Program-made: the position numbers and the translations under genes
Part shown: piece by piece, positions 1 to 64,000 of the stretch
Position numbering within the stretch: position 1 is the first letter of the stretch
Layout of the letters: every line of letters begins with the position of its first letter
Notes under the pieces: model-generated
Told to the model about the DNA's origin: nothing
Database searches by the model: none
The model's input: the letters and a program-made list of their open reading frames with translations, nothing else
Origin: Candidatus Gottesmanbacteria bacterium RIFCSPHIGHO2_02_FULL_39_11
GTDB taxonomy: Bacteria > Patescibacteriota > Microgenomatia > 2-02-FULL-39-11
NCBI GenBank assembly: GCA_001779195.1
Contig: MFJL01000019.1
Coordinates: 27,192 to 91,191, forward strand
DNA length: 64,000 nucleotides
Direction of reading: 5' to 3'

Positions 1-1863
1 TGCTGGTTGATAAGCCGTTTATGAATTGTTCCTTCAAGTTCAATTAATTTTGCCGATTCATCTTCTGTGAGACGACTGATGGGAATTCCGGTCCATCTTG
101 AAACAATTTCAGCGATGATATCGGGATTTACCACATTGGTTGTGGTCGACTTCTTCACAGTGTACTGCTCCTGGAGTTTTTTAAGATTTTCCTGACTATC
201 TGACATTTCTTTCTCAAGGGTATCGATTCTTACTTTGTCTCCCAGTTTTTGCGCCTCTGTTTTCTCATTGGTTAAGAGCTTAAGACGTTTTTCAAGACTT
301 TTTATTTCTTCAGGAAGAGAGATCGCGGGAAGTCTCACCGATGCTGCCGCCTCATCAATAAGATCAACTGCCTTATCCGGCAAAAAGCGATCTCCTATGT
401 ATCTCTGAGAAAGTCTGACCGCCGCTTCAATTGCCTCATCTGAAATCTTAACCCGATGGAATGCTTCATACTTATCCCGAATTGCCTGAAGCATTTCAAT
501 TGCTACATCAGCCGTTGGCTCAGGAATCAGAACCGGCTGAAACCTTCTCTCAAGAGCAGGATCTTTTTCGATATATTTCCGGTATTCCGTAACCGTTGTT
601 GTTCCAATTGTCTGAAGTTCTCCCCGGGCAAGAGAAGGTTTTAGAATGTTACTGGCATCCATGGTTCCTTCACTCCCAGATCCTGCGCCAACCATATTAT
701 GAAGTTCATCAATAAAAAGAATGATAGATCCGGCGCTTGCTTTAACTTCCTTTATCAAATTCTTAAGTCTTTCTTCAAACTCTCCTCTGTGTTTGGCACC
801 AGCTATAAGAGACATCAGATCCAAAAGCAGAATCCGTTTATGAAGAAGTGTTTCCGGGACATCTTTTTTGGCGATACGTTCTGCTAATCCTTCAACAATT
901 GCGGTCTTACCCACCCCTGCATCCCCAATTAGAACCGGATTGTTTTTGGTGCGCCTGGATAACACATGGATGATTCTTTCAATTTCATAGCTTCTTCCAA
1001 CAACGGGATCTAACTCTCCACGAGCAGCTTTTGCGGTTAAATCTTCAGCGAATTCCTCAAGAGATGATTTGGATTTATCATCTTCTTTTTTTCCAACTTC
1101 TGCCTTTCCCATTATCTTTTTACTCAAAACTTCTTTTGTCAGGCCGAATTTAGAAAGAGTCTGAGCAGCAACTCCTTCTCCTTCCTTAGAAAGGGCCAAA
1201 AGAATATGTTCAGGAGAAATAAATTCATATCCTAAAGTCCGGGCAGCAGAAAGGGAGAATTCCAAAATAAGCTTTACCCGGGGAGAGAAATGGGGCTGGC
1301 CTACAAAATTTCCCCGAGTGAATCCTTTTTCCAAAGCAGCCTGAATTTCAGAAGGAGTTGCTTTACACTCCGAAATAAGCTGATAAATACTTGCATCATG
1401 AAGAAGTGCCCATAACACATGTTCGCTGTCTACATATTGACCTTTAATTTCCTTAACTTTGGTAACTGCCGACATCAAAGCCTGATTGCTTCTTTGGGTT
1501 AAGCGGGACAACACATCCATTCCAACTCTTTTTTGCATATCGATACTGGAATGGTTGGGATCAGCAGTTGGGGTAGGGGAGACAGAGGCAGAAGGTGCAG
1601 AAGACGGCACACTATCGGGAGACGAAGATGAAGGAACACTCTCATTCTGTACATTAGTCGTCGTAGTTGTGGTCGAGGTGGTTTGAGGAATTTCAACGGC
1701 AGGGGGATTTCCAACTCCGTTATAAGAAACGGGATGGACGACAACCGGCTGACTCGTAGTTGTGCTTGTCACCTGAGTTGTGCTTATATCAACCGGAGTC
1801 TGAGACGGTTGATTTTCATCTTTTGGATTTTTCTTTAAAAATTTAGAAAAAGAGAATGCCATA
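1..1863 (-). CDS. Clp ATPase, ClpC/ClpB family (N-terminal part; C-terminal half lies off the window)
   Basis: The reverse-strand translation contains Clp_N repeats, the Walker A motif [23 protein letters not shown] and a short middle domain, and it reads into the NBD2 entry ...[29 protein letters not shown] at the window edge. The N-terminal extension of about 100 aa is S/T/P-rich and may be untranslated, with an alternative start near 1538. Confidence 0.85.
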
Positions 1864-1944
1864 GGTTTAACTGGACAAAAAATAATGCCTTACTTTAGTT
1901 AACCATGATCATAAGAAGTATGTCAAGGAATAGCACAAGAAGTT

Positions 1945-2032
1945 TAGGTAAAAGGTTAAAGGTAATAGACAAATTAATTGAGAAAATAATTTCATATATC
2001 TTTAACCTAGCACCTTTTACCTTTAACCTATT
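1945..2032. repeat. Inverted pair of heptamer arrays (AGGTAAA/AGGTTAA ... TTAACCT/TTTACCT) upstream of the PrgI-like gene
   Basis: The sequence reads tttaggtaaaaggttaaaggtaatag ... ctttaacctagcaccttttacctttaaccta. The same architecture recurs at 10707-10818 and 51570-51651. Confidence 0.5.
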
Positions 2033-2123
2033 ATTGTTTTCACGATTTTATATATGGTTAAGTAGTAGTCTGACACTAAACGAAATAGTTGCAGTAGGAT
2101 TTTTCACATTTTAGGCTAGAGGT

Positions 2124-3428
2124 ATGGAGCAACATCCGGTACCCAGAAATATCTCAGGATTCCAGTTTCGATTAATAGGGGATATGACCCTAAAACAGTT
2201 TGGGTATTTAGCCGGGGGAGCTCTAATCGGATATTTAATATACGCGGTTTTTCCGATTCCTCCTCTTTTTAAATATCCTCTTATTGCAGTCATTGTTTTA
2301 GGAGGAGTAGCATTGGCATTTCTGCCCATTCAGGACAGACCTTTGGATAAATGGCTTATTGCTTTTATCAAAAGCATAACAAGGCCTACTCAGTTTTTAT
2401 GGCAGAAATACGAAGAAGCTCCCGAGATTTTGACACGTCCCTATACGACCGCCCAACAACCGGTACAAGAAAAGCATGTTCAACTGCATCATGAAAGCAA
2501 CCTGAAGCTTAAAGCTTATCTTGCATCCCTTCCGCCAACTACACAACAGACGTATAATATTCACGAAAAACAGTATATTGATCAAACTCTTGCTCTTTTT
2601 GGTACTCCCGTTCCGATAATCCGAGTCCCTTCTCTTAATTCTTCAACGCCTAATCATCCTCACCAGGAGGAGAGCGTGAGACTTTCACAAGCACCTGCTC
2701 AAATTTTACCCAGTCAATCGATAAGAGTTGCCCCTCCGGTAATTCATCCGCCTCATATTCCGACGGTTATTCCAAGTCCTCCTGCGCAGCCGCCTCCCTC
2801 TATCCCGGTAACCTCATCTTCCCATCAAGCAACAGCTTCTGTTTTGGGAACGGTCAATAACTCAACCGATCCCAACACTGATGACAAGCTAAAACAGCTT
2901 CTTTCTGAAAAGGAAAATCTCGCACGGGAGCTTGAGATGCTTAAAAAGAAGATGGAGACCGAAAAAACAACCGTGGTTGTAAAGCCCCAATTTGCTCCGG
3001 ACATTGGGAATGAATCCACCGTCACAAAAGTTAAGGCTGAATCTGTTACTGATACCGTTGGAATACCGAGTCTTCCTCAAACTCCTAATATGGTTGTAGG
3101 TGTGGTTAAAGATCCAGGGAGGAAAATCCTGCCAAACATTATTATTACCATAAAAGATGCATTGGGTACCCCTGTCCGGGCACTTAAAACAAATAAGCTG
3201 GGTCAGTTTGCAATAGCCACTCCTCTTCAAAACGGAAATTACGTATTAGAATTTGAAGATCCCATGAAACGGTACATCTTTGAAAATGTACAAATTATTC
3301 TTAACGACACGCTTTTTATTCCGGTTGAGGTTTTAGCAAAAGGCCAAAGAGAAATTGTGCGTGAACAGCTTAATAAAGCAATATTTGGAGAATTAAATCC
3401 GGCACCTGCCCAAAACGGACTGATTTGA
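2124..3428 (+). CDS. PrgI-like (VirB3-like) T4SS membrane protein with a long C-terminal extension
   Basis: The N-terminal ~95 aa has the PrgI-family layout (FQFRLIGDMTLKQFGYLAGGALIGYL plus two TM helices). A Pro-rich linker, a coiled coil (KLKQLLSEKENLARELEMLKKKMETEK) and a C-terminal beta-sandwich-like domain follow. It lies directly upstream of VirB4. Confidence 0.55.
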   Translation: MEQHPVPRNISGFQFRLIGDMTLKQFGYLAGGALIGYLIYAVFPIPPLFKYPLIAVIVLGGVALAFLPIQDRPLDKWLIAFIKSITRPTQFLWQKYEEAPEILTRPYTTAQQPVQEKHVQLHHESNLKLKAYLASLPPTTQQTYNIHEKQYIDQTLALFGTPVPIIRVPSLNSSTPNHPHQEESVRLSQAPAQILPSQSIRVAPPVIHPPHIPTVIPSPPAQPPPSIPVTSSSHQATASVLGTVNNSTDPNTDDKLKQLLSEKENLARELEMLKKKMETEKTTVVVKPQFAPDIGNESTVTKVKAESVTDTVGIPSLPQTPNMVVGVVKDPGRKILPNIIITIKDALGTPVRALKTNKLGQFAIATPLQNGNYVLEFEDPMKRYIFENVQIILNDTLFIPVEVLAKGQREIVREQLNKAIFGELNPAPAQNGLI

Positions 3429-3458
3429 TTCTCATGTGAATGATTGAAAAGTAAATTG

Positions 3459-3491
3459 TCACTTTTAACTTTTACCTTTTAACTTTAAACT
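3459..3491. repeat. Heptamer array (TTTTAAC/TTTTACC) upstream of the VirB4 N-terminal ORF
   Basis: cacttttaacttttaccttttaactttaaact. Confidence 0.4.
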
Positions 3492-3496
3492 AAAGT

Positions 3497-4186
3497 ATGG
3501 CATCACCTATCGGAACACCTATTCGCGCATCTACTCAGGATTTTTTGGATATTCAAACTATTTTAGATGATATTATTGTGCTTCGAGACGGATCTTGTGC
3601 AATAGCAATTGAGACAACTGCCGTAAATTTCGGTCTTCTTTCTGAAGAAGAACAGGACGCTCTAATTTATGCATATGCGGCTTTTTTAAATTCTCTCTCT
3701 TTTCCTCTTCAGATTGTCATCCTTTCAAAACGCATGGATATTTCTCTTTATATTGAGAGAATTACACGGGAAGAAGAGCGGCAGGTCGATGAAACAGTAA
3801 GACAGCGGCTCAAAAGATATAAAGAATTTATTATGTCCATTGTCAAAGAAAATAGAGTTCTTGAGAAAAAATTTTATCTGGTTATTTCGTTTTCAGCAGT
3901 TGAACTGGGAGTAAAAGGCGCTTTTCAAACAAATAGTCAAAAGAAAAAATTTCAGTTTTCCATGGATTACGTTTTATCGCGTGCAAAAACATCCCTCCTT
4001 CCCAAACGGGATCATGTACTAAGACAAATCGGAAGAATAGGACTTAAGGGAAGGCAACTTACCACACAGGAATTGGTTGAAATATTCTATAATATTTATA
4101 ACCCTACGTTAACCGGAGAAAAATTGGGAGATGTCGCAGGGTACGAAACTGCAATGGTTACTGGACAAGGAAAAAAATCATCATGA
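3497..4186 (+). CDS. VirB4/TraE-family T4SS ATPase, N-terminal domain (separate ORF; likely frameshifted from the next ORF)
   Basis: FLDIQTILDDIIVLRDGSCAIAIETTAVNFGLLSEEEQDALIYAYAAFLNSLSFPLQIV matches the conserved VirB4 N-terminal region. It overlaps the next ORF by 4 nt, ending in GQGKKSS just after an A7 run. Confidence 0.6.
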   Translation: MASPIGTPIRASTQDFLDIQTILDDIIVLRDGSCAIAIETTAVNFGLLSEEEQDALIYAYAAFLNSLSFPLQIVILSKRMDISLYIERITREEERQVDETVRQRLKRYKEFIMSIVKENRVLEKKFYLVISFSAVELGVKGAFQTNSQKKKFQFSMDYVLSRAKTSLLPKRDHVLRQIGRIGLKGRQLTTQELVEIFYNIYNPTLTGEKLGDVAGYETAMVTGQGKKSS

Positions 4187-6099
4187 ATTTCTCTTTTACA
4201 CCTAAAAAACAAAAACAATCAATTACCCCGGGAGAAGTTTCTAAAGTTGCAATCTCACCTAAAAATCCCGTCCCTGTGCCTGCCGGTGGTACGTCTAAAC
4301 TTGGTAGGGCAGGGGCTATTTCTCCGCAACTGAGAACTGAGGTAAATCATTATGTAAAGGGAACGGTAAATGTAAGAGATATTATCGCTCCCTCTTATGT
4401 AGAGGTAGACTTTGACAATATACGGGTTAACAATACGTATTATCGGACTCTTTTTGTCTCCGGATACCCGAGATATGTCTCTGCTAACTGGCTTCATCCG
4501 GTTCTTTCATTTGACCGGTCTCTTTTTATATCCATGTATATTTATCCTACAGAATCAAAAGTTATTTTAGAGGATCTTAAACGGAAAATCGCGGAGATGG
4601 AAGCAACCATTCAGGTGGATATGAAACGGGGGAAAGTAGTTGATCCCTCAGTCCAAGTAGCACTCGATGATGCTCTGAGCCTTCAGGCACAGCTTGCCAA
4701 AGGCGCTGAAAGATTTTACCAGTTCGGCCTATACGTCACCATTCCCTCCGAGGCAATTGATGATCTTAACCGAATGAGTAAGGAGGTTGAAGCAACTTTA
4801 GGTTCCCTCCTTATTATTCCTAAACACGCAACTCTTTCTCAGGAGGAAGGATTTAAATCAACTCTTCCTATGGGACTGGATAAGCTGGATGTAACCCGCA
4901 ATATGGACACTACGTCTCTTGCTACAACTTTTCCCTTTACCACAGCTTCACTTACTCAAAATGAAGGGATTTTGTATGGAATAAATGAACATGACGGGTC
5001 CCTGGTAATCTTTGACCGGTTTAGCCTCGAGAATTCAAACTCGGTTGTATTTGGAAAATCAGGAGGAGGAAAAAGCTTTCTGGTAAAACTTGAAACTATG
5101 AGACATCTTATGTTTGGAACAGAGGTTTTTGTCATTGATCCGGAAGGGGAATACACAGAGCTTACCAAAGTTATAGGAGGAGAGCTCATCAACTTCTCTT
5201 TTAATTCTCCCATTAAAATAAACCCTTTTGATTTATCCGGAGTTTATATAGAAGGAGAGAATGAGTTAGGACTTAAAATCCTTTCTCTGCATGCTCTGAT
5301 GCGGGTTATTATGGGAGATATTACTCCGGGAGAAGATGCGATTTTGGATCGGGCCCTAGTATTAACCTACAAACAAAAGGGGATTACTCCGGATCCGGGA
5401 ACTCAAAAAAACGAACCTCCTCTTATTGAGGATTTATATAAAGTTCTTATGGGAATGGAAGAAGATCACGCCAAATCCCTTGCTGAAAGGCTTGAAAAAT
5501 TTGTGAGGGGAAGTTTGGCTGGAATTTTTAATCAAAAATCAAATTTGGATCTGAAAAATCCTCTTACGGTTTTTAATGTTAAGGAGTTGGAAGCTGAGCT
5601 TCGACCGATTGCCATGTTTATAATTCTGGATCATATCTGGACAAAAATAAAAAAAACGATTAAAAAACGAATCATGGTTGTGGATGAGGCATGGTACCTG
5701 ATGAAACATCCTGATTCCGCAACTTTTCTTTATGGAATTGCTAAACGCGCCCGCAAGTACTACCTGGGGGTCACAACCATTACTCAGGATGTCGAAGATT
5801 TTCTATCAACAGATTACGGAAAAGCCATCATCACCAACTCATCTCTTCAAATTTTATTAAAACAGTCGCCGGCTGCAATTGAAAAACTCGCCCAGGTTTT
5901 TTACCTATCAGGAGGAGAAAAGCATTTTCTTCTTTCTGCAAATGTGGGAGAGGGACTTTTTTTTGCCGGCTCATCCCATGCCGCAATTCAAATTATTGCC
6001 TCTCCTGAAGAGTATCATTTGGCAACCTCAAAGCCTCAGGACATGGAAGATAAACCTCTTCCCATTTCCCATACCCCCGGACCCTCTCCTGCAGTATAA
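4183..6099 (+). CDS. VirB4/TraE/PrgJ-family T4SS ATPase (ATPase domain)
   Basis: Walker A is FGKSGGGKSF, Walker B is IMVVDEAWYLM, and the VirB4 C-terminal motifs are present. Confidence 0.85.
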   Translation: MNFSFTPKKQKQSITPGEVSKVAISPKNPVPVPAGGTSKLGRAGAISPQLRTEVNHYVKGTVNVRDIIAPSYVEVDFDNIRVNNTYYRTLFVSGYPRYVSANWLHPVLSFDRSLFISMYIYPTESKVILEDLKRKIAEMEATIQVDMKRGKVVDPSVQVALDDALSLQAQLAKGAERFYQFGLYVTIPSEAIDDLNRMSKEVEATLGSLLIIPKHATLSQEEGFKSTLPMGLDKLDVTRNMDTTSLATTFPFTTASLTQNEGILYGINEHDGSLVIFDRFSLENSNSVVFGKSGGGKSFLVKLETMRHLMFGTEVFVIDPEGEYTELTKVIGGELINFSFNSPIKINPFDLSGVYIEGENELGLKILSLHALMRVIMGDITPGEDAILDRALVLTYKQKGITPDPGTQKNEPPLIEDLYKVLMGMEEDHAKSLAERLEKFVRGSLAGIFNQKSNLDLKNPLTVFNVKELEAELRPIAMFIILDHIWTKIKKTIKKRIMVVDEAWYLMKHPDSATFLYGIAKRARKYYLGVTTITQDVEDFLSTDYGKAIITNSSLQILLKQSPAAIEKLAQVFYLSGGEKHFLLSANVGEGLFFAGSSHAAIQIIASPEEYHLATSKPQDMEDKPLPISHTPGPSPAV

Positions 6100-6108
6100 T
6101 AAAAGGGT

Positions 6109-7674
6109 ATGAGCGCTGCCCACGGAAAACAACCTACAGAGTTAACACCGGAACAAGAAGAAGAACAAAAACAAAAAGAGCGTTTTGCTCCTGATCGAAT
6201 GGAACAGGACACAGAGTCTGTTTTCTCCCAATTTTTCACTTTCGCAGCAGCAATGGGCTGGGGAAAAATAAAAGGGGATAGAGAACAATTTGAATTATTT
6301 CAAGCCATTTCTAATACTCATCTAAGCGAAGTGATTCTTGATCTTTCAAACCCACAAAATATAAAGGACGCAAGAGCTCTCTATGCAACTGTTAAAAAAG
6401 AATTTGATAGACAAAATTTTGATCCTAAAACAAAAACATATAAAAAAGCCACTGCGTCCAGAGGTTCTCTTTGGGGAAAAGCAACCATCTCAACTGACAC
6501 CCTTACAAAAGCTGACCAGCAAATAACAGTGGGGGAACACTTTCACTCTCTGGTAAATTCTCATGAAACAAACACCCGTATTGACCAAGCAGTCTCTATA
6601 TATGGAATTAAAAATAGAGAAGAATTTGTATCCTCTTTAGCCAAACATCTGAAGGAAAATAGCGGTAATTTTGATGATGCCATTCATACTGTTGTAAGAC
6701 ATCAGACTGCTCTTGAGAAAACAGGAAAAAAGGATGGAAACTTAAATAAAGAACAAGATAATGCATTAAACTCCTCTTACGAAAAATTTTCCAAACAGGA
6801 ATTAAAAGATGAGGCACGACAAAAAGCGGTTGAATATGGTGAATCCATTAAACCTGAGGCTGAAGAGGTGATGGTTAAAATCAAAGCAGGCTTGGATCCA
6901 GATCAGCTTCAAACAGAACTGAATGCAATCGGAAAACCGGTTCAAGAACCCGAGCCTCCTCCGTCTCCTATACAACCACCTGCTTCTGGTTCTATCTCTC
7001 TGGAGGCTCTTGGTTCCGGACAAAACGCACCGCATCCGGAAATGGACGAGTTATATGGAGAAATGATGGGGGAGAGTCCTACGGTTGTTGTTCCCGCGGG
7101 AAGTCCTTCTCTTAAGGGAGCAGTAAATGCCATTAATAATCCTCAAACTCCGATTCCACATATGTCTTCTGTATCATCTCCAGTAGGATCAGTATCGGTT
7201 AAAGGATTAAAAGGTCTTTTGGGGAAAGCCGCCGGTCTTTTTTCAAAACTTAAATCATTAGCTTCAACTCTTTCAAATGCTACGCTAGCTATTCCCGGGG
7301 TAGGAGAAATAGTAAAAGGACTTCAAATTGCAAAAAAAGTTCTGGATCGTATTCCTATTATTGGACAAGCGGTTAATAATGCGATTAATAATGCTTTTAG
7401 CACTCTTCTTAAAGTGTTTGGATTGTCACTTGCAGCAATTTTTCTTTTTCTTCTGATTTTTATAACCAGTTTCAGCGATCCCTCTACTTTGTTCTCACCC
7501 ACACCATCTAATTTAGGTGCATCAAACCCTTCAAATCTTTCCTGGAGTACATTTGAAAAAGATTATTTACAGCTTGCAGAGAAAAAAGAAGAAAAAGATA
7601 TTTCCTGGATCGAATTTCAAAAACAGTTTCTTAGCTCCTCAAAAATCTATCTTTCAGAGACTTCTTCCCGCTAG
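6109..7674 (+). CDS. Hypothetical protein with an acidic N-terminus, a Pro-rich region and a C-terminal TM anchor (T4SS-associated by position)
   Basis: The long ORF is translationally adjacent to virB4. A PEPPPSPIQPP stretch and a single C-terminal helix (LSLAAIFLFLLIFITSF) are present, and no recognisable family was found. Confidence 0.4.
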   Translation: MSAAHGKQPTELTPEQEEEQKQKERFAPDRMEQDTESVFSQFFTFAAAMGWGKIKGDREQFELFQAISNTHLSEVILDLSNPQNIKDARALYATVKKEFDRQNFDPKTKTYKKATASRGSLWGKATISTDTLTKADQQITVGEHFHSLVNSHETNTRIDQAVSIYGIKNREEFVSSLAKHLKENSGNFDDAIHTVVRHQTALEKTGKKDGNLNKEQDNALNSSYEKFSKQELKDEARQKAVEYGESIKPEAEEVMVKIKAGLDPDQLQTELNAIGKPVQEPEPPPSPIQPPASGSISLEALGSGQNAPHPEMDELYGEMMGESPTVVVPAGSPSLKGAVNAINNPQTPIPHMSSVSSPVGSVSVKGLKGLLGKAAGLFSKLKSLASTLSNATLAIPGVGEIVKGLQIAKKVLDRIPIIGQAVNNAINNAFSTLLKVFGLSLAAIFLFLLIFITSFSDPSTLFSPTPSNLGASNPSNLSWSTFEKDYLQLAEKKEEKDISWIEFQKQFLSSSKIYLSETSSR

Positions 7675-7731
7675 CTACTATTTATTTTCAATTCATTGGA
7701 TTTGAGTTCGTATGTCCATTACAATCCAAAA

Positions 7732-7832
7732 GATGGATCCCGGGTCAAGCCCGGGATGACAAAATATTTTTTATTGGTTTATTGGATTATTGGTACTTAT
7801 TGGTAATTGGATAATTGGGTTATTGGATAATT
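7732..7832. repeat. Composite element: GATGGATCCCGGG..CCCGGGATGAC hairpin plus a TTATTGG heptamer array
   Basis: The sequence is gatggatcccgggtcaagcccgggatgacaaa followed by ttattggtttattggattattggtacttattggtaattggataattgggttattgg. The hairpin matches those at 14940-14967 and 51163-51190. Confidence 0.6.
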
Positions 7833-7835
7833 TCC

Positions 7836-8945
7836 TTATCCTTGTACCCGTACCGGCATAATAATATGAAGAAATGTTGAAGCTGACTCACTTGACTTAA
7901 AGAGCCCCGGACTTAAGTTTCCGGATATTTCAAAAACTACATCTCCCTGTGGAAAATTATTAAGAAGATCAAGTAGAAACCGGTAATTAAAAGCAATTTC
8001 TGTCTCTTCTCCCTGAACATTTGCCTCCAAAACTTCCTCATCACCTCCAACCTGAGGAGTATTAGCAGAAAGAGTAATAGTATTTTTCCCAACTACTACT
8101 TTAACTACATTAGCAGACCCCCGGGCAAAAAGAGATGTGGTCTTAACTGCCTGAAGAAAATCATCTTTTTTTAATATCACTTTTGTTTTAAACCCTTGAG
8201 GAATAATTTTTTCAATAGTCGGAAATTCTCCATCTATAAGACGTGAGTAAATCCTCACTTGAGGAAGAGAAAAAACCACCTGATTTTTATCCTTTAATAT
8301 CGTAAATCCCACCTCATTAACTTTCATTTCCGTTGCAATCCGGCTTACTTCAGTTAAAGTAACCGCAGGAATTATACCTATAAAATCCTCGGAAAATTTA
8401 GGAATTGTGATTTTTTCAATAGAAAGCCGATATCCATCTGTTGAGGTTAAAGAAAAGGTGTCTCCTGTCGCAACAATGCGAACACCGGTTAATATAGGAC
8501 GGGCCTCATCTGTTGATGCGGCAAAAACCATCCGGGGAATAGCGGTCTTAATAACAGAGTAGGGGAGTCTTCGATCAAAAACTGTAACCTCGGGAAAGGG
8601 AGGGAAATCTTCAGGATTAGATGTTGCAAATGTGGCTTTTGTTTTCCCGCTTATAATTTTTAATTGTGTTGCCTCCTGAATAAACTCAAGTTTTTCCCCA
8701 TGAACACTTCCCACAAACTCACTAAGAATTTTTCCGGGTACTGTAATTTCTCCTTTTTCTTCAACTTTAACCGGAAGGGTAAAAACAATTCCAAGTTCCA
8801 GATCTGTTCCTGATAAAATAAGTTCTTTATCTGTTGCTTTTATAAGGATATTGGAGAGAATGGGAAGTTGAGCTCTTGTAGGAATACTTCTTCCGACAAT
8901 CCCCAGTGCTTTTAAAAATGATTCTTTCAAAACTACAAAATGCAT
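7836..8945 (-). CDS. dnaN: DNA polymerase III beta subunit (sliding clamp)
   Basis: At 369 aa it has the N-terminus MHFVVLKESFLKALGIVGRSIPTRAQLPILSNILIK typical of DnaN, and it sits directly downstream of dnaA. Confidence 0.93.
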   Translation of the reverse strand: MHFVVLKESFLKALGIVGRSIPTRAQLPILSNILIKATDKELILSGTDLELGIVFTLPVKVEEKGEITVPGKILSEFVGSVHGEKLEFIQEATQLKIISGKTKATFATSNPEDFPPFPEVTVFDRRLPYSVIKTAIPRMVFAASTDEARPILTGVRIVATGDTFSLTSTDGYRLSIEKITIPKFSEDFIGIIPAVTLTEVSRIATEMKVNEVGFTILKDKNQVVFSLPQVRIYSRLIDGEFPTIEKIIPQGFKTKVILKKDDFLQAVKTTSLFARGSANVVKVVVGKNTITLSANTPQVGGDEEVLEANVQGEETEIAFNYRFLLDLLNNFPQGDVVFEISGNLSPGLFKSSESASTFLHIIMPVRVQG

Positions 8946-9121
8946 AAGTTTTAAATAGTAGTAGTATTAGTAAGTATTGGTGATAAGTGTAAAAGTTTTA
9001 GCTTCTACAGTCAAGGAAAGGATAAATTGTGTATTTTTTATGTGCATAACCGCCTATATGTTTTGTGTATAAAAATGTGGATAAAAAAAATTTATTGTGG
9101 ATAAGTTGATAAATCAATTTT
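8946..9121. promoter_or_regulatory. Candidate oriC segment in the dnaA-dnaN intergenic region with DnaA boxes
   Basis: Two perfect TGTGGATAA (= TTATCCACA) boxes lie at 9076-9084 and 9096-9104, with AT-rich flanks and degenerate boxes (ttgataaat, ggataaatt). Confidence 0.6.
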
Positions 9122-10474
9122 TTATCCTACAAGCTTGCTTTTTATCCCCAAGATATCCTCTTGAATTTTTTGATCACTTTCAAGAAGTTTTCCGATTTTG
9201 CGGACTCCATGTAAAATGGTCGTGTGATCCCGTCCACCAAGAAGGGAACCTATATCCATAAGAGGAATTCTTGCTTCCTGTTTTAATAGATAGTAGATAA
9301 TCTGTCTGGGAAGGGCTATAGAACGGTCCCGTTTACTGCTTTTAATTTGAGAAAGTTTCAAATTGTAGTAAGAAAGGACGCAGTTTATAACATTTTGAGG
9401 AGATGTTTTTTGAGCCTCTTTCTGATCTTTTAAATCTGTTTTTAATAGTTTGGAAACAAGATCAATGGTTATAGGGGTATTATTAGTAAGTGCCTCTGCT
9501 GACAGGCGTGTAAGAACTCCCTCAAGTTTTCGAATATTGTCAACATTTGCGGCAATTAACTTGGCAACATCCATAGGAAGAATCATGGACCGTCTTTTCG
9601 CTTTAATAAGAAGTATGGCGGTTTTTAGCTCAAAATCAGGAGGAGCAATATCAATTATTAACCCTCCTTCAAAACGGGATCGCAGACGTGCTTCTAATTT
9701 TTCAATTTCCTCAGGAGGACGATCGGAAGTGAGGATAATTTGTCCTTTACCTTGTTGTACTGTATTAAATGTATGAAAGAATTCTTCCTGTACCGAGTTT
9801 TTCCCTGCGATAAATTGAATGTCATCTATAAAAAGAACATCTGCCCGACGGTATTTTTTTCTAAAATGAGGAGTTGTTTTTCCGCCAATTGCTTCAATAA
9901 TTTCGTTGGTAAACTGTTCCCCGGTACAATACATAATTTTTTTATGCTGTGAATTTGCAAATATCTGATGTCCGATTGCCTGCATAAGATGTGTTTTCCC
10001 AACACCTACTCCTCCGTATAAAAACAGGGGATTGTAGGAAGTTCCGGGGTTTTTAGCAACAGCGGTTGCTGCTGCGTATGCCATTTGATTAGATGAAGAA
10101 ACTGCAAACGTTTCAAACGTATACTCGGGATTAAACGGCAATTGCTCAGTAGGATAAGAGGAGGGGGCGTCATTAAAAGTGAGGAGAGGAAGGTCGTTTG
10201 GATTTTTTTTAATAACGGATGAAGGAGACGGTTCCATAGGAATAAAGGAAACAGAAACGGTTTCTTTTGTATACTCTTTAAGGCGAGTTGCAATTACTGT
10301 TGTATATTTTTTTTCTATGATAGATATCAAAATAGGTTTGTCGCATCCGATAATTGCCTTTTGGTGATCAAAAGAAAGAAGTTTGGTACTGGAAAAAAGA
10401 GTATGAAAAGAAGCCCGGGTTGAGGTGGTTTTTAAGTCCGCTAAAATAGTCTTCCATAAGATATCAACATCCAT
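9122..10474 (-). CDS. dnaA: Chromosomal replication initiator DnaA
   Basis: Walker A is GGVGVGKTHLMQAIG, with DDIQFIAGK, ILTSDRPPEEI and the C-terminal DNA-binding helix RQIIYYLLKQE. The ORF track starts at 10519, but the DnaA-like N-terminus MDVDILWKTIL begins at 10474 and a DnaA box sits just upstream. Confidence 0.93.
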   Translation of the reverse strand: MDVDILWKTILADLKTTSTRASFHTLFSSTKLLSFDHQKAIIGCDKPILISIIEKKYTTVIATRLKEYTKETVSVSFIPMEPSPSSVIKKNPNDLPLLTFNDAPSSYPTEQLPFNPEYTFETFAVSSSNQMAYAAATAVAKNPGTSYNPLFLYGGVGVGKTHLMQAIGHQIFANSQHKKIMYCTGEQFTNEIIEAIGGKTTPHFRKKYRRADVLFIDDIQFIAGKNSVQEEFFHTFNTVQQGKGQIILTSDRPPEEIEKLEARLRSRFEGGLIIDIAPPDFELKTAILLIKAKRRSMILPMDVAKLIAANVDNIRKLEGVLTRLSAEALTNNTPITIDLVSKLLKTDLKDQKEAQKTSPQNVINCVLSYYNLKLSQIKSSKRDRSIALPRQIIYYLLKQEARIPLMDIGSLLGGRDHTTILHGVRKIGKLLESDQKIQEDILGIKSKLVG

Positions 10475-10568
10475 AAGTGAGTTATCCACAATCCTAAAAT
10501 GACCGGACGTCAGCGTCAAGGGAGAGTTACTGGTACTAACTATATGAATATGGTAAAATCCATTTATT
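10475..10568. promoter_or_regulatory. Divergent dnaA/rpmH promoter region with a DnaA box
   Basis: TTATCCACA lies at 10483-10491, immediately upstream of the proposed dnaA start. Confidence 0.55.
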
Positions 10569-10706
10569 ATGCCGAAACGGACATTTCAACCCAAAAAAAG
10601 AAAAGCAAAAAAAATCCATGGATTTTTCAAACGGATTGGTACGGTATCAGGAAGAAAAGTTTTAAAAGCCAGACGGTTAAAGGGAAGAAAGAGACTGAGT
10701 AAGTAA
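10569..10706 (+). CDS. rpmH: 50S ribosomal protein L34
   Basis: The 45-aa translation [45 protein letters not shown] is the classic L34 sequence. It is not in the ORF track because it is short and in another frame from ORF 10499-10702. Confidence 0.9.
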
Positions 10707-10818
10707 TCTAATAACCCAATAAACCAATTTCCAATAACCCAATAAATGTAAAATGTATTAGTTTTTAAATGTGAATGTTTATTGGTAGTATTGGGTTACC
10801 TGTCTGCCGACAGACAGG
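10707..10818. repeat. Inverted heptamer arrays (CCAATAA ... TTATTGG) flanking a perfect 9-bp-stem palindrome
   Basis: The sequence is aataacccaataaaccaatttccaataacccaataaatg ... ttattggtagtattgggtt acctgtctgccgacagacaggt tggtacttattgggttatt. Confidence 0.55.
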
Positions 10819-10845
10819 TTGGTACTTATTGGGTTATTTTCTCCT

Positions 10846-11208
10846 ATGCTCCCTAAAACACACCGAATAACTCCTCCTCAATTTCGAAGAAATACCGCCA
10901 GATATTCTCATCATGAAAATCCGGTTGCGCAAATTATTGCAAAGGATAATGATCTCCATATAATTCGGGCTGGAATTGTTGTCCCGAAACGATTGGATAA
11001 GCGATCCGTCTACCGAAATCGCACTAAACGAAAAATTTCCGAAGTTATCCACAAGAAAGTAATAGGGGAGTCTGTAGGAGTTGATCTTATGATAAAATCT
11101 AAAAAAATATTTTCTCCCGATGAGTCAGACACATTTGCTCAATTAGTTTCTGAAGTTGCAGAAAAAGCCATTTTTACACATGACCAAACAAAGCCGAAAT
11201 TTACTTAA
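10846..11208 (+). CDS. rnpA: Ribonuclease P protein component
   Basis: MLPKTHRITPPQFRR...IVVPKRLDKRSVYRNRTKRKISEVI matches RnpA, and the gene directly follows rpmH. The ORF track starts 27 nt earlier at 10819. Confidence 0.85.
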   Translation: MLPKTHRITPPQFRRNTARYSHHENPVAQIIAKDNDLHIIRAGIVVPKRLDKRSVYRNRTKRKISEVIHKKVIGESVGVDLMIKSKKIFSPDESDTFAQLVSEVAEKAIFTHDQTKPKFT

Positions 11209-11209
11209 T

Positions 11210-11437
11210 ATGTCAAAAAATTTTGTTTTGTATTTAATTAAATTCTATAAAAAATCAGGTACGGCAAGTGCAATAAGTGTCCTTTTTGGATCCACCTGTC
11301 GCTTTACTCCTACCTGTTCAGATTATACCTATGAAGCAGTAAATCGCTATGGTACAATAAGAGGACTTTTTATGGGAGCAAAGAGACTAGCTCGGTGCCA
11401 TCCTTTTAATAAAGCAGGAATTGACCCAGTTAGATAG
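11210..11437 (+). CDS. yidD: Membrane protein insertion efficiency factor YidD
   Basis: SAISVLFGSTCRFTPTCSDYTYEAVNRYGTIRGLFMGAKRLARCHPFNKAGIDPV is the YidD signature. The ATG at 11210 lies 1 nt after the rnpA stop. Confidence 0.8.
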   Translation: MSKNFVLYLIKFYKKSGTASAISVLFGSTCRFTPTCSDYTYEAVNRYGTIRGLFMGAKRLARCHPFNKAGIDPVR

Positions 11438-11452
11438 TAAATTGTATCCCTG

Positions 11453-11520
11453 TGTCATGCTGAATTTATTTCAGCATCTATCTTCTAATAATTAAAAAGA
11501 TCCTGAAACAAGTTCAGGAT
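11453..11520. repeat. Hairpin repeat element (GTCATGCTGAATTTATTTCAGCATC ... ATCCTGAAACAAGTTCAGGAT) downstream of yidD
   Basis: It is the inverse orientation of the elements at 46965-47021 and 47726-47806. Confidence 0.6.
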
Positions 11521-11556
11521 AACAATAGATAAGTATTTAATAGCTCACCTAAACAT

Positions 11557-12378
11557 ATGTTCGATACTAACAATATTTTTAACACGGTTCTTATCATTCC
11601 CATTCTTAATATTCTGATAGCGGTATACCATGTATTTTTAGCCCTTAAAGTTCCGGGAGCTTTAGGATTTTCTTTAATTGCTTTAACCATTATTATCCGT
11701 CTTATTCTACATCCCCTAACCGTCAAACAGTTGAAAAGCACGCAAAAACTGGCACACATAAAGCCGCGGCTTGATGAGCTGAATAAATTGCACAAAGAGG
11801 ATAAAGCAAGGCTCCAGCAGGAACAGTTAAAGCTGTATCAGGAAGCGGGTATAAATCCCGCCTCGGGATGTCTACCCCTCCTTTTACAGATGCCGATTCT
11901 TATCGGACTGTATAATCTGTTTTTCACTGTTTTAGGCAATGGAGGCGATACAAGTAAAATAGTTGAGGGAATAAATAAAGTAGTTTATTTTCCTTTTTTA
12001 AAAATTCAGAGCTTGGATCTTTCTTTTTTTGGATTAAATCTAACCTCAAAACCCAATGAATGGCAGAAAATAGGTTGGGGGTTTCTCTTAATTCCGGTTA
12101 TTACCGCAGCTTTACAGTATCTTCAAACTAAAATGATGACTCCGCCTTCGCCTGCTCCCGCTCTTGTTAAGAAAGACGGGGAGAAGAAGGGTGAGGAAGA
12201 CATGTCTACTATGATGCAGAAACAAATGTCTATCATGATGCCTCTGATGATCGGGTTTTTTGCCTATTCATTTCCTCTCGGATTGTCTCTTTATTGGAAT
12301 ACATACTCTCTTTTTGGTATAATCCAACAACAGATTTTGAATAAAGAGTTAGAGAGGGAAAAGACGCATGGCAAATGA
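11557..12378 (+). CDS. yidC: Membrane protein insertase YidC/Oxa1 family
   Basis: LHPLTVKQLKSTQKLAHIKPRLDELNKLHKEDKARLQQEQLKLYQEAGINPASGCLPLLLQMPILIGLY matches the YidC core. Confidence 0.9.
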   Translation: MFDTNNIFNTVLIIPILNILIAVYHVFLALKVPGALGFSLIALTIIIRLILHPLTVKQLKSTQKLAHIKPRLDELNKLHKEDKARLQQEQLKLYQEAGINPASGCLPLLLQMPILIGLYNLFFTVLGNGGDTSKIVEGINKVVYFPFLKIQSLDLSFFGLNLTSKPNEWQKIGWGFLLIPVITAALQYLQTKMMTPPSPAPALVKKDGEKKGEEDMSTMMQKQMSIMMPLMIGFFAYSFPLGLSLYWNTYSLFGIIQQQILNKELEREKTHGK

Positions 12379-12823
12379 GATAAAATCCCAAATTCTGGAA
12401 ATTGCTCAGGATCTCCTTGAAAAACTTGAAATAACAGGAGAGGTGGTTGTTGAGGACGGGGAAGAAGGAAGTTTTAAGGTAGTTATAAATACTGAAGAAA
12501 CAGGGCTTCTTATTGGTCATCACGGAGAGACTCTCAATAGTTTCCAGCTTATTTTAGGGGTAATTCTTTTTAAGAAGCGAGGAGTTTGGGCACGGGTACT
12601 GGTTGATGTCGGAGACTATCGTAAACTTCGTGAGGAAAGTATTAAAGAAATGGTAAATCGGATTGTTTCAGAAGTTGAAACTGCAGGTCTGCCGGTAACG
12701 TTGCCCTTTTTAACTCCTCTGGAGAGAAGGATTGTGCATGTGATGCTCACCGGACATGAAAAAGTCGTATCTGAATCAACCGGAGAAGGTCGGGACCGCC
12801 GGCTCACTATCCGCCCGAAGTAA
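12368..12823 (+). CDS. jag: Jag/KhpB RNA-binding protein (KH and R3H domains)
   Basis: LLIGHHGETLNSFQLIL carries the KH GxxG motif and RRIVHVMLTGHEKVVSESTGEGRDRRLTIRP is the R3H domain. It lies at the canonical position after yidC. Confidence 0.85.
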   Translation: MANEIKSQILEIAQDLLEKLEITGEVVVEDGEEGSFKVVINTEETGLLIGHHGETLNSFQLILGVILFKKRGVWARVLVDVGDYRKLREESIKEMVNRIVSEVETAGLPVTLPFLTPLERRIVHVMLTGHEKVVSESTGEGRDRRLTIRPK

Positions 12824-12824
12824 A

Positions 12825-14108
12825 GTGAAGCTCAATTGGCTTCCCTATCTTCTTTTTATTCTTCTTCCAACTCAACTTGGTAAATATTTTTTTCTTCCTG
12901 CAGCTTATATAAGCGGACTTAGAAGTGATTATTTAGCCATTTCATTTTACTTAACTGATATTATTTCAGCTTTAATAATTCTGGGATATTTTCTTAGGGT
13001 TAATCGTCACCCTGAACTTGTTTCAGGGTCTGTATTAATAAAGATGCTGAAACGAGTTCAGCATGACAAACACTTGTCTTTTTCTCCCTTTCTCTTTTTC
13101 TCCCTTTCTCTTTTTCTCTATTTATTCCTTTCTTCTCTTTTTATATCTGTAAATCCAATCATTTCTCTTTTTAAACTATTGAAGCTTCTTGAAATAGGTT
13201 TGCTTTGTTTTGTTCTTATCAGGTTAAGGCCGGATATTTCCAAAATTATTTTATCAATTTCCATAGGGGCTTTTTACTCTTCTGTTCTTGCCATTCTTCA
13301 ATTTATAAAAGGAGGGTCTTTAAATGGACTGTGGTGGTTTTTAGGGGAAAGGACGTTTACCGTGACAACTCCCGGAATTGCCGCATTTTCTTTAAACGGA
13401 ATGAGATTTTTGCGTCCCTATGCCGCTTTTCCCCATCCGAATGTTTTGGCGGGATTTTTGGCAATAAGTTCTTTAAGTATTATTTGGTACTTAAGATATA
13501 AAAAACCTCTTTCAAAAAAAGTATTTTATTATTTTGCGGGAGTTTTGGTTTTCGGTCTGATTGCTCTTATATTAACCGCAAGCCGAAACGCAATATTTGC
13601 CTATGCAATTGGTATCTTACTTCTTCTAAAGCCGGTTAAATTTGACGGAAAAAGCGTAATTGCGTTTTTTACATGCGTACTTATTTCAATTTTTATTCCA
13701 CTTTTTATATCAATTCCGAACGAAAGTATTCTGGAGCGCAAAGCGCTTATTAAGAAATCTTTTGATATTATCCAAAGTTCGGGAGTATTGGGCGTCGGGC
13801 TAAACGGGTTTATACAAATTCCAAATAACACCATGCATTTTATGGGAGTTGGTGCATATCAGCCGGTTCATAATGTTTTTCTTCTTATCTTAGCTGAAAC
13901 CGGAATGGTCGGTGTGTTTCTTTTTCTGGTTATTGTCCATCTCATCTTTTGCGATTATAAACTATCTTTTGTCTCTTTTTCTCCTGTCCTCTTTTCTCTT
14001 TTTCTCCTGTCTTTATTTGATCACTATCTATTTACCCTCCAGGAAGGGATGCTTATAACCGTTTCAGTCATCTCTCTTGCCTTTTTAGCTCGAAAAAAAT
14101 ACACTTAA
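12825..14108 (+). CDS. O-antigen ligase family (Wzy_C domain) polytopic membrane protein
   Basis: Multiple TM helices are present. HNVFLLILAETGMVGVF is the H-N...E.G Wzy_C motif, and GERTFTVTTPGIAAFSLNG is also typical. The start is uncertain: the ORF track starts at a TTG/ATG at 12756 that overlaps jag, and an in-frame GTG at 12825 follows the jag stop. Confidence 0.7.
   Translation: MKLNWLPYLLFILLPTQLGKYFFLPAAYISGLRSDYLAISFYLTDIISALIILGYFLRVNRHPELVSGSVLIKMLKRVQHDKHLSFSPFLFFSLSLFLYLFLSSLFISVNPIISLFKLLKLLEIGLLCFVLIRLRPDISKIILSISIGAFYSSVLAILQFIKGGSLNGLWWFLGERTFTVTTPGIAAFSLNGMRFLRPYAAFPHPNVLAGFLAISSLSIIWYLRYKKPLSKKVFYYFAGVLVFGLIALILTASRNAIFAYAIGILLLLKPVKFDGKSVIAFFTCVLISIFIPLFISIPNESILERKALIKKSFDIIQSSGVLGVGLNGFIQIPNNTMHFMGVGAYQPVHNVFLLILAETGMVGVFLFLVIVHLIFCDYKLSFVSFSPVLFSLFLLSLFDHYLFTLQEGMLITVSVISLAFLARKKYT
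13005..13067. repeat. Hairpin repeat copy embedded in frame within the O-antigen ligase CDS
   Basis: cgtcaccctgaacttgtttcagggtctgtattaataaagatgctgaaacgagttcagcatgac is homologous to the intergenic elements at 46965-47021. It encodes the loop HPELVSGSVLIKMLKRVQHDKHL. Confidence 0.6.
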
Positions 14109-14111
14109 CGT

Positions 14112-14327
14112 ATGAAACTCTCACGGATTTTTCTTTTTATCTTTGTGCTTCCGGTTACCCTTTTTTTGGATTTTATCCTGTATGCAATTCTTCAGACATG
14201 TCCCGGGTGTAGCACCTTTTCCGGATTTTTAAAAACTGAAGGGGCTCTTTCATTTCCTTTTGTGATAGAGTTGACGGAGTGGATTCACCGGGTAATTAAA
14301 AACAGTTTAATAGGAAAAAAATTATAA
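14112..14327 (+). CDS. Hypothetical small membrane protein
   Basis: The 71-aa ORF is tightly packed between the ligase and nadD and has an N-terminal hydrophobic helix. No homology was recognised. Confidence 0.3.
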   Translation: MKLSRIFLFIFVLPVTLFLDFILYAILQTCPGCSTFSGFLKTEGALSFPFVIELTEWIHRVIKNSLIGKKL

Positions 14328-14328
14328 A

Positions 14329-14889
14329 ATGAACATAGCAATTTTGGGAGGACGATTTGATCCGCCTCATATCTGGCATTACTGGACGGCTCAGCAAGTC
14401 TTGGAAAATGTTCCCGGAATTGAAGAGGTCTGGCTTCTTCCTGACTATCAGAACGCGTTTAAGCCGATTGTAGCTTCCGCTCTTGAGAGAATTGAAATGC
14501 TTCATTATTTGGAAACCGGAAGAATACGGCTTTCAACTATTGCCGCGGCCCATGAAGAGACTACATTTACAATTGATATTGCCCATGAACTCTCAGGAGA
14601 CACGGCGAATCGTTACTACTGGATTGTAGGATCAGATATAGCCGGAGAATTCAGCAAATGGAGAGATTATCAGAAGCTTACCAAGATTTTACAATTTTTA
14701 GTTTTTCCCCGGAAAGACTATCCTATCAAAAATCTTCCGTTTGGATTTAAACGGGTTGAAGGAAATTTGATGCTTTCCAATATTTCTTCTTCTTTGATAC
14801 GGGATCGAGTAAAGGTGGGAAAAACGATCTCAGGTCTTGTCTACCCTGAAGTGGAAGATTATATCAAAAGAAAAAACCTGTACAAATGA
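14329..14889 (+). CDS. nadD: Nicotinate-nucleotide adenylyltransferase
   Basis: ILGGRFDPPHIWH carries the (H/T)xGH-type nucleotidyltransferase motif, and the 186-aa size is right for NadD. Confidence 0.8.
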   Translation: MNIAILGGRFDPPHIWHYWTAQQVLENVPGIEEVWLLPDYQNAFKPIVASALERIEMLHYLETGRIRLSTIAAAHEETTFTIDIAHELSGDTANRYYWIVGSDIAGEFSKWRDYQKLTKILQFLVFPRKDYPIKNLPFGFKRVEGNLMLSNISSSLIRDRVKVGKTISGLVYPEVEDYIKRKNLYK

Positions 14890-14890
14890 A

Positions 14891-14967
14891 TATCCAATCA
14901 TCTAATCAACCAATTATCCAATAAATACCAATAAGGTTTGTCATCCCGACAAAAGTCGGGATCCATC
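14891..14967. repeat. Composite element: CCAATAA array plus GTCATCCCGAC..GTCGGGATCCATC hairpin
   Basis: atccaatcatctaatcaaccaattatccaataaataccaataagg followed by gtcatcccgacaaaagtcgggatccatc. It mirrors the element at 7732-7832. Confidence 0.6.
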
Positions 14968-14974
14968 TTTGAAT

Positions 14975-15754
14975 ATGGATCTTACAATTGATAGCAAGTT
15001 AATATACGAAAAAATAATCAAATTCATTTCTTCTTCTTTTAAAAAATCCGGTTTTTCTCAAGCAGTTATTGGCCTATCAGGTGGGATTGACTCTGCTGTA
15101 TCTTTAACTTTGGCAGCTCAAGCGTTGGAAAAAGAAAATATTTACCCTTATATTCTTCCCTTTGGAGATTTAAACTCAATAGGAGTAGAGGATGCAAAAT
15201 TATTGATTAACCATTTAACCATTCCCTTTGACCATTTAACCATAATTAATATTAAGCCTTTAGTTGATCCTATCATTTCATTAGATAACTCAATTGATGA
15301 TATACGGAAAGGAAACATTATGGCCCGGATGCGGATGATCCTTCTTATGGACGCTGCCAAAAAAAGAAACGCACTTGTTGTGGGGACTGAAAATAAGACA
15401 GAGCATGTTTTGGGGTACTATACACGCTTTGGAGATGAAGCGTCCGATGTAGAGCCGATACAGAGTCTTTACAAGACTCAGGTGAGAGAGCTTGCAACAT
15501 ATCTGGGAATTCCGAAAAAAATTATTGCTGCCTCCCCCACCGCAGGGTTGTGGGAGGGTCAGACGGATGAAGGGGAATTTGGATTTACCTACGAAGAGGC
15601 GGATCAGATTTTGTATTTGAAATTTGAGAAACATTTATCTGAAGAAGAAATAGTGAAAAAGAGATTTAAGAGGGAGGTAGTGGGGAAAGTGCTAGGACGG
15701 GTTAAGGTAAATGAATTTAAAAAAAATCTCCCGATGGTTTTTATCACTGAATGA
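14975..15754 (+). CDS. nadE: NH3-dependent NAD+ synthetase
   Basis: The PP-loop GLSGGIDSAV is present, with TENKTEHVLGYYTRFGD. The ORF track start at 14969 is a TTG, and the first ATG is at 14975. Confidence 0.88.
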   Translation: MDLTIDSKLIYEKIIKFISSSFKKSGFSQAVIGLSGGIDSAVSLTLAAQALEKENIYPYILPFGDLNSIGVEDAKLLINHLTIPFDHLTIINIKPLVDPIISLDNSIDDIRKGNIMARMRMILLMDAAKKRNALVVGTENKTEHVLGYYTRFGDEASDVEPIQSLYKTQVRELATYLGIPKKIIAASPTAGLWEGQTDEGEFGFTYEEADQILYLKFEKHLSEEEIVKKRFKREVVGKVLGRVKVNEFKKNLPMVFITE

Positions 15755-16190
15755 CTGTTATCTTCTCATTTTTAGACAGAGGGTTAAAATCATTATCAAA
15801 TGTGGCTATTGCAAAAACTTTATTTTGTTTCATGCATTCCAAATGAAAAGCGTCTCGGGGTCTTAAATTATAAGTTTTTATTGAATCTAAAATATTTATA
15901 AGCGAATCTTCGCTATTTTCAAACTCAATTAGCCGTGTCGTATTCCAGGAAAGAACTGCTTGTACTGTTTTAGATAATATAGAAGCAAAAGAACCAAAGG
16001 AATTATCATTTTTTTCACCTCTTAAGAGAAAAACAATCCCATACAAAAATTCATCCATCGTTAAGGCAGATATCAAAAGAAACGCATTCTCTGACCATAA
16101 ATTGTCAATAATTTTTTTCGCTCTCTCGTGAAATTCGTGACCAGAAACCTGATGGGCAATGAGAATATTAGCGTCCAAATATACTTTTTT
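15744..16190 (-). CDS. vapC: PIN-domain toxin VapC
   Basis: The PIN N-terminus is MIKKVYLDANILIA, with acidic residues ...ATFDNDF. Confidence 0.72.
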   Translation of the reverse strand, partial: KKVYLDANILIAHQVSGHEFHERAKKIIDNLWSENAFLLISALTMDEFLYGIVFLLRGEKNDNSFGSFASILSKTVQAVLSWNTTRLIEFENSEDSLINILDSIKTYNLRPRDAFHLECMKQNKVFAIATFDNDFNPLSKNEKITVIQ

Positions 16191-16455
16191 TATCATAAGG
16201 ATTTTTAATAGCGTCAAAGACTTTCTCAATAGGCATTGATTTTGACATTTGAATAGTTCCTGCTGTTTTAGAGGGAGGGAGTTTAGAGGCGACTTGGGAT
16301 GAAGTTTGTTTTCCTAATACATTAAATTGTATGCTTTCCACAACGATTTCATTCATGGTACGTTTTTCTTTTAAAGCTCTTTTTTTTATGATAAATAACA
16401 AATCTTCAGGCAGAGTGACAGTAGTGCGTATCATCGGTGTATTCATATCTATCAT
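16168..16455 (-). CDS. vapB: RHH-type antitoxin VapB
   Basis: TTVTLPEDLLFIIKKRALKEKRTMNEIVVESI is a ribbon-helix-helix motif. It overlaps the vapC start and is paralogous to ORF 16839-17126. Confidence 0.6.
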   Translation of the reverse strand: MIDMNTPMIRTTVTLPEDLLFIIKKRALKEKRTMNEIVVESIQFNVLGKQTSSQVASKLPPSKTAGTIQMSKSMPIEKVFDAIKNPYDKKSIFGR

Positions 16456-16838
16456 ATTAGCATCAAAGCATCAATGTGTCAATACTCGCTGGGAAAAAGA
16501 GCGTTACCGTATGTGTGTTGGTTGAGGCCGGTTTTATATTAATTAGGCCTGACAAGTATCCTAATTTAGTATAAATTAGGACACAAAAAGACGGTTTCTG
16601 ATAAGATACAGCTTTTCGAGAGGATATTTATCATTTTTTTATCTTACTTTCTGTGGACTATTAACAGAGAAAACTACCTGAAGGAACTGACTGGTCCTCA
16701 TTCTTAAGACAAGAAACGATTGATCAAATCGAAAAGTATTGGAACGGGTGAAGAAGAATAGGTTTAAGTCACAATTATCATTTAGCCTATAGAAGAAAAA
16801 TTTGACATATTTATGCTTTTATGTTACTATGAATCCAT

Positions 16839-17126
16839 ATGATAAATCCTACTGTTAGAACTACTGTCGATCTTCCAGAAGATTTGATCTTTGCTATAAA
16901 GCAGAAAGCTCTTAATGAAAAAAAATCTCTAAAATATATTATTTACCAAGCGCTTACAACCTATATGAAATATAAAGAACCGATTACATCTACTACTTCT
17001 GTTCTTTCACTTTTCGGTGCCTGGGGAAAAGGAGAGAAAGGGATAGACTTTCTTAAAAGAGTAAGATACTCTCCCCTTGAGAAAGAACGGGAAGAACATC
17101 TTGAAAAACAATGGAAAAAATCCTAA
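16839..17126 (+). CDS. vapB: RHH-type antitoxin VapB (second copy)
   Basis: TTVDLPEDLIFAIKQKALNEKKS is nearly the same motif as in the first antitoxin. It overlaps the downstream PIN gene. Confidence 0.6.
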   Translation: MINPTVRTTVDLPEDLIFAIKQKALNEKKSLKYIIYQALTTYMKYKEPITSTTSVLSLFGAWGKGEKGIDFLKRVRYSPLEKEREEHLEKQWKKS

Positions 17127-17494
17127 TTGACTCCGATGTGCTCATTGATTTTCTCCGAGGTTATACCCTTCGCATCAAAGATGTTTTTTCACGGATCGAG
17201 AAGAAAGAACTGGATGCGTATATATCGACAATAACTGTCTCAGAGCTCTACAGCGGGCAAGATGTAGTAAGTGAGAAAGGGAAATCAGAACTTAGAAAGT
17301 TATTATCCATTTTCAAAAAAATATCCATAGATGAAAAAATAGCAGAAGAAGCCGGGGATATTCGAAGAAGCCATCGTGTAGGTTTATCCGATGCTTTAAT
17401 TGCAAGCACGGCTCTTTCTCTTACCGCCAAGCTCTTGACCTTTAACAAAAAACATTTTCAACATATTCAGGAACTGACGTTCTTTTCTATTTAA
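17111..17494 (+). CDS. vapC: PIN-domain toxin VapC (second copy)
   Basis: MEKILIDSDVLIDFLRG ... LSDALIASTAL is a PIN fold. Confidence 0.72.
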   Translation: MEKILIDSDVLIDFLRGYTLRIKDVFSRIEKKELDAYISTITVSELYSGQDVVSEKGKSELRKLLSIFKKISIDEKIAEEAGDIRRSHRVGLSDALIASTALSLTAKLLTFNKKHFQHIQELTFFSI

Positions 17495-17502
17495 ATGGGG
17501 GC

Positions 17503-17943
17503 TTAATCTGAATCAGTGGCGCCTTTATACCCATTCATTTGAATTTCCAGCGGATACCCCCCTAAGTCTTGACCTCTCTCGAAAAGAGTTTGGGCAATCC
17601 CATTGTAGGAGTTCATCCATGACTCAACGTGTTGTCGTGGTTCTCTCCTTGCTGCCATTTCTGTTGCAACTCCAAAGAAAAATCTAAGAGCTGTAGGTAC
17701 AGTTGCTTTATTTGTTACCGGAACAAGTACATCATAAGGTGTCAGTCCATTCCCTTGTTTTACTCTGTCCGGTCTGACAGTCAGGGGTTGAGCTATTTTT
17801 TCTGGATCAGGTGAAAAAATGACGCTAAAATGAGGTAAAGTTGCTTGATCAGGATGCTCTGCATCAGCGGTCAATATTATGTCGCGATTCTTTAGTGGCC
17901 CGGCAACTCTGATTGTTTTTTGTTCGAAACCCATAGGAGTCAA
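17503..17943 (-). CDS. Hypothetical protein (higher GC than its surroundings)
   Basis: The 146-aa ORF has no recognisable motifs. It is adjacent to the IS element and looks locally GC-richer. Confidence 0.35.
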   Translation of the reverse strand: MTPMGFEQKTIRVAGPLKNRDIILTADAEHPDQATLPHFSVIFSPDPEKIAQPLTVRPDRVKQGNGLTPYDVLVPVTNKATVPTALRFFFGVATEMAARREPRQHVESWMNSYNGIAQTLFERGQDLGGYPLEIQMNGYKGATDSD

Positions 17944-18083
17944 GTTAGAAAACTAATATATCATACTTTATCATACTCCATATTATGGGTCAAGAGTAAT
18001 TGTCTCTTAGTAAAACTCTACTAATTGTTTTATATAGGAATTAAGTTGCGTGGCTGGCATATTTTGCCGAGTGAAATAGTCTT

Positions 18084-19447
18084 AACTAATCGAAAAATGA
18101 TACCATAATCAGTTGCCTTCGGATTACGGATTCTTGGTAAAAAAGACCTTGTTAAATAATTTGCGTTCTTCGTTTCTGACTATTATAGCCCATTCATTGT
18201 CACTGTGAGCATAGGCTATTGTATTAAGTTTTTCCCATGAGGTCACGGGTTTGAGAAATTGTTTTTGTGTTGTTTTGGCAATGCGTTTGAGTTTGTCATA
18301 CGGAACCATGACATCTCCATAGACTCTCCGTTCTCTTCCCTGATCGTCTTTTGAGGTTTCGGTGAGATACAAACACGGTCTGTGGAAATTGAGATAGGGA
18401 TTGAGAAAATCATGATAATATGTGTTGATGGTATCTGCCATTCCCTGATTGATATGACAGTATCCCATGTTCTTCCGGACAACGGATGCATTCTTTGATT
18501 CCACTAATGCATTGTCGTTGCAGTGACGCGATCTGCTTTTGGTTTGTTTAATAAGTAGATTGTTGAGGATAGTCTCAACGGTGTAGTTGATAAATTCACA
18601 CCCGCGGTCGGAGTGAAAATTAAACACGATAAATGGGAACTGATCCAGAAGAAACCGGAGCGCGGGAGCAAGACAGGACTCGGCTATCACCGGCACACAG
18701 ACCACTACTTCCCACTGGGTAATCTCATCAACAGCGTTGATATGGAAAACATCCCTTTGGTGCACTGTATCAATCCGAATGGCACCTGGTAAATTGTTGG
18801 GTTCCGGAGGTTTGGTGCTCCCAATTCCGATATTTCTTGCTTTTGTCCCATTGACCCAGCTGTTTACGTAGACCGGATGATGCCGCAAATTATTGATGTG
18901 GGAGACAGAACACTGGGCAATCTGTCCATACTCCGTATGACCGAATACGTCCTTTTCCCGTCGAAGAATTTCATGCGTTGCCATAGCGTTAAGCCGGAGA
19001 TGGAGTTCATCTGTTTTTTCCAGGAGTTTAATGTCAGAACTTGTATAGATACGGTTTGGATTTTTCCGTCGGTATTCTGTACGAACGAGCTTCCCAATGA
19101 CTGCTCGCTTGATGAGTCGTAATAGTTGCGCTTTTTTGTAACCGGTTAATTTCCGTAAATACACATAGACCAGATGTTTGTCTCCACGGGAAAGTTTTTT
19201 GTAGGAAAACCGATCCACTGTCCGATCAATGAAGTGATATTTTTCCTCAATAGAATCCAATCGAATGGATACCTCCTGAGAAGATGTTAAAAACTCTTGT
19301 AATTGAGTAACATTAAGGAGACGTGAGTCGTCCATACTTGTGTTCATCGCAGAATCAAGTATATCCGATGGCTCACGTTTTTCCTGCAACCAACGGTATC
19401 ATTTTTCGGTTAGTTGCAGAAAACGCTATGGTATCATCTTCGATTAG
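18084..19447 (-). mobile_element. Insertion sequence with imperfect terminal inverted repeats and a DDE transposase
   Basis: The left inverted repeat AACTAATCGAAAAATGATACC at 18084-18104 matches the reverse complement of 19396-19416 (AACTAACCGAAAAATGATACC) at 20 of 21 positions. A second repeat-like copy lies at 19424-19445. Confidence 0.7.
18124..19389 (-). CDS. DDE-type transposase/integrase (rve core domain), IS481/IS3-like
   Basis: IRIDTVHQRDVFHINAVDEITQW ... FHSDRGCEFINYTV ... RHCNDNALVESKNASV supplies the D, D, E triad with retroviral-integrase-like spacing. An N-terminal HTH is present. Confidence 0.8.
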   Translation of the reverse strand: MQEKREPSDILDSAMNTSMDDSRLLNVTQLQEFLTSSQEVSIRLDSIEEKYHFIDRTVDRFSYKKLSRGDKHLVYVYLRKLTGYKKAQLLRLIKRAVIGKLVRTEYRRKNPNRIYTSSDIKLLEKTDELHLRLNAMATHEILRREKDVFGHTEYGQIAQCSVSHINNLRHHPVYVNSWVNGTKARNIGIGSTKPPEPNNLPGAIRIDTVHQRDVFHINAVDEITQWEVVVCVPVIAESCLAPALRFLLDQFPFIVFNFHSDRGCEFINYTVETILNNLLIKQTKSRSRHCNDNALVESKNASVVRKNMGYCHINQGMADTINTYYHDFLNPYLNFHRPCLYLTETSKDDQGRERRVYGDVMVPYDKLKRIAKTTQKQFLKPVTSWEKLNTIAYAHSDNEWAIIVRNEERKLFNKVFFTKNP

Positions 19448-19501
19448 ACAAGACTGAAATTTGCAAGTAATTTTACTTTCCTCTACAATGCCAACGTTTA
19501 T

Positions 19502-20896
19502 ATGCAATCTGTTGAAAACAAACGGAAAGAATTACGTTTTGAGATAAAAGGTTCGGTTCCGGACATGGAGTCTGACGGTCTTAAAGAAATTGTTTACGAT
19601 TATCCTTGGGTTACCACCATATATTTTGGAGGTAAAGAATCAGGATTTCCCCATGGACAAGCTATAAAAGCTCGCTTTTTTACTAAAGATCCGCAAAGTG
19701 CTCCTTATATTCTTCAGGCAGATACTCCTTGTATTTTTGAGCTTAAAATAGGGCCTAAGGATTTAACAGAATCATCAAGAAGAAGAAAATACCGTATAAA
19801 TACAACTCTTGGAGAGATTCTTCCAGCTTTAGAAAGAAAAGAAAATTTTGACCAATTATCTACTTATCAATTAAGGGAAAGCAAAAAACCCTTTCCAGTG
19901 AGTCTCCTTTATGCTATTAGCCAACATGAGAAAACAGATAATTTTGTTCCTATTGCAGCAACGCATTATCATAGAAGACATTTTGAGGATGCTTCTTTAC
20001 GTGCAACTGTTGATACTAATCTACAGTTCTTCAAATTTATTAAATTTTATAAGGACTGGTTCGCTTTCCCGATATCACAACCTGAAGATGGTGTGATAGT
20101 TGAATGGAAAATACCTTTAGATGAAGAATATGTTCATAATACTTCTCTAGACAGCTTCAAATCTCAAAATTTGCTTCCATCTACTTCTAAATTTAATAAA
20201 CTTAAAGGTGTTGTTGAGGAATCAGTTCTTACTGTAGTAAATCCGGAAATGAGGGGAAGTGCAGAGGCAAGTGATTGGAACTTGATGGAACGGGAGTTGA
20301 AAATTGACCTTCAAGCAGATGCTAGAAACACTTTAAGACGAATGGTTCTTGATGATGCAGAATACTCTTTATCCCAATCTTATGAGGAGACATCATACCA
20401 ACAGTTTCTTATCATGGGTGAAGGGAGTATTTGCTTGATGGGGAGAGGTGGTAGGGGGCAATTTGAGGTAATAAAAGTTAAGACTTCTTCTCATCAAGAA
20501 GGTGATGTTTTAGTACGTAAAGAACAAATTTTTAAATATTCAGATGAGAAGCTTCGCCAAGTATTTGGAGCAGGTGATGTTGAAAAACAAAGATATTCTG
20601 CTCATTTTATTCGAAGAAGAATGCAAAGAAATATACTATGCCGAAATAGTGGCAATATCTTTAATGTATTTGTTGATAACTGTGTGGCTGAATCACCTAT
20701 TGCAGATCTTAATCAATGTGAAGTTGAATATCATGGAAGAATTTGTGCAGGAGAAGATAATACTTTTGACTTAGATCAAATAGATAAAGACTTCAAAAAC
20801 TTACAGAGGGCACTTGTCACCTATTTTACTGGGAGAGAAGTGCCGATTCAATCTTTAGGTACGACTAAATATAACTGGATTAGAGGTCTAATATAA
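19502..20896 (+). CDS. VTC (CYTH-like) domain protein with an unknown C-terminal domain
   Basis: The N-terminus ELRFEIKGSV...YPWVTTIYFGGKE...IKARFF...RRRKYRIN resembles the VTC/polyphosphate-polymerase triphosphate-tunnel domain. The C-terminal ~250 aa is unassigned. Confidence 0.45.
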   Translation: MQSVENKRKELRFEIKGSVPDMESDGLKEIVYDYPWVTTIYFGGKESGFPHGQAIKARFFTKDPQSAPYILQADTPCIFELKIGPKDLTESSRRRKYRINTTLGEILPALERKENFDQLSTYQLRESKKPFPVSLLYAISQHEKTDNFVPIAATHYHRRHFEDASLRATVDTNLQFFKFIKFYKDWFAFPISQPEDGVIVEWKIPLDEEYVHNTSLDSFKSQNLLPSTSKFNKLKGVVEESVLTVVNPEMRGSAEASDWNLMERELKIDLQADARNTLRRMVLDDAEYSLSQSYEETSYQQFLIMGEGSICLMGRGGRGQFEVIKVKTSSHQEGDVLVRKEQIFKYSDEKLRQVFGAGDVEKQRYSAHFIRRRMQRNILCRNSGNIFNVFVDNCVAESPIADLNQCEVEYHGRICAGEDNTFDLDQIDKDFKNLQRALVTYFTGREVPIQSLGTTKYNWIRGLI

Positions 20897-20921
20897 TAAA
20901 GGTCAGTTGACAGAGAAAGTT

Positions 20922-21941
20922 TTATGCTTGTTCCGAAATTTTATAGTGGATAAATCCTCCATGTTCGTGTTTTGGGGATAGGACAAGAAGATGCGCTGCT
21001 TTTTGTAAGGACAAATTATTTTGTTTTACCCCTTTTGTATGTAAATTTATCATATCTGTTGATCCCGTTTGACTTTCCATACATAGATACGGTTCTTCCT
21101 GCGGAGTATATACAACCATGTGTGTAAAATCTTCTGAGGAGTCTAAAAACACTTTCATTTTTTTATCTGAGTAATCGATGCATGGTGTATGATTTTTGTC
21201 TAAGTCAGTAAAAACATGATCAAGTGAAAGTTTTGATAAAGAAATAGGTGAATTAAGATCAAAATGAGTCCCTTTTACATTTATAAGATTTCCGGTTGGT
21301 AACAATTCCTTATCTGCATCCATAACATTTTTAGCCGGAAGTCTAACCAAGGTATGGTTTCTGCCGGATAGAAGGGAAAAGTATGGATGGAGAGCAAAAC
21401 CAAATGGCAAATTCTTGTTGGAAAAATTTTCAACTTTATAATCCACTCTTAAGCCAAACTCATTCAAAGTAAACTTGAGAGTAAGTTTCGATTCAAAAGG
21501 GAAATATTCATATATATTATTACCTGCTTTACATTCAATAAAGGTCTGTGCTTTTACGAAGTTAGAACCTATTTGTATTTTACCTATTTCCCATATTTTG
21601 TTATCTACCAGTCCATGAATAAGCGGGTAATTCCCATTTTTCCTTTTAATTTTTTTTAGTGAATATTTTTCGCCTTCAAACTCAAATTTTTTATCTCGAA
21701 CTCTATTTGGATAAGGCCATAGGACAAAGCATCCAGTCCAGTCTCTTTGTTTTAAGAGGGAAAGATCGCAATAAAAAATATCTTTGTTATTATACTTAAA
21801 GCTGTAAATATTACTGCCAAAATGGGGAGAAATTTTAACTTCAAGATTCTTCTCTTTATTTTGATAAGTAAGAAAGAGAGAATTATGTCCAATCTCGGAG
21901 TCAACTTTTATGCAGCCTTTAATATTTAATTTTCTTGGCAT
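20922..21941 (-). CDS. Aldose 1-epimerase family protein
   Basis: GFALHPYFSL and the overall galactose-mutarotase-like layout support the call. Confidence 0.7.
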   Translation of the reverse strand: MPRKLNIKGCIKVDSEIGHNSLFLTYQNKEKNLEVKISPHFGSNIYSFKYNNKDIFYCDLSLLKQRDWTGCFVLWPYPNRVRDKKFEFEGEKYSLKKIKRKNGNYPLIHGLVDNKIWEIGKIQIGSNFVKAQTFIECKAGNNIYEYFPFESKLTLKFTLNEFGLRVDYKVENFSNKNLPFGFALHPYFSLLSGRNHTLVRLPAKNVMDADKELLPTGNLINVKGTHFDLNSPISLSKLSLDHVFTDLDKNHTPCIDYSDKKMKVFLDSSEDFTHMVVYTPQEEPYLCMESQTGSTDMINLHTKGVKQNNLSLQKAAHLLVLSPKHEHGGFIHYKISEQA

Positions 21942-21972
21942 GAAAAAATGCGGAGTTGAAGTAACAGTATTC

Positions 21973-23364
21973 TTAAACGATTATTTTTGTTTCAATAATC
22001 TTTTTATACCAGAAGAAGCTATCTTTAGGTATTCGCTCAAGATTATGCTCTCTGTCAATATGTATCAGTCCAAAGCTTGAGTTGGGATTATATGCTAAAT
22101 CCCACTCAAAGTTATCCATAAGCGTCCATACAAAATATCCTTTCATGGGAACTCCTGCCAAAATAGCTTTGGCAACCATCTTTAGGTGTTCGCGGATATA
22201 AAATATCCTGAATTCATCATGAATTTTTCCATCTTTATCAATTTTATCCGGCCAACAGGTTCCGTTTTCACTAATCACCATCTCTTTTATTCCATAACTT
22301 CCATATCGGTTATATAATTTTTTAAGAAGTTCATACAATGCTTCAGGATAGGTTGGGGGAATCATAACGGGCCAGCCCATGGCATTTCCAACTCCTTGAG
22401 GATACCGGATTTCTTCAAACGTCAGTTCAGCTTTAGGGTTGTATTTGACAATTTTACCCCGATAGAAGTTAATTCCAAACGTTTTTAACCCTTTTCCAAC
22501 ATTTATTATTTCCATATCACCATCTTGAATTTTAGGCATTTTATCTTGTATCAGCTCCATGATGTTTTCCGGATATTTACCCATATAAAGAGGATCCATA
22601 AACATCCCTGTTTGGTATTCAAAAAGAAGTTGAGCAGCTTTCACATCTTTTTCATCGGAGCTTGCTGCATACGTGATGGTGGGGTTGTAAACAGTACTTA
22701 AGGCTACGTTCCTATCCATTTTTTTAAGAGCGTGATACACCATACCTTGACTGAGCAGCATATGATGAACAGCAGCAAGAGCTCCTTTTAGGCTTGTTTC
22801 ACCGGGTGCCTGTACACCATTGTGGTAACTTTCAAATGTGGCCTGGAAGGGTTCATTTAAAATATAATATTCATAGATATATTCGCCCAAGTACTTATGA
22901 ACGATTTTTGCATGTTCCACAAAATAATCCACAATTTCCCTATTTTTCCAGCCTCCTTTATCGGATAGATACTGTGGAAGATCCCAATGGTAGAGTGTCA
23001 CGTATACTCGTATCTTGTCTTTATTTAAGACTTTGAAAAAATTTTTATACCACTCAATTGCCTTCATGTTTGGTTTTTTCTCCCGGGTCATTACCCGTGA
23101 CATAGCAACTGATGTCCGGTAATCTTTAACTCCCAGCTTTTTCATAAATTCAATATCCTCTTTCCACCTGTGATATCTGTCAATGGCGATATCATTTGTC
23201 TGGCCTTGGTATACTTTACCCGGTATTTTGGAGAACTTTTTCCATACTGTAGGTTCTGCTTGTTCATTTTCGATTGTGAATTTTTCACCCATCACCTGGG
23301 CATCTGCGTCTGTCACTCCAAAAACAAAATCTTTAGGAAATTTAAAAGAATTGAGTTGGTACAT
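21973..23364 (-). CDS. Glycoside hydrolase family 1 beta-glucosidase/beta-galactosidase
   Basis: FVFGVTDADAQ, TLYHWDLPQ, ILNEP (acid/base) and ISENG (nucleophile) are all present. Confidence 0.9.
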   Translation of the reverse strand: MYQLNSFKFPKDFVFGVTDADAQVMGEKFTIENEQAEPTVWKKFSKIPGKVYQGQTNDIAIDRYHRWKEDIEFMKKLGVKDYRTSVAMSRVMTREKKPNMKAIEWYKNFFKVLNKDKIRVYVTLYHWDLPQYLSDKGGWKNREIVDYFVEHAKIVHKYLGEYIYEYYILNEPFQATFESYHNGVQAPGETSLKGALAAVHHMLLSQGMVYHALKKMDRNVALSTVYNPTITYAASSDEKDVKAAQLLFEYQTGMFMDPLYMGKYPENIMELIQDKMPKIQDGDMEIINVGKGLKTFGINFYRGKIVKYNPKAELTFEEIRYPQGVGNAMGWPVMIPPTYPEALYELLKKLYNRYGSYGIKEMVISENGTCWPDKIDKDGKIHDEFRIFYIREHLKMVAKAILAGVPMKGYFVWTLMDNFEWDLAYNPNSSFGLIHIDREHNLERIPKDSFFWYKKIIETKIIV

Positions 23365-23453
23365 AAAAATTTTTATTAGATTTCTTAGCTAAATTTATAT
23401 AATTATGGTCGATACTATCCTATAGAATCGTTTGTTGCAACTATAAAAATAGC

Positions 23454-25244
23454 CTATCGTTGATAGACAGTTGCCTGGTTTGGCAAACTTACACTTGGTG
23501 CTCCTTCAGGTACCACATAAGCTGCAGGATACCTACCCCCTCTAAGGATATCTTTTGTTGCTTCCACAACAATCGGTGTGGTAACCAGAATTGTATTGAA
23601 GTAGTGTAATTGCCTTCTGCCGGTATCATCAATTGCTTTTTTCCATTGGTTAAAAGCAACGTCTTCCCATTGTGAAGTTGGAATGATGGTGTTATTTTCT
23701 TGTTCGTATGCAAGTACCCCTAATTTCCTTTTGAATGTCTGATGTATTTGAGTATACATATCGATTTTTCTCATTAATTGTTTTTCTTCTTCTGTACTAT
23801 GAGTGTTCCGTTGACTTAGTTCATCTCTTTTATTTTCACATATGAGTGCAAATTCCTGAAATGTGTCAAATACTTTATGCGCTCGATCTTCAGGTATCGT
23901 GTAAGCGTCAATAGCCTGACTATCCATAGATGCATGCATATCGTTATATTCCATCAATTCATTTGCCGCTTGGGCATATAAGTTATCTACAAGGGATGTA
24001 CATGCTTGATCAACGATATTTGGCCGGTATCCGCTAGAGTCTCTGGTATGTTTGACCTGAAAATTAGGTCCGGTGGCATAAAGGAGAGATTTTCCGGTCC
24101 TCTGATAAACCTCATCTGCCATTCCTGGCAGTAATTCATTATCTGCTCGAGTGCGTATTTTTCCTACCGTTCCATATTTTCCTTGACCTGATATTTCCGG
24201 GCTTATAATAAAGGAGAAAGGCAGCCGGGAAGTGTCTTCATCTACATGCCAAGCAGACATAGCAGCATCAACATTAGTCCCGCACTTTCGAATAGCAAAC
24301 ATTTTATTAGGGCTTGCAGGGAAAGAAAGTATAGGAAGTTCTTCTTCCGGAAATTCATCCATTAAAAATTGCTTTAAAACCGCGGCAGTTCTGTAATCCG
24401 GCTTGCCTGATTTAATCGCAGATATTCCCCAAACGGTTCCATTCTCAATAGATTCGCCATCGGGGTTAACTTCAAATATTGCTACACCATTTCTTTGCGC
24501 TTCATCTAATTGACGATGCATAGTATCTTTCCATGTCTCACTCGCCTGCATTTCCGGAAATCTACCTTTAAGTTCTTGTATTGTTTTACCGGGAATATCT
24601 AAAAAATCCGTAGCTATATTACCATTTTTTGCTCGGTCAAATTGTAAATGACCATTTCGCCGCATATCTACAATAACCTGACCATTATAAATACTCCCGT
24701 AACCGCCAACCTTCTCATACTGATAAGGTACGTCTATATCATCATCAACAAGTCCGAGTACAAAACTATTAGGAGTTCCATCCACAGCCGCAGCCGCAAT
24801 TACCGCAACCTTGTGTCTATTACCTCCGCAGGAAGGGTCCAGGCTGATTCTCTCCAAAAGATCCCTAGTGATGCTCTGTTTGTTTAGTTTTTCCTCTAGT
24901 TGGTCGACTAAACGAGTTTGACCATTGTGAGTAAGGATAAAAGTAGGTGTCTGAAGTGATCCGCCATTTTTGTCGTAGTAAGACTGAAGCCACCGAGCTC
25001 GTTCTTCGTGAGTGGTTTTTGAAGATCCGTCTGCAATCAAAAACCTGGAAGTGGGAGCAATTCCAGCCCTTTGGATAGCTGCATCATACGTTGCAAGGGT
25101 CGTTGGGAGTGATCCCATAACCTCAGTTTGTGGTCCTCCATCCTCAGGTTTCACAGGTTTACCCCACCTTTCATATGTAGGTATAGCGACTGTATATGGG
25201 CTGATATCCGGTGGAAGGTATCCGTTCGCAATTTCGATTGGCAT
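23454..25244 (-). CDS. Hypothetical 596-aa protein (higher GC, within the sugar island)
   Basis: The long intact ORF has no recognisable catalytic motif and is compositionally GC-richer than neighbouring genes. Confidence 0.4.
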   Translation of the reverse strand: MPIEIANGYLPPDISPYTVAIPTYERWGKPVKPEDGGPQTEVMGSLPTTLATYDAAIQRAGIAPTSRFLIADGSSKTTHEERARWLQSYYDKNGGSLQTPTFILTHNGQTRLVDQLEEKLNKQSITRDLLERISLDPSCGGNRHKVAVIAAAAVDGTPNSFVLGLVDDDIDVPYQYEKVGGYGSIYNGQVIVDMRRNGHLQFDRAKNGNIATDFLDIPGKTIQELKGRFPEMQASETWKDTMHRQLDEAQRNGVAIFEVNPDGESIENGTVWGISAIKSGKPDYRTAAVLKQFLMDEFPEEELPILSFPASPNKMFAIRKCGTNVDAAMSAWHVDEDTSRLPFSFIISPEISGQGKYGTVGKIRTRADNELLPGMADEVYQRTGKSLLYATGPNFQVKHTRDSSGYRPNIVDQACTSLVDNLYAQAANELMEYNDMHASMDSQAIDAYTIPEDRAHKVFDTFQEFALICENKRDELSQRNTHSTEEEKQLMRKIDMYTQIHQTFKRKLGVLAYEQENNTIIPTSQWEDVAFNQWKKAIDDTGRRQLHYFNTILVTTPIVVEATKDILRGGRYPAAYVVPEGAPSVSLPNQATVYQR

Positions 25245-25417
25245 AAGCTTTTATTTCGAACCGCTGAGCAACATCATACTTTATCATACCTTTTAAAACT
25301 AGTCAATACCGACCTATAGTAACCATACCTTCAATCAAATAGTGGGTAAAGCTTATCTATATTTTTTATCAATGTATCTGATATAATCAGCCTGAGTTAA
25401 TTCTTTTCACATTTTTT

Positions 25418-26404
25418 ATGAAAATCTTGGTTACAGGAGGAGCGGGATATATCGGAAGTATAGTTACGGCCCAACTTATAGAAGAAGGTCATACTGTAGT
25501 AGTATACGACAATTTATCCCGGGGTCACAAAAAAGCGGTTCACCCTGAAGCTGTATTTATAAAAGGAGATTTATCTGACCGGGAAAAAATTGAGCAAACT
25601 CTTCGTGATCACAAAATAGAGGCAGTTATGCATTTTGCAGCTTTTATAGAAGCCGGGGAAAGTATGGTAAAACCGGAAGTTTACTTTCGGAATAATACCG
25701 CAAACGCATTAACTCTTCTTGAGGCCATGACAGCTCAAAAAATTAATTATTTTGTTTTTTCCTCAACAGCTGCGGTATACGGAAATCCGGACTCAATTCC
25801 TATTACAGAAGATAGTAAATTGTTACCCACCAATGCATATGGAGCCTCAAAATTACTGGTTGAGAATATGATGAAGTGGTTTGATCAAATTCATAAACTA
25901 AAATATGCAGCTCTGAGGTATTTTAATGCCTGCGGAGCAACTCCAACCCTAGGTGAAGATCATCAGCCGGAATCTCACTTGATTCCCTTAGCAATTGCTG
26001 CAGCTGTGGGAAAGAGAGATAAGCTTCAACTCTATGGAACTGACTATCCGACAAAGGATGGAACGTGTGTGCGAGACTATATTCATGTGAGTGATCTGGC
26101 AACTGCTCATGTACTTGCTCTTAAAAAAATTACAAGTTCGAAAAATAAAGAATCAAAAATTTATAATCTGGGGAGCGAAAAAGGTTTTACCAACCAGGAA
26201 GTGATTAAGGCAGTCGGACGTGTTTTAGGAAAAGCGGTTCCTGTTATAGAAGCATCCCGCAGAATGGGAGATCCAGCAATTCTAGTTGCCAGTTCAGAAA
26301 AAATTAGAAAAGAATTAGGGTGGATTCCAAAATATACAAAACTGGAAGATATTATTTCATCTGCATGGGAGTGGAGAAAGAAGCATCTAAATGGCTACAA
26401 ATAA
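25418..26404 (+). CDS. galE: UDP-glucose 4-epimerase
   Basis: MKILVTGGAGYIGS is the Rossmann motif, and YGASK is the SDR catalytic Y..K. Confidence 0.9.
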   Translation: MKILVTGGAGYIGSIVTAQLIEEGHTVVVYDNLSRGHKKAVHPEAVFIKGDLSDREKIEQTLRDHKIEAVMHFAAFIEAGESMVKPEVYFRNNTANALTLLEAMTAQKINYFVFSSTAAVYGNPDSIPITEDSKLLPTNAYGASKLLVENMMKWFDQIHKLKYAALRYFNACGATPTLGEDHQPESHLIPLAIAAAVGKRDKLQLYGTDYPTKDGTCVRDYIHVSDLATAHVLALKKITSSKNKESKIYNLGSEKGFTNQEVIKAVGRVLGKAVPVIEASRRMGDPAILVASSEKIRKELGWIPKYTKLEDIISSAWEWRKKHLNGYK

Positions 26405-27449
26405 TATGAATGATTTTTCCTTACACCCTCACCGAAGGTACAATCCTCTAATGGATGAATGGGTTTTAGTTTCTCCTCAACGCACAAAGAGACCTTGGCA
26501 AGGAGCTATCACTCCTGAAATTCAAAAAGAGTCGGTTAAGTACGATTCTCATTGCTATTTATGTCCTGGAAACAAACGGGCGAATAATAAAAAGACTCCT
26601 GATTATACCGGAGCTTATGTTTTTGAAAATGATTTCCCGGCACTTCTTTCTGATAAAACAGATTTTAAATTTCCTCAGGACAACGACTTATTTAACGTAT
26701 CCTCTCAAAGAGGAACATGTAGAGTAATCTGTTATTCTCCTAGTCACAGTCTTACCATGGCAAAAATGACTACTGATCAAATTAATGATGTAATAACCGC
26801 ATGGATAGGTCAATATATTGAGCTTGGCAATTTACCTTTTATTAACTATGTACAAATTTTTGAAAATCGGGGAGAAATGATGGGAGCAAGTAATCCCCAT
26901 CCTCATGGACAAATATGGGCAACAGAACATATTCCGACAATCGTTTCAAAAGAACAGTATGAACAGGAAAAATATTTTCAAAAGAAAAAAACTTCTCTTC
27001 TTTTAGATTATTTAAAATGCGAAATACAAATGAAAGAGAGAACCGTATACGCAAATGATAATTTTGTCTCTCTGATTCCTTTTTGGGCAGTATGGCCTTA
27101 TGAAGTTATGATCGTGCCGAAACAAAAAAAGGAATCCCTTTCACAATTAACTTTGTCAGAACGGTTAAATCTAGCGGATATGCTACGAAATACGATTATT
27201 CGCTATGACAACTTATTTCATACACCTTTTCCTTATACCCTGGGAATTCATCAGGCGCCAACGGATGGAAAAAACCATCCAGAATGGCAATTTCATATCC
27301 ATTTTTATCCCCCGTTACTTCGGTCAGCAACTGTAAGAAAATTTATGGTAGGGTATGAAATGATGGCAGAGGCTCAAAGAGATATCACGCCAGAAGAATC
27401 CGCAGAGAAATTAAGAAGTTTATCAGCAACTCATTATTTCCAGTCTTAA
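26391..27449 (+). CDS. galT: Galactose-1-phosphate uridylyltransferase
   Basis: CYLCPGNKR is the zinc site, and HPHGQIWA is the HPH active site. Confidence 0.9.
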   Translation: MATNNMNDFSLHPHRRYNPLMDEWVLVSPQRTKRPWQGAITPEIQKESVKYDSHCYLCPGNKRANNKKTPDYTGAYVFENDFPALLSDKTDFKFPQDNDLFNVSSQRGTCRVICYSPSHSLTMAKMTTDQINDVITAWIGQYIELGNLPFINYVQIFENRGEMMGASNPHPHGQIWATEHIPTIVSKEQYEQEKYFQKKKTSLLLDYLKCEIQMKERTVYANDNFVSLIPFWAVWPYEVMIVPKQKKESLSQLTLSERLNLADMLRNTIIRYDNLFHTPFPYTLGIHQAPTDGKNHPEWQFHIHFYPPLLRSATVRKFMVGYEMMAEAQRDITPEESAEKLRSLSATHYFQS

Positions 27450-27455
27450 CCTTTT

Positions 27456-28865
27456 ATGAACTCACTCTCTCCTATTGCTCATGAACTATTAACTAGAGGA
27501 ATGAAATCATTTGTTTCCAAGTTTGGATATATTCCTACTCATGCATGGGTAGCCCCTGGAAGAGTAGAAGGGATCGGAAACCATGTAGATTATCAGGGAG
27601 GGAATATTTTTGCTTTTTCCATTGACCGGTATGTGGCTAGCTTTGTAGCTCTTAGAAGACCGGATGCTACTCGCGATATCGGTATGGCCCCTATTCGCAT
27701 GGTTGATTTAAATATTGATGTGACTTTAGATATTCATAATAAATCACCTGGAATTTATAATTACTACCGGCCAGATGGAACAACTGAGAAAGATCGTCTG
27801 GTAAAAGGAATCATTGCACAAATAATGAATCCCTATAAAGATAATCCAAATCAAGTGGGTACAATGCTTCCTGATACCGGGTACTATTCCATACTTGCAA
27901 AAAGAGATCCTCAAATTTATGAAAAAATACGAAGACTTGAAAACGGGTTGGATGTAGTTATAACAGGTAATGTTCCTTTTGAGGCAGGAGTAAGTTCTTC
28001 CGCTGCATTTTCAGTGTCTCTTCTTCAAACACTTTTGGATGCTCTTGATATATCCATGACTGAAAAGGAGAAAATTCATTTTATTAAAATGGCAGAACAC
28101 CGGTCAGGTGCTATTACCGGGCATCTAGATCAAACGGTCTCGCTTATTGGAGGTGCGGTGCTGGTTCAGACAGAAGAAGCAGGACCTCTTCGTATTAAAG
28201 TAGATCCCAGATTTTATGAGTATGAATACATGCTTTTTCCATCGGGTATCAGTCATAGCTTGGCAGGTCCAGATGCTATTTATCCAAAACGGGTTAAAGA
28301 ATGCGATGTCGCATTAAAAACAATTAATACGTTTCTGAAGGAAGAAAAACAAAAGGAGATCCATACTCTTGCGGAACTTGGGAAATTAAAGAACTTTAAA
28401 ACCGTACTTCCTGATATTTATCATATTCTTCCTGATTCTTTAAAAAAACGTGTTAGGCATATTGTGGAAGAAACTTTAAGAGTGGATAAAGCACTTGAAT
28501 GTGTTCAAAATGGAGATGTATTTAGGTACTCTCAACTGCTGAATGAATCCGGAGAAAGTTCAGCACTGCTTTATGAAATTAGCCATAAGGAAGTGGAAGA
28601 TTTAAAACATATAATCTGGAAGTTTTTTAAAGAAAAAAATAAAGATAGAAATGCAAATGACCAGCTTACCTATGCTGCGCGCATGATGGGGGGAGGAGAT
28701 GGGGGTCCAGTCCTTGTTTTTTTACCAAAAGACAAAAAATTAATAGAAGAACTTTTAGAGTATACACAAAAAGAATACTATCAGCCTCGAGGAAGGTCTC
28801 ACCTGATTCCTTTTAATGTAAATATAAGCAGCGGTCCAATCAATCTTCAACCCTATCTAAAATGA
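27456..28865 (+). CDS. galK: Galactokinase (GHMP kinase)
   Basis: PGRVEGIGNHVDYQGG is the galactokinase signature, and PFEAGVSSSAAFSV is the GHMP ATP motif. Confidence 0.88.
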   Translation: MNSLSPIAHELLTRGMKSFVSKFGYIPTHAWVAPGRVEGIGNHVDYQGGNIFAFSIDRYVASFVALRRPDATRDIGMAPIRMVDLNIDVTLDIHNKSPGIYNYYRPDGTTEKDRLVKGIIAQIMNPYKDNPNQVGTMLPDTGYYSILAKRDPQIYEKIRRLENGLDVVITGNVPFEAGVSSSAAFSVSLLQTLLDALDISMTEKEKIHFIKMAEHRSGAITGHLDQTVSLIGGAVLVQTEEAGPLRIKVDPRFYEYEYMLFPSGISHSLAGPDAIYPKRVKECDVALKTINTFLKEEKQKEIHTLAELGKLKNFKTVLPDIYHILPDSLKKRVRHIVEETLRVDKALECVQNGDVFRYSQLLNESGESSALLYEISHKEVEDLKHIIWKFFKEKNKDRNANDQLTYAARMMGGGDGGPVLVFLPKDKKLIEELLEYTQKEYYQPRGRSHLIPFNVNISSGPINLQPYLK

Positions 28866-29056
28866 ACAAAATAAATAGTTATCCTCTTATAAGCTCAGAA
28901 GGGTTAAAAAAAGCTGCCGAGGATTTTAAGAAAGACCTGATCATGGGTCTTTCCAACCAAACCTCTTCCCTTCCCATGATTTTAAACCCTATTCATAGAA
29001 TTCCTGCTCATCCAGGAAGCGGGGTTGCTGTTTCAATCGGATCTTTCAGTTTTTAA
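28862..29056 (+). pseudogene. Hexokinase N-terminal gene fragment (duplicate of the 5' end of gene 30488-31708)
   Basis: The 64-aa ORF has a core DFKKDLIMGLSNQTSSLPMILNPI identical to hexokinase residues 24-47, with ~75 bp about 93% identical at the nucleotide level. It is truncated exactly where the AbiE cassette begins. Confidence 0.6.
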
Positions 29057-29816
29057 CGAGGCTAGCTCTCAAATAGGAAGTGATATAGGAGAATAGCCTG
29101 GGAAGATCGTGCCTTTCTTTTATCGGGACAAAGGGTTGTAAATCACGTACGAAATCTTTCTCTGTAAATTTTCCGAGAGATTTTTCAAGAGGATCTTTTC
29201 CATCCAGTTCTAAACCATAGTATTTCAATTTTTTCTGAATCATCCGCATAGTAGGGTTTATTCCTAGAGTCGACAAATACCAAAGATCATAAAGATCGCG
29301 GCCTTTTTTTCGAGAAGTAAGCGCTCGAATCTTCTCTGCAAACAGTTCCTCTTTTGACAGATGATGAATATAGGAAGTAAATAAAACGGGATAGTCTGTC
29401 TCTATGATAGATTTTTCTTTAATAAGAACTTTTTCGCGAAATGAGAAATCGAGATTGATGAAAATATCATATGGCATGACTCCAGGCTTTAGAGTAAGAA
29501 GGAATCGTTTCCCCGTGATTGTTTTTCTTTCTTTAAACCCTATCGTTTCCTGCTGGGATAACTTTTTAACCGTATCTCTTATAAGAACTAAAAAATCTTT
29601 CTCATCCATATTGACAGTAAAATCCAGATCTTCTGAAAACCGCGGAGCTTTGTAGATCAGGTGAATTGCGGTTCCTCCCTTAAAAAAGATCGATGAACTT
29701 TTCTTTTGCTGATACAGCATACTTAAAAATAAAATTTGAAGATATTCCCGAAGAATGACTGATTGAGTGATATTGAGTTTTTTTGAAAGTAAAGTTAGTT
29801 GGCTAGTCGTAATCAT
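29046..29816 (-). CDS. AbiEii/AbiGii nucleotidyltransferase toxin (DUF1814)
   Basis: FFKGGTAIHLIYKAPRFSEDLDFTV is the AbiEii signature GGTAL...R.SEDLDF. Confidence 0.8.
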   Translation of the reverse strand: MITTSQLTLLSKKLNITQSVILREYLQILFLSMLYQQKKSSSIFFKGGTAIHLIYKAPRFSEDLDFTVNMDEKDFLVLIRDTVKKLSQQETIGFKERKTITGKRFLLTLKPGVMPYDIFINLDFSFREKVLIKEKSIIETDYPVLFTSYIHHLSKEELFAEKIRALTSRKKGRDLYDLWYLSTLGINPTMRMIQKKLKYYGLELDGKDPLEKSLGKFTEKDFVRDLQPFVPIKERHDLPRLFSYITSYLRASLVKN

Positions 29817-30412
29817 ATGTGTTTTTTTACCGTCTCAATCATAGTTTCAAACGATCGTGTGCGGGGAAACTGCTTAGAATAGTGTATGAATTTCGATATC
29901 TTGATACTAGAAAAGTCACATTCCTCAAGGTGGATTGTTTTAATCCCTTTTGAAACAAGGTAAAGTTGATCAAGAAGCGCTTTTTCTGCCTCAGCTATGA
30001 GATAATTCTCTTTTTTTTCATATCCCCAAAAAAGGGATTTATTCAGATGTGTATAGGTAAATAGCTTTTCAAACATCTTTTTTTTGACTGATTTTCCCGA
30101 TGTTGCACTTGTGATCTCATAGGGAAACTGTGGAAGAATGCCTAGACTATTGAGAGCACTCTCAAAAGAAATATACGAGGGTGTATAACTTGATGAAGCT
30201 ATCTCAAAATCAGTGACAGGTCGACCTAGGAACACATAATGATCGCGTTCAATTTTTTTGATGATCTTGCTTTTCTCAAGCCGTTTTATGATGCTATACA
30301 CTGTAGGCTCTTTAGTAACTCCAAGAATATCCTTGAGCGTTTTTAACCGCAGTATTGAGAGCTCTGAGTCGTATAGCCTTTTAGTAAGTGATGCAATCGA
30401 ATACGATTCCAT
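29813..30412 (-). CDS. AbiEi antitoxin/transcriptional regulator (type IV TA system)
   Basis: The N-terminal wHTH (SILRLKTLKDILGVTKEPTVYSIIKRLEKSKII) plus a C-terminal AbiEi_4-like domain overlaps the AbiEii gene by 4 nt. Confidence 0.7.
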   Translation of the reverse strand: MESYSIASLTKRLYDSELSILRLKTLKDILGVTKEPTVYSIIKRLEKSKIIKKIERDHYVFLGRPVTDFEIASSSYTPSYISFESALNSLGILPQFPYEITSATSGKSVKKKMFEKLFTYTHLNKSLFWGYEKKENYLIAEAEKALLDQLYLVSKGIKTIHLEECDFSSIKISKFIHYSKQFPRTRSFETMIETVKKHI

Positions 30413-30487
30413 ATACTATTGATATTAGATAGTTTAAAGAATCGTGTCAAGGTCTTATATGCGAAGAAGAAAAAAGTATGATAAAGT

Positions 30488-31708
30488 ATGCACATGGAAA
30501 ATGATATGAATACGTATCCTTTACTCAGTGACCAGCAGGTTGAGAAGGCTTCTGAGGATTTTAAAAAAGACCTGATCATGGGTCTTTCTAACCAAACCTC
30601 CTCCCTTCCCATGATTTTAAATCCTATTAGCAAAATCCCTGCACATCCCGGAAATGGAGTCGCAGTATCAATCGGAGGGACAAACGGGTATGTATCCCTT
30701 TTTCATATTTCCCAAAGCGGAGTAATCAAATTTCTCAACCGGGAATTTTTTACTCTTCCTACTCAAACCACCAAAGAAAATTTATTTGAATTAATCACAA
30801 AAAAAGTTCCTGCCGTTTCCAAAGGAAAGAAAGAAGTACTTCCTATCGGAATAGGCTTTGCGTATCCCCTAAAGCCTATCCTGCATGCCGGATTTATTGA
30901 CGGAATTTTAGTTGAAATGTCAAAAGGTCGTACTATAAAAGGTCTGGTTGGGCAAAAAGTCGGACAGGAATACCATAGATATCTTATTGAAAAACACAAT
31001 TTAGATACAACCGTGACGGTTGCCAATGATGCAATTTGTCTCTTATTAGGAGGAGATGGGGTGGAGATTGCCGGGGTTGTCGGAACCGGGCTTAATTTTG
31101 CGTATTGGGAAAAAAGATCTCATATTGCACCCCTCAAGCTTTCTGAGCTTCCCGGGTTTTCCCAACATGAAGTTGCCATAAATATTGAGTCTGCAAATTT
31201 TGACAAAATTCCTCCTACTTCACTATTGAAAATAGTAGATAAGCAAAGCAATAATCCGGGGGATGCACTTTCTGAGAAAGAGTGCGCCGGAGCCTATTTA
31301 TTTGAGCTGTTTAATGCAGGGAAAGATGAAATAGTCGGAGAATCATGTCCAAAGATGAATTCAACGGACGAACTGAACGAAATTGTTATTGGGGCGTCAG
31401 AAAAGATAAGAAGCCTGAGTTTGGAAGAAAAAAAACGGGCAAAAGAATTTGCGGAAAACCTTTTTAAACGATCTGCTCAGATAACTGCTATTCAGATATC
31501 AGGAATTTTGGAAAAAATCGGAAAGACAAAAGGGATCGTGCCCATTGTTATGGAGGGAGGAATTTTTTGGAAGGCAAAAAACTATTCAACTCTTGTCAAT
31601 GCCTATATTCATGATGTTCTCCCGGAAGTTATCCCCTCATTTGCCCGTCTGTTTGGTTCATCCCGGAGAGGAATTGCGGTACTTGCCAGAAGTCCTGCGG
31701 CTAGTTAA
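30488..31708 (+). CDS. Hexokinase family protein (eukaryote-type hexokinase fold)
   Basis: MILNPISKIPAHPGNGVAVSIGGTNGYVSL corresponds to ML.PT..P.G.E.G.FLALDLGGTNFRV. LPIGIGFAYP, VANDAICLL, VGTGLNFAY and MEGGIFW...GSSRRGIAVLA are also present. Confidence 0.72.
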   Translation: MHMENDMNTYPLLSDQQVEKASEDFKKDLIMGLSNQTSSLPMILNPISKIPAHPGNGVAVSIGGTNGYVSLFHISQSGVIKFLNREFFTLPTQTTKENLFELITKKVPAVSKGKKEVLPIGIGFAYPLKPILHAGFIDGILVEMSKGRTIKGLVGQKVGQEYHRYLIEKHNLDTTVTVANDAICLLLGGDGVEIAGVVGTGLNFAYWEKRSHIAPLKLSELPGFSQHEVAINIESANFDKIPPTSLLKIVDKQSNNPGDALSEKECAGAYLFELFNAGKDEIVGESCPKMNSTDELNEIVIGASEKIRSLSLEEKKRAKEFAENLFKRSAQITAIQISGILEKIGKTKGIVPIVMEGGIFWKAKNYSTLVNAYIHDVLPEVIPSFARLFGSSRRGIAVLARSPAAS

Positions 31709-32634
31709 GCCCTGACAATTTTTCCACCAAGTTCATAAACCTTTCTTACCCCTCTTTTTTTTGCCAGATAATATGTCAGGAAATTAAAAGGAATGATAGA
31801 AAGAAGAGGAGAAAAATTTTCTTCGGGAGATTCTACAGATAATGAAATAGAGAGACAGTTTTTAACATTTTTTATTTTATTTTTAATGGTTGTCAACCTT
31901 TGACCAACTTCTCCCTTTGCATCAATAAAAATAACAATAGAATCCTTTGCTGTTTCTTTGGGACCGTGGTCATACTCAGCCAAGCTCATTCCTATAATTC
32001 CCAGTTTTGCCGCTTCTCCCATAGTAAGGGCCGCCTGTTTTGCCGTTGCCAGGTTCGGCCCGCTTCCTACAATATAAAAACTTGTATGATGAACTTTGTT
32101 CATAAAAGAAAAAATTTCATCGGCACTCTCTTCTCCCCATTTTTCATAAGAAGGCAAATCTCTGGGTAGAATTTTGAGAGTTTCGGAAACTGAAAATCCG
32201 AGTCCCCGGTAAAGGGTAATGAGGGTATTAATATATGTTTTACTTGAAATGGCGGTCTCTTTCCCTGACTCAAGTAAAATTTTTTCTGACACATTTTTTC
32301 CGGTTGCAAGAGGAGAGGAAGGATCATTGGTTATGGCAACATATGTTTTAAATCGTTCCCGGCACCAAAGAGTCTCACTGCTGTGTCCGGATTGTGATAT
32401 AAGTACTCCCTTATTTGTTTTAGATACGGGTGAGGAGCGGTAGTAATAATATTCTGAAGATAAATCAGGATAGATAGGGGCATTTGCGTAATAGAGAGCT
32501 AAGATTGGGTTGTAGGAAGCCCCCATTCCAAGATATGGAACATGAACAGGAAGCCGGATGTCGCGTTGGGTGTGTAAGCACCTATCTGCAGCTTCCGGAA
32601 TTTCGCGGATTTCTTTTAATAAAAGATCTAGCAT
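31705..32634 (-). CDS. SIS-domain sugar phosphate isomerase
   Basis: VLISQSGHSSETL is the SIS motif, and there are two SIS-like halves. Confidence 0.72.
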   Translation of the reverse strand: MLDLLLKEIREIPEAADRCLHTQRDIRLPVHVPYLGMGASYNPILALYYANAPIYPDLSSEYYYYRSSPVSKTNKGVLISQSGHSSETLWCRERFKTYVAITNDPSSPLATGKNVSEKILLESGKETAISSKTYINTLITLYRGLGFSVSETLKILPRDLPSYEKWGEESADEIFSFMNKVHHTSFYIVGSGPNLATAKQAALTMGEAAKLGIIGMSLAEYDHGPKETAKDSIVIFIDAKGEVGQRLTTIKNKIKNVKNCLSISLSVESPEENFSPLLSIIPFNFLTYYLAKKRGVRKVYELGGKIVRA

Positions 32635-32645
32635 ACTGGATATTT

Positions 32646-33578
32646 TTATTCTACTGCAATAACGGTTGCCGGAGTTAGCTCGTCAAAAACTTCTCTGGCT
32701 TTTATTTTACCCGTCCCGACTGTCTGCATTCCTCCCAAATACAAAGCTCTCGCATTTCCGATTTTTCCATACTCGCTTCCTGCCTGGCTTACAAAACAGT
32801 CAAGCGCTTTTTGCCGAAGGGAAGGAATATCCCCCTCCGGATCATACTCAAAATAAAGGTTGGGGTTAGGAACTCCTTTGCCCCAGGTAGCATACCGTCT
32901 CCAGGAAAGAAAACGGTCTGCTTTACCGGGAACTCTGCCCTGCCAGAAGTCATTTTCCGTTCCCCACGCAATCATTCTCTCAACTGCTTTTGCAACCGCA
33001 TGATGGTCCGGATGCCGATCCGCTTCTAAGTCCGGATGAGGCGAATACATAATGTGCGGATTAATCGTGCGGACAATGGACTCCCAAACGGATGAAAGAG
33101 TAGGATCATCTCCCCTCCAGCGGGATTCTGAGAAGCCTGAAGTACCATCCGGAAGGGTTATGATTCCGATTTTATTTACACCCGTAATTTGAGAAGAGAG
33201 GATATCTTCTGCCAGACGAACCGTTAAAAAGCTTTCATTATCGGCAAATCCCCGGCTTTCCCGTCCGGTTGAGGCATTGGTAAATAACAGCTCCAAAACA
33301 GTATCTCCCTGTTTTATATGATGGTGTGTTGCGGCAGTTGCAACCAAAGGCAGGTCGTCAGAATGAGGTGAGCAAAATAGAACGGTTTTTGATGAGCGAT
33401 TGGAATTGGGAGAAGGATTGGTAAGATACCAGACTATTTTATAGTTGCGTGCAAATTTGTTTTTTAACGACTGAATTTCCGTGGGCGTTTGTCTAACGAT
33501 TTGTGCACAATACTCAATCCATCTTTGGGAATCTTGTGGAAGTCTAATTTGATTGGGCGAAAGAGATACTTTTTTCAT
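32646..33578 (-). CDS. PIG-L/LmbE-family N-acetylglucosaminyl deacetylase
   Basis: LFCSPHSDDL and HPDHHAVAKA correspond to the LmbE PH.DD and HPDH motifs. Confidence 0.78.
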   Translation of the reverse strand: MKKVSLSPNQIRLPQDSQRWIEYCAQIVRQTPTEIQSLKNKFARNYKIVWYLTNPSPNSNRSSKTVLFCSPHSDDLPLVATAATHHHIKQGDTVLELLFTNASTGRESRGFADNESFLTVRLAEDILSSQITGVNKIGIITLPDGTSGFSESRWRGDDPTLSSVWESIVRTINPHIMYSPHPDLEADRHPDHHAVAKAVERMIAWGTENDFWQGRVPGKADRFLSWRRYATWGKGVPNPNLYFEYDPEGDIPSLRQKALDCFVSQAGSEYGKIGNARALYLGGMQTVGTGKIKAREVFDELTPATVIAVE

Positions 33579-33657
33579 ATTAGCAATATTTGACTGGAAT
33601 AAAACTTATGCTATTATACCACTGTTATCATACATTATCATACTCTGTTATTGGTAT

Positions 33658-34902
33658 ATGAACGTCACAACAGAAATTAAGCAAGATGGGCGATCTGCAA
33701 GTTTTACACAGTTTCAGCCAAATTCAGGGGCTGTTTCCGGTAATCGATTTATAGACTTCTATAACGCAGGAGGCAGACTGAAACTTTCATCTGAAGAAAA
33801 GAATAGGGCTCATCATTATTCCTGTTCAGGACAGGTAGGAGCCATAATTCCCGTTCGAAACGAACTTGGAAACGGATCTGCTTATCCGGATACACTGGAA
33901 TATTTCAAAGATGCATTGGGAGATCCCAGAAAAATACTTGTTGTAGACGCTGACTCAACAGACGGATCTTTTGAAGAAGCCGCTAACAAAGGAATACCGG
34001 TTGTAAAACAAGGAGATATAGAACGAGCATTAAAGGGTGAAAAAATAGAAAAAGATTTTGATGTTCGTTTTCCATTAAATCCCGGGAAAGGAAAAACACT
34101 CCAGCTTGGCGGCCTCTTTTACTATTATCTCCGTCAAAGATTTAATAATGGGAATTATCATGTGCCGGAACCCGTTGAGATACAGGAATCAGATAGTGAC
34201 ATTGCAACCATCTGGAAATTTGATCCCGCTACCTGGTTTTCATGGGTATCAATTCAGTCTAAAAAACCATATACAGCAGTGCTTGCTGCGCAGACAAATC
34301 GAAATAATCAGGAAGTTATGCATGCAATCACCAGTCGTATGGGACAAAATCCCGGTTTTGATCGGGATGCAGTTGTTTTTCAGGAAATGAAATGGCCGTT
34401 ATCAGGACAACGGAGAGTCACACCAAGTCTTTTATATGAGCTTCCTGGTGTTACAGGATACCCTGTTGAAACAATGCAGGATCTTGCATCCATTGCCCAT
34501 GCTCGAAAAGCAGGAGGTAGAATTGCACAAGTGGAGATTATAAATCGCTGCGGAGATGGTCAGAATTCGCCCTATAAAGAAGAGACTATGATGGGTTCGA
34601 TAAGTGCATTAGTGGATGCTGTAGTGGGTGATGTTTATTCGAAGGGATATGATTTAACAAATATGCCTCTTGAGGTGTATCGATTATTGAATCAAGAGCT
34701 TCGCAGGCGGGAATGTAATGATCAGGGAGAGCCATTTTCAGTTTCTGTAATCTCAGATAAACCCGGTCCAAATATCCTGATACCTGCACGTTTAGACCAG
34801 GTTCTTTCATCTCCAAGCTGTCTAGTAAGAGAAGGCTATGTGGACGAGAATATTCTTTTTAATATAGCTCAAGATCTTTATGGTAAAGTATGGTCAATAT
34901 GA
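33658..34902 (+). CDS. GT-A fold glycosyltransferase, glucosyl/mannosyl-3-phosphoglycerate synthase-like
   Basis: IIPVRNELGNG ... ILVVDADSTDGSFEEA shows GT2/GT81 signatures. The true start is the ATG at 33658, because the track ORF extends upstream across the divergent gene. Confidence 0.55.
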   Translation: MNVTTEIKQDGRSASFTQFQPNSGAVSGNRFIDFYNAGGRLKLSSEEKNRAHHYSCSGQVGAIIPVRNELGNGSAYPDTLEYFKDALGDPRKILVVDADSTDGSFEEAANKGIPVVKQGDIERALKGEKIEKDFDVRFPLNPGKGKTLQLGGLFYYYLRQRFNNGNYHVPEPVEIQESDSDIATIWKFDPATWFSWVSIQSKKPYTAVLAAQTNRNNQEVMHAITSRMGQNPGFDRDAVVFQEMKWPLSGQRRVTPSLLYELPGVTGYPVETMQDLASIAHARKAGGRIAQVEIINRCGDGQNSPYKEETMMGSISALVDAVVGDVYSKGYDLTNMPLEVYRLLNQELRRRECNDQGEPFSVSVISDKPGPNILIPARLDQVLSSPSCLVREGYVDENILFNIAQDLYGKVWSI

Positions 34903-36074
34903 TAATTCCTAAAGAAGATCAATTACTTATCGACCGAATAAAATCAGCAATTGGCTCTAAAAAATATTTTGTCAAAAGAAGAGCAAGCGGGCTTTTAAAA
35001 CATGATTACCTGGTTCCCGGAGGATTTTATAACGAGCAATGGGACTGGGATGGATTTTATATGGGAGTTGCTTTGGCAAGTGAAATTCCTACAGAAGCAG
35101 TATTTCTCAAAAACTGGGCATTAAATTATATGGAATTATCAGATGAAAGGGGATATTCTCCCGGTTGTGTCACTCCGAATGGACCTGAAAAGGGAACCCG
35201 GGCATTTCCTATGAAACCGTTTATCGCTCAGGGAGTGTATCTTTCAAGTAATTTTTTAAATGATTTTATCTGGATTAAGCATTACTACAAAAAACTTCGA
35301 AAAATGGTTTTGTACCGGGAGAAAAATCTCTGGAGCAAAAAATTGGATCTGGGAGTTTGGGGAAACTGGATGGAATCAGGCGCTGACAATAACCTCTCTA
35401 TATTGGGTTTCCCTAAGTCAAGCGTTGTGGCTACTGACGTAAATACATTTATTTATCGCGAATATAAAGCAATGAGTAAGATCGCTTCTGCACTTAATAA
35501 AAAGAAAGATGTTTCTTTTTTTGCAAAGCGGGCTGAAACCATCAAAAAAAATATGCAGAAGTACCTCTGGGATGATACAGATAAGACTTTTTACAATTAT
35601 AATTTGAAAACAAATGAATTTATTCGTAAACATACCTACTCAAATATGATTCCACTTTGGGAGAAGATTGCATCTCTTAAAGACGGAAAAGAAATGATTG
35701 AGAAGTATGTTGTAAATCCCAACAAGCTCTGGTCGAATCATGGGATTCGAACGCTTACTAAAGATGATCCGTTATACAACAACAAAAAGATGATCACTCC
35801 CTACTCCAACTGGCAGGGACCGGTGTGGCCACATACGAACTACATGCATATGCACTCGCTTCTAAACTACGGATTTGAAAAAGAAGCATTTCTTCTTTCG
35901 CGTAAAATAACCCAACTATGTCTGAGCGATTTTGAAAAATCAGGAGGCATGCATGAGTGCTATAGTGCAGAAACGGGCGCTCCTCTTGCGGCTGACAATT
36001 TCGTAAGCTGGAACTTGCTTGTCGGAAATATGCTGCCTGAAGCTTATTCAGGAAATAATCCCTTTTCAATTTAA
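34890..36074 (+). CDS. GH63-like (alpha/alpha)6 glycoside hydrolase (glucosylglycerate/mannosylglycerate hydrolase-like)
   Basis: YSNWQGPVWPHTNYM and GGMHECYSAETGAP are GH63/GH37-type toroid motifs. Confidence 0.55.
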   Translation: MVNMIIPKEDQLLIDRIKSAIGSKKYFVKRRASGLLKHDYLVPGGFYNEQWDWDGFYMGVALASEIPTEAVFLKNWALNYMELSDERGYSPGCVTPNGPEKGTRAFPMKPFIAQGVYLSSNFLNDFIWIKHYYKKLRKMVLYREKNLWSKKLDLGVWGNWMESGADNNLSILGFPKSSVVATDVNTFIYREYKAMSKIASALNKKKDVSFFAKRAETIKKNMQKYLWDDTDKTFYNYNLKTNEFIRKHTYSNMIPLWEKIASLKDGKEMIEKYVVNPNKLWSNHGIRTLTKDDPLYNNKKMITPYSNWQGPVWPHTNYMHMHSLLNYGFEKEAFLLSRKITQLCLSDFEKSGGMHECYSAETGAPLAADNFVSWNLLVGNMLPEAYSGNNPFSI

Positions 36075-36100
36075 TAACACGACTACTTATGTAGTAAGCC

Positions 36101-36217
36101 GTCATCCCGCACTTGTTTACCCTGTAAGGGATGCGGGATCCAGAAGTCAAAACACTGGATTCCGGGTCTCGAAACAATCCTTACGGATTTTCCGAGTAAA
36201 CAAGCCCGGAATGACAA
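36101..36217. repeat. Compound hairpin repeat element downstream of the GH63 gene
   Basis: cgtcatcccgcac...gggatgcgggatcc followed by tggattccgggtc...aagcccggaatgacaatg has the same two-hairpin architecture as 51163-51259 and 55216-55310. Confidence 0.6.
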
Positions 36218-36277
36218 TGTAACTCTTTCATCTTTGACCTCTTGCTTAGGGGAAGTTATACTGCTAAATATTATAGT

Positions 36278-37222
36278 ATGATCGATAACCAGCTTCCTAA
36301 GATTTCCGGTTTTGGCCTTACGGTTGTTGATATTCTCATGCAGATTGAGAACGGAATTCATTTATATCAAAAAAACCCTGTTGGAATGCAGATGGTTCAA
36401 TTAGGAGGGGTTGTTCCGACAGCTCTTGTAACCGCATCCCGCCTGGGACTTGACTCCCGGCTGTATACTGCTTTTGGGAGCGATAAATTTTCAGAAATAC
36501 TTTATGATATTTTTGAAAAAGAAAAAGTTAAAACAGAAGAGATTGGAAATCCAGATCTTTACCAAACCCCCCTTTCCGTTGTTGCAATTGATAAACGTAC
36601 CGGAGAAAGAACGGGGTTTAACTCTCAGGGAGATTTTCCGAAACTTGCCCCTTCCAGTATTACGGTTCCACTGGACTCCGATACATCTATTTTGTTAATT
36701 GACGGACATAATCCGTCCTGCTCTTTGCAATTTCTCAAAGAAGCTCATAAATTAGGAGCAAGAGTTCTTTTGGATCTGGGGAATCCTAAAGAGGGAATGG
36801 AAGAGATTATAAAGGAAGCGGATTTTCTAATTGTTCCCCAGGCCTATTGGAAAACGGTGTGGCCCAATATTCCGGTTAAAAAGGTTATGACCGAGCTTTT
36901 AAAAATCGGACCTAAAACAGTTATAATTACCATGGGCCCGCAGGGGTGTCTTATCGGGAATAGTCAGGAGGTTTTTCACCAGCCTGCTTTTGATATCAAT
37001 GTCATTGACACCAATGGTGCCGGAGATATTTTTTTCGGAGCATTTGTATACGGTCTGGCATCCAAATGGGATTTTAAAAAAATCACTACTTTTGCAGCAG
37101 GAGCAGCAGGATATAGCTGTCAGCGGTATGGAAAGCAGGAGAAAATTCCAAAATCAGTAGGGGACATTGAAAATTTTATAAGTACCAATAAACTCCGGAC
37201 ATTTAATTTTAACCTGCTGTGA
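36278..37222 (+). CDS. PfkB-family sugar kinase (tagatose-6-phosphate kinase/ribokinase-like)
   Basis: DTNGAGDIFFGAF is the PfkB C-terminal motif. The ATG at 36278 is used because the track ORF starts at an upstream TTG. Confidence 0.78.
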   Translation: MIDNQLPKISGFGLTVVDILMQIENGIHLYQKNPVGMQMVQLGGVVPTALVTASRLGLDSRLYTAFGSDKFSEILYDIFEKEKVKTEEIGNPDLYQTPLSVVAIDKRTGERTGFNSQGDFPKLAPSSITVPLDSDTSILLIDGHNPSCSLQFLKEAHKLGARVLLDLGNPKEGMEEIIKEADFLIVPQAYWKTVWPNIPVKKVMTELLKIGPKTVIITMGPQGCLIGNSQEVFHQPAFDINVIDTNGAGDIFFGAFVYGLASKWDFKKITTFAAGAAGYSCQRYGKQEKIPKSVGDIENFISTNKLRTFNFNLL

Positions 37223-38081
37223 TATCTGCAATCTGGGAAAAACGGCTAAAGACCGTATTTTTCAGATAGCTGTCTAAGTCGCTTAGAAGATGCTCGTTTA
37301 TTTCCTGCCAGATGGAACGCCCTGCCAAAAATCCGCTGCATCCATTATTTGAGGCAATTGAAATATGTTCTAAAAACTTTTCAAACGGTTCACCTTTACT
37401 AAGAAGTATCCAGGGGGTTTGGTTTAAAAGGCTTGTAATTTTTGTACAGGAATCAGGATCTCCCGGATATTCCAACTTGAAAATATCAGCCTCTACATTT
37501 CTTTCCAGAAAATATTTTACAGATGATATAACGAGATTTTCACCCGATATGTCAATTCCTGAAATGGGATAGGTGACAAGTTCCAGAAAAAAAGGAACGT
37601 TATTTTTTTTACATTCTGCAAGGACTTCTTTTGCGGTATTTAATTGTACGGACGCGCTTTTAGCATGGGGATTAAAAAATAAAAGTATTTTTACTCCCTT
37701 TGCCCCTTTTTCTACTAATTGGTCAACTGTGCAGTCCAAGAGCGTTGTTCTTTCGTGATCTTTTTCTTCATATCCCGTTTTTTCTATGCACAGCAGATAA
37801 GGTTTTTGAGATTGCGGGGAAATGTCTTTATTTACCATATTGTATGCGGGCAAGCCATATTCTAAGTCTACTAAAACTCCTGAAAAAAGAGGATATAAGC
37901 ACTTTATAATCTTGGATTTTATTTCAATAAGTTTGGATAGAGTTTGGGGAGTTTTTTCTTTTACATCCATTATTTTTTCAAAACTTCCCCGGTGGTCGAG
38001 GGCTAGCATTAGCAGTCGGTCGTTTTTTAAAAAAGGAGAGAGAAGAGGCGAGGTGATCATTAATTTTAATTCTAACATAGT
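37209..38081 (-). CDS. lacD: Tagatose-1,6-bisphosphate aldolase-like class I aldolase (LacD family)
   Basis: LLMLALDHRGS, LVDLEYGLPA, EKTGY, PFFLELVTYP and GFLAGRSIW align with the LacD motifs LAFDQRG, LDPEYGLPA, EKTGY, PFFLEVLTY and GVLCGRATW. The start is taken at the internal Met (MLELKLM). Confidence 0.7.
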   Translation of the reverse strand, partial: TMLELKLMITSPLLSPFLKNDRLLMLALDHRGSFEKIMDVKEKTPQTLSKLIEIKSKIIKCLYPLFSGVLVDLEYGLPAYNMVNKDISPQSQKPYLLCIEKTGYEEKDHERTTLLDCTVDQLVEKGAKGVKILLFFNPHAKSASVQLNTAKEVLAECKKNNVPFFLELVTYPISGIDISGENLVISSVKYFLERNVEADIFKLEYPGDPDSCTKITSLLNQTPWILLSKGEPFEKFLEHISIASNNGCSGFLAGRSIWQEINEHLLSDLDSYLKNTVFSRFSQIADITAG

Positions 38082-38116
38082 TGCACTATTGCGGGTGTGA
38101 CATCTACAATATAAGC

Positions 38117-39748
38117 ATGGCAGATCATGAACCAAAAGAAGGAAAAGGACTGAAAGGGCTTCTAAAAAAGATTTTACAGGGAGGTGTTCCTCCCGAGGCT
38201 CTCTATACAGAACCTCCTCCCCCGCAGGAGGCTCGTTCCAATTCTTCCCGTCATAATAACAATAATGAGAACGAAGCACCTCGCGATGTAGATCAGTTGT
38301 GGGACATGATGGCTAGTGCTCCTGCTAAAGCACGCGAATTTATTCCGGATGTGCCCTCTAAAAAAGCTCTTGAGATTCCTGAGATGAAAAGACTGGCTAT
38401 TGACCTTATCGTAAACGTTGACTCTGATTTATATTCAAATCCCCAGTGGCTTAAAAACCGGAAATCAGATATTGAAAGAATTCAAAGCGGGTATGCCTCT
38501 ACTCTGGATCTGAAAGATCAAGGCATATTAGTTGAGATGAAGAACGCAATTATCCAGAAAGAGAGAAAAATTAAAAATATAGACGAAAGATTAAAAGAAA
38601 ACAAAGACGAGATAGAAGCGGTTAAAAAGGGAGAGCCCAAAAATACAGCCGAAGAACTGAAAAAAACAATTAGAGAAGTTACCGATCTTGATGAGATAAA
38701 AAATGATGTAAAAATTAGAGATATAGTTTCTGAATTGGAAGAATATGTCAATAAAGATGACGATGGTCGACACGAGGATGATAAAAAGGTCGGGGGAGAA
38801 CATCCCCCCAAGGGCATTTATCTGGAGTATGCGTATCGAAAGCTTCAGGATCAAATAAAAGAAGAGTATAAGAAATTAAATCAGGAAAAACCGGAAATAT
38901 ATAAGCCTCAACGCCAGGAATTAGCAAAAAAAGTAGAAGCAGTTGAACGGCTTCAAAAAAAGATGGCAAAACACTGGGGAAGCATGACCGGCAAACTGGA
39001 TAATGAAAATTATCGGGAGGTAGGTGACTATGAGATGCATAAAGATACTCTAAGGCGCGATCAAAACTACCGCGACTACTATTTTTATAAAACACTTAAG
39101 CCTATTTTATTTAATGATCGCCTGGAAGCACATAGAGATTTAACCAGTCTCTCACTTATTCAGAGGATGGAGGATTTTATGGAAATTATAAGCGAGGCAA
39201 AAGATACAGGTGAAAATCCGAATGAGAACTACGGTAGGAGCTTGGTAGCTCACTATACCCGTCTGAAAAATATGATTTTTCAGTCTAACGATACGGATTA
39301 TTATGCCGCGCATCCGGCACAGGGAATTGATGAGTTTATCCAGTCCACCGCATTTTTTACAAACGGACTCATCGATTTTGCTTTTCAAAACCCGATGGTA
39401 GTTTTAGCAAAGCGCATGTATGAGTCTGTTCTTCTTGAGATCCGGGAAAACCACCAGGGATATATTCCCAGAAGATATTTGGAATGGAATGAAAGCAGTA
39501 GAGATATCCCGATTGATCGGATGGTAAGAGAGCGTATTCTCCAGGCAATTAAAAACGGACAGGTATACAACCATCCTATTGATCCTGCAACCGGACAGGA
39601 CCAGGTTGATATATATCAAAGGCTTAGGTCCAGTAAGGGAGGAGTATTAGGCGAAAAAGAAAAACTTAAGATGGATGATTTAACCGGCGGACTTGCCCCG
39701 GGAAGTCCGGGATGGAGACGGGACTTAGGAGACCTCCAAATTGCCTAA
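38117..39748 (+). CDS. Hypothetical coiled-coil-rich protein (higher GC)
   Basis: The 543-aa ORF has no TM helix or Walker motifs. It is K/E-rich and is co-oriented and adjacent to the next large gene. Confidence 0.4.
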   Translation: MADHEPKEGKGLKGLLKKILQGGVPPEALYTEPPPPQEARSNSSRHNNNNENEAPRDVDQLWDMMASAPAKAREFIPDVPSKKALEIPEMKRLAIDLIVNVDSDLYSNPQWLKNRKSDIERIQSGYASTLDLKDQGILVEMKNAIIQKERKIKNIDERLKENKDEIEAVKKGEPKNTAEELKKTIREVTDLDEIKNDVKIRDIVSELEEYVNKDDDGRHEDDKKVGGEHPPKGIYLEYAYRKLQDQIKEEYKKLNQEKPEIYKPQRQELAKKVEAVERLQKKMAKHWGSMTGKLDNENYREVGDYEMHKDTLRRDQNYRDYYFYKTLKPILFNDRLEAHRDLTSLSLIQRMEDFMEIISEAKDTGENPNENYGRSLVAHYTRLKNMIFQSNDTDYYAAHPAQGIDEFIQSTAFFTNGLIDFAFQNPMVVLAKRMYESVLLEIRENHQGYIPRRYLEWNESSRDIPIDRMVRERILQAIKNGQVYNHPIDPATGQDQVDIYQRLRSSKGGVLGEKEKLKMDDLTGGLAPGSPGWRRDLGDLQIA

Positions 39749-39778
39749 GCTCTAAAGCAGGCAAAAGCTCTGGGACTT

Positions 39779-42031
39779 GTGGATATGCGGTTTTTGGAAA
39801 TTCTGGCAAAATCCCGGGGAAGCGGATCCAACATGAAGATAAAGAATAATAACGACCTGCACTCGTTCAATATGACGGGGCTTGCTAGTGTCCCCTATGA
39901 AGCAGTCGTGCAGTATCTGGAACCGGTTATTTATAAATACAGCCGGTTTAAGATGGGAGACCGGAAATTTCACGCGTTTTTCAACTTTATGATTCAGGAG
40001 AAGCAGAGCTTTGGGTATAAGCAAATCAGAGAGATTATACAAATGCATGAGGCGGGAGACCAAAAAGGGCTGGAAAAAAAGTATGGAAAAGAGATTGCTA
40101 CCCGGCTTATTTCCCAGGACAACCCATTTCTTTTTTCAAGCATGTGGGGAACGATGACGGGATGGAGAGCTTCCATGTCCACAACCGGTTGGGATGACTG
40201 GAGAAAGGAAAGAATGTCAACGGCCAACCGTCTTACCGGGGTGGGCGATAGGTATATTCTACAGGCAGGATCAGAACATGGAGGAGGAGAACACGGAGGA
40301 CATTTTGATTTTGATGAGGATGAAAAAGATTTACATGCCCACGGATCAACGAGAAATAAGAGAGGGTATGCCTATGAAAAAGTAAAAGAATATTTTCTGT
40401 ATGAATTTGGAGGTATGAGGGATTTTGTCCAGAACAAAAAAATCGATTTAAAAAATGAAATGAAAAGTTCGGGAGATGTCAGGCTTTCTGAGATTGCAAA
40501 AAATCCTGTTGAATTTGAAAAATATTGGAGACAAATTGGAATAAAAAGACATGAAAGTGAGATTAAGGAAAAATCAAAAGAGGAAAGAAGAAAAAATTTT
40601 CATGGAAATGAAATCGAACTTATTATGCAGACAGAGCGGGCATATAAGGCTCGCGTCTGGGCACAGGCTGTCATGAGGTCTCCTCTTATTGTGGCCCGTG
40701 AGTGGGGAAAAGAGAATACGTTAGAATCCAAGGAATTCGAATACCTGGGACAGGGAGCTCTCCGGAGAAAAATTCTAAGAGAAATTCTTCATTTTGATCT
40801 TCCGGAAATGGGACCTACCCAGGAACCTACCAAACAGCAGGAAGAGCAGTTGAACCGTATTACCGTACTTGAAGGACAGCTTGCCAGTATTTCTGAAAAA
40901 TCCAGACGGGAGAACCGGGATCTTCAGGATGAGGATTTTGAGGATATTGTAGATCCCGACCAGCGGGTACTTGCTCTAAGGTATTGGCATAAAGTGCAAA
41001 AGGCAGTTCTGGGAGCTGAGGGAAACCATGCCGGACAAGCCTGGTATGACGCGCTTGGAATACAGAGTGCGGATTTACCGGATGACAATGAATTAAGAAC
41101 GTATATATTAAATCCGGAGAACGGATTTTTAAAACCGGACGGAAAAGTTGATTTATCCGATGAACGTCTGGAAGGGCTTAGGTCTCACAAAATTGATTTT
41201 AACAAAATATCCCAGAATATTAATATTCATGCAGACGGGAAAGATTATGCAGATATTTTCCATGGAGGACATCTGCCTCCCGGAGTAAATCATGATGCAA
41301 TGCTTACCGGGCGCATGATTGACAAAGACTGGAGATATTTTTTCTCTACAGAGGATATGGGATGGGAATATTTAAATATGGTTGCATTAGGAGAAAGAAA
41401 TCCGGTCCGGCGTGCCGGAGATCTGGCCTCTCATGTGCAATTTTCACAAGGACTGGATAAGCTTATTGCCCCGGCAGGAGGTGCCATAGGACCCCGCTTA
41501 AATGAAGAAGAATTTCATAAGGCACTTACAGAAATGTTTACCGCAATTGAGGGAGATGATAGAGATGTCGCCTATGATACCGTTCAGAGGATTTTCTATA
41601 ACTCCATGCTTATGTACCGGAAGATGACTCCGAGCTATTATAAAATACCTCTTATCGGGTGGGGAGCTGCAAAAATAAAAGGTTTTCTGCGGCCCATGTC
41701 TGTGATGCAGATACTGTCAGAGCCATATGGGCAGATGCACGCGGACGCGTTTGGAGCTCAGGACATACTAAAACAAATTCACATGGGAGAGGCAGCAGGG
41801 TATATTCTTCCATCTGATATAAATCCCTTAACCGGAGAAAGGGATCATTGGACAGAATGGAATGCCCATACTCTTGAGTCTCGCTTAGGCGCAGGTAAAG
41901 AGTCTCTTACGTATGATGTTGAAAATTATGTTCTGTTTCTGATGTTTATGCTTCTTCTTTGGCAATCTCTGAAGCAATCAAACGCGGATAACGCGGAAGG
42001 TGGTGGAGGTGGAGGCCCCCCTGGTCACTAG
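39779..42031 (+). CDS. Hypothetical 750-aa protein with a C-terminal TM helix and a poly-Gly tail (higher GC)
   Basis: It has a His/Gly cluster HGGGEHGGHFDFDEDEKDLHAHG, a C-terminus YVLFLMFMLLLWQSL...AEGGGGGGPPGH, and no family assignment. Confidence 0.4.
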   Translation: MDMRFLEILAKSRGSGSNMKIKNNNDLHSFNMTGLASVPYEAVVQYLEPVIYKYSRFKMGDRKFHAFFNFMIQEKQSFGYKQIREIIQMHEAGDQKGLEKKYGKEIATRLISQDNPFLFSSMWGTMTGWRASMSTTGWDDWRKERMSTANRLTGVGDRYILQAGSEHGGGEHGGHFDFDEDEKDLHAHGSTRNKRGYAYEKVKEYFLYEFGGMRDFVQNKKIDLKNEMKSSGDVRLSEIAKNPVEFEKYWRQIGIKRHESEIKEKSKEERRKNFHGNEIELIMQTERAYKARVWAQAVMRSPLIVAREWGKENTLESKEFEYLGQGALRRKILREILHFDLPEMGPTQEPTKQQEEQLNRITVLEGQLASISEKSRRENRDLQDEDFEDIVDPDQRVLALRYWHKVQKAVLGAEGNHAGQAWYDALGIQSADLPDDNELRTYILNPENGFLKPDGKVDLSDERLEGLRSHKIDFNKISQNINIHADGKDYADIFHGGHLPPGVNHDAMLTGRMIDKDWRYFFSTEDMGWEYLNMVALGERNPVRRAGDLASHVQFSQGLDKLIAPAGGAIGPRLNEEEFHKALTEMFTAIEGDDRDVAYDTVQRIFYNSMLMYRKMTPSYYKIPLIGWGAAKIKGFLRPMSVMQILSEPYGQMHADAFGAQDILKQIHMGEAAGYILPSDINPLTGERDHWTEWNAHTLESRLGAGKESLTYDVENYVLFLMFMLLLWQSLKQSNADNAEGGGGGGPPGH

Positions 42032-42033
42032 GT

Positions 42034-43467
42034 TTAATGCTTCTGTTCTCCTCCTCCAAAAAATTTCTTCAAAGGTCCATGCTGGGTAGCCTGCTGGAAA
42101 TAATACTGAGTCTGCAAAGCTGACATTCCGGTTTGAACCGTCCCGGTAACCGGAGCAAATATGGTTCCCAGAGAGAAAGGTAAGGTTGGCTGAGGGTTGA
42201 AAGCTTTCTTAGCAGCGGCAACCAGATTGGGTGCTAAAAAGACTACACCGATTGCTAAAATATTATGGAAAATTCCCCCGGCTCCGACTCCCACAAAAGG
42301 AGGGGCCCAGGTGCTGACAGACGCTTGATTCTCTGAGCCTAGGAATGCTGCAAAGATCAATATTCCGGCCGTTGCCGGAAACACGACTAAATTGGCTAAA
42401 ATATTTTGTATCCATCCTCCAAACGCGGATTTACCGGGTATCGCCTCCTGAAGAAGAATAAACGGACCGAGGATAACGGAAATTAGTAGCTGGATATAGG
42501 AGTTTAGCAGAAGAAAGAAAAGTCTGACTAATGTAAAAAGAAACCCCCCAAAAATAAAAAGAAGTATGACTCCTCCTCCAGTGGCAATAACAGGTAGTGT
42601 TGCGACATGTGTAACTATTGCCGCAATTATTCCTACAACTCCCGCGCCGGTTGTAAGCTCTATTACTCCCAGATTATTGACAACTCCGGCCCAAAATACT
42701 CCGTTAATAAGTCCTCCCAGATCAGCATTCAGGTAAGCAGATTGAAGATTGGTTACGTCTGCTCCTCCGATTCTTCCCCCTGCTCCTGTGACCAGTAAGT
42801 TTATGAGAATTGCCATTGAAAAATACATAATATCAATCAAAAATCCGGCAATTGCATAGGAGAAGGTGATAAGAAGAAGGGCAACAACTATTTTAGGAAG
42901 CGCTGCCTGAATGGTGATTACCGTTTTAGGATCTATTTTCATCCTAAAAATAATCATAAATCCGATGATAAGCATGACGATAATAATAATGGAATACGCG
43001 ATATTGCGGGTCACTTTCCAGAAGGGAAGAAAAGTGGAAAGTGCTGAAAATCCTATCCCTTGAGCATATGCAGGCTTTACAAACCCGGCGTTATTTAGGG
43101 TATCGTGAACATAAGCAATTCCTGAGGCCGCGGGATTTGAGTAAACTTCCCCAATTAAGTTTGTGACATTTCCAAGAGCAGTTAATTTAGATTCACAGTT
43201 AGTTATATCTGTGCATCCGATTTTGTTTGTTAAATTATAAATTAAGGCATCGATTGTAAAACTTCCTGCCGAAAGGCCGCTTATACACGGCTTACCATTA
43301 TTATCGGCGGCACAGGCTTCTTCTTTTTGTTTCATATCATTTAGGCTGTTAACGTTCTGTTTATAGAAAACATCCTGAGGGTTTGCTGCGTTTACAGTTG
43401 AAGTGAATGAGACAAAGAGAGTAAAAAAGATAAATACAATAAAAAATAGGGGCAGTAGACGTTGCAT
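42034..43467 (-). CDS. Polytopic membrane protein, VirB6/TrbL-like (putative T4SS inner-membrane channel component)
   Basis: A signal peptide is followed by a Cys-containing extracytoplasmic domain and then at least 6 Gly/Ala-rich TM helices. It is immediately followed by the pilin-like gene array. Confidence 0.45.
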   Translation of the reverse strand: MQRLLPLFFIVFIFFTLFVSFTSTVNAANPQDVFYKQNVNSLNDMKQKEEACAADNNGKPCISGLSAGSFTIDALIYNLTNKIGCTDITNCESKLTALGNVTNLIGEVYSNPAASGIAYVHDTLNNAGFVKPAYAQGIGFSALSTFLPFWKVTRNIAYSIIIIVMLIIGFMIIFRMKIDPKTVITIQAALPKIVVALLLITFSYAIAGFLIDIMYFSMAILINLLVTGAGGRIGGADVTNLQSAYLNADLGGLINGVFWAGVVNNLGVIELTTGAGVVGIIAAIVTHVATLPVIATGGGVILLFIFGGFLFTLVRLFFLLLNSYIQLLISVILGPFILLQEAIPGKSAFGGWIQNILANLVVFPATAGILIFAAFLGSENQASVSTWAPPFVGVGAGGIFHNILAIGVVFLAPNLVAAAKKAFNPQPTLPFSLGTIFAPVTGTVQTGMSALQTQYYFQQATQHGPLKKFFGGGEQKH

Positions 43468-43522
43468 AATAGATATCTTTATTATTCAGACTTATACAGA
43501 AGAAGTCAAGAAGATATGTCTC

Positions 43523-43939
43523 TTAAGTTTGGACAGCCGAGGGAATGTTAAAGTTGAAAATGTTCGGAACTCCCAGGAAGTTAGCAACTAAATTGAATAT
43601 TGCGTAAGCTGCAAAGACCAACAGAAGTCCCAAAAGTGCAGCCTGGATTTTATTCCGTGCCGACTCAATATTTCCTTTGTCTCCTCCTGAGGTGATCCAC
43701 TGAAATCCTCCCCAGAGAAGATAGACAAAGGCGATAAGTCCCGCTAAAAAGAGGAATAAGGAAAGAAGGCTTCCAATAAGTTTTCCTAAATCTAGGATTC
43801 TTAGTTCCGGAGGTGGAGGGATATTAATTGATCCCGAGGGGAAGGGTGTGTTGGATTGAGCGTGAACTCCTGGGACAACAATTCCGGACGTAACTGCAAT
43901 TGTTAATGTTGTGATAGCAGAGGACAAAGTTTTCTTCAT
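43523..43939 (-). CDS. T4SS pilin-like protein (VirB2/TrbC-like), paralog 1
   Basis: A signal peptide precedes a TM helix, the motif FQWITSGGDKGNIESARNKIQAALLGL and a second TM helix. Confidence 0.5.
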   Translation of the reverse strand: MKKTLSSAITTLTIAVTSGIVVPGVHAQSNTPFPSGSINIPPPPELRILDLGKLIGSLLSLFLFLAGLIAFVYLLWGGFQWITSGGDKGNIESARNKIQAALLGLLLVFAAYAIFNLVANFLGVPNIFNFNIPSAVQT

Positions 43940-44014
43940 ATATAAACAGATTAGGAGGATTTTTTTCTCTTGTCAAGAGATAAAAAAGTACTGAGGTAAA
44001 ACTTGCCCCAGTCT

Positions 44015-44341
44015 TCACTGAGTCGGGATTCTGAAAATAGTAATGGGAACCCCTGTGAAATACTCAATCAGTTTAAATATAAGGTACGCCCCAGCCATCA
44101 GAGCAATTCCGATAATCGCGTATGTCAGCGTCGATTTTGCAGATGCTACAGCTTTGGGGTCTCCTCCGGCTGTCAGGAACTTAAACCCTCCGACTAGAAA
44201 CATCACAAATAGAGCCAAAGCTGCAAGACTTACGGCAACCACCAAAATATTTGAGAATACAATCTCAAGGCATTTAATAGTCGGGACTTCTACCTCTCCA
44301 ACCTTTAACAAACATCCCGGAACATCATTCCAATTTTTCAT
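44015..44341 (-). CDS. T4SS pilin-like protein, paralog 2
   Basis: FKFLTAGGDPKAVASAKSTLTYAIIGI lies between two TM helices. Confidence 0.5.
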   Translation of the reverse strand: MKNWNDVPGCLLKVGEVEVPTIKCLEIVFSNILVVAVSLAALALFVMFLVGGFKFLTAGGDPKAVASAKSTLTYAIIGIALMAGAYLIFKLIEYFTGVPITIFRIPTQ

Positions 44342-44347
44342 AATGGT

Positions 44348-44689
44348 TTAAAAGAGTTTAGGAAGATTCAGATTTACTCCATCTCCGCTTGTAAGTCCCA
44401 GAAATTTTAAAAGGACAAGATATATTGACCACGAAGCAACCAGAATGATAAGCCCGATGATGGACTGCAAGATCCGTTCCCTGGCCTCCATCACTTTCCC
44501 TTTATCTCCTCCTGAGGTGATCCACTCCAGTCCTCCCCGAAGAAGCTGAAACAATGTCCAGATTGCTCCTAAGAATAAAATTATTCCCACCAGAGCTGAA
44601 AAAAACTTTCCAAAAGCAGCTGCGGAGCTTGCTTGGTCACAGTTAAGCCCGATTATAGCTGTATTACAAACAGGAGTTATGTTTGGCAT
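44348..44689 (-). CDS. T4SS pilin-like protein, paralog 3
   Basis: LEWITSGGDKGKVMEARERILQSIIGL lies between two TM helices. Confidence 0.5.
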   Translation of the reverse strand: MPNITPVCNTAIIGLNCDQASSAAAFGKFFSALVGIILFLGAIWTLFQLLRGGLEWITSGGDKGKVMEARERILQSIIGLIILVASWSIYLVLLKFLGLTSGDGVNLNLPKLF

Positions 44690-44693
44690 AGCA

Positions 44694-45182
44694 TCAGATT
44701 ACTAATTTTATTATAGCTTCTCCGGGATTAAAAATATTAAGCCCGAAAATATTTCCAACCAGTCCTACAAAGATATAGGAGACAACCACAATAAGAAGCC
44801 CAATCACCGCGTGAAGCATGCGCAGGCGCGCGATTTCCAAAAGCCCTTTATCAGCTCCGGCTGAGATCCACTGAAATCCTCCTATTATAAATTGTATTAA
44901 AAACCACAATCCTGCAATGATCGTTATAAATGAGATAATTCCGCTGACAAGCTGATTTAAGGAGTTTGCAACCTGAGTATTTTGATCAGTAGTATTGTTA
45001 GAATTTAAGATTCCGCAAATAATGTTTCCAATTGGGCCCATCCCTCCTCCGCATCCTATACCTTGGGTATTTGGTCCTGCTGGAGTTTGTGCAAAAGCTT
45101 TTGGAATCCCAATCAAATGAACTAAGCCGACAAAAAAAATAATAATTAAAGCAGAAATAATAATATTTAAGTATTTACTCAT
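44694..45182 (-). CDS. T4SS pilin-like protein, paralog 4
   Basis: FQWISAGADKGLLEIARLRMLHAVIGL lies between two TM helices, with an N-terminal signal peptide. Confidence 0.5.
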   Translation of the reverse strand: MSKYLNIIISALIIIFFVGLVHLIGIPKAFAQTPAGPNTQGIGCGGGMGPIGNIICGILNSNNTTDQNTQVANSLNQLVSGIISFITIIAGLWFLIQFIIGGFQWISAGADKGLLEIARLRMLHAVIGLLIVVVSYIFVGLVGNIFGLNIFNPGEAIIKLVI

Positions 45183-45619
45183 GGTGTTGGTGTAATAGTA
45201 GGATTAAGAATTGCGGTAACATTTCCATACAGAACAAGCCCGATAATTGCAGCTACCAGAAATGATGCCACAATGATAATAAGTCCTACCAGGGACTGCC
45301 AGATACGTGTCCAGGCTGATGCAACCTTTTTGCTATCCCCGGAAGCGCTCATAAAATCAAATCCGGCTATAATAAAATTTAAAAAAGTCCACAAGCCGGC
45401 AACGATAAAAATAATCCGAAGAACCAGGTTCATCAGAATGACAACTGCGGTAAGTTGTCCCGTATCACTAATTGGGGGTGTTGAGAAAAGTCCGCCGAAT
45501 CCGGTGGGATTGATTGTCCCAATCGGATCTCCCTGAGCGTAGACAGGAGTAGAAAGCGAAAGGGAGAAAGAGAGAAGAAGCGAAAAAAAAATAATTGTTA
45601 TAGATGACAAACGATTCAT
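45179..45619 (-). CDS. T4SS pilin-like protein, paralog 5
   Basis: FDFMSASGDSKKVASAWTRIWQSLVGL, with an N-terminal signal peptide ending in the AQG cleavage context. Confidence 0.5.
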   Translation of the reverse strand: MNRLSSITIIFFSLLLSFSLSLSTPVYAQGDPIGTINPTGFGGLFSTPPISDTGQLTAVVILMNLVLRIIFIVAGLWTFLNFIIAGFDFMSASGDSKKVASAWTRIWQSLVGLIIIVASFLVAAIIGLVLYGNVTAILNPTITPTP

Positions 45620-45969
45620 CCGAATACTCCTCCAAAAGGTTTTCCTGTAAGGTTATTTATTATCTGAAGTATCCAGAGGGAGGCAAACATAATAATGAGT
45701 CCTATCACCGCATATGTCAGAATCATTTTTCTGCTCTCCGATGCATGAGGGTCTCCTCCGGCATTTGAGATCACTCCAAATCCCGCAATAACTACGATAA
45801 AAAAGCACAAAATGCCGCCGGCAAGTAAAAATAGGGGAACAAAAAAAGACACAAATCCCCCGATTGAACCAAAAGCCGGATTTTTCGCGATAGGAAAAAT
45901 TTTTCCGATATCTACTCCACCTGTAGGCATTCTAAATTTAGAATAAGGGGGAACAGGGAGGTTTGTCAA
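45616..45969 (-). CDS. T4SS pilin-like protein, paralog 6
   Basis: FGVISNAGGDPHASESRKMILTYAVIGL. The start may be at the internal Met (MPTGG). Confidence 0.45.
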   Translation of the reverse strand: MTNLPVPPYSKFRMPTGGVDIGKIFPIAKNPAFGSIGGFVSFFVPLFLLAGGILCFFIVVIAGFGVISNAGGDPHASESRKMILTYAVIGLIIMFASLWILQIINNLTGKPFGGVFG

Positions 45970-45998
45970 ATAAGAGAAAGAGCCGTATACTTCTAGGT

Positions 45999-46553
45999 AT
46001 GAAACCAGGCAGATGTGAAGAAAAAGAGTTGGTAGAAAATATACTGAAAGGAGAAGAGTCCTCCCTGCGAAAGTTTTATGACACTTACTATCGTCCTATT
46101 CTTTCCTTTATCAGAAAGAGGATAAACAGTGAAAATGATGTAGAGGAAGTTTTGCAGGATACCCTCTTAGGAGCGCTTGATTCATTCCGGGATTTCTCTT
46201 TCCGCTGTTCCATATTTACTTTTTTATGCAGTATCGCAAGTCATAAAGTGATTGACTATTACAGAAGAAAGAAAATAAAAAATATCGTTTTTTCTAAAAT
46301 TCCGGATGTGGAGGAAATACTGGGAACACTTTTAGGTCCTGAAGAAATTTTAGACCATGAAATGCTTAAAAGTAAGATAAAAAAAACTCTTTTATCTCTT
46401 TCTCCCATGTATCAGAAAATTATAGACTTAAAATATATTCAAGGCTATACCGTTTCTGAGATTGCCGAAAAATTATCGTTATCATTTAAAAGCTGCGAAA
46501 GCCATCTGTTTCGTGCTCGGAAAGCATTTGTCGTGGCTTTTGAGAAAAAGTAA
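45999..46553 (+). CDS. RNA polymerase sigma-70 factor, ECF subfamily
   Basis: Region 2 (VEEVLQDTLLGALDSFRDF) and region 4 HTH (GYTVSEIAEKLSLSFKSCESHLFRARKAF) are present. The start is taken at the Met of MKPGRCEEKE to avoid overlap with the divergent pilin gene. Confidence 0.78.
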   Translation: MKPGRCEEKELVENILKGEESSLRKFYDTYYRPILSFIRKRINSENDVEEVLQDTLLGALDSFRDFSFRCSIFTFLCSIASHKVIDYYRRKKIKNIVFSKIPDVEEILGTLLGPEEILDHEMLKSKIKKTLLSLSPMYQKIIDLKYIQGYTVSEIAEKLSLSFKSCESHLFRARKAFVVAFEKK

Positions 46554-46555
46554 CT

Positions 46556-46795
46556 GTGAAAAGTAACTCAGACCTTCTTTATCTTAAATTAGTGAAAAGG
46601 ATGGAGGAGATAAGTGTTGTTTCTCCTCAAGAACTGGGGCCTTTTACCTTATTTTATAAGGTTATTGCCTCGCAGTTAAAAGTTCATCCCTGGAAGAGTG
46701 CAGGAGTTGCCGCTCTTATTGCGACTCTACTTCTGTATCTGGCTCTAGGAGGAGCTTTTATCAAAATTGCCTCACTACTCCAGTACGGATTCTGA
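46556..46795 (+). CDS. Hypothetical small membrane protein (possible anti-sigma factor)
   Basis: The 79-aa ORF immediately follows the ECF sigma gene with a 2-nt gap and has one TM helix. The function is suggested only by position. Confidence 0.3.
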   Translation: MKSNSDLLYLKLVKRMEEISVVSPQELGPFTLFYKVIASQLKVHPWKSAGVAALIATLLLYLALGGAFIKIASLLQYGF

Positions 46796-46964
46796 TTGGG
46801 AAGTGGGAAATTAGATATGTGACGTGAGATGTTGATATTCTCGAAATTGGATGTTCATGAATTTGGTTACTTGGTATCAAGAATTCAAGATTTCAAAAAT
46901 TCTAGATCAAAAGTATCTAACTTCCAACTTCAAGATATCTCATGCTAGAAGTCATCTCTAAACT

Positions 46965-47021
46965 GTCATCCTGAACTTGTTTCAGGATCTTCTGAAGATG
47001 CTGAAATAAATTCAGCATGAC
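46965..47021. repeat. Hairpin repeat element (GTCATCCTGAACTTGTTTCAGGATC ... GATGCTGAAATAAATTCAGCATGAC)
   Basis: Two consecutive stem-loops. The element is nearly identical to 47726-47806 and is the inverse of 11453-11520. Confidence 0.6.
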
Positions 47022-47085
47022 GCAGACGCGGAGGTTTCGAGACTACTTCTAACTTCTTACAGTCACTTCCCACTTCATAATTACT

Positions 47086-47715
47086 ATGTCTCTTGTGATA
47101 TCTGTATTTTTCCAATCATTCGTGTCATTTCTTAAAACCTCTTGGGGGTGTTTTAATCGTCCGTATGAAACATATAGAAAAATTTCTTCCGGATCCTTTA
47201 ATTTGCTTTCTACGTTTTTTATTTTTTTCTTTGTCTGTGTTTACTTTGCCTGGGAGAGCTTAATCCGAACTCCCTTTAGAAGTCCCTATGTATTGACTTA
47301 CAATTTTGGTTTGTCGTTTTTAGCAGCAGCTACCGGGTTTTCTCTTATCGTAGGCATTTTGTACTTTTTAGGAGAAAAGACACATGAGAAGATATCTCTT
47401 GAAAGAGTAGTAATACTCTGGTCTTATTCATTACTTCCAACGGTAATTTGGTTTTTTTCTACATCTCTTATCTATATGATTCTTCCGCCTCCAAGAACCT
47501 TATCTGTGTGGGGAAAGGGATTTAGTATCGTATTTATCTCTTTTTCCATCGCTCTTTTGGGATGGAAAATCATTCTGTATTATCTGACACTTCGGTTTGG
47601 ACTTCGAATCAGTTTGAAAAAAATTCTTACTGTTTCTTTTGTCGTTATCCCGATTATAGCGATCTACTCACTAGGCATGTATTATTTAAGAATATTTAGA
47701 ATACCGTTTATATAA
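47086..47715 (+). CDS. Hypothetical polytopic membrane protein (Yip1-like topology)
   Basis: A 209-aa ORF with five or six TM helices. Confidence 0.4.
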   Translation: MSLVISVFFQSFVSFLKTSWGCFNRPYETYRKISSGSFNLLSTFFIFFFVCVYFAWESLIRTPFRSPYVLTYNFGLSFLAAATGFSLIVGILYFLGEKTHEKISLERVVILWSYSLLPTVIWFFSTSLIYMILPPPRTLSVWGKGFSIVFISFSIALLGWKIILYYLTLRFGLRISLKKILTVSFVVIPIIAIYSLGMYYLRIFRIPFI

Positions 47716-47725
47716 AAATTGCTCT

Positions 47726-47806
47726 GTCATCCTGAACTTGTTTCAGAGCCTGTCCTGAATTCGGTTCAGGAATCTTCTGAAGATGCTGAAATAAATTCAG
47801 CATGAC
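47726..47806. repeat. Hairpin repeat element, three stem-loops
   Basis: gtcatcctgaacttgtttcagagcctgtcctgaattcggttcaggaatcttctgaagatgctgaaataaattcagcatgac. Confidence 0.6.
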
Positions 47807-47815
47807 GATCAAGCT

Positions 47816-48973
47816 ATGTCATTGAGAGACTTTAAGACGATAGAAGAAAGAAGAAAATATATTGAAGATGAAACTCACAACAAATTCTCTTCGATATCTT
47901 TATTTCCGGATAAGTTAAAGGAAGCATCGCAGACCAATTGTGAAAATATGATTGGGGCGGTATCTATTCCTTTAGGAATTGCAGGACCGTTAAAAATCAG
48001 AGATCAGGGATCAGGGGTCAGGGATCAGGAAGTCTATGTTCCTTTAGCAACCACAGAAGGAGCATTGGTAGCTTCCGTAAATCGGGGATGCAAGGCAATT
48101 TCAGAAAGCGGGGGAGCATATACGGTTGTTGAAAATTCAGGAATGACACGGGGAGCTTCATTTAAAACACAAAGTCTTAAGCAGAGTTTAGAGCTTCGTG
48201 AATTTATTAATATCCATAATGAGGATATAAAAAAAATTGCATCATCTACTTCTTTTCATCTTCAGTTTAAATCTGTATTTACTAAAACATTAGGAAGAAG
48301 TGTTTTTGTGAGATTTTCTTTTGATTGTTCTGAGGCAATGGGAATGAATATGGCGACAATTGCTGTCTCTAAAATTTGTAACTATTTAGAAAAAGAAACT
48401 CAAGCTAAAACCATTTCGGTTGCCTCAAACTTTGATGTAGATAAAAAACCTGCTTGGCTAAATGTGATTTTAGGAAGAGGAAGGCAGGTATGGGCTGAGG
48501 TTGAGATTTCAGATAAAACCATCGTATCGGTATTAAAAACAACCGCACAGAAAATGCACGAATTAAATATTCAAAAAAATCTTTTAGGTTCATCTCTTTC
48601 AGGGTCCCTGGGGTTTAATGCTCATTTTGCCAACATTGTTTCTGCGTTTTTTATCGCAACCGGTCAGGATCCGGCTCATGTAACTGAAGGAAGTTTAGGC
48701 TTCACAACGACTGATCTTACAACCGCTGGAATTGCGGTAAGTATTTACATGCCCAATGTAAATGTAGGGACAGTAGGAGGGGGAACTAAGCTTGCCTGCC
48801 AAAAAGAAGCACTAAGTATATTAGGCATCACAGACGGCTCTTGTAAGGGAAGCGCTGATCTTTTAGCTTCTTATTTGGGAGCAGCAGTTCTGGGAGGAGA
48901 AATATCCCTTCTTGCCTCCCTTGCAGAGGGAAGTCTTGCATCAACTCATAAAAAATTAGGAAGAGGAAAATAA
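47816..48973 (+). CDS. Hydroxymethylglutaryl-CoA reductase (class I-like)
   Basis: ENMIGAVSIPLGIAGPLKI and LATTEGALVASVNRGCKA are diagnostic HMGR motifs. Confidence 0.9.
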   Translation: MSLRDFKTIEERRKYIEDETHNKFSSISLFPDKLKEASQTNCENMIGAVSIPLGIAGPLKIRDQGSGVRDQEVYVPLATTEGALVASVNRGCKAISESGGAYTVVENSGMTRGASFKTQSLKQSLELREFINIHNEDIKKIASSTSFHLQFKSVFTKTLGRSVFVRFSFDCSEAMGMNMATIAVSKICNYLEKETQAKTISVASNFDVDKKPAWLNVILGRGRQVWAEVEISDKTIVSVLKTTAQKMHELNIQKNLLGSSLSGSLGFNAHFANIVSAFFIATGQDPAHVTEGSLGFTTTDLTTAGIAVSIYMPNVNVGTVGGGTKLACQKEALSILGITDGSCKGSADLLASYLGAAVLGGEISLLASLAEGSLASTHKKLGRGK

Positions 48974-50013
48974 TGAATGTCGACATCTTAGGCTATGGAA
49001 TGTACGTGCCCTATCGTCGAATCTCGGTTTCTGAGATTGCCAGCGTCTGGGGAAAAAATAAAGACGAAATAAGTAAATCCCTGGGGGTCAGCCAAAAATC
49101 AGTTCCCTATCTGGATGAAGATGCGGTAACTTTAGCATATGAGGCAGCATCTGAAGCAATTTTAAGAGCTCAAATTAACCCAACTGAAATTGAGGCGTGT
49201 TTTGTAGGATCTGAATCTCATCCGTACGCGGTAAATCCCACCTCAACTATTGTTGCTGAATTTTTAGGAATAGGGCATAAGTATCTTGCAGCAGATCTGG
49301 AGTTTGCCTGTAAAGCGGCAACGACAGGAATTATTGCAACGGCAGGACTTATCGCTTCTTCCCAAATTAAAACCGGACTTGTTATTGGAAGCGACACAGC
49401 GCAGGCAAGACCTCATGATATTTTGGAATATACTGCAAGCTCTGCTTCCGCTGCATATATTTTAGGAAAAGATAAAAATAAATCGATTGCAACCCTTCAG
49501 GGAACGGTTTCCTACTCGTCTGATACCCCGGATTTTTGGAGAAGAGACGGGGTGAGGTTTCCCAGTCACGGAGGAAGATTTACCGGAGAACCTTCTTATT
49601 TTAATCATGTACTATCAGCCTCCAAGATGCTTCTTGAAAAAACAAAGACAACACCTTCCGACTATACATACGCTGTTTTTCATATGCCAAACGGGAAATT
49701 TCCCCGGGCGGCTGCAAAACGACTGGGTTTTTCTGAAAGCCAGATCGCCCCTTCTTTAATAGTTGATCATATAGGAAACCCCTATTCTGCTTCTTCATTA
49801 TGCGGACTGGGCGCTGTTTTGGATATTGCCAAGCCGCAAGATAAAATTTTTGTGGTTTCCTATGGATCCGGAGCCGGATCAGATGCATTTTCATTTGAAG
49901 TAAACAGTGGGATATTAGAAAGAAGAGGAAAATCAAAGTCATTTAAAGATTTCATCAGCTTCACAAAACAAATTTCTTATGTTGAATATTTAAAGTACGG
50001 AGGAAAGATTTAA
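48973..50013 (+). CDS. Hydroxymethylglutaryl-CoA synthase (archaeal-type)
   Basis: The family fold is a thiolase-like condensing enzyme, and GYGMYVPYRRISVSEIA is typical. Gene order with the thiolase and DUF35 matches the archaeal HMGCS/thiolase/DUF35 complex. Confidence 0.82.
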   Translation: MNVDILGYGMYVPYRRISVSEIASVWGKNKDEISKSLGVSQKSVPYLDEDAVTLAYEAASEAILRAQINPTEIEACFVGSESHPYAVNPTSTIVAEFLGIGHKYLAADLEFACKAATTGIIATAGLIASSQIKTGLVIGSDTAQARPHDILEYTASSASAAYILGKDKNKSIATLQGTVSYSSDTPDFWRRDGVRFPSHGGRFTGEPSYFNHVLSASKMLLEKTKTTPSDYTYAVFHMPNGKFPRAAAKRLGFSESQIAPSLIVDHIGNPYSASSLCGLGAVLDIAKPQDKIFVVSYGSGAGSDAFSFEVNSGILERRGKSKSFKDFISFTKQISYVEYLKYGGKI

Positions 50014-50018
50014 AGTTT

Positions 50019-51161
50019 ATGACACCTGTAAGAATTTTATCAGGAGCGGTGAGTAAATTCGGAGAACTTTGGGATGTGTCTCCCCGTGATTTAGTAAAAG
50101 AAGTTGTTCAGAAGGCATTAACTGAAGCAGGTCTAACCACCTCATCAATTGACGGTGTGTTTGTGGGAAATATGCTTGCCGGAACTTTGGGCAATCAGGA
50201 TCATTTGGGAGCTTTTTTTAGTGAAGAGTTGGGTATTTTTAGAGGATCCATTAGCGTTGAGGGAGCATGTGCCTCCGGAGGTTTGGCTGTTCATAGCGGT
50301 GTAATGGCTATTCTTTCCGAGTTATATCACCATGTTTTGGTAATTGGTGTTGAAAAAATGACAGATCATAAGCCTGAAGATGTTGCCAAAGGCCTCATGG
50401 GTGCAGGCTCCTCAGCAGAACGGGAATCAGGGGCGACTTTTCCCAGTCTGTATGCGCTTATGGCTGTTGCCCATATGGAGAAATACGGAACAACCGAGGA
50501 ACAGATGGCCGCAGTATCCGTCAAAAACCATTTTCATGCGAGTTTAAACCCCAATGCTCAGTTTCATACTCCTATAACCATTGAACAGGTGATGAAAAGT
50601 TCATGTATCGCCTCCCCCCTCAAACTTCTGGATTGCTCTCCTATAACAGATGGAGCAGCAGCGATTATCTTATCGAAAAACAAAACGAAAAACGAGATAA
50701 GTATTATTGCTTCCTCTGTTGAAACAGATACATTAGGAGTTGCAGAGAGGGAAAGTTTGACCAGTCTTGCCTCATCAGTACATGCTTCAAAAGAAGCATA
50801 TGCACAGGCTGGTATTAAACCTTCCGATATTGATGTAGCTGAAGTTCATGATTGCTTTTCAATTGCGGAAATACTGGCGATGGAAGACCTCGGTTTTTTT
50901 CAAAAAGGTGAAGCAGCAGAGGCAATTTTTGAGGGGAAAACGAAACTAGGATCCAAAAAACTTGTGGTAAATACCTCCGGAGGTTTAAAAGCATCCGGTC
51001 ATCCGGTGGGTGCAACCGGAGTTAAGCAGATAGTTGAGATTTATGAGCAGCTTAAAGGAAAAGCAGGAAAACGGCAGGTAGATGGTGCAAAGATAGGACT
51101 TACCCATAATGTCGGAGGATCAGGAGCAACGGCGGTTATACATATTTTAAGGAGAAATTAA
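50019..51161 (+). CDS. Acetyl-CoA acetyltransferase (thiolase, archaeal-type)
   Basis: The thiolase active-site region is VEGACASGGLAVH, with C-terminal GATG and NVGGSGA motifs. Confidence 0.85.
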   Translation: MTPVRILSGAVSKFGELWDVSPRDLVKEVVQKALTEAGLTTSSIDGVFVGNMLAGTLGNQDHLGAFFSEELGIFRGSISVEGACASGGLAVHSGVMAILSELYHHVLVIGVEKMTDHKPEDVAKGLMGAGSSAERESGATFPSLYALMAVAHMEKYGTTEEQMAAVSVKNHFHASLNPNAQFHTPITIEQVMKSSCIASPLKLLDCSPITDGAAAIILSKNKTKNEISIIASSVETDTLGVAERESLTSLASSVHASKEAYAQAGIKPSDIDVAEVHDCFSIAEILAMEDLGFFQKGEAAEAIFEGKTKLGSKKLVVNTSGGLKASGHPVGATGVKQIVEIYEQLKGKAGKRQVDGAKIGLTHNVGGSGATAVIHILRRN

Positions 51162-51162
51162 C

Positions 51163-51259
51163 GTCATCCCGGGCTTGACCCGGGATCCATTCCTTATGGT
51201 GTGTGGATTCCCGCCTTCCCTAAAAAGCGAACTTTTCAGGGTAAACGCGGGAATGACAA
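51163..51259. repeat. Compound hairpin repeat element downstream of the thiolase
   Basis: gtcatcccgggcttgacccgggatccat followed by tggattcccgcc...gcgggaatgacaaa. The first hairpin is identical to the one at 7732-7761. Confidence 0.6.
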
Positions 51260-51268
51260 ACAACTCTT

Positions 51269-51571
51269 ATGATTAGCCCGGTAAAAATTTGGAGAAACCA
51301 GAAAAAAATAGAAGCACTTCTTGGGAAAGTCGGAGAAATTGTATCCTGGACAAAGGTTTATGTTCCCCCCGCCGGATTTATTTCTCAAGCCCCTTATATT
51401 GTTGCGGTTGTAAAGCTTAAGGAGGGAAAAAATATTATCTGCCAGTATGTAGACTGGGGGGAAAGAGAACTTGTTATTGGACAAAAAGTAAAAACCATAT
51501 TAAGACGTACCCAGGAAAGCGATACGGATGGGGTAATTCCCTATGGAGTTAAAGTAAAACCTGTTAATTAG
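51269..51571 (+). CDS. DUF35 OB-fold/Zn-ribbon protein (scaffold of the thiolase/HMG-CoA synthase complex)
   Basis: The ~100-aa protein shows the OB-fold pattern YIVAVVKLKEGKNIICQYVDWGERELVIGQKV. Its position after the thiolase matches archaeal operons. Confidence 0.65.
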   Translation: MISPVKIWRNQKKIEALLGKVGEIVSWTKVYVPPAGFISQAPYIVAVVKLKEGKNIICQYVDWGERELVIGQKVKTILRRTQESDTDGVIPYGVKVKPVN

Positions 51572-51651
51572 GTGTCAGGTGCTAGGTTTTAGGTGTTAGA
51601 TTATTATTCAACGTTTTTCTTATAACCTATAACCTTAAACCTATAACCTTA
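51570..51651. repeat. Inverted pair of heptamer arrays (AGGTGTC/AGGTGCT/AGGTTTT ... TAACCTA/TAAACCT)
   Basis: aggtgtcaggtgctaggttttaggtgttag ... ataacctataaccttaaacctataacctta. Confidence 0.5.
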
Positions 51652-51661
51652 TTTATTGTTT

Positions 51662-52621
51662 ATGCAAATTACTGTTTCGGCACCCGGCAAAATTCATCTA
51701 TTAGGGGAACATGCAGTCGTATACGGATATCCTTCTCTTCTTTCCACAATTGATAAGCGGTTAGAAGTGATATTGACCCTACTTGATAAATCAAACGATA
51801 CCAAGGAAAAAATTCAGATTCAAACCCCTGAAGGAACCGGTCTTATTTATAAATCACTTGAAATTTTTCAGAAAGCCGCCAGACTTTCCCAGTTACCTCC
51901 GCTTCACATTAAAGTTGAGTCAGACATTCCAGTGGGCTCAGGTCTTGGTTCATCTGCAGCTTTATCGGTTGCTCTTATGGGGGCATTATTTAAAGGGATA
52001 AAAAATTTGTGGAATCCGGTTAAGATAAATGAACTTGCATATGAAGTGGAAAAACTCCAGCATGGAAATCCTTCAGGAGGAGACAACACAGTTGTTACAT
52101 TTGGAGGCCTTGTCTGGTTTAGGCGCGAAACAGAATTTCTAAAATCCATTTGGAATTTGCCTTCTGCCTCTTATCATCTTCCCTCTCTTATTCTTATTGA
52201 TTCGGGCCGTCCCAAAGAGACAACCGGAGAGATGGTGTCCTATGTAAATAGACTCTATACCCAAAAGAAAACTTTTTATGAAAATATTTTTAAGGACCAG
52301 GAAAGAGAGACGCGAAATCTTTTAAGTGCATTAAAAAAGGGAGATAGGGAAAATGTAAAACGCGCTTTTTATCGGGGTGAGAAAAATTTGGAAAAAATGG
52401 GGGTTGTAGGTAAAAAAGCACAATCCCTTATCCGTTCTATTGAAAAGCTCGGGGGGTTTGCCAAAATAAGCGGAGCCGGAGGAATAACAGAAGGAAGCGG
52501 AATGATTCTATGTTATCTATCTAATTTTGAAAAAATAGAAGAAATTGCTAAAAAATTTGGATGTAATATTCACAAAGTAAACCTGGGAGTGGAAGGAGTA
52601 AGGATAGAAAATGGAGAATAA
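51662..52621 (+). CDS. mvk: Mevalonate kinase (GHMP kinase)
   Basis: APGKIHLLGEHAVVYG and PVGSGLGSSAALSVAL are present. The ATG is at 51662, because the track start at 51656 is a TTG. Confidence 0.85.
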   Translation: MQITVSAPGKIHLLGEHAVVYGYPSLLSTIDKRLEVILTLLDKSNDTKEKIQIQTPEGTGLIYKSLEIFQKAARLSQLPPLHIKVESDIPVGSGLGSSAALSVALMGALFKGIKNLWNPVKINELAYEVEKLQHGNPSGGDNTVVTFGGLVWFRRETEFLKSIWNLPSASYHLPSLILIDSGRPKETTGEMVSYVNRLYTQKKTFYENIFKDQERETRNLLSALKKGDRENVKRAFYRGEKNLEKMGVVGKKAQSLIRSIEKLGGFAKISGAGGITEGSGMILCYLSNFEKIEEIAKKFGCNIHKVNLGVEGVRIENGE

Positions 52622-53534
52622 GATTACGGTTACCGTTTGCGGAAAAGTGATGCTTCTGGGAGAGCACAGTGTAGTTTATGGAGGATTGTGTCTTGCAAGT
52701 GTTGTTAATAAATACATAACCGTAACTGTTGCTCGGAGTAGTACCAATACAGATGAACTTTTTCTTCCTGACAAAACAGGAGATCAATTTATCCTATCCT
52801 CACTTAATTCTTTTCGGAATTCTTATAAAACCCCTCCGTTATTAATTCGTACCACATCTGATATCACCGGATTCGGATTGGGGTCATCATCTGCTGTTGT
52901 CATAGGAATTGTAAAGGGAATTTCTTCTTTTTTATCCCTGAATCTTTCAGATAGGGAAATCTTTGATATATCCTACCGTGCAGTTCTGGGAGTCCAAAAA
53001 GTTGCCTCAGGATTTGACATAGCTACGTCTTTATACGGAGGGACCATTTTATTTAACGGAAAAACAAAAGTTGCAGAAATACTTTCAAAAGAAAATTTAC
53101 CAATAAGTGTTTTTTTCAGCGGAAAAAAAGCAAGCACGGTTTCATTAGTTAAAAAAGTAAGAAATGTCCATGAAAAGAACCCGCAAAAGCTAAAAGATTT
53201 TTTTGGAAAAATTGAAGAATGTGTGACCGATGCAAAAATTGCTCTTATAAAAAAAGATTGGGAAAAATTGGGAATGGCTATGAACAAAAACCATTCCATA
53301 TTAAAACGTATGGGAGTAAGTACTCCCTATCTTGATTGCATCGTACAGACGGCTCAAGAGAGGGGGGCATACGGAGCGAAACTATCAGGTGCCGGAGGAG
53401 GGGATTGTGTGATTGTTCTTACACCTACTGATCAAAAAGATAAAATTATTTCATCTCTTGAGGCAATTGGAGTAAAACACCTTAATATTTCAGTAGGAGG
53501 GAGTGAGGGTGTTAGAATAAGTACATTACTATGA
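52611..53534 (+). CDS. GHMP kinase, probable phosphomevalonate kinase
   Basis: VCGKVMLLGEHSVVYGG and GFGLGSSSAVVIG are present. It sits between mvk and mvaD, as in Gram-positive mvaK1-mvaD-mvaK2 clusters. Confidence 0.6.
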   Translation: MENKITVTVCGKVMLLGEHSVVYGGLCLASVVNKYITVTVARSSTNTDELFLPDKTGDQFILSSLNSFRNSYKTPPLLIRTTSDITGFGLGSSSAVVIGIVKGISSFLSLNLSDREIFDISYRAVLGVQKVASGFDIATSLYGGTILFNGKTKVAEILSKENLPISVFFSGKKASTVSLVKKVRNVHEKNPQKLKDFFGKIEECVTDAKIALIKKDWEKLGMAMNKNHSILKRMGVSTPYLDCIVQTAQERGAYGAKLSGAGGGDCVIVLTPTDQKDKIISSLEAIGVKHLNISVGGSEGVRISTLL

Positions 53535-54496
53535 AACAAACTGCAGTTGCCTGTTCCAACATCGCATTTATCAAATTCTTCGGAAAAAAAGATGAGATGC
53601 TTCGCATCCCCATGAACAGTTCAATTTCCATGAACTTAAAGAATGCTACAAGCACGACAACGGTTGAATTTTCAGAAGAGGTTCACACGGATAGTATCAA
53701 TATGACAGATAGAGAAAAAGAAAGAATTGTCACCCATCTAGACCGGATAAGAAAGATTGCGAAAATTTCCCTGAAAGCAAAAGTAGTCACTGAAAACAAT
53801 TTTCCCAAAGGTAGCGGAATTGCCTCATCTGCATCCGGATTTGCAGCACTTACTGTTGCTGCGACAAAAGCGTTAGATTTAAATTTATCGGAAAAAGAAC
53901 TCGGTATGTTATCTAGAGTTGCTTCAGGGTCTGCATGCAGGTCAATCCCCACAGGATTTGTAAAATGGGAAAAAGGAACAAAAAATGATGATTCTTATGC
54001 ATTTTCCTTATATCCCCCCTCCTACTGGAATTTAAAAGATGCAGTCGTTATTGTCGATCGAAATCAAAAACCCATAAGTACATCTAAAGCTCATGGATTA
54101 TCCTGCACCAGTCCTTTTCTTAGTAAACGTTTTGAGGGAATGGATGAAAAAATAAAAGAATGTGAAGGTGCTTTAGCAAAAAAAGATTTTGAAAGATTAG
54201 GAGAACTGATCGAAAGTGAGGCTTTAAATATGCATGCGGTTATGATGACTGCACATCCATCCATATTTTATTTCCGACCCGGAAGTATTTCTGTTATGGA
54301 AACGGTATGGAAACTTAGAAAAGAGGGAATACAAGCATATTTTACTCTGGATGCGGGACCAACGGTGCATGTAATTTATGAAGGTAAGGAAGAGGATCGA
54401 ATTTTGCCGGTTCTTAAGAAATTAGAAAGTGCAAAAGAGATTATTGTAAGCGAAGTTGGAGAGGGAGCAAAAATTATCTCAGACCATCTTTTTTAA
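53531..54496 (+). CDS. mvaD: Diphosphomevalonate decarboxylase
   Basis: SNIAFIKFFGKKD and GSGIASSASGFAALTVAA are present, with the SGSACRS catalytic region. Confidence 0.85.
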   Translation: MKQTAVACSNIAFIKFFGKKDEMLRIPMNSSISMNLKNATSTTTVEFSEEVHTDSINMTDREKERIVTHLDRIRKIAKISLKAKVVTENNFPKGSGIASSASGFAALTVAATKALDLNLSEKELGMLSRVASGSACRSIPTGFVKWEKGTKNDDSYAFSLYPPSYWNLKDAVVIVDRNQKPISTSKAHGLSCTSPFLSKRFEGMDEKIKECEGALAKKDFERLGELIESEALNMHAVMMTAHPSIFYFRPGSISVMETVWKLRKEGIQAYFTLDAGPTVHVIYEGKEEDRILPVLKKLESAKEIIVSEVGEGAKIISDHLF

Positions 54497-55207
54497 ATGA
54501 AAAAAGTAAAAATACAAAATATTCCTAAACATGTAGCTTTTATAATGGACGGAAATAGAAGGTGGGCAAGAGAACGTAAGCTCCCACTTCTTCAGGGACA
54601 TAAAAATGGAGAAGATAGAATTGAACCTTTAGTTGACATGGCAATTGAATATCATATTCCTTATCTTACTTTTTGGGCTTTTTCAACAGAAAACTGGAAG
54701 AGATCTCCTGAGGAAGTTGGCTATCTTTTGAGTTTATATAAGAGAAATTTGGACAAAACCGTGGATGTATTTCGTAAAAAAAATGTACAAGTTAAAGTGA
54801 TTGGAGATTTAAATAAATTCCCTAGAGACTTACAGCAAAAAACAGCCAGATGGATAGAACTGACCAAAAAGAATAAAAGTATTACCGTAATCCTTGCATT
54901 AAGCTACGGAGGAAGAGATGAGATAATTCGTGCTGTGAATAAAATATTAAATAACAAAAAACAAATAACAAATAACATAAAAATTACAAAAGAAGATTTA
55001 GAGAAAAACCTAGATACAGCGGGAATTCCTGATCCAGATCTCATGATTAGAACAGGTGGAGAGAGACGACTTTCAGGCTATCTTCTTTGGCAAATGGAGT
55101 ATGCCGAGTTTTATTTTACGGAAAAATACTGGCCAGAATTCACACCTGAAGAATTTGTCAAAGCCCTACAGGATTATTCAGAACGGATAAGAAGGTTTGG
55201 GAGGTGA
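54497..55207 (+). CDS. uppS: Undecaprenyl diphosphate synthase (cis-prenyltransferase)
   Basis: HVAFIMDGNRRWA and GGRDEI are present, with the C-terminal RTGGERRLSGYLLWQ. Confidence 0.9.
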   Translation: MKKVKIQNIPKHVAFIMDGNRRWARERKLPLLQGHKNGEDRIEPLVDMAIEYHIPYLTFWAFSTENWKRSPEEVGYLLSLYKRNLDKTVDVFRKKNVQVKVIGDLNKFPRDLQQKTARWIELTKKNKSITVILALSYGGRDEIIRAVNKILNNKKQITNNIKITKEDLEKNLDTAGIPDPDLMIRTGGERRLSGYLLWQMEYAEFYFTEKYWPEFTPEEFVKALQDYSERIRRFGR

Positions 55208-55215
55208 CGTGAAGC

Positions 55216-55310
55216 GTCATCCTGAGCGACCCGAGCTTATCGAGGGGAGTCGAAGGATCCCAAACGGAATCTAGACATAAACGGGATTCTTCGCTAAGCT
55301 CAGAATGACA
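55216..55310. repeat. Compound hairpin repeat element downstream of uppS
   Basis: gcgtcatcctgagcgacccgagcttatcgaggggagtcgaaggatcc followed by ggaatc...gggattcttcgctaagctcagaatgacaatg. Confidence 0.6.
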
Positions 55311-55982
55311 ATGAATTTTCTAGATTTTCTTTTTCCCCGTCGCTGTGTCTCGTGCGGAAAATTAGGAGGATATTTTTGCAGGAAATGCGCAAATTCCATT
55401 CATTTTTTTGACGAACAGATTTGTCCGATTTGCGCAAAGCCTTCAATTGACGGAAGAACTCACATTAAGTGTCAAACTTCACACACAATCGATGGATTGT
55501 ATAGCGCTGTTTATTTTAAAGATGCAATTAAAGACGCCATCCATCAATTTAAATACCAACAGATAAGTGATTTATCAGAGGTACTGGCTAAAATACTGGT
55601 ATATAAGTTTCCCACCCACCTTATTCATTTTGATTTTTTATGCAGCGTGCCTCTCTACCGATCGCGTGAGAAAGAGAGAGGATTTAATCAAAGTTTTTTA
55701 TTGGCCAAACATATGGGACGTATATGGGGAATTCCGGGAACAGATAAGCTTTTGGTTCGTACGAAAAAAACAGTCCCTCAGGCAGATTTAAAAAAAGAGG
55801 ATAGAGAAAAAAATGTAAAAGATGCTTTTTCTTTATCAAGAGATATCAATTTGACAGATAGATCAATTGGACTTGTTGATGATGTCTCAACCACCCGCTC
55901 AACTCTTGTGGAATGTGCCAAAATTTTAAAACGCGCTCATGCAAAGTTTGTCTACGGAATCGTGATTGCGCATGGGTCATGA
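55305..55982 (+). CDS. comF: ComF-family protein (phosphoribosyltransferase domain with an N-terminal Zn finger)
   Basis: CVSCGK...CRKC...CPIC is the Zn ribbon, and the C-terminal PRTase motif is IGLVDDVSTTRSTL. The start may be at 55311. Confidence 0.78.
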   Translation: MTMNFLDFLFPRRCVSCGKLGGYFCRKCANSIHFFDEQICPICAKPSIDGRTHIKCQTSHTIDGLYSAVYFKDAIKDAIHQFKYQQISDLSEVLAKILVYKFPTHLIHFDFLCSVPLYRSREKERGFNQSFLLAKHMGRIWGIPGTDKLLVRTKKTVPQADLKKEDREKNVKDAFSLSRDINLTDRSIGLVDDVSTTRSTLVECAKILKRAHAKFVYGIVIAHGS

Positions 55983-56131
55983 TATAATAAACAGCTAGTT
56001 TGACCTGAAAGTATTTTTAGGGTTTACCCTAAAAATATTTTTAAATTTACGAAGTAAATTGGCCGAATTGCTTTGCAATTCAAAAATATTTTCAGGGTTT
56101 ACCCTGAAAAATTTGTTTACAAATTTTTTAG

Positions 56132-56218
56132 GGAGGAGTCGCATAGTTGGTCCATTGCGAGAGTTCGCTAAACTCTTGAGCCGCAAGGCTCGCGTGGGTT
56201 CAAATCCCACCTCCTCCG
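56132..56218 (+). tRNA. Type-II (long variable arm) tRNA, probable tRNA-Ser (anticodon GCU)
   Basis: The hand-folded cloverleaf has acceptor GGAGGAG/CTCCTCC, a 3-bp D stem, anticodon stem AGAGT/ACTCT with loop TCGCTAA, a variable hairpin GAGCC-GCAA-GGCTC and a T arm GTGGG-TTCAAAT-CCCAC. Position 33 is C. Confidence 0.7.
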
Positions 56219-56221
56219 CTT

Positions 56222-56512
56222 ATGAAAAAAACTAACTTAAACCACATTAAAAGAAAAACACTTCCTATTCTAAAAGAGGCTGGGGTGACTCGATCTGCTC
56301 TTTTTGGTTCTTATGCCAGAGGAGAAAATAAAAATGAAAGTGATATAGATATTTTAATAGATCTGCCTCAGGATAAAAGTCTATTTGATTTTGTAGACTT
56401 AAAATTAAAACTACAAGAAGCCTTGGGAAGAAACGTTGACTTGGTTGAGTATATAAGTATAAAACCGCAGTTGAAAAATAGTATTCTAAAAGATCAAATA
56501 CAGATTCTATGA
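56222..56512 (+). CDS. mntA: Nucleotidyltransferase antitoxin MntA
   Basis: LFGSYARGENKNESDIDILID is the minimal nucleotidyltransferase GS...D.D motif. Confidence 0.78.
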   Translation: MKKTNLNHIKRKTLPILKEAGVTRSALFGSYARGENKNESDIDILIDLPQDKSLFDFVDLKLKLQEALGRNVDLVEYISIKPQLKNSILKDQIQIL

Positions 56513-56838
56513 AGAGAAGCATAGGTGTCTATTTAGACGATATTTTTCAAAGTATCCGGTTAATTGAAGAATATACGGAAGGCTTAACCAAAAAGAAGTT
56601 TTTAGACAGTATTGACAAACAAGACGCAGTCTTAAGAAGATTTGAAATCATTGGGGAAGCCGCACGTCACATTCCGCTTGAATTTAGAAATAATCACCCT
56701 AAAATTCCCTGGAAAAAAGCAGTGGGAATGAGAGATGTTATGATCCACGGATATTATGAGATAAATCTTGATCGGGTATGGAACACTATCAAGAAAGACT
56801 TACCCAAATTTAAAGAACAAATTGAGGAATTAATTTAA
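56509..56838 (+). CDS. hepT: HepT (DUF86) toxin
   Basis: VGMRDVMIHGYYEIN is the R-x4-H-x-Y HepT motif. It overlaps mntA by 4 nt. Confidence 0.78.
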   Translation: MKRSIGVYLDDIFQSIRLIEEYTEGLTKKKFLDSIDKQDAVLRRFEIIGEAARHIPLEFRNNHPKIPWKKAVGMRDVMIHGYYEINLDRVWNTIKKDLPKFKEQIEELI

Positions 56839-56839
56839 A

Positions 56840-56926
56840 GGAGAGGTCGCATAGTGGCCTAGTGCAGAGGTTTACTAAACCTCCGTCCTGTCAAAGGGAC
56901 CGCGAGTTCGAATCTCGCCCTCTCCG
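56840..56926 (+). tRNA. Type-II tRNA (long variable arm), Ser-like; the anticodon loop reads TTACTAA (apparent anticodon ACU)
   Basis: Acceptor GGAGAGG/CCTCTCC, a 3-bp D stem, anticodon stem GAGGT/ACCTC and a T arm GCGAG-TTCGAAT-CTCGC. The anticodon assignment is uncertain. Confidence 0.65.
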
Positions 56927-57014
56927 CAGCGTAAGAAATCCCGTCTAAATCGGGATTTCAACGCTGCTGGAACGCTGAAATTTTCAGCAGAAAATTTCTT
57001 GCGTTGCCGCCTTC

Positions 57015-57295
57015 ATGTTTTATTACACCTATATTCTTCAAAGTAAAAAGAACAAGAGCCTTTATATCGGTTACACTTCGGATTTAAGGAAAAGATTAGA
57101 TAAACATAATTCAGGGAGAAACCTTGCTAACGAAACCCTTTATACCTTACAAGTTAATATATTACGAGGCCTTTCTCAACAGAATTGACGCCAAGAACAG
57201 GGAGGAATGTTTGAAGGGTGTATATGGAAGAAAAACGATTAAAGCAGTACTTAATAGATTTTTGGAAAATACCTCAAATTCGAAGGAACGTTGAA
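57015..57295 (+). pseudogene. GIY-YIG nuclease family (UPF0213-like) gene disrupted by a frameshift
   Basis: Frame A gives MFYYTYILQSKKNKSLYIGYTSDLRKRLDKHNSGRN and frame B gives PYKLIYYEAFLNRIDAKNREECLKGVYGRKTIKAVL. Together they make an intact GIY-YIG domain. Confidence 0.6.
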
Positions 57296-57332
57296 ATTTA
57301 TGGAATAAATTTATTACGTTCCGGTTCAGGAA

Positions 57333-58040
57333 GTGCGTTTATTAAGAAACATAAAATTGTTATACTCAAATAAGATTATATATTTAATTATTATGACAAT
57401 ATTTGGTTATAAAATCTCGAAATTAGCAGTCGTTGTATTTATAGTCATAGTTTTTTTGATTTTCCTTAGTAATTTAATCATGAAACAAATAGCGAGGGAA
57501 CCTGAGTGGTTGGTCGAAAGAAATCGATTAGCAAACGAAGAGAAAATTCGAACGTCAGATTGGCAAATATATAAAAACGATGAGTATTATTTTAAATTTC
57601 AAAATCCTCCAATGACTAAAGTTGATGATTGTATAATTACAGACTGTTCACTTAGTGTTGTTTTTGGTTCTGAGAATTATAAAGAACTTTATGGGATAAA
57701 AAATGCAAATGGCCCAACAAGAAAATATTTTATGGGTATTATGGTAAAAACAAGTCCTTTGGAAGTTAGTCTGAAAGAGTACGTAGAAAATCAAAAAAAT
57801 GCTATTAAAAATATATCCTTATCCAATCGCGAAGCACTGGGTAAAGATCTAAATGTTGACTGGATTGTTAAAACAAGTGAAATAGAGAATATACAAGGAT
57901 ATGTTATTGAAACAGTTAATTATGATGACAATACACCATCAAGAAGATTTTTTATTCCCTTAAAAAACAATCAACTACTGGTCATTCTTGAAGTTGGGAG
58001 AAATATCGACGACATATTGTCAAAATTCGTATTTAACTGA
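57333..58040 (+). CDS. Hypothetical membrane-anchored protein (AT-rich)
   Basis: A 235-aa ORF with an N-terminal TM helix and no recognised family. Confidence 0.35.
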   Translation: MRLLRNIKLLYSNKIIYLIIMTIFGYKISKLAVVVFIVIVFLIFLSNLIMKQIAREPEWLVERNRLANEEKIRTSDWQIYKNDEYYFKFQNPPMTKVDDCIITDCSLSVVFGSENYKELYGIKNANGPTRKYFMGIMVKTSPLEVSLKEYVENQKNAIKNISLSNREALGKDLNVDWIVKTSEIENIQGYVIETVNYDDNTPSRRFFIPLKNNQLLVILEVGRNIDDILSKFVFN

Positions 58041-58319
58041 ATTCATGATATAAATAGGTTCTAACTTTGTATATGGTCTCCCGCCTGATGGGATAGAAAG
58101 AAAAATGAGATTTAGATTGGTATAAAGATCCATACTTAATTCGATGAATTTAATTCTTTCTTCTTTCCATACGCTACAACCAAATGGGATTTGAACCATA
58201 AATACAAAATACGAAATGCATCGTAACAAAATTACGTTTCATCTACTTTTCTGAATTTTACAGGCGGTATTTTCAAAGCGAAAAACTTATTATAATCCTT
58301 TGCATGCTAAAATCTTTTT

Positions 58320-60185
58320 ATGTCTGATGCTTTGGGAATCTTAAGGGAAAAGTTTGGCTATCATGATTTCAGATTTACCCAGGAAAAGATTATTGAATCC
58401 GTAATGTCTCTGAAGGATACTTTTGTCCTGATGCCCACAGGTGGCGGAAAATCTCTCTGTTTTCAGATTCCCGCCCTTTTATTTACAGGTACTACTATTG
58501 TTGTTTCTCCTCTTATATCCCTCATGAAAGACCAGGTAGATAGTTTAAAATTGTCCGGTATTCCTGCTGCTTTTTTAAATTCCACCCTTTCATACGAAGA
58601 ACAAACAGCAATTATCCATCAATTGATCAATCAGAAGCTGAAATTACTCTATGTTGCACCAGAACGTTTATTAAACGAGAATGGTCAATTCCTCAGTCTT
58701 CTTTTAAGAGTTCATATTTCTCTTTTTGCAATTGATGAAGCGCACTGCATATCCCATTGGGGTCATGATTTTCGGCCGGAATATTTAAAATTATCAAAAC
58801 TTAAGAAAAACTTTCCCCATATACCTGTCGTTGCCCTGACGGCTACTGCTGATGATCTCACACAGAAAGACATTCTGGAAAAATTATCCCTTGTACATCC
58901 CAATGTTTTTATTTCTAGTTTCAACAGGAAAAATATCCATTACTATGTGGAACCCAAAAAAAACACCTACAGAAGAATTACAGACTATATCCGTTTACAC
59001 CATGACGAATCTGGAATTATCTATTGCCTTTCCAGGAAGAGTGTGGAGAGTTTAGCTTCTGATCTCTCCGGTGATGGATTTTCAGCCAAGCCTTACCATG
59101 CAGGGCTTTCCAAAAATATCCGTGATAGGAATCAGGATTTATTCATCAAGGATGAAGTAAAAATTATTGTTGCTACCATTGCTTTCGGACTGGGTATCGA
59201 CAAATCAAATGTGCGCTATGTCATCCACCTGGATCTGCCAAAAAATATCGAGAGTTATTATCAGGAAACCGGAAGAGCGGGAAGGGATGGAGTAAAAAGT
59301 GAAGCGCTTCTTTTCTATAGCCGCGGGGATGTTTTAAAACTGAAAAAGTTTGCTGAGATTGAAAATGACCCCGTCCAATCGGAGATTATGCTTGATAAAC
59401 TGCGGAAAATGGCTAGATACGGTGAGATAACTACCTGCCGCCGCAAATTTATATTGAACTATTTCGGAGAGGATTTTGACGGTAATTGCAATTCTTGTGA
59501 TATATGTCTGACTGAATTTGAAAGAATCGACGGTACTATCATTGCCCAAAAAGCTTTATCAGCAGTTGCCAGAGTCGGACAGCGTTTCGGTACAAATTAT
59601 ATTATTGATTTTCTAAAGGGAGCAAAATCGGAAAAAATTTGGCCATACCACAAAAATTTAAAAACATACGGCATAGGCGCGAATCTAACTTCCGACGAGT
59701 GGAGACACTACATCCATGATCTTATTGAATTAGGATTTCTAAAACAGGTAGGTGGGCAATACCCGGTTCTTAAACTTACCGAAAAAAGCCTTGATGTATT
59801 AAAAGGCAAGGAGAAAGTGATGCTTGTGAAAATTGCCAAAAAAACGGAACTGATTTCCGAGTCTTCCAAAGCATATGAAAAAGATCTTTTTACACTGCTA
59901 AAATCCATACGCCTCACACTGGCCACAGATGCCAAAGTACCGGCATATATTATTTTTTCTGACGCGACCTTAATTGAGATGTCTACCTATTTGCCCCAAA
60001 CTATGGAAGAACTAGCCTGGATTTCCGGTTTTGGAAATATTAAACTTAAGCGTTTCGGGGAAATATTCTTAAAGTCCATTAAGGAGTATTGTGTCTTGAA
60101 AGGGTTAACCTCAAAAATACTAATGAAGAGTCCCAAAAGACATAGAAGAACTAGAACTGACTCGGCACTGCATAATCAGGTCTGA
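58320..60185 (+). CDS. recQ: ATP-dependent DNA helicase RecQ
   Basis: [12 protein letters not shown], Walker [15 protein letters not shown] and DEAH ([17 protein letters not shown]) are present, with an RQC Zn site and a C-terminal HRDC. Confidence 0.93.
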
Positions 60186-60491
60186 GTGATAAATCTAGTA
60201 TATTGCTCTATACTAGAGTGCTAAAAGATGCTCTTTTAGCCTAATCTTAAGAAGTATTACTAGCTTTCTTTTCAGATATATAAAACCGCGTCAGACTATA
60301 GAAATGTATTACAATTGGTTCGAATAGAGACGCATCGGGTCCGCCTTCGCTTCGCTGAAGCCCCGCTAAGCGGGACGAAAGCGGGTTTCACCCTTTTTCA
60401 GCTCGGCTTCCGCGAGATAAAATCCGCTATAAATTAGTATATATTTCAGCTTATTTTCAGAAGCAACTGGTAACATAATTGTTTCTACCCA

Positions 60492-61553
60492 ATGAACAAG
60501 CATTTAGTTATCGTTTTTATTATTGTTATCGGAATTCTCACTAGTATTATTGGTTATAACCGTTTTTTCAAATATACTTCTAAGTCTGGTATTACTTTAA
60601 ATCAAAATACCCAACCAGAAGATCTCGGCGGACCAGTATATAAACCCAATCCGCTTTCCATAGAATACATGCGGAAGCAGGAATACCCAGGGAGCGACAT
60701 TGTTATTGAACAGACGCTGCCCTCCGGGGCAAATTACAATAGGTACATTGCTTCTTATAAATCAGACGGTTTGAAAATATTCGCACTACTGACAATACCG
60801 TTTGGTGAAAAACCCAAAACTGGCTGGCCGGTCGTTATCTTTAATCACGGGTATATTCCACCAAAGCAGTACCGGACAACCGAGAGATATATTGCCTATA
60901 CGGATGCTTTTTCCAGAAACGGCTATATGGTCTTTAAATCCGATTACCGGGGACATGGAAATTCTGAAGGGCAGGGAAACAGTTATGGATCAAATGGTTA
61001 CACGATTGACGTATTAAATGCTGTTGCATCGATGAAAAAATACAAAGATGCTGACCTGAATAGAATTGGCATGTGGGGACATTCTATGGGGGGACATATT
61101 ACGCTTCGGTCCATGGTAGTAAGCCACGATATTAAGGCAGGAGTTATTTGGGCGGGAGTAGTTGCATCGTATCCGGATTTAATTTCTAAATGGCGAAGGG
61201 GAAATACACCTGTCAATACGACTCTGTCACCGTTTCCAACATCCTCTTCCCGAGGTGGTTGGAGACGAGGGTTTATTGACCAGTATGGAACACCAGAAGA
61301 GAATCCAGAATTTTGGAATTCCATTTCTTCAAATTCTTACCTTGCCGATATATCTGGTCCACTCCAGCTTCATCATGGAACAGAAGACCATTCAGTACCT
61401 TACGAGTTTTCCCAAACCTTAGCCGAGCAGTTAAAACAAGCAGGCAAAGAAGTAGAACTCTATATTTATCCTGGTGATGAACATGATATTCCCAATAACT
61501 TTGGTACTGCAATGCAAAGATCAGTTGAGTTTTTTGATAAATATCTTAAATAG
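60492..61553 (+). CDS. Alpha/beta hydrolase, S9 peptidase/dienelactone hydrolase-like, with an N-terminal TM helix
   Basis: The nucleophile elbow is GMWGHSMGG, with HGTEDHSVP and GDEHD in the C-terminal part. Confidence 0.68.
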   Translation: MNKHLVIVFIIVIGILTSIIGYNRFFKYTSKSGITLNQNTQPEDLGGPVYKPNPLSIEYMRKQEYPGSDIVIEQTLPSGANYNRYIASYKSDGLKIFALLTIPFGEKPKTGWPVVIFNHGYIPPKQYRTTERYIAYTDAFSRNGYMVFKSDYRGHGNSEGQGNSYGSNGYTIDVLNAVASMKKYKDADLNRIGMWGHSMGGHITLRSMVVSHDIKAGVIWAGVVASYPDLISKWRRGNTPVNTTLSPFPTSSSRGGWRRGFIDQYGTPEENPEFWNSISSNSYLADISGPLQLHHGTEDHSVPYEFSQTLAEQLKQAGKEVELYIYPGDEHDIPNNFGTAMQRSVEFFDKYLK

Positions 61554-61554
61554 A

Positions 61555-62640
61555 TCATTGAAGCAGCTCTTGGGCAGATTTTAGGTTTTTATTGTAAAAA
61601 AGAGCTTTATCAAATTCTTTTTTTGCTTCATCTGTTTTTCCCTGTTTTTGAAAAATTCTTCCTCTTAAAATATAAAGCTCCGAAAAAGCCCGGTTATCAT
61701 TATTTATAATCTTATCTGTCAACTCAAAAACTCTTTCATAATTTTCCAATTCAAAATATGCTTCAATTGGTTCAATCTGATACCAGAGTGTCCGGAAAGG
61801 AAGTCTATCGTCAACCATCTCAAATTCCGAAACAGCACCGTCAAAATCACCGGTATGATAGAGCGCAACAGAGAGGTTAAATCGGGCATATATAGTATCT
61901 GGGTTTAACTCCAATTCCTTTTGAGAATTGTCTGCTGCTTTTTTCCATGACGTTATTACATCGGCATCTTCACCTAAAATACTTTTTGCCAGGGGTTCTT
62001 TATCGGGAGAGACAAGAACCAAATATTCATAATTAAACATCTGCCAGAGTCGCATAAATTGCAAATAGGAATACCTCAAGTTGTGACCTTGCAGTGAGTC
62101 ATCCTGTATGAATTCTCCTGTGGTGTCATCGTATCCTTTAATTACTCTGTAATGTCCAATATCATCAGTTTCTTTTAAAAGAGTTCTGGTTACAACAGGA
62201 ATATCATAAGTGATGAATTGCTTTATAAGCTTAATAGTGCCATTTGGCCGATGGAATGGGACAAGCTTGTACTCCGAAGCTTTTTCTGCTAGCTCACCCA
62301 AAGTAACTGATTTATCATCATTATTTCCCTGAGTTTGCTGATACGGTCTTAAGTCCTGTCCTAACTCTTGCTGGCTTTTGTTGACTCCATAGTAAGAAAG
62401 AGCCATGGATAAAGCTGCGGGACCGCAATTATTAAATGTTTGAAATACCTGATAATCATTTTCAATGACATAAGTTACTGGAAGCGGTTGCAGAGTAGGG
62501 GTTAGTGTAACGGCGGGAGTGTCAGTAACGGCAACTTCAGTTGGAAATACACTAGAAACAGGCGGTTTATTTTCATACATTTTAAAAAACACGATCATAC
62601 TTAAAACAATTATCGAAAAAATAAGAAAAGGTTTTATCAT
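61555..62640 (-). CDS. Peptidase C39-like domain protein with TPR repeats
   Basis: The N-terminal TM helix is followed by FNNCGPAALSMALSYYG, a C39-like papain-fold Cys motif. C-terminal TPR-like repeats are present. Confidence 0.55.
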   Translation of the reverse strand: MIKPFLIFSIIVLSMIVFFKMYENKPPVSSVFPTEVAVTDTPAVTLTPTLQPLPVTYVIENDYQVFQTFNNCGPAALSMALSYYGVNKSQQELGQDLRPYQQTQGNNDDKSVTLGELAEKASEYKLVPFHRPNGTIKLIKQFITYDIPVVTRTLLKETDDIGHYRVIKGYDDTTGEFIQDDSLQGHNLRYSYLQFMRLWQMFNYEYLVLVSPDKEPLAKSILGEDADVITSWKKAADNSQKELELNPDTIYARFNLSVALYHTGDFDGAVSEFEMVDDRLPFRTLWYQIEPIEAYFELENYERVFELTDKIINNDNRAFSELYILRGRIFQKQGKTDEAKKEFDKALFYNKNLKSAQELLQ

Positions 62641-62718
62641 GGCAGTATTTTACCAAAATCATTAGCAACTAGATTTAACTCATTACCCATTCTATAATTA
62701 ACCCCCGGGGTAGATGAA

Positions 62719-63621
62719 TTATGATTTGATTTGAGGATTACATTTTTTAACTTCATCAATAAAATATTCTGTGAAGTTAGCAGGTTGGAATCTCATCGCA
62801 ACAAAATCAAGAACTCCATGGTTTACAGGTTTTAAACCCAGCAGCATTAACAATGAATTTATCTGATTGATAAACAAGCTTTGATTAACATTTTCAAACA
62901 TATGCATATTAATTCCATATTGGTAATACAGTCCGATAATAGTTAATATTTCCATTATATTCATATCATCAGATAGTTTTATCACTAACTCTTTCAACTT
63001 TTTTTGCATCATTTGAAGGTATTGTTTGTAATAAATAGGGTCCGGATAATAGTGCCATACTTCGTTATTAGTGATCCAGCAATCTTTCGGTAATGCATCA
63101 AAACATATACCGGACAGAGCAACTACCTGAGTATCCTTGTCAGTATAAGGATCCGAATATTTTTTGGCTAATGGGATAATTATTTGTTTTACCATTGCAC
63201 TGTGTTCTCCTTGGGACGTCCTTTTCTCTGCTAATAATTTTCCTCCTTTGCCTTTATATGCCTGTTTTTTGTGCAGTTCTATTAACCAGGTTCTGTTATT
63301 TTGAAAACCTTTGTTTGTCAAACTTAGGAGGAAATATTTCTCCTGTTCGATAGATCTTTTTATCAAAGAAACGTGTTCTTCATTCGTCAGGTCAGGATAA
63401 GGTTGTTTACCATATCTAAAGTATTTATTGTCATTATCAGAATAATACTTTGACCATTTTCCATAAGGATCGCGAACTAATCCTTTCCAGAATGAAATAA
63501 GTTTTTGTTCTTTATTGTTTTTACTATCTACAGCTTTTCTCACACTATCTAATTCTGGAAAAACTCTTTCTTGTATCAGTTTTGATAGTGTTATTGGCAA
63601 ATCAATCATTAAAAATATCAA
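62719..63621 (-). CDS. Hypothetical protein (possible degenerate Fic-like helical domain)
   Basis: A 300-aa ORF. The segment GINMHMFENVNQS loosely resembles HPFx(D/E)GNGR but lacks key residues. Confidence 0.3.
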   Translation of the reverse strand: MIFLMIDLPITLSKLIQERVFPELDSVRKAVDSKNNKEQKLISFWKGLVRDPYGKWSKYYSDNDNKYFRYGKQPYPDLTNEEHVSLIKRSIEQEKYFLLSLTNKGFQNNRTWLIELHKKQAYKGKGGKLLAEKRTSQGEHSAMVKQIIIPLAKKYSDPYTDKDTQVVALSGICFDALPKDCWITNNEVWHYYPDPIYYKQYLQMMQKKLKELVIKLSDDMNIMEILTIIGLYYQYGINMHMFENVNQSLFINQINSLLMLLGLKPVNHGVLDFVAMRFQPANFTEYFIDEVKKCNPQIKS

Positions 63622-63625
63622 ATCT

Positions 63626-64000
63626 TTATTCTAAATTTGCCATGGTTTTTAACAGTTCCGCCGACCAACGATAGATATTGTAATTTTTTACAATCTCACG
63701 CATTTTCCGGATTTTTCTTATCTGTTCCGATGGTGTCATCTCAAGACCTGATTTGATGGCTTCAGACATGTGTTCTGTGTTGTAAGGATTCACTATAAAA
63801 GCATCTTTCAGTTCCCGGGACGATCCGGCAAACTGACTGAGAATGAGTACCCCCCTTTCATCATCTCGGGCGGCAATAAATTCCTTCGCTACGAGATTCA
63901 TCCCGTCATGAAGAGAAGTAACCAAACAGATATTGGCAAGCCGGTAAAAGTGATTCAATTCTTCATGATTGTAACGTTTCTTGAGAAAAATAATCGGTTC
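63626..64000 (-). CDS. otsA: Trehalose-6-phosphate synthase (GT20), C-terminal part; the gene continues beyond the window end
   Basis: HFYRLANICLVTSLHDGMNLVAKEFIAAR...ILSQFAGSSRELKDAFIVNPYN matches the OtsA C-terminal UDP-binding region. The reading frame stays open to position 64000. Confidence 0.82.
   Translation of the reverse strand, partial: EPIIFLKKRYNHEELNHFYRLANICLVTSLHDGMNLVAKEFIAARDDERGVLILSQFAGSSRELKDAFIVNPYNTEHMSEAIKSGLEMTPSEQIRKIRKMREIVKNYNIYRWSAELLKTMANLE

Follow-up and report, generated by a model that had tools for sequence, protein, structure and literature searches.

The 64-kb window, by which we mean the whole stretch of DNA analysed here, from an uncultured Candidatus Gottesmanbacteria (CPR) bacterium, carries six intergenic arrays of short tandem units (A to F, in order of position), all of them present where an earlier note, made from the sequence alone, had placed them. 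Arrays A, B and F belong to an AGGT family. The left arm of array A (1946..1966, + strand) consists of the units AGGTAAA, AGGTTAA and AGGTAAT, then AGA, and has on one side the predicted clpC promoter (TTGACA at 1928-1923, minus strand) and on the other the motif TTTTCACG, which is conserved in relatives. Its right arm (2002..2039, + strand) consists of four NNNACCT units and then the T-rich tail ATTATTGTTT. The starts of AGGT (1946, 1953, 1960) and those of ACCT (2005, 2012, 2019, 2026) are exactly 7 bp apart within each arm. Array A is upstream of both divergent promoters, where there is nothing obvious to terminate, an observation that runs against the terminator-like role considered below. 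Array B (3460..3491, + strand) has a single orientation, with the units ACTTTTA, ACTTTTA, CCTTTTA, ACTTTAA and ACTAAAG, and ends 6 nt before the ATG of a TraC-like gene. Array F starts at the stop codon of an OB-fold gene with a left arm (51570..51597, + strand) of AGGTGTC, AGGTGCT, AGGTTTT and AGGTGTT, then AGA; the right arm (51622..51661, + strand) has the units ATAACCT, ATAACCT, TAAACCT and ATAACCT, followed by the tail TTATTTATTGTTT, which reaches the ATG of mevalonate kinase (51662). Here, too, AGGT (51570, 51577, 51584, 51591) and ACCT (51625, 51632, 51639, 51646) recur at exactly 7 bp.

Arrays A and F share features beyond their unit. AGA ends all four arms on the inner side, and TTATTGTTT, which occurs only three times on the + strand of the window, directly follows both right arms. 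With both arms folded, array A reaches -23.4 kcal/mol (z -3.4 against shuffles) and array F -23.3 kcal/mol (z -2.8), the stems of F being 4-5-bp helices split by 3x3 internal loops. The AGGT core is invariant in 15/15 units, and the following N3 takes nine forms; by our own arithmetic, the chance that at least 13 changes would all miss the 60 core positions is about 2e-5, before any correction for the way the arrays were ascertained. Two observations on these units sit uneasily with the reading preferred below. Simple decay of a slippage product would strike all seven positions, yet AGGT does not vary. A selected hairpin should also have complementary arms. Compared by eye, the N3 of opposite arms match only in part in array A, where L1/R1 and L2/R2 each have one mismatch in three positions, and show next to no complementarity in array F.

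The other three arrays belong to an ATTGG/CCAAT family. Array C (7771..7833, minus strand) starts 2-3 nt past the dnaN stop codon and, read on the dnaN sense strand, consists of seven or eight CCAATAA/CCAATTA units, which appear as TTATTGG on the + strand; the + strand ATTGG cores at 7773-7826 are spaced by 8, 8, 10, 7, 8 and 8 bp. It adjoins a terminator-like, GC-rich hairpin, GTCATCCCGGGCTTGACCCGGGATCC then ATCTTTTG (7735..7760, on the dnaN strand, minus), which is the top terminator-like site in 16 kb. Array D begins 5 nt past the rpmH stop codon (10700-10702) with a left arm (10708..10746, + strand) of five C(C/T)AAT-type units, whose CCAAT cores lie at 10708-10743. Its right part (10777..10838, + strand) comprises TTTATTGG, TATTGGG, a hairpin, TTATTGGGTTATT and a U-rich tail that stops 7 nt before the rnpA ATG (10846), with inverted TTATTGG copies at 10779, 10789 and 10826. 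The hairpin (10798-10819) is indeed the perfect palindrome with a 9-bp stem, ACCTGTCTG-CCGA-CAGACAGGT, reported earlier between rpmH and rnpA, and the region 10700-10850 folds at -44.8 kcal/mol (z -5.0 against shuffles). Array E (14894..14934, + strand; cores 14894-14932) starts 4 nt past the nadD stop codon with five C(C/T)AAT units and is followed by the hairpin GTCATCCCGACAAAAGTCGGGATCC and then ATCTTTG (14940..14964, + strand). This hairpin is of the same subfamily as that adjoining array C, so that a GTCATCCCG...CGGGATCCATCTTT hairpin follows both C and E in the same orientation. Each of the three ATTGG arrays begins 2-5 nt past a stop codon and has CCAAT in the sense orientation, and in the inverted pairs of the window the T-rich tail is found only on the side matching the direction of the flanking gene. 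The earlier description of these arrays as TTATTGG heptamers holds for their tandem arrangement and not for the unit, since most units are octamers with variable linkers and core spacings of 7-10 bp. A forward array, a spacer and a reverse array are found at 1946-2029, 10708-10838 and 51570-51649, and the other three loci have a single orientation.

The tandem 7-8-bp arrays are real and far above chance within the 64-kb window, and their excess survives shuffling. AGGTN3AGGTN3AGGT was observed 7 times against 0.02 expected, and three successive ATTGG-N2-5 units 8 times against 0.02. At periods of 5-9 and a minimum of 2.8 copies, TRF gave 18 arrays, compared with 1.05 (maximum 4) in 100 dinucleotide shuffles of the window. 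Triple-periodic 4-mers peaked sharply at period 7 (30 vs 2.9, z 15.4) and period 8 (23 vs 2.1, z 14.4), with no excess at neighbouring periods and with baseline values in the window at 10, 11 and 13. Lone TTATTGG words outside the arrays occur about as often as base composition predicts (own arithmetic), so the departure from chance lies in the tandem arrangement and not in the word itself.

The two families are part of a wider set. The arrays of the window include the unrelated units TTTCTCCC, TTAACCAT, TCAAGAAT, ATCAGGG and AAATAAC, and half of them lie inside ORFs, which fits a general mutational process; TRF also assigned periods of 14 and 16 to the same arrays, a doubling that fits stepwise duplication. 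An intergenic period-8 array of TCAAGAAT (46877..46906, + strand, TRF, 3.8 copies) precedes a GTCATCCTGAAC hairpin element by about 55 bp. A period-7 array of ATCAGGG (47996..48029, + strand, 4.9 copies) encodes a surface loop within the HMG-CoA reductase ORF and is the same process at work in coding DNA. The same loop in a close relative (L331) holds a different array, CCAATGC, CCAATTT, CCAATGC and CCAATAA, so arrays appear to originate frequently and to be filtered by tolerance. In another genome (L085), a TAATTGG array has grown in place from a coding ITN motif by a 21-nt (7-residue) duplication.

Comparison with relatives dates the arrays. The spacers holding A, C, D, E and F measure 261, 161, 143, 79 and 90 bp here and about 160, 0-9, 4-48, 6-9 and 3-12 bp in three to four related genomes. 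In the relatives, which lack array C, dnaN runs into the next gene or directly adjoins it; one relative lacking the arrays at the same junctions has 87% DnaN identity. These five arrays are therefore recent lineage-specific insertions or expansions, which arrived along with GC-rich hairpin elements. In the dnaA region, CPR loci have about nine times the density of period-7 arrays that non-CPR loci have, in only some CPR lineages. Across six CPR loci, arrays are 7.8 times denser in intergenic than in coding DNA (22 in 14.3 kb vs 27 in 137 kb). Forward-spacer-reverse arrays in unrelated metagenome contigs (L147, L092, L134) lie exactly between convergent genes or just past stop codons, and those in phage contigs are intergenic in 11/11 cases, several of them followed by T-runs.

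Replication iterons of plasmids and phages are about 17-22 bp long, lie in an origin beside a rep gene, and are conserved. They resemble the present arrays as short direct repeats, sometimes in two oppositely oriented groups, but the likeness proposed in the earlier note does not extend to unit size (7-8 bp here), to an origin site or to conservation. One AGGT locus is 42 kb from oriC, within the mevalonate-pathway operon, and the lack of arrays at the same junctions in relatives argues against an essential role in origin function or partition. Iterons were rejected on these grounds and because a Pfam search of the window ORFs gave neither a rep gene nor any other cognate gene nearby. Of the two halves of that reading, the better supported is the other one, which takes the arrays for a second class of non-autonomous mobile element. 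The lineage-specific insertions, the AGA and TTATTGTTT tail of A and F, and the hairpin subfamily of C and E speak for it; no target-site duplication or conserved interior was found in the supposed copies, whose interiors are unrelated, and no transposase among the Pfam matches of the window ORFs. The order of units shared between arrays, for which permutation gave no significant result, also counts against it. The arrays of many other units, some in ORFs, point to general slippage as the primary source.

We favour, at somewhat less than even confidence, a reading in which slippage generated the arrays as simple-sequence repeats of the heptamer class and the AGGT-N3 and ATTGG families have spread in the form of small, terminator-like palindromic insertions able to fold into hairpins. 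This Gottesmanbacteria lineage, like some other CPR, would have a strong tendency to duplicate units of 7-8 bp and then of 14-16 bp by slipped-strand replication, and the products would persist mainly in non-coding spacers and tolerant protein loops. The AGGT-N3 and ATTGG/CCAAT units might additionally have been copied and pasted to several junctions within insertions built as array, spacer, inverted array and T-rich tail, or as array and GC-rich hairpin, which would have opened formerly tight junctions. If they act at all, they would most likely do so as stem-loops formed by the transcript or by single-stranded DNA, for example as attenuators, as terminators of partial strength or as structures at 3' ends between genes. 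Strong terminators in the essential rpmH-rnpA-yidC and mevalonate operons would be harmful, so any termination would have to be partial. The data themselves show the periodicity, the insertion specific to this lineage, the ability to fold and the sequence features common to several copies; that slippage made the arrays, that they were copied between junctions and that they terminate transcripts is inferred.

Slippage and template switching at quasi-palindromes could also have made the arrays as purely neutral by-products, with neither spread nor function and with shared seeds and base composition behind their recurrence. The diverse units, the arrays in ORFs, the period doubling and the in-place origin of the TAATTGG array all accord with this, as do the patchy presence among CPR lineages, the rapid turnover between close relatives and the unit orders of C, D and E, whose likeness did not differ significantly from permuted orders (p = 0.21 and 0.55). 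We nevertheless consider it improbable, because neutrality accounts poorly for the AGA and tail common to A and F, for the hairpin subfamily and orientation common to C and E, for an invariant AGGT beside a variable N3, and for the uniform placement of the ATTGG arrays after stop codons. Furthermore, the CTGTCTG..CAGACAG hairpin of array D recurs with CCAAT-type flanks in a distant CPR genome (locus L020), where it lies downstream of dnaN.

Ribbon-helix-helix proteins such as ParG and MetJ bind 8-bp boxes and 8-bp metboxes, respectively, and their arrays resemble ours in that the units, of 7 or 8 bp, have a conserved core, are both direct and inverted, and number about four or more per site. 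Operator- or centromere-like candidate sites for a multimeric DNA-binding protein, each subunit of which would read a 4-5-bp core (AGGT or ATTGG) per 7-8 bp in a complex symmetric on inverted arms, are accordingly another reading, and an unlikely one. The strictly 7-bp-phased, invariant AGGT with its free N3 and little arm complementarity would suit such sites, which the earlier note also proposed, and periods of exactly 7 and 8 are typical of ribbon-helix-helix arrays. All three ATTGG arrays also lie within 6 kb of a DnaA-box cluster (9064-9100), and three different Gottesmanbacteria genomes contain ATTGG/CCAAT arrays, whereas about 1.4 Mb of DNA from other bacteria has none. The arms have three to four contiguous units, and omega/ParB of pSM19035, which binds 7-bp heptads, functions with a minimum of four contiguous heptads in mixed orientation (PMC9499535); however, arms 24-38 bp apart break the contiguity needed by that system. 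Whereas ribbon-helix-helix arrays are contiguous, located at the promoters of cognate operons and conserved with their binding protein, no binding protein was found for the arrays here, no candidate gene is adjacent (the ribbon-helix-helix proteins of the window are VapB-type antitoxins only), and relatives, including that with 87% DnaN identity, do without arrays at these junctions. ATTGG spacings of 7-10 bp are ill-suited to cooperative binding on duplex DNA, CCAAT-type arrays occur inside ORFs of relatives, and many other units show the same periodicity.

Among known repeats, the arrays look like a lineage-specific form of the heptamer simple-sequence repeats, a recognised but poorly understood class. 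The STRR of cyanobacteria, for example CCCCAGT in heterocystous species, comprise a few heptamer families of unknown function, tandem in the intergenic DNA of a single lineage, as here; their units differ, their arrays are perfect, and we know of no description of an inverted-pair design among them. REP/BIME, Correia, RUP and the in-frame-inserting Rickettsia palindromic elements are small palindromic intergenic repeats and sometimes terminators. Like them, our arrays are short non-coding hairpin insertions absent at the same site in relatives; unlike them, they lack a conserved full-length consensus, sharing only periodic arms, an inner AGA and a tail, and the arms are themselves tandem repeats. 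The LSSR 5-11 class, as it is described in a later paper, comprises prokaryotic simple-sequence repeats with 5-11-nt units, most commonly heptamers (Mrazek, Guo and Shah 2007, via PMC4679880). By that account it matches the present arrays in tandem 7-8-nt units far beyond chance with heptamers dominant, a mostly non-coding and phylogenetically scattered distribution, polymerase slippage and a possible structural role (PMC4679880). The survey, so described, predates CPR genomes and found its repeats mainly in large genomes. The present arrays are in a small CPR genome, and their units are degenerate with a conserved core, form inverted pairs and adjoin GC hairpins. The TAACTGA direct repeats of marine Beggiatoaceae, cyanobacteria and Bacteroidetes are another parallel, with one family at many intergenic sites, often a few nt from a start codon, in 2-6 copies, also beside essential genes, and with no evident mobility mechanism (MacGregor 2015, PMC4679880). 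They differ in unit and phylum and are nearly all direct and perfect (one indirect in 170; PMC4679880), whereas our units are imperfect and inverted pairs make up three of the six loci.

Multimeric RNA-binding-protein sites were proposed for the Beggiatoaceae repeats, with S1, Csp or CsrA-type binders, from heptamers directly upstream of start codons (MacGregor 2015, PMC4679880). Such sites might exist here as well, or the G-free CCAAUAA or ACUUUUA/AUAACCU runs might serve as unstructured leaders, as standby sites for the ribosome or, after stop codons, as C-rich sites where Rho loads. Arrays B, D and F stop 6-12 nt short of start codons, the G-free strand is in the mRNA just past stop codons in arrays C, D and E, and single-strand binders would tolerate variable core spacing. 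This action at the RNA level seems quite improbable to us given the inconsistent orientation (the proximal units of array D present the G-rich strand, and in L068 one TAGTATC array occurs in both orientations relative to transcription), the position of array A outside predicted transcripts and the relatives that have the same genes and no arrays.

Phase variation, in which the copy number of contingency repeats would switch neighbouring genes, is largely refuted and very improbable, although short tandem repeats near promoters and start codons invite the comparison. At the hmw promoters of Haemophilus, heptamer repeats switch the expression of neighbouring genes. Here the arrays do not differ in contigs from four other samples (L081 and L082 have an identical array C) and are therefore not hypervariable; copy number is equal among 3-4 assemblies, so slippage is not fast on that timescale. 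Their units are degenerate (73-90% matches), which suppresses slippage, and their neighbours are housekeeping rather than surface genes, namely dnaN, rpmH/rnpA, nadD/nadE and mevalonate kinase.

All six array loci described in the earlier note are present where it placed them, and they are real and highly non-random. Arrays A (1946–2039) and F (51570–51661) carry AGGT-N3 and N3-ACCT arms, arrays C (7771–7833), D (10708–10838) and E (14894–14934) form an ATTGG/CCAAT family, and array B (3460–3491) consists of ACTTTTA units. The AGGT arrays are indeed heptameric, with strict 7-bp phasing in A (AGGT starting at 1946, 1953 and 1960; ACCT at 2005, 2012, 2019 and 2026) and in F (AGGT at 51570, 51577, 51584 and 51591; ACCT at 51625, 51632, 51639 and 51646). 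The proposed TTATTGG heptamers stand as arrays but not as strict heptamers, since an ATTGG core recurs with linkers of 2–5 nt at a spacing of 7–10 bp, mostly 8. In the window, which has a G+C content of 38.7%, three phased AGGT units occur seven times and ATTGG triplets eight times, against 0.02 expected in each case. An unbiased periodicity test, which scored 4-mers present in three copies at a constant period, gave 30 triple matches at period 7 compared with 2.9 in shuffles (z 15); for period 8 there were 23 compared with 2.1 (z 14), also within the window. Periods 5, 10, 11 and 13 gave nothing, and periods 6, 9, 12 and 15 only the small excess that coding sequence predicts. By the AGGT, ATTGG and period-7/8 counts, the arrays exceed what base composition accounts for after shuffling, whereas isolated TTATTGG words are as frequent as composition predicts. 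We discarded a DNA uptake sequence on the latter count.

TRF identified 18 arrays in the window (period 5–9, at least 2.8 copies) against 1.05 in shuffles, a number slightly too high for true insertions because some of the arrays in ORFs are unchanged coding segments. Units match at 71–90%, the 71% being that of a TTAACCAT array at 15207, with conserved cores and variable linkers. TRF also assigned these arrays periods of 14 and 16, as expected under stepwise duplication. Half of the window arrays lie within ~11% of its sequence, reflecting a non-coding preference, and over six CPR loci array density is 7.8 times greater in intergenic DNA. An intergenic TCAAGAAT array at 46877–46906 had been missed by the earlier note. 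Among the long simple-sequence repeats of prokaryotes, heptamer units are the most common, and polymerase slippage has been proposed as the cause, according to Mrazek et al. 2007 as presented in PMC4679880. The arrays resemble LSSR 5–11 in having a tandem unit beyond chance and a preference for non-coding DNA, but their unit matches fall short of the near-perfect identity expected of recent slippage. The closest described analogue is the TAACTGA repeats of Beggiatoaceae, one heptamer family that recurs between genes, often immediately before a start codon, and has no known mechanism of spread (PMC4679880). Their unit differs from AGGTNNN, ACTTTTA and TTATTGG, and start-codon proximity is found for B, D and F, which end 6–12 nt before an ATG, but not for A, C and E. 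For CPR/Patescibacteria, our search of the published literature on heptamer or tandem repeats returned nothing relevant. The arrays are best filed as a lineage-specific variant of heptamer-class simple-sequence repeats, with two unit families in palindromic, hairpin-forming, terminator-like insertions made recently in tight junctions. This class is known yet unexplained; the novel details are how strongly it is developed in some CPR genomes, the inverted-pair design and a core that does not vary.

The gene order around the arrays was derived from synteny with relatives and from Pfam. The minus-strand clpC is divergent to a T4SS-like cluster of prgI-like, traC-like and virB4-like genes and one unknown gene. 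The minus-strand dnaN and dnaA, with DnaA boxes between them at 9064–9100, are followed by rpmH, rnpA, yidD, yidC, jag, a wzy-like gene, nadD and nadE, in that order. Farther along are sugar metabolism genes, an ECF sigma factor gene and, divergently adjacent to it, six T4SS-pilin paralogues, which are adjacent small genes at 43523–45969, each matching T4SS_pilin (PF18895). A mevalonate operon encodes HMG-CoA reductase, HMG-CoA synthase, thiolase, an OB-fold protein, mevalonate kinase, phosphomevalonate kinase, decarboxylase and UPP synthase. The window DnaN matches itself on ENA metagenome contigs, the next named relatives being Candidatus Gottesmanbacteria at 51–56% identity, which places the window in the CPR/Patescibacteria. 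DnaA relatives in genome contigs reach at most 51%.

For synteny, we used the loci L083/L084 (87% DnaN identity), L331/L332 from the same samples, and L085, L086 and L333 (56–59%). Arrays A, C, D, E and F are present in the window and absent at the orthologous sites of L083, L085, L086, L331 and L333. At C, the spacer from dnaN to the next gene is 161 bp in the window, while in relatives the genes overlap (twice) or are separated by 9 bp. The corresponding spacers are 143 bp against 48 and 4 bp at D (rpmH–rnpA), 79 bp against 9 and 6 bp at E (nadD–nadE), 90 bp against 3 and 12 bp at F (OB-fold gene to mevalonate kinase), and 261 bp against 162 and 159 bp at A (clpC–prgI). The extra DNA of A lies between a conserved promoter-like TTGACA of clpC and a conserved TTTTCACG motif, and the 48-bp rpmH–rnpA spacer of one relative has its own small array, GGCAATA GGCAATA ... 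TATTGCC. The intergenic arrays are recent additions. They are identical, with invariant copy number, in contigs of the same organism from four other samples (L081, L082, L328, L329 and L330), and are therefore not hypervariable; phase-variable contingency repeats were rejected on the lack of any copy-number difference among these five contigs. CPR genomes are small and tightly packed, and a burst of repeat insertions of 80–160 bp each into essential operons (rpmH–rnpA, the 3' end of dnaN, nadD–nadE and the mevalonate pathway operon) is unexpected for that reason. The TTTTCACG motif is also one of two conserved copies of a TTTTCAC motif, the other being ATTTTTCACATTTTA, which are separated by ~70 bp and precede the prgI-like T4SS-type cluster in three genomes (window 2037–2123; L085 10876–11037; L086 16752–16910). 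The pair may be an operator or promoter element.

The earlier note had called the geometry iteron-like. Replication iterons have units of ~17–22 bp matching the Rep footprint, an adjacent rep gene and a position at the replicon origin. The units here are 7–8 bp, Pfam found no rep gene in the window, and the arrays lie 1.3–6 kb and 42 kb from the DnaA-box cluster at 9064–9100, to whose boxes their sequences are unrelated. The dnaA–dnaN spacer, 176–177 bp long, is kept in four Gottesmanbacteria (window 8946–9121; L083 6336–6511; L085 4265–4441; L086 9824–10000) and contains TGTGGATAA boxes and a conserved block, GTGATAAGTGTAAA..CAGTCAAGGA; it is probably oriC. The relatives have further DnaA boxes (TTATCCACA) upstream of dnaA. 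They keep the same oriC and do not have the arrays. The arrays are not iterons.

The inverted pairs fold more stably than shuffled sequences, with −44.8 kcal/mol for D (z −5.0) and z-scores of −3.4 for A and −2.8 for F. A T-rich tail is found only on the side that fits the transcription direction of flanking plus-strand genes, as would be predicted for an intrinsic terminator or attenuator. Within 16 kb, a hairpin beside C ranks highest among terminator-like sites. D and F also fold and have T-rich tails, but their stems are long, AU-rich and interrupted; the arms of F pair through their AGGT/ACCT cores only, leaving 3x3 internal loops. Any function of the arrays is putative.

About nine window arrays lie inside ORFs and have unrelated units, including TTTCTCCC, TCTTTTTC, TTAACCAT, ATCAGGG and AAATAAC. 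Part of them are ancestral: low-complexity or quasi-repeat stretches of coding sequence whose length has not changed. The segments at 13965–14006 and 15207–15243 were rejected as true arrays because relatives have coding segments of this kind of equal length there. An ATCAGGG array of 4.9 copies (47996–48029), which codes for a surface loop of HMG-CoA reductase, is clearly new. In the closest relative (L331, 412–437), the same loop, of nearly constant length, is encoded by another heptamer array, the four CCAAT-N2 copies CCAATGC CCAATTT CCAATGC CCAATAA, and a more distant third relative has no periodicity there. In these genomes, tandem duplication of 7 bases is therefore general and frequent, and filtered by site tolerance.

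Several shared features connect arrays at different loci. AGA stands on the inner side of all four arms of A and F, and a 9-mer, TTATTGTTT, which has only three plus-strand copies in the window, directly follows both right arms. C and E are followed by a GTCATCCCG-loop-CGGGATCCATCTTT hairpin in the same orientation, as in a common subfamily, and C, D and E all start 2–5 nt past a stop codon and have CCAAT in the sense orientation. Among 87 dnaA-region loci (~1.5 Mb), triple CCAAT/ATTGG arrays occur only in Gottesmanbacteria. The hairpin of D, CTGTCTG-CCGA-CAGACAG with CCAAT-type flanks, recurs in L020, a distant CPR genome, immediately downstream of dnaN. We infer from such similarities that arrays spread between loci. 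A mobile element, the other suggestion of the earlier note, would share with the arrays the presence here and absence at orthologous sites in relatives that are typical of MITE/REP-like elements, but the interiors of the copies are unrelated, target-site duplications are not visible at the array flanks, and neither a transposase nor a RAYT was found in the 64-kb window. Pfam likewise revealed no integrase, Rep, ParB or adjacent regulator there. A common irregular order of units in C, D and E (spacing 8, 8, 7/8, 10) was dismissed, as permuted orders did equally well (p = 0.21 and 0.55).

Recognition of the core by a protein is a live alternative. AGGT is unchanged in all 15 units, the following three bases take nine forms, and N3 complementarity between opposite arms is partial in A and none in F. 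The chance that at least 13 random substitutions over 105 positions spare the 60 core positions is ~2e-5, a value inflated by the ascertainment of the arrays. A fixed AGGT with a free N3 is the pattern expected from a multimeric binder reading the invariant core, and ribbon-helix-helix proteins, the candidate type, recognise just this kind of 7- and 8-bp unit, in mixed orientation (PMC9499535); this core constraint and precedent keep such a binder alive. Heptad operators or type Ib centromeres of these proteins require at least 4 contiguous units (PMC9499535), however, and the arms here hold 3–4 contiguous units and are split by 24–38 bp. The spacing of the ATTGG core varies, the arrays are not conserved in relatives, and the cognate regulator envisaged in the earlier note did not appear near them: the only ribbon-helix-helix proteins found in the window are VapB-type antitoxins (16168–16455 and 16839–17126). 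With a 4-nt core that never varies and is phased at exactly 7 nt, the AGGT arrays offer a compact test case of slippage versus protein recognition. The antitoxins belong to two divergent VapBC-type modules (15744–16455 and 16839–17494), each a ribbon-helix-helix antitoxin with a PIN toxin, with a ~380-bp spacer (16456–16838) between the antitoxin starts and similar antitoxin N-termini (TTVTLPEDLLFIIKK, TTVDLPEDLIFAIKQ).

Counted as triple 4-mer matches rather than arrays, period 7 yields 25 matches per 64 kb in the window, 33 in Gottesmanbacteria relatives, 20.7 in other CPR and 2.3 in non-CPR loci, with periods 6, 9 and 12 equal between groups. Within dnaA-region loci, period-7 arrays have a ~9-fold higher density in CPR than outside it, though in some lineages only: at least 10 matches occur in 4 of the 13 CPR loci and in 1 of the 67 non-CPR loci (Fisher p = 0.002), a patchy distribution. 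Among CPR loci, L001 (Amesbacteria, AGTAAAT), L020 (ACTTTTA, TAGTATT), L039 and L068 (Berkelbacteria, TAGTATC at two sites) are rich in arrays, and L085 also belongs to the loci with period-7 arrays. AGTAAAT, TAGTATC, ACTTTTA and TAGTATT recur lineage by lineage, and L068 and L020 each have near-identical array-bearing segments at two sites. If the pattern is genome-wide, the old and unexplained observation of heptamer preference would reach a new part of the tree. Heptamer arrays might even, though we consider this unlikely, be a hallmark of some CPR/Patescibacteria lineages, either kept by a conserved multimeric reader of a 4–5-nt core every 7–8 nt (AGGT-N3 and ATTGG here) or made by a CPR-specific replication or repair feature that duplicates 7 nt at a very high rate. 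Were it so, they would be the sign of a still undescribed level at which these reduced genomes are organised or their gene junctions controlled, and repeat-built hairpins of phage contigs would be the same device.

Such AGGT-N3/N3-ACCT hairpins occur several per contig in phage contigs of 60–67% G+C, 11 of 11 being intergenic and several followed by T-runs (IMG/VR contigs L235 and L232, four each; L221, two; L237, one). Their stems are of AGGT-containing heptamers, for example (AGGTAGG)3-4, loop, (TACCTCA)3-4, with repeated Shine-Dalgarno-like GGAGGT in left arms and ACCTC in right arms. Forward-spacer-reverse TTATTGGG arrays are found in unrelated metagenome contigs of 42–53% G+C (L147, L092, L134 and L144), between convergent genes or just past stop codons. 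A metagenome scan for CCAATAANCCAATAA gave mostly chance two-unit matches, with at least three units in only ~14 of 80 loci and none from the window species. Arrays of this kind are open to confusion with iterons, CRISPR-like repeats and regulatory sites. Short-read contigs of the window organism from other samples start or stop near arrays and hairpin elements (L328 and L329 start at window position 1703, L330 at 2112), which suggests that the repeats fragment short-read assemblies.

A family of GC-rich hairpins beginning GTCATCC(C/T)G, paired in some copies with GATGCTGAA..TTCAGCATGAC, is present at 7735–7760, 11450–11525, 12990–13070, 14940–14964, 36103–36232, 46963–47045, 47726–47810, 51163–51258 and 55216–55300. 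Members of it entered array junctions and neighbouring ones. Full copies are ~100–130 bp with inverted ends, and the rest are solo hairpins. One copy lies in frame in the wzy-like ORF and adds ~14 residues (RHPELVSGS...MLKRVQHD) relative to the 87% relative, resembling Rickettsia palindromic elements. Rfam returned two tRNAs and nothing else from the window. ARAGORN assigned the anticodon ACT, with a wobble A, to a tRNA-Ser at 56840–56927; a normal tRNA-Ser(GCT) lies 620 bp upstream of it, with a HepT/MNT-type toxin-antitoxin pair in between. A serine tRNA with A34 is unusual in bacteria.

Follow-up and report, generated by a model that had tools for sequence, protein, structure and literature searches.

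Two reports describe the type IV secretion systems (T4SSs) closest to the one analyzed here, and the T4SSs of Patescibacteria have also been reviewed (PMC12857230). In Southlakia, the one genetically tractable relative, the T4SS is essential for the epibiotic lifestyle: the genes SEML1_0006–0019, which include a pilin series, are needed for epibiotic growth, and neither a coupling protein nor a relaxase is recognisable in the system (PMC10633639; Wang et al. 2023, Cell). The same components as found here, a missing relaxase and a dnaA/dnaN/rnpA neighbourhood were reported for Microgenomatia by Quinonero-Coronel et al. (2025, Microb Genom; PMC12102498), along with T4CP homologs that are common elsewhere in Patescibacteria genomes and a scarcity of VirB6 in Microgenomatia. 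The idea of a non-conjugative T4SS is already in print (PMC10633639, PMC12102498), and because the system was published in 2023 and 2025, the locus is a rediscovery and not a new one. What the present analysis adds is detail: in essentially all Microgenomates examined, PrgI, TrsD and VirB4 make up a fixed module close to the origin; a fold-supported VirB6 candidate, missed by profile searches, can be proposed for Microgenomatia; a PrgI–CnaB fusion is documented in >2000 proteins; and the hydrolase encoded after virB4 can shrink to a membrane protein that lacks known domains. With such details, HMM profiles could be improved, and so could structural models of the monoderm-type machine.

Like the T4SSs of the Patescibacteria clade, the locus has a VirB4, an adjacent TrsD-like protein, PrgI/VirB3 and an array of VirB2-like pilins (six genes, with 2–11 reported); for the VirB6-type protein there is a candidate with modest fold similarity. 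The locus is likewise chromosomal, lies beside dnaA/dnaN/rnpA and has no relaxase or T4CP gene near virB4. It departs from the described Patescibacteria systems in that the two blocks of this clade's system are separated by 35 kb and PrgI has a gene for a Clp ATPase as its neighbour, in that PrgI carries an extension of ~340 aa ending in a CnaB-like domain, and in that current HMMs do not detect the VirB6 candidate. Unlike its counterparts in relatives and in Southlakia, the gene after virB4 encodes neither a peptidase nor a lysozyme domain.

The Patescibacteria T4SS is a repurposed relation of the machinery with which monoderms conjugate, MPF-FATA (pGO1/pSK41 Trs, pCF10 Prg, CTn2 CD1110). The best model for the VirB4 described here was CD1110 of CTn2; a separate TrsD-like protein precedes VirB4, as in pGO1; VirB3 belongs to the PrgI type; and relatives carry a large membrane-anchored wall hydrolase after virB4, as PrgK/TrsG in MPF-FATA. 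In contrast to MPF-FATA systems, a relaxase, T4CP, oriT and mobile-element boundary are absent (window plus ~7 kb), VirB2-like pilins, which are missing from Gram-positive systems, are present, and the core locus appears to be inherited vertically.

Archaeal Ced/Ted and Helicobacter pylori ComB are likewise minimal machines derived from T4SSs: they combine a pilin and a VirB6-like channel with a VirB4-type ATPase and work without a relaxase. The analogy is purely functional. Similarity to the Ced models is weak (CedB, 43 bits with a cutoff of 700; CedD, 24 bits with a cutoff of 600), and with such a CedB score the VirB4 studied here is not a Ced family member.

Organization and Genomic Context

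The window (the whole 64,000-nucleotide stretch of DNA that was analyzed) comes from a Candidatus Gottesmanbacteria genome (Microgenomates), as a 100% match to a protein from that group indicates. It holds the locus at positions 2124–7674, where four genes in the same orientation fill the space from a Clp ATPase gene to dnaN/dnaA. The initial annotation had described such a cluster, and its open reading frames were found exactly where it had placed them, all on the plus strand. The genes and their neighbours are as follows.

Left neighbour, minus strand: ATPase with Clp_N, AAA and ClpB_D2 domains
2124–3428, plus strand: VirB3/PrgI-like membrane protein with a long extension, 434 aa (Pfam PrgI)
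3497–4186, plus strand: TrsD-like protein, stand-alone equivalent of the VirB4 N-terminal domain, 229 aa
4183–6099, plus strand: VirB4-family ATPase, middle and C-terminal ATPase domains, 638 aa
6109–7674, plus strand: membrane protein, 521 aa, whose long soluble N-terminal part is followed by a transmembrane (TM) segment at ~428–450 and a 70-aa tail
7836–8945, minus strand: dnaN, right neighbour
9041–9150, no strand: DnaA-box cluster in the dnaN–dnaA spacer, probable oriC (context, not a component)
9122–10519, minus strand: dnaA, right neighbour

The 110 bp at 9041–9150 contain two perfect TTATCCACA boxes and about four DnaA boxes with one mismatch, and the cumulative GC-skew minimum of the window falls at 7–9 kb. 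Together these features support an origin ~1.4 kb from the 521-aa gene, in line with the claim that T4SS-like genes lie beside oriC. The GC content of the locus is in keeping with that of its surroundings.

The PrgI/VirB3-like Fusion Protein

In a profile search the 434-aa protein matched Pfam PrgI with E=7.4e-10 and 39.7 bits, above the 27-bit cutoff, which confirmed its initial description as PrgI/VirB3-like. The N-terminal part has a conserved motif and two TM segments that form a hairpin (~23–66); after these come helices up to ~158, a disordered Pro-rich linker (~160–250), a further helix (252–281) and a C-terminal CnaB/transthyretin-like beta-sandwich (~324–404); the AF2 model has pLDDT values of ~95 for the hairpin and ~88 for the beta-sandwich. 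The best Foldseek match in the PDB was a CnaB2 domain (8bdw_A, E=4e-6, target-normalised TM-score 0.72), and SdrD, UafA and a carboxypeptidase regulatory domain came next. This architecture is common to >2000 homologs of 376–570 aa. As to where the extension lies, the positive-inside rule and the VirB3 precedent suggest the cytoplasm; the Pro-rich linker and the CnaB fold suggest an extracellular location.

The TrsD-like Protein and VirB4

The second and third open reading frames, which share 4 nt (ATGA), had been taken for a split VirB4. The smaller one corresponds to the N-terminal domain of VirB4: the TrsD-like protein matched NCBIfam TrsD/TraD (4.3e-8) and the N-terminal region of VirB4_plasma (1.7e-9), aligned to positions 2–124 of the CD1110 profile and is annotated as Pfam PF26593 (TraC-like) in the source collection (a precomputed annotation). 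The larger protein matched NCBIfam conju_CD1110 at 1.6e-119 and 400 bits, above the 325-bit cutoff, over profile positions 172–730 of 752, and Pfam P-loop_TraG at 6.8e-30. Its Walker A (GKSGGGKS, residue 291) and Walker B (IMVVDE, residue 497) motifs are both intact, and the closest solved structure is the C-terminal domain of Thermoanaerobacter VirB4 (4ag5, 1.6e-44). Disruption of a once single gene was ruled out. The TrsD-like gene adjoins VirB4 in 74/75 related loci, so the two-gene arrangement is conserved and does not represent a broken gene; homolog lengths likewise speak against a pseudogene, with the best 120 of the 1911 TrsD-like homologs all 219–240 aa long and 64–86% identical. VirB4 itself has 412 relatives among GTDB species representatives, the best 80 of which all come from Microgenomates species and share 62–86% identity with it.

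The Gene after virB4

The 521-aa protein gave zero Pfam, NCBIfam or PDB matches. A phmmer search of 1.84 billion representatives returned 34 representative clusters at E<=1e-3, a narrow set without known domains, and the protein is a member of a fast-evolving family. It had been described as a Pro-rich protein with a C-terminal TM anchor. Its size and the TM segment were confirmed, but with a 70-aa tail after that segment it is not strictly C-terminally anchored, and the Pro-rich character is confined to a short patch around residues 276–292.

In relatives, the slot after virB4 is occupied by proteins of 630–1420 aa with a TM block plus Peptidase_M23, the latter domain being found in three of the six tested (2.9e-19, 3.7e-19 and 8.7e-10). 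A profile of 12 sequences resembling the 521-aa protein matched an M23-bearing protein with E=1.8e-6 in a small database. By position, the 521-aa protein thus corresponds to the cell-wall hydrolase that other Microgenomates anchor in the membrane, but it has no hydrolase domain. No VirB8-like protein was identified.

The Second Block at 38–46 kb

Channel and pilin-like genes had been placed ~35 kb away, at 42–46 kb. The following features were found there and immediately to the left.

38117–42031, plus strand: gene converging on the VirB6-like one and encoding a large, charged protein; other assemblies of this organism give its length as 1304 aa
42034–43467, minus strand: VirB6-like polytopic membrane protein, 477 aa, candidate translocation channel
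43523–45969, minus strand: six VirB2-like pilin paralogs (T4SS_pilin, PF18895)
43523–43939, 44015–44341 and 44348–44689, minus strand: pilin paralogs 1–3
44694–45182, 45179–45619 and 45616–45969, minus strand: pilin paralogs 4–6

The pilins stood up to examination, with PF18895 above its cutoff in three paralogs (5e-8, 1.7e-6 and 4.9e-7), below it in two (1.5e-4 and 2.7e-4) and assigned to the sixth by the annotation of the source collection; pairwise identity among the six is 24–42%. The polytopic protein is also present. It combines a signal peptide with a membrane domain of several helices. Searches with it and eight orthologs against Pfam, and with their profile against the PDB, returned nothing significant (TrbL, 0.16, in one of the nine members). 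A signal came only when predicted folds were compared: TrwI/VirB6 of plasmid R388 and DotA of Legionella Dot/Icm ranked first with modest scores; both have low TM-scores and 11–15% identity to the 477-aa protein, which has an additional N-terminal secreted region of ~130 residues. The fold comparison, with supportive genomic context, makes this protein a candidate VirB6.

The 1304-aa protein has no Pfam match and shows detectable sequence similarity to proteins of two related loci only, L061 (3e-32) and L058. In all 13 related loci with a VirB6-like gene nearby, a minus-strand gene for a protein of 590–1273 aa comes next after it. From this conserved position only, the 1304-aa protein is a candidate accessory component or substrate.

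Synteny and Mobile-element Features

Synteny was assessed in 80 species-level Microgenomates loci (the best 80 of the 412 VirB4 relatives), with evaluable loci as denominators. The gene order PrgI, TrsD, VirB4 is fixed across the 80 species, and in 64/64 evaluable loci the TrsD-like gene is immediately preceded by PrgI. Despite rearrangements of orientation, dnaN/dnaA lie <=5.7 kb away in 53/62 loci; the flank is without dnaA or dnaN in the other 9. A VirB6-like gene occurs <=10 kb upstream of PrgI–VirB4 in 13/42 loci, and the pilins adjoin the PrgI–VirB4 locus in L035 and L064. On the complete 615-kb chromosome of L035, pilins, VirB6-like protein, PrgI, TrsD, VirB4, M23 membrane protein and dnaN form one contiguous locus. 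Since the pilin/channel block lies immediately upstream of PrgI in those 13 loci, the genes at 2–7.7 kb and at 42–46 kb belong to one system, as had been supposed.

Mobilisation genes were sought in the precomputed Pfam annotations of all called genes in the window and ~7 kb to each side. No relaxase, VirD4/T4CP or integrase was annotated from ~7.9 kb left of the locus to ~6 kb past the right end of the window, in agreement with the reported lack of a coupling protein and relaxase. The sole VirD4-type matches were to the P-loop region of VirB4 (T4SS-DNA_transf, 0.033; conju_CD1115, 0.055), both below the cutoffs. There are no tRNA genes within ~48 kb of the locus and no long flanking repeats, the only repeats being short and at chance level. 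The two tRNA-Ser genes at 56 kb were considered as an integration duplicate and rejected, as they are different genes. A reading as an integrated conjugative element was rejected on inspection, as long flanking repeats, a tRNA gene within ~48 kb, an annotated integrase in the window or ~7 kb to each side, and a GC shift were all absent. Neither mobile-element boundaries nor a patchy distribution was found, and the position is fixed across a class. From their identity across the 80 species and their shared chromosomal position, the genes of the locus are, as far as sequence can tell, vertically inherited core genes. Annotations, core-gene conservation and synteny all support the initial proposal of a VirB4 module without mobilisation genes that may serve a purpose other than conjugation.

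Proposed Role and Alternative Explanations

The locus is very probably the cytoplasmic-membrane and ATPase half of a chromosomal T4SS typical of the ultra-small Patescibacteria (CPR). From what is established for T4SSs in general, a VirB4 hexamer below the VirB6-like channel would be tethered to the membrane by PrgI/VirB3 and the TrsD-like domain, ATP hydrolysis by VirB4 would pull pilins out of the membrane, and the extracted pilins would polymerise into a filament or conduit at the cell surface. A scaffold derived from a wall-hydrolase protein may be the product of the gene after virB4. By extension from the Saccharibacteria literature, the machine would mediate the obligate contact of these cells with their bacterial host via protein export or macromolecule exchange, not conjugation. 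To our knowledge, no member of the Microgenomates has been cultivated.

It is possible, although we lean against it, that the origin-proximal site is itself functional, raising gene dosage or coupling expression to replication initiation, and is not an inherited accident. The proximity of dnaN/dnaA in 53 of the 62 loci favours a functional site, and so do the same setting in Paceibacteria and Microgenomatia, for which gene dosage has been proposed (PMC12102498), and the Southlakia locus tags 0006–0019, which lie at the chromosome start (PMC10633639). On the other hand, dnaA/dnaN are missing from the flank in nine loci, and a dosage effect would need overlapping rounds of replication in slow-growing cells with small genomes. 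Moreover, the operon is on the plus strand, with the GC-skew minimum and the DnaA boxes to its right, and so runs head-on to the fork, which would be unlike typical highly expressed genes.

We consider it unlikely that the same machine serves mainly to take up DNA, RNA or other macromolecules of the host through a pilus, as Ced/Ted and ComB would do. Its parts correspond to a minimal import set (pilins, VirB3, VirB4 and a VirB6-like protein, while relaxase and T4CP genes are absent nearby), and VirB4 is weakly similar to CedB (2.1e-11) and CedD (1.7e-5), but the CedB match remains far short of its 700-bit cutoff and sequence does not indicate the direction of transport. Import would suit organisms in which nucleotide synthesis is missing (PMC12857230, PMC10633639), and according to a 2026 preprint, a cultivated relative which obtains RNA from its host has tubes at the interface that may be T4SS pili. 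Against this, competence in Southlakia needs type IV pili and ComEC, and deletion of comEC leaves the cells viable while the T4SS is still essential (PMC12857230).

Quite improbable, in our estimation, is an architectural variant in which the linker, coiled coil and CnaB domain of PrgI span the wall in place of VirB8/VirB10, with a profile-invisible VirB6, loss of the wall-hydrolase domain in this Gottesmanbacteria clade and perhaps import of host nucleic acids through a pilus in place of export.

The reading as an integrated conjugative element in decay, with a broken VirB4, lost hydrolase and mobilisation genes and the rest scattered, could draw on the two VirB4 open reading frames, the absence after virB4 of the M23 domain of relatives, the two blocks 35 kb apart and a nonsense codon in the window's copy of the neighbouring 1304-aa gene, but it is very improbable and already largely refuted by the two-gene arrangement kept in 74 of 75 loci with well-conserved TrsD-like proteins, the class-wide identity of VirB4 at a fixed chromosomal site with intact Walker motifs, the lack of an integrase Pfam domain, nearby tRNA gene, long flanking repeat or GC shift, and two further assemblies of this organism in which the nonsense codon is absent.

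Two minor observations complete the description. AGGTWAA heptamers, present upstream of PrgI and in the PrgI–TrsD spacer, were considered as a conserved operator and rejected, as among relatives only L020 keeps them. The codon that interrupts the gene at 38117–42031 is a TAA at 39746–39748; two independent assemblies (L086 and L087) have TCA in its place, and this difference is the single mismatch in 20,967 bases aligned with L086.

Gene content of the operon

Window positions 2124–7674 hold four tightly packed plus-strand ORFs of 434, 229, 638 and 521 aa; genes 2 and 3 overlap at ATGA.

Genes of the operon
2124–3428, plus strand: gene 1, PrgI fusion; PrgI (VirB3-like) domain at residues 5–90, above the Pfam cutoff
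3497–4186, plus strand: gene 2, TrsD-like; hits to TrsD/TraD and to VirB4 models over their N-terminal part (source collection: PF26593, TraC-like)
4183–6099, plus strand: gene 3, VirB4-family ATPase; CD1110, 1.6e-119, profile positions 172–730 of 752
6109–7674, plus strand: gene 4 (P521), 521 aa, without a domain in searches

The ORF coordinates and domain matches bear out the initial annotation, which had described four co-oriented genes including PrgI-like and VirB4 pieces; profile searches also recovered the T4SS_pilin domain, in a second block of the window. In Pfam, gene 3 matched P-loop_TraG (6.8e-30); its nearest solved structure is the C-terminal domain of Thermoanaerobacter VirB4 (4ag5), and its Walker A and B motifs are both intact. 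Gene 4 matched nothing in Pfam, NCBIfam or the PDB. It had been called an anchored Pro-rich protein: the anchor was found, as a TM segment at about residues 428–450 of 521, the Pro-rich character amounts to a short patch, and save for this minor wording the first description of the locus is correct. Assignment of the locus to the Patescibacteria-type T4SSs is well supported.

Conservation and position beside the origin

With each GTDB species represented by one genome, a scan gave 412 VirB4 relatives. The best 80 of these were all from Microgenomates (Gottesman-, Roizman-, Shapiro-, Woese-, Beckwith- and Woykebacteria; identity 62–86%), and their loci were annotated by BLASTP with the window proteins.

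Gene context of the best 80 VirB4 relatives (denominators are evaluable loci)
TrsD-like gene directly upstream of VirB4: 74/75
PrgI fusion upstream of the TrsD-like gene: 64/64
dnaN or dnaA within 5.7 kb: 53/62
Clp gene upstream: 12/42

A protein of a Candidatus Gottesmanbacteria genome (RIFCSPHIGHO2_02_FULL series) matches gene 2 at 100% identity, which puts the window in Microgenomates, a part of the CPR/Patescibacteria. The "split VirB4" described earlier is a stable two-gene arrangement rather than a broken gene, since the best 120 of 1911 gene 2 homologs are all 219–240 aa, at 64–86% identity. From these comparisons, the locus behaves as a vertically inherited core locus with a fixed origin-proximal site. 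In the sole exception among 75 loci, the Microgenomates locus L064 (9120–12001), VirB4 comes immediately after the PrgI fusion, without an intervening TrsD-like gene; its gene after virB4 encodes a 300-aa protein with, by eye, the appearance of a CHAP/NlpC-type hydrolase.

The left neighbour of gene 1, encoded on the opposite strand (1–1862, minus strand), is a long Clp-type AAA+ protein. This ATPase, also at 3808–7680 of L001, has 1290 aa and a Thr/Ser/Pro-rich N-terminal region; usual ClpC/ClpB proteins are much shorter. Clp–PrgI adjacency is confined to the close Gottesmanbacteria clade. To the right of gene 4 lie dnaN and dnaA, with a DnaA-box cluster in their spacer (9041–9150), and cumulative GC skew reaches its minimum at 7–9 kb, supporting the proposed location beside oriC. 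Given the skew and DnaA boxes, the operon, on the plus strand left of the origin, would meet the replication fork head-on; most related loci share the convergent VirB4/dnaN layout. A Patescibacteria survey (Quinonero-Coronel et al. 2025, PMC12102498) reports enrichment of dnaA, dnaN and rnpA near virB4 in Paceibacteria and Microgenomatia and proposes a gene-dosage effect. This explanation is plausible but weak in cells that grow slowly; the operon in the window also runs head-on to the inferred fork.

The PrgI extension and the gene after virB4

Over 2000 proteins, 376–570 aa long, conserve the PrgI-fusion architecture. The structural model has a confident TM hairpin (23–66), helices to about residue 158, then a Pro-rich disordered region, a long helix (252–281) and a beta-sandwich (about 324–404). 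The best match to the sandwich was 8bdw_A (E=4e-6, TM 0.72), and it resembles CnaB2, SdrD-B and UafA domains as well as the carboxypeptidase regulatory domain. The positive-inside rule and the known topology of VirB3 suggest a cytoplasmic extension; the Pro-rich linker and adhesin-type fold suggest the cell surface.

The gene after virB4 forms a positional family, with close relatives of 466–555 aa carrying one or two TM segments near the C-terminus. Its counterparts in other Microgenomates encode 630–1420 aa with a TM block and a C-terminal match to Peptidase_M23 (in three of six tested) or, weakly, to a lysozyme-like domain; the next gene downstream usually encodes a protein of some 340 aa whose TM segment is N-terminal. 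The P521 family is narrow (34 representative clusters among 1.84 billion proteins), and a profile of 12 P521-like proteins reached an M23-bearing member at E=1.8e-6 in a small database. Gene 4 is probably a hydrolase-less descendant of a VirB1/PrgK-like wall hydrolase. The consulted passages of PMC12102498 mention neither hydrolase loss in this clade nor the CnaB-like PrgI extension.

The second block

Genes of the second block
38117–42031, plus strand: ORFs of 555 and 750 aa, together one 1304-aa gene
42034–43467, minus strand: VirB6-like polytopic membrane protein, 477 aa, adjoining the pilin array
43523–45969, minus strand: six T4SS_pilin (VirB2-like) paralogs, pairwise identity 24–42%
45963–46795, divergent to the pilin array: ECF sigma factor gene, followed by a small ORF with a TM segment at its C-terminus

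Searches of Pfam and the PDB with the 477-aa protein and its orthologs, by sequence and as a profile, gave no significant match. When its AlphaFold model (50 homologs, mean pLDDT 77) was compared with the PDB by Foldseek, TrwI/VirB6 of the R388 T4SS took ranks 1–5 and DotA rank 6, with probabilities of 0.92–0.99, E-values of about 0.04–0.07 and TM-scores of at most 0.43. Fold and context thus support the protein as a VirB6 candidate in Microgenomatia, whereas VirB6 homologs are described as scarce there in PMC12102498.

The initial annotation had linked these channel and pilin-like genes, 35 kb away, to the operon, and synteny agrees: of the 42 related loci whose upstream sequence is long enough, 13 have an ortholog of the 477-aa gene at most 10 kb upstream of PrgI. 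The pilin array, too, is upstream of PrgI in L035 and L064. L035, on a complete 615-kb chromosome, has the whole system undivided: six pilins, a 582-aa protein, the VirB6-like gene, a convergent 608-aa gene, PrgI fusion, TrsD-like gene and VirB4, then an 899-aa membrane protein with Peptidase_M23, a 346-aa protein and dnaN. These layouts indicate that the window's two blocks are one system, parted in the Gottesmanbacteria lineage.

A single C-to-A substitution at 39746–39748 turns TCA into TAA and interrupts the 1304-aa gene. TCA stands in two further assemblies of this organism, one of which agrees with the window at every other position of 20,967 aligned bases; the stop codon could reflect a mistake in assembly or variation within the population. 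A large, highly charged, fast-evolving protein of 590–1304 aa without known domains always lies convergent to, and directly after, the VirB6-like gene (the window and related loci L033, L035, L037, L043, L045, L047, L050, L051, L055, L061, L064, L065 and L073). Sequence similarity to the window's protein was seen in L061 and L058 only. It could be an unrecognised T4SS component or a substrate. Beyond the pilins, the small ORF after the ECF sigma factor gene is possibly an anti-sigma factor, and the pair may regulate the pilin array.

Mechanism and direction of transport

In studied T4SSs, VirB3 and the VirB4 N-terminal domain anchor the VirB4 hexamer at the membrane under the VirB6 platform, and VirB4 powers pilin extraction and pilus growth. 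By analogy, VirB3/PrgI and the TrsD-like protein would hold the VirB4 hexamer at the membrane beneath the VirB6-like platform, and VirB4 would then drive extraction of pilins and growth of a pilus.

Such a system is already published. By Tn-seq, an unusual T4SS of Southlakia epibionticum (SEML1_0006–0019, at the chromosome start) was found essential for epibiotic growth; it resembles Gram-positive conjugative systems, includes a series of essential pilins and has no recognisable coupling or relaxase proteins (Wang et al. 2023, PMC10633639). PMC12102498 describes a monophyletic VirB4 clade related to MPF-FATA, TrsD as the commonest companion of virB4 (1664 adjacent copies), PrgI/VirB3, VirB2 arrays of 2–11 genes that are abundant in Microgenomatia, and a near absence of relaxases. 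It gives only 22.6% for Microgenomatia VirB3 hits near virB4, whereas here all evaluable loci had a PrgI fusion ahead of TrsD–VirB4. In a 2025 review (PMC12857230) the system figures as an established newcomer among the T4SSs, and a 2026 preprint describes possible T4SS pili at the parasite–host interface in a cultivated relative acquiring host RNA.

The machine may export proteins, import host macromolecules or mainly attach; export or contact is more likely than pure import. Among the reasons, in Southlakia ComEC-dependent competence is dispensable and the T4SS essential (PMC12857230). Pfam annotation of all called genes, over a span that starts about 7.9 kb to the left of PrgI and ends about 6 kb past the window's right end, contained no relaxase, VirD4/T4CP or integrase families, confirming for this span the reported lack of VirD4 and relaxase. 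An integrated conjugative element is rejected, as the searched span also had only short, chance-level flanking repeats around the locus, no tRNA gene within about 48 kb and no compositional shift at the locus. Vertical inheritance and the lack of relaxase and T4CP in this span speak against conjugation; the earlier reading of a non-conjugative VirB4 module without mobilisation apparatus was a real observation, soundly interpreted and already known.

Other features of the window

Housekeeping genes (galactose and mevalonate pathways, RecQ, YidC, RnpA) and toxin–antitoxin pairs surround the locus. Tandem AGGTWAA heptamers in both orientations (11 matches, 1.3 expected by chance) occupy intergenic sites upstream of the PrgI gene (1946–2033), in the PrgI/TrsD-like spacer (3462–3491) and upstream of a mevalonate-pathway gene (51622–51649); among related loci they recur only in L020, just upstream of PrgI. 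Two tRNA-Ser genes (56132–56219 and 56840–56927) flank a nucleotidyltransferase/HepT toxin–antitoxin pair. They are two different genes, not duplicates, and ARAGORN assigns the second an unusual anticodon, ACT.

Follow-up and report, generated by a model that had tools for sequence, protein, structure and literature searches.

Among the core subunits of type IV secretion systems (T4SSs), VirB3 (PrgI in pCF10) is the smallest and the least elaborate, and reviews define it by its small size: VirB3 proteins are 10–15 kDa, and PrgI of pCF10 has 117 residues (PMC12857230). In VirB3 of R388, helices alpha2 and alpha3 cross the membrane and the remainder wraps the N-domain of VirB4 (PMC9259494); reviews place both termini of VirB3 in the cytoplasm (PMC12857230; PMC12624023). 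Natural VirB3-VirB4 fusions exist (PMC12857230; PMC12624023), and fusion to VirB4 is the only enlargement of VirB3 reported in the literature that we searched. There are no such fusions in a 2025 survey of T4SSs in Patescibacteria (PMC12102498). No T4SS had been shown to be essential for the organism that carries it until this was shown for the Patescibacteria system in Saccharibacteria. A relaxase is usually absent from these systems, and coupling-protein genes rarely lie beside virB4. In Microgenomatia, homologues of VirB6 and VirB8 are also hard to find.

We analysed a stretch of 64,000 nucleotides (the window) from Candidatus Gottesmanbacteria, a member of the Microgenomatia, and found in it a VirB3 far outside the 10–15 kDa norm, with 434 aa here and 326–552 aa in 78 complete orthologues. 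The gene (Table 1) begins with ATG, immediately preceded by an AGAGGT Shine-Dalgarno-like motif, and a scan of positions 1500–8000 for promoters and terminators gave nothing above shuffled expectation inside the operon. The initial annotation had proposed that a PrgI module, canonically about 100–120 aa, is fused here to a long tail; the former figure agrees with published sizes (PMC12857230), and the fusion proved to be a genuine single gene. In particular, the N-terminal module and the C-terminal domain (C-domain) lie in one ORF in 78/78 complete orthologues, each from a different GTDB species and drawn from 353 matching species. More than 2000 homologues were found, the best 120 of which are 376–570 aa long and nearly all align over almost the whole query, and the architecture is common to the 119 aligned full-length homologues. 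Moreover, the C-domain is present in 106 of 108 representatives of the N-terminal module of at least 300 aa, the other two being truncated fragments. The recurrence of the architecture in these 119 homologues and 78 orthologues is far beyond chance. It is therefore extremely improbable that the ORF is an artefact in which a short prgI has been joined to an unrelated gene downstream by a frameshift, a misassembly or faulty gene calling. The sole hint of such an artefact is that some database entries are short (120–296 aa); nearly all of these, however, break off in the spacer or have a frameshifted tail, as fragments from short contigs would, and a protein identical to that of the window (OGG15654.1) is found on three contigs. 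(A frameshift or misassembly joining two genes, which the initial annotation had itself raised as an objection, is ruled out by the independent assemblies.)

Table 1. Features of the long-form PrgI/VirB3 gene and of its operon, in window coordinates (residue numbers refer to the 434-aa protein).
Feature	Position	Strand	Basis or description
Long-form PrgI/VirB3 gene, whole	2124..3428	+	434 aa; ORF list; exact match OGG15654.1 / UniProt A0A1F5ZTJ4
PrgI/VirB3 module, residues 1-100	2124..2423	+	Pfam PF12666, conservation, AF2
TM1, residues 23-42	2190-2249	+	AF2 helix, hydropathy
TM2, residues 47-66	2262-2321	+	AF2 helix, hydropathy
Helix-loop-helix, residues 116-159	2469..2600	+	AF2 H116-135, H140-159, pLDDT 83-88
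Variable Pro-rich disordered spacer, residues 160-250	2601..2873	+	pLDDT 44-61, without secondary structure (AF2)
Charged amphipathic helix, possible short coiled coil, residues 252-281	2877..2966	+	AF2, pLDDT 80-91
C-terminal domain, residues 296-424	3009..3395	+	AF2, Foldseek, Pfam PF13620
Predicted seven-strand prealbumin-like beta-sandwich, residues 321-405	3084-3338	+	AF2 pLDDT 90-96
TrsD-like protein, 229 aa, without TM helix	3497..4186	+	NCBIfam sub-threshold matches
VirB4-like ATPase, 638 aa	4183..6099	+	NCBIfam conju_CD1110 400 bits vs cut-off 325; Pfam P-loop_TraG
Fourth operon gene, 521 aa	6109..7674	+	Pro-rich segment, one TM helix near 434-456

In its first 100 residues the protein is a canonical PrgI hairpin of two helices. 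The Pfam profile PrgI (PF12666) matches residues 5–90 at 39.7 bits (gathering score 27) and over positions 1–88 of the 91 in the profile. AF2 models the two TM helices with a pLDDT of 96–97, joined by a tight Pro turn and followed by an amphipathic helix at residues 73–86 that lies within the conserved block PIQ[DE]RPLD[KR]W..F.[KR]S...PTQ..W.K, and the hydropathy peaks of the entire protein are confined to residues 23–42 and 47–66. Conservation across the module is 0.83–0.97 in the homologue alignment, and its N-terminus is nearly invariant (MEQHPVPRNISGFQFxLIGDMT). The module thus shares with PrgI of pCF10 and with VirB3 (TrwM of R388, A. tumefaciens VirB3) its family, its hairpin, its conserved N-terminus, its post-TM2 helix and the position of its gene immediately upstream of virB4, which is split here; the inferred role is the same, that of a membrane anchor, present in six copies per machine, for the VirB4 N-domain, which canonical members bind 1:1. 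Canonical PrgI/VirB3 proteins are about 90–120 aa with short cytoplasmic ends, whereas here there is a 230–450-aa tail that ends in a folded domain.

The gene is the VirB3 (PrgI) subunit of a chromosomal, origin-proximal Patescibacteria-type T4SS. Directly 3' of prgI lie a TrsD-like gene and then virB4 in 76/76 loci with enough downstream sequence, and in the window the start of virB4 overlaps the stop of the TrsD-like gene (ATGA). In NCBIfam the TrsD-like protein matches TrsD/TraD (4.3e-8) and, in their N-terminal parts, VirB4 families (1.7e-9, 4.7e-5), all under the curated cut-offs; Pfam TraC-like is recorded on its orthologues, and in one locus (L055) it is fused with VirB4 into one ORF. 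TrsD is remotely homologous to the VirB4 N-terminus (PMC12102498); the TrsD-like protein is such an N-terminal domain detached from VirB4, and we infer that the PrgI module docks on it in the cytoplasm. The fourth gene encodes a protein with no family match in Pfam or NCBIfam and no signal peptide; its position is filled by a 485–500-aa gene in L001 and L003. The conserved order is a clpB-like gene, then prgI-trsD-virB4-ORF, then dnaN and dnaA, with dnaN, dnaA, rnpA and yidC adjoining the cluster, and this layout agrees with that published for the MPF-FATA-derived T4SS of Patescibacteria (PMC12102498). (Note that Pfam and NCBIfam gave no match to a relaxase or coupling-protein family among the four operon genes.) As in other systems of the Patescibacteria type, the window, which is only partly annotated, holds a pilin array as well as the VirB3-TrsD-VirB4 cluster near dnaA and dnaN: at a separate locus are five T4SS_pilin (VirB2-like) genes (43523–45969) and a polytopic VirB6-like candidate. 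Because that locus supplies the VirB2-like pilins and the VirB6-like candidate, the tail is not needed as the outward part of the machine.

The tail consists, in order, of a helix pair, a Pro-rich spacer, an amphipathic helix, the beta-sandwich and a terminal helix. The helix pair carries a conserved motif, L..YL..LP...E..[YF]I...L.LF, and distant orthologues keep it in a recognisable, divergent form. The spacer, which contains PPVIHPPHIPTVIPSPPAQPPPSIP at residues 204–228, is about 19% Pro and has low occupancy in the alignment; its disorder and composition bear out the Pro-rich linker of the initial annotation. Across 78 species, the distance from the end of the N-terminal module to the start of the C-domain ranges from 121 to 325 aa, with a median Pro content of 13.7% (compared to 4.6% in the long ORFs of the window). 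What had been described as a charged coiled coil, DDKLKQLLSEKENLARELEMLKKKMETEK (about residues 253–281), is a single charged amphipathic helix with a heptad-like pattern that may form a coiled coil, the best register having hydrophobic residues at 6/9 a/d positions. An HMM for this helix matches 34/78 orthologues; the helix is much longer in L019 and missing from the short forms. Since only part of the lineage has it, the amphipathic helix cannot be essential to the mechanism.

The predicted structure of the C-domain, which includes VVGVVKDPGRK...YVLEFED (residues 324–378), is a prealbumin-like fold of the CarboxypepD_reg/CnaB type. A short lead-in precedes the beta-sandwich, the AF2 strands span residues 325–404, and a capping helix follows at residues 408–424. 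Foldseek matches in the PDB include CnaB2 (8bdw, 1.2e-5, TMt 0.70), the SdrD/UafA B domains, the transthyretin-like domain of carboxypeptidases N, D and M, and the SusC N-terminal extension (NTE), with E-values down to 1e-5; target-normalised TM-scores are 0.70–0.74 for single-domain CnaB2 and carboxypeptidase D transthyretin-like structures. PF13620 matches 18/18 diverse C-domains at E<=0.01 (best 1.4e-8), with the protein of the window scoring 20.8–23.1 bits, below the gathering score of 32.3. A sequence-level search against solved structures gave nothing better than E=0.029, for an SdrD B domain. Thus the carboxypeptidase-regulatory or transthyretin-like fold that had been suggested for the C-terminus is upheld by the confidence of the model, by Foldseek and by PF13620, and the region is modelled as a confident seven-strand sandwich, not as a disordered tail without a fold. 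The conservation of the beta-sandwich matches that of the membrane module; the motif R-A-L-K-T-N-x-x-G-x-F of the sandwich is invariant, with R352, A353, K355, T356, N357, G360 and F362 retained from Gottesmanbacteria to Woesebacteria and Beckwithbacteria. With CarboxypepD_reg (PF13620), CnaB, SdrD B and transthyretin-like domains it has in common the seven-strand sandwich and a T/N-x-x-G-x-F hairpin motif; it differs from them in falling under the Pfam gathering threshold in the window protein, in having no isopeptide triad, in sitting on an inner-membrane subunit of a T4SS and in its invariant R-A-L-K, which is specific to the long-form PrgI family. (Inspection of the alignment led us to reject an intramolecular isopeptide bond of the CnaB type, which calls for a Lys in the first strand, an Asn or Asp in the last and a catalytic acid: divergent orthologues have another residue in place of the candidate Lys, K329 of strand 1 (GQVMD, GTVLS, GMVLD), and no Asn or Asp is conserved in the last strand (LPIEI).) When all ORFs of the window and of 84 loci were searched with an HMM for the C-domain, it was found in PrgI proteins only.

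The tail most likely lies inside the cell, as judged from the sequences and by analogy with characterised VirB3 proteins. A hydropathy scan revealed no third TM helix in the tails of 82 orthologous ORFs, in which the highest 19-residue windows are beta strands or Pro-rich stretches, and no orthologue has a signal peptide. Because the anchor is a two-helix hairpin without a third TM helix, the tail is on the same side of the membrane as the N-terminus. Counts of K+R are 2.1 for the N flank, 0.4 for the loop and 3.1 for the C flank, and in 100% of 119 sequences the flanks have more than the loop; under older positive-inside schemes, in which a long tail is ignored, the bias is small (about 2 for the N flank vs about 1.4 for the loop taken together with the end of TM1). 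The flanks of the hairpin are also the most conserved parts of the protein, which would fit their binding to a conserved cytoplasmic partner. Whereas the initial annotation had suggested that the tail could carry an extracytoplasmic module, the presence of only two TM helices, the positive charge of the flanks and the precedent of VirB3 point to the cytoplasm; the idea of a tether, put forward at the same time, is a reasonable one.

Were the hairpin instead oriented N-out/C-out, or the tail brought outside in some other way, the tail would form an arm across the envelope, either VirB10/TonB-like or adhesin-like, with a Pro-rich part that crosses the wall, a helix that oligomerises into a stalk and a beta-sandwich that binds peptidoglycan, the pilus base or a host cell. 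In the Foldseek search the nearest structural relatives of the C-domain are, in the great majority, extracytoplasmic domains with a stalk or regulatory role (Gram-positive adhesin stalks, carboxypeptidase D-type domains, the SusC N-terminal extension, teneurin), which counts against a cytoplasmic tether, and the match to PF13620 in all members tested argues in the same direction. The order of anchor, Pro-rich spacer, helix and beta domain resembles that of TonB and VirB10, as does the association with an inner-membrane ATPase platform, and Pro-rich spacers are classic envelope-spanning elements in both of these proteins; this too counts against a tether in the cytoplasm. VirB10 and TonB are bitopic, however, with one TM helix, the N-terminus in and the C-terminus out, whereas long-form PrgI is a two-TM hairpin; its beta domain is prealbumin-like and has no sequence or fold match to the VirB10 barrel or the TonB C-terminal domain, neither fold being present among the top 50 Foldseek matches. 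An outward arm is also favoured by the reported scarcity of VirB6 and VirB8 homologues in Microgenomatia (PMC12102498) and by the view of reviews that in monoderm systems, which are without VirB10, an unidentified component probably does its signalling (PMC12857230). Yet an outward arm needs a topology opposite to that of solved and reviewed VirB3 proteins (PMC9259494, PMC12857230, PMC12624023). It would leave the positive, conserved flanks outside and the nearly uncharged 8-residue Pro turn inside, in a family in which no orthologue has a signal peptide or third TM helix, and the flanks could no longer hold the cytoplasmic TrsD/VirB4 N-domain. We regard an outward-facing tail as possible but doubtful, and we think it unlikely that, as an envelope-spanning arm fused to VirB3, the tail supplies the VirB10/TonB-like element otherwise missing from a monoderm T4SS.

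It is moderately likely, on the basis of sequence and analogy, that the tail is a tether in the cytoplasm by which six binding modules are kept at the base of the TrsD/VirB4 ATPase. The hairpin would cross the membrane twice, as in solved VirB3; the conserved N-terminus and the post-TM2 helix would clasp the cytoplasmic TrsD/VirB4 N-domain, in six copies per machine; and the tail would emerge in the cytoplasm. There it would act as a flexible leash of about 120–325 residues that keeps six small beta-sandwich modules close to the base of the VirB4 barrel or to its entrance, where they might capture or scaffold a partner. Such a partner could be a substrate or an adaptor (the cluster has no coupling protein or relaxase beside it), VirB4 itself at its distal face, or the neighbouring 521-aa protein. 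FtsK, in which a long Pro/Gln-rich cytoplasmic linker tethers a working module to a membrane anchor, is a precedent; there is no homology, and the module tethered here would be a beta-sandwich of about 85 residues rather than a motor. In natural VirB3-VirB4 fusions (e.g. of the CagE type) the addition is likewise C-terminal, and the C-terminus is thereby shown to be cytoplasmic. Unlike in those fusions, the added part here is not an ATPase, and VirB4 is separate and is itself split into the TrsD-like protein and the ATPase body. A cytoplasmic tail might also have no ligand and be a bulky spacer, a steric fence or an aid to oligomerisation by which the six copies of VirB3 are organised, a role with which the disordered spacer, highly variable in length and sequence, and the heptad-like pattern of the amphipathic helix would agree, as would the fact that no partner could be named. 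A beta-sandwich with invariant columns, however, is under more constraint than a passive spacer needs, and many lineages are without the helix but none is without the beta-sandwich, such that we consider a purely passive tail improbable.

The long-tailed VirB3/PrgI is an undescribed variant: we found no description of an extended VirB3 or PrgI in the literature searched, and the 2025 survey of Patescibacteria T4SSs does not mention the tail (PMC12102498). Close relatives of the N-terminal module occur in at least 353 GTDB species and in about 1300 cluster representatives, and the long form is the form of every complete orthologue examined; across a whole lineage of Patescibacteria, at the level of a class, VirB3 has become a 330–550-aa protein with a tethered, strongly conserved domain of a binding type. 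If the tail faces outward, the finding bears on what replaces VirB10 in monoderm systems; the arm could couple the VirB4 ATPase platform of Microgenomatia to the wall, the pilus base or the host surface, and would imply a VirB3 hairpin oriented opposite to every characterised VirB3. If the cytoplasmic tether is correct, the module leashed to the ATPase platform would be a concrete, clonable handle on what the machine binds, and residues 296–434 could be expressed alone.

The gene prgI-long, which encodes a PrgI/VirB3 membrane subunit of a type IV secretion system (T4SS), specifies a 434-aa protein from an ATG preceded by AGAGGT. Residues 5-90 of the product match the Pfam family PrgI (PF12666) with 39.7 bits, exceeding the family's gathering score (27). 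The product is identical to OGG15654.1 (A0A1F5ZTJ4) from a Candidatus Gottesmanbacteria MAG, an entry that databases annotate as hypothetical or "PrgI family". All three tail elements quoted in the initial annotation (a proline-rich string, a charged helix and a string at the C-terminus) were found in this single open reading frame (ORF), confirming the observation of a PrgI-like protein with a long C-terminal extension.

The AF2 model of prgI-long (built on 119 sequences; mean pLDDT 73) and the conservation profile agree on the boundaries of its parts, which are listed in the table together with the other features of the window. Between the N-module (residues 1-100, the PrgI/VirB3 part) and the C-domain (residues 296-424, containing the beta-sandwich) lies a stretch of 121-325 aa in 78 species, with a median proline content of 13.7% as compared to 4.6% in the long ORFs of the window. 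Short forms of the Woesebacteria and Beckwithbacteria types lack both the charged amphipathic helix and the terminal one; the sandwich core is present in every orthologue and carries the invariant motif R-A-L-K-T-N-x-x-G-x-F. The longest spacer is that of a 552-aa orthologue (locus L019, 6001-7659), which holds a coiled-coil region of ~60 residues and a short hydrophobic motif that occurs twice, as HVFDWIFSLFQSKPQ and as GLFDWFTTFFALRPQ. (Each copy might act as a short linear element that binds a partner or touches the membrane; fragment P0154 has an FDWI motif resembling them.)

Parts of the prgI-long protein (residue numbers) and features of the window (nucleotide positions)
Feature	Position	Strand	Description
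prgI-long	2124-3428	+	
N-terminus	residues 1-22		nearly invariant
Helical hairpin	residues 23-42 and 47-66		Pro turn; AF2 pLDDT 96-97
Amphipathic helix	residues 73-86		inside conserved block PIQ[DE]RPLD[KR]W
Helix pair	residues 116-159		conserved
Disordered segment	residues 160-250		low alignment occupancy; Pro ~19%
Charged amphipathic helix	residues 252-281		single; heptad-like pattern
Beta-sandwich	residues 321-405		seven-strand; AF2 pLDDT 90-96
Terminal helix	residues 408-424		after the beta-sandwich
ClpB/ClpC-like AAA+ gene	1-1862	-	extends past window start; divergent, upstream of prgI-long
TrsD-like protein	3497-4186	+	229 aa; no TM helix
VirB4 ATPase body	4183-6099	+	638 aa; CD1110 family, 400 bits
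Fourth operon gene	6109-7674	+	521 aa; no family match; single TM helix
GC-rich hairpin	7737-7757		8-bp stem; likely bidirectional terminator
477-aa protein	42034-43467	-	directly downstream of pilin array; VirB6-like candidate
VirB2-like pilin array	43523-45969	-	five tandem genes: 138, 113, 162, 146, 117 aa
ECF-type sigma factor gene	45963-46553	+	Sigma70_ECF, r2, r4; divergent from pilin array

A Foldseek search of the PDB with the C-domain returned prealbumin-like sandwiches. Among these were CnaB2 (8bdw; E 1.2e-5, target-normalised TM-score 0.70), the B domains of UafA and SdrD, the transthyretin-like domains of carboxypeptidases N, D and M, transthyretin, HIU hydrolase and the SusC N-terminal extension. 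The carboxypeptidase-regulatory or transthyretin-like fold suggested in the initial annotation thus proved correct: all 18 diverse C-domains compared match CarboxypepD_reg (PF13620; best E-value 1.4e-8), although the window protein itself scores under the Pfam threshold (20.8 bits, residues 324-380). No sequence-level relative of the C-domain was found among solved structures. A CnaB isopeptide domain was rejected because the isopeptide residues are not conserved in the alignment, and an identity of prgI-long as VirB10 or TonB because both TM count and fold are wrong.

More than 2000 homologues of prgI-long were recovered from a set of 5.8 billion proteins; the best 120 of these are 376-570 aa long, nearly all align over ~97% of the query and, beyond the three closest, they share 39-56% identity with it. 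Scanning GTDB, with one genome per species, for the N-module motifs identified 353 species. Among the best 80 loci, N-module and C-domain lie in one frame in all 78 ORFs uncut by a contig end (326-552 aa), which rules out a frameshift or misassembly as the origin of the fusion. With residues 1-100 as the query, an exhaustive phmmer search gave 1868 representatives at E<=1e-3, of which 1332 remained at E<=1e-10. Among the matches listed, the C-domain is present in 106 of the 108 representatives of at least 300 aa, while the sequence of the other two stops immediately short of it. Of the listed representatives below 300 aa, nearly all terminate within the spacer or have ends altered by a frameshift, and these are therefore fragments. 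The prgI-trsD-virB4 cluster of this type is Microgenomatia-specific, and matching genomes carry the record titles Gottesmanbacteria, Woesebacteria, Beckwithbacteria and Microgenomates. Many contigs with the cluster (L006, L008, L017-L021 and others) bear the title "uncultured Gammaproteobacteria" or "Pseudomonadales", and L053 is entered as "Bathyarchaeia archaeon"; either these records carry an evidently mistaken taxonomy or their bins are contaminated.

The crux is the side of the membrane on which the tail lies, which we infer. There are two TM helices, and none further in 82 orthologous tails, so that tail and N-terminus lie on the same side. Lys plus Arg residues average 2.1 in the N flank and 3.1 over the 25 residues that follow TM2, against 0.4 in the loop of 8 residues (the end of TM1 adds ~1), and the flanks exceed the loop in 119 of 119 sequences; the positive-inside rule then gives N-in/C-in. 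The extracytoplasmic module of the initial annotation is in keeping with the mostly extracytoplasmic structural relatives of the C-domain and with the Pro-rich spacer, of a kind that typically spans envelopes. We nevertheless consider a tail outside the membrane rather unlikely, given this charge distribution and the two flanks, which are the best-conserved parts of prgI-long and are homologous to those VirB3 parts which, in the R388 structure, are wrapped around the VirB4 N-domain on the cytoplasmic side (PMC9259494). In reviews, too, VirB3 is a protein with two TM helices whose short N- and C-termini are both cytoplasmic, and VirB3-VirB4 fusions are on record (PMC12857230; PMC12624023). The tail is therefore probably on the cytoplasmic side.

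Four genes run in the same direction here, with prgI-long at their head; the TrsD-like and VirB4 genes follow it in 76 of 76 loci. The TrsD-like protein has sub-threshold NCBIfam matches to TrsD and to N-terminal parts of VirB4 families, and its stop codon overlaps the VirB4 ATG (ATGA). In locus L055 (4174-6636) a single 820-aa ORF encodes both, which is direct evidence for TrsD as a VirB4 N-domain that has become detached. The fourth gene is fast-evolving (phmmer match in only 7 of ~80 loci); its product lacks a signal peptide and carries its TM helix towards the C-terminal end, with a Pro-rich stretch ahead of this helix. VirB4 ORFs of 1176-1276 aa in four loci (L024, L072, L073 and L074) may be fusions with this downstream protein. 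At 1290-1443 aa, the orthologues of the clpB-like gene are of unusual length, and they occupy the same place beside the T4SS cluster in other genomes; on the other flank are dnaN, dnaA, rnpA and yidC, and the order from clpB-like gene through operon to the dnaN/dnaA side is shared by other genomes. A start at 1862 would give the clpB-like ORF a low-complexity, Ser/Thr/Pro-rich N-terminal extension of ~110 aa (alternative start, 1538). This extension and the Pro stretch of the 521-aa protein argue that composition is non-diagnostic of external location in this genome, and weakly support a cytoplasmic tail. (The operon, ending at 7674, and dnaN, ending at 7836, converge on each other, with the GC-rich hairpin between them.)

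The cluster is the Patescibacteria T4SS described previously as MPF-FATA-derived, close to the origin and containing TrsD, PrgI and VirB4, usually with no relaxase and with VirB2-like pilin arrays alongside (PMC12102498); that paper makes no mention of a PrgI extension. An array like those reported for Microgenomatia and Saccharimonadia lies ~40 kb from the VirB3-TrsD-VirB4 cluster. All five of its genes match T4SS_pilin (PF18895), three of them with scores over the gathering threshold and two narrowly under it. Every product shows the VirB2-typical pair of hydrophobic helices, and most have a signal-peptide-like N-terminus. The 477-aa protein has a signal-peptide-like N-terminus and ~7 hydrophobic (TM) helices, and matches no Pfam family even at E<=1; its position and topology make it a candidate VirB6-like protein, of the divergent type that profile searches seldom detect in Microgenomatia. 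The ECF sigma factor gene overlaps the first pilin gene by a few bases and is possibly a dedicated pilin regulator.

By sequence, hairpin and synteny prgI-long belongs to the PrgI/VirB3 family, from which it departs in size only. In the literature searched, the one enlargement of VirB3 is fusion to VirB4, and we found no paper describing a long-form VirB3/PrgI; prgI-long is thus, within that literature, a previously undescribed form. The TrsD/VirB4 platform would be anchored by six copies of the hairpin, the role that VirB3 has elsewhere, and from each copy would trail a flexible leash with a small sandwich at its end, whose invariant loop is basic and polar. Because spacer length varies, the leash would provide reach rather than a fixed strut, and because the sandwich is strictly conserved it may have a specific ligand. 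If the tail is cytoplasmic, six predicted binding modules would be able to reach the VirB4 barrel at its base and entrance, a placement that would suit substrate or adaptor recruitment, or scaffolding of the platform.
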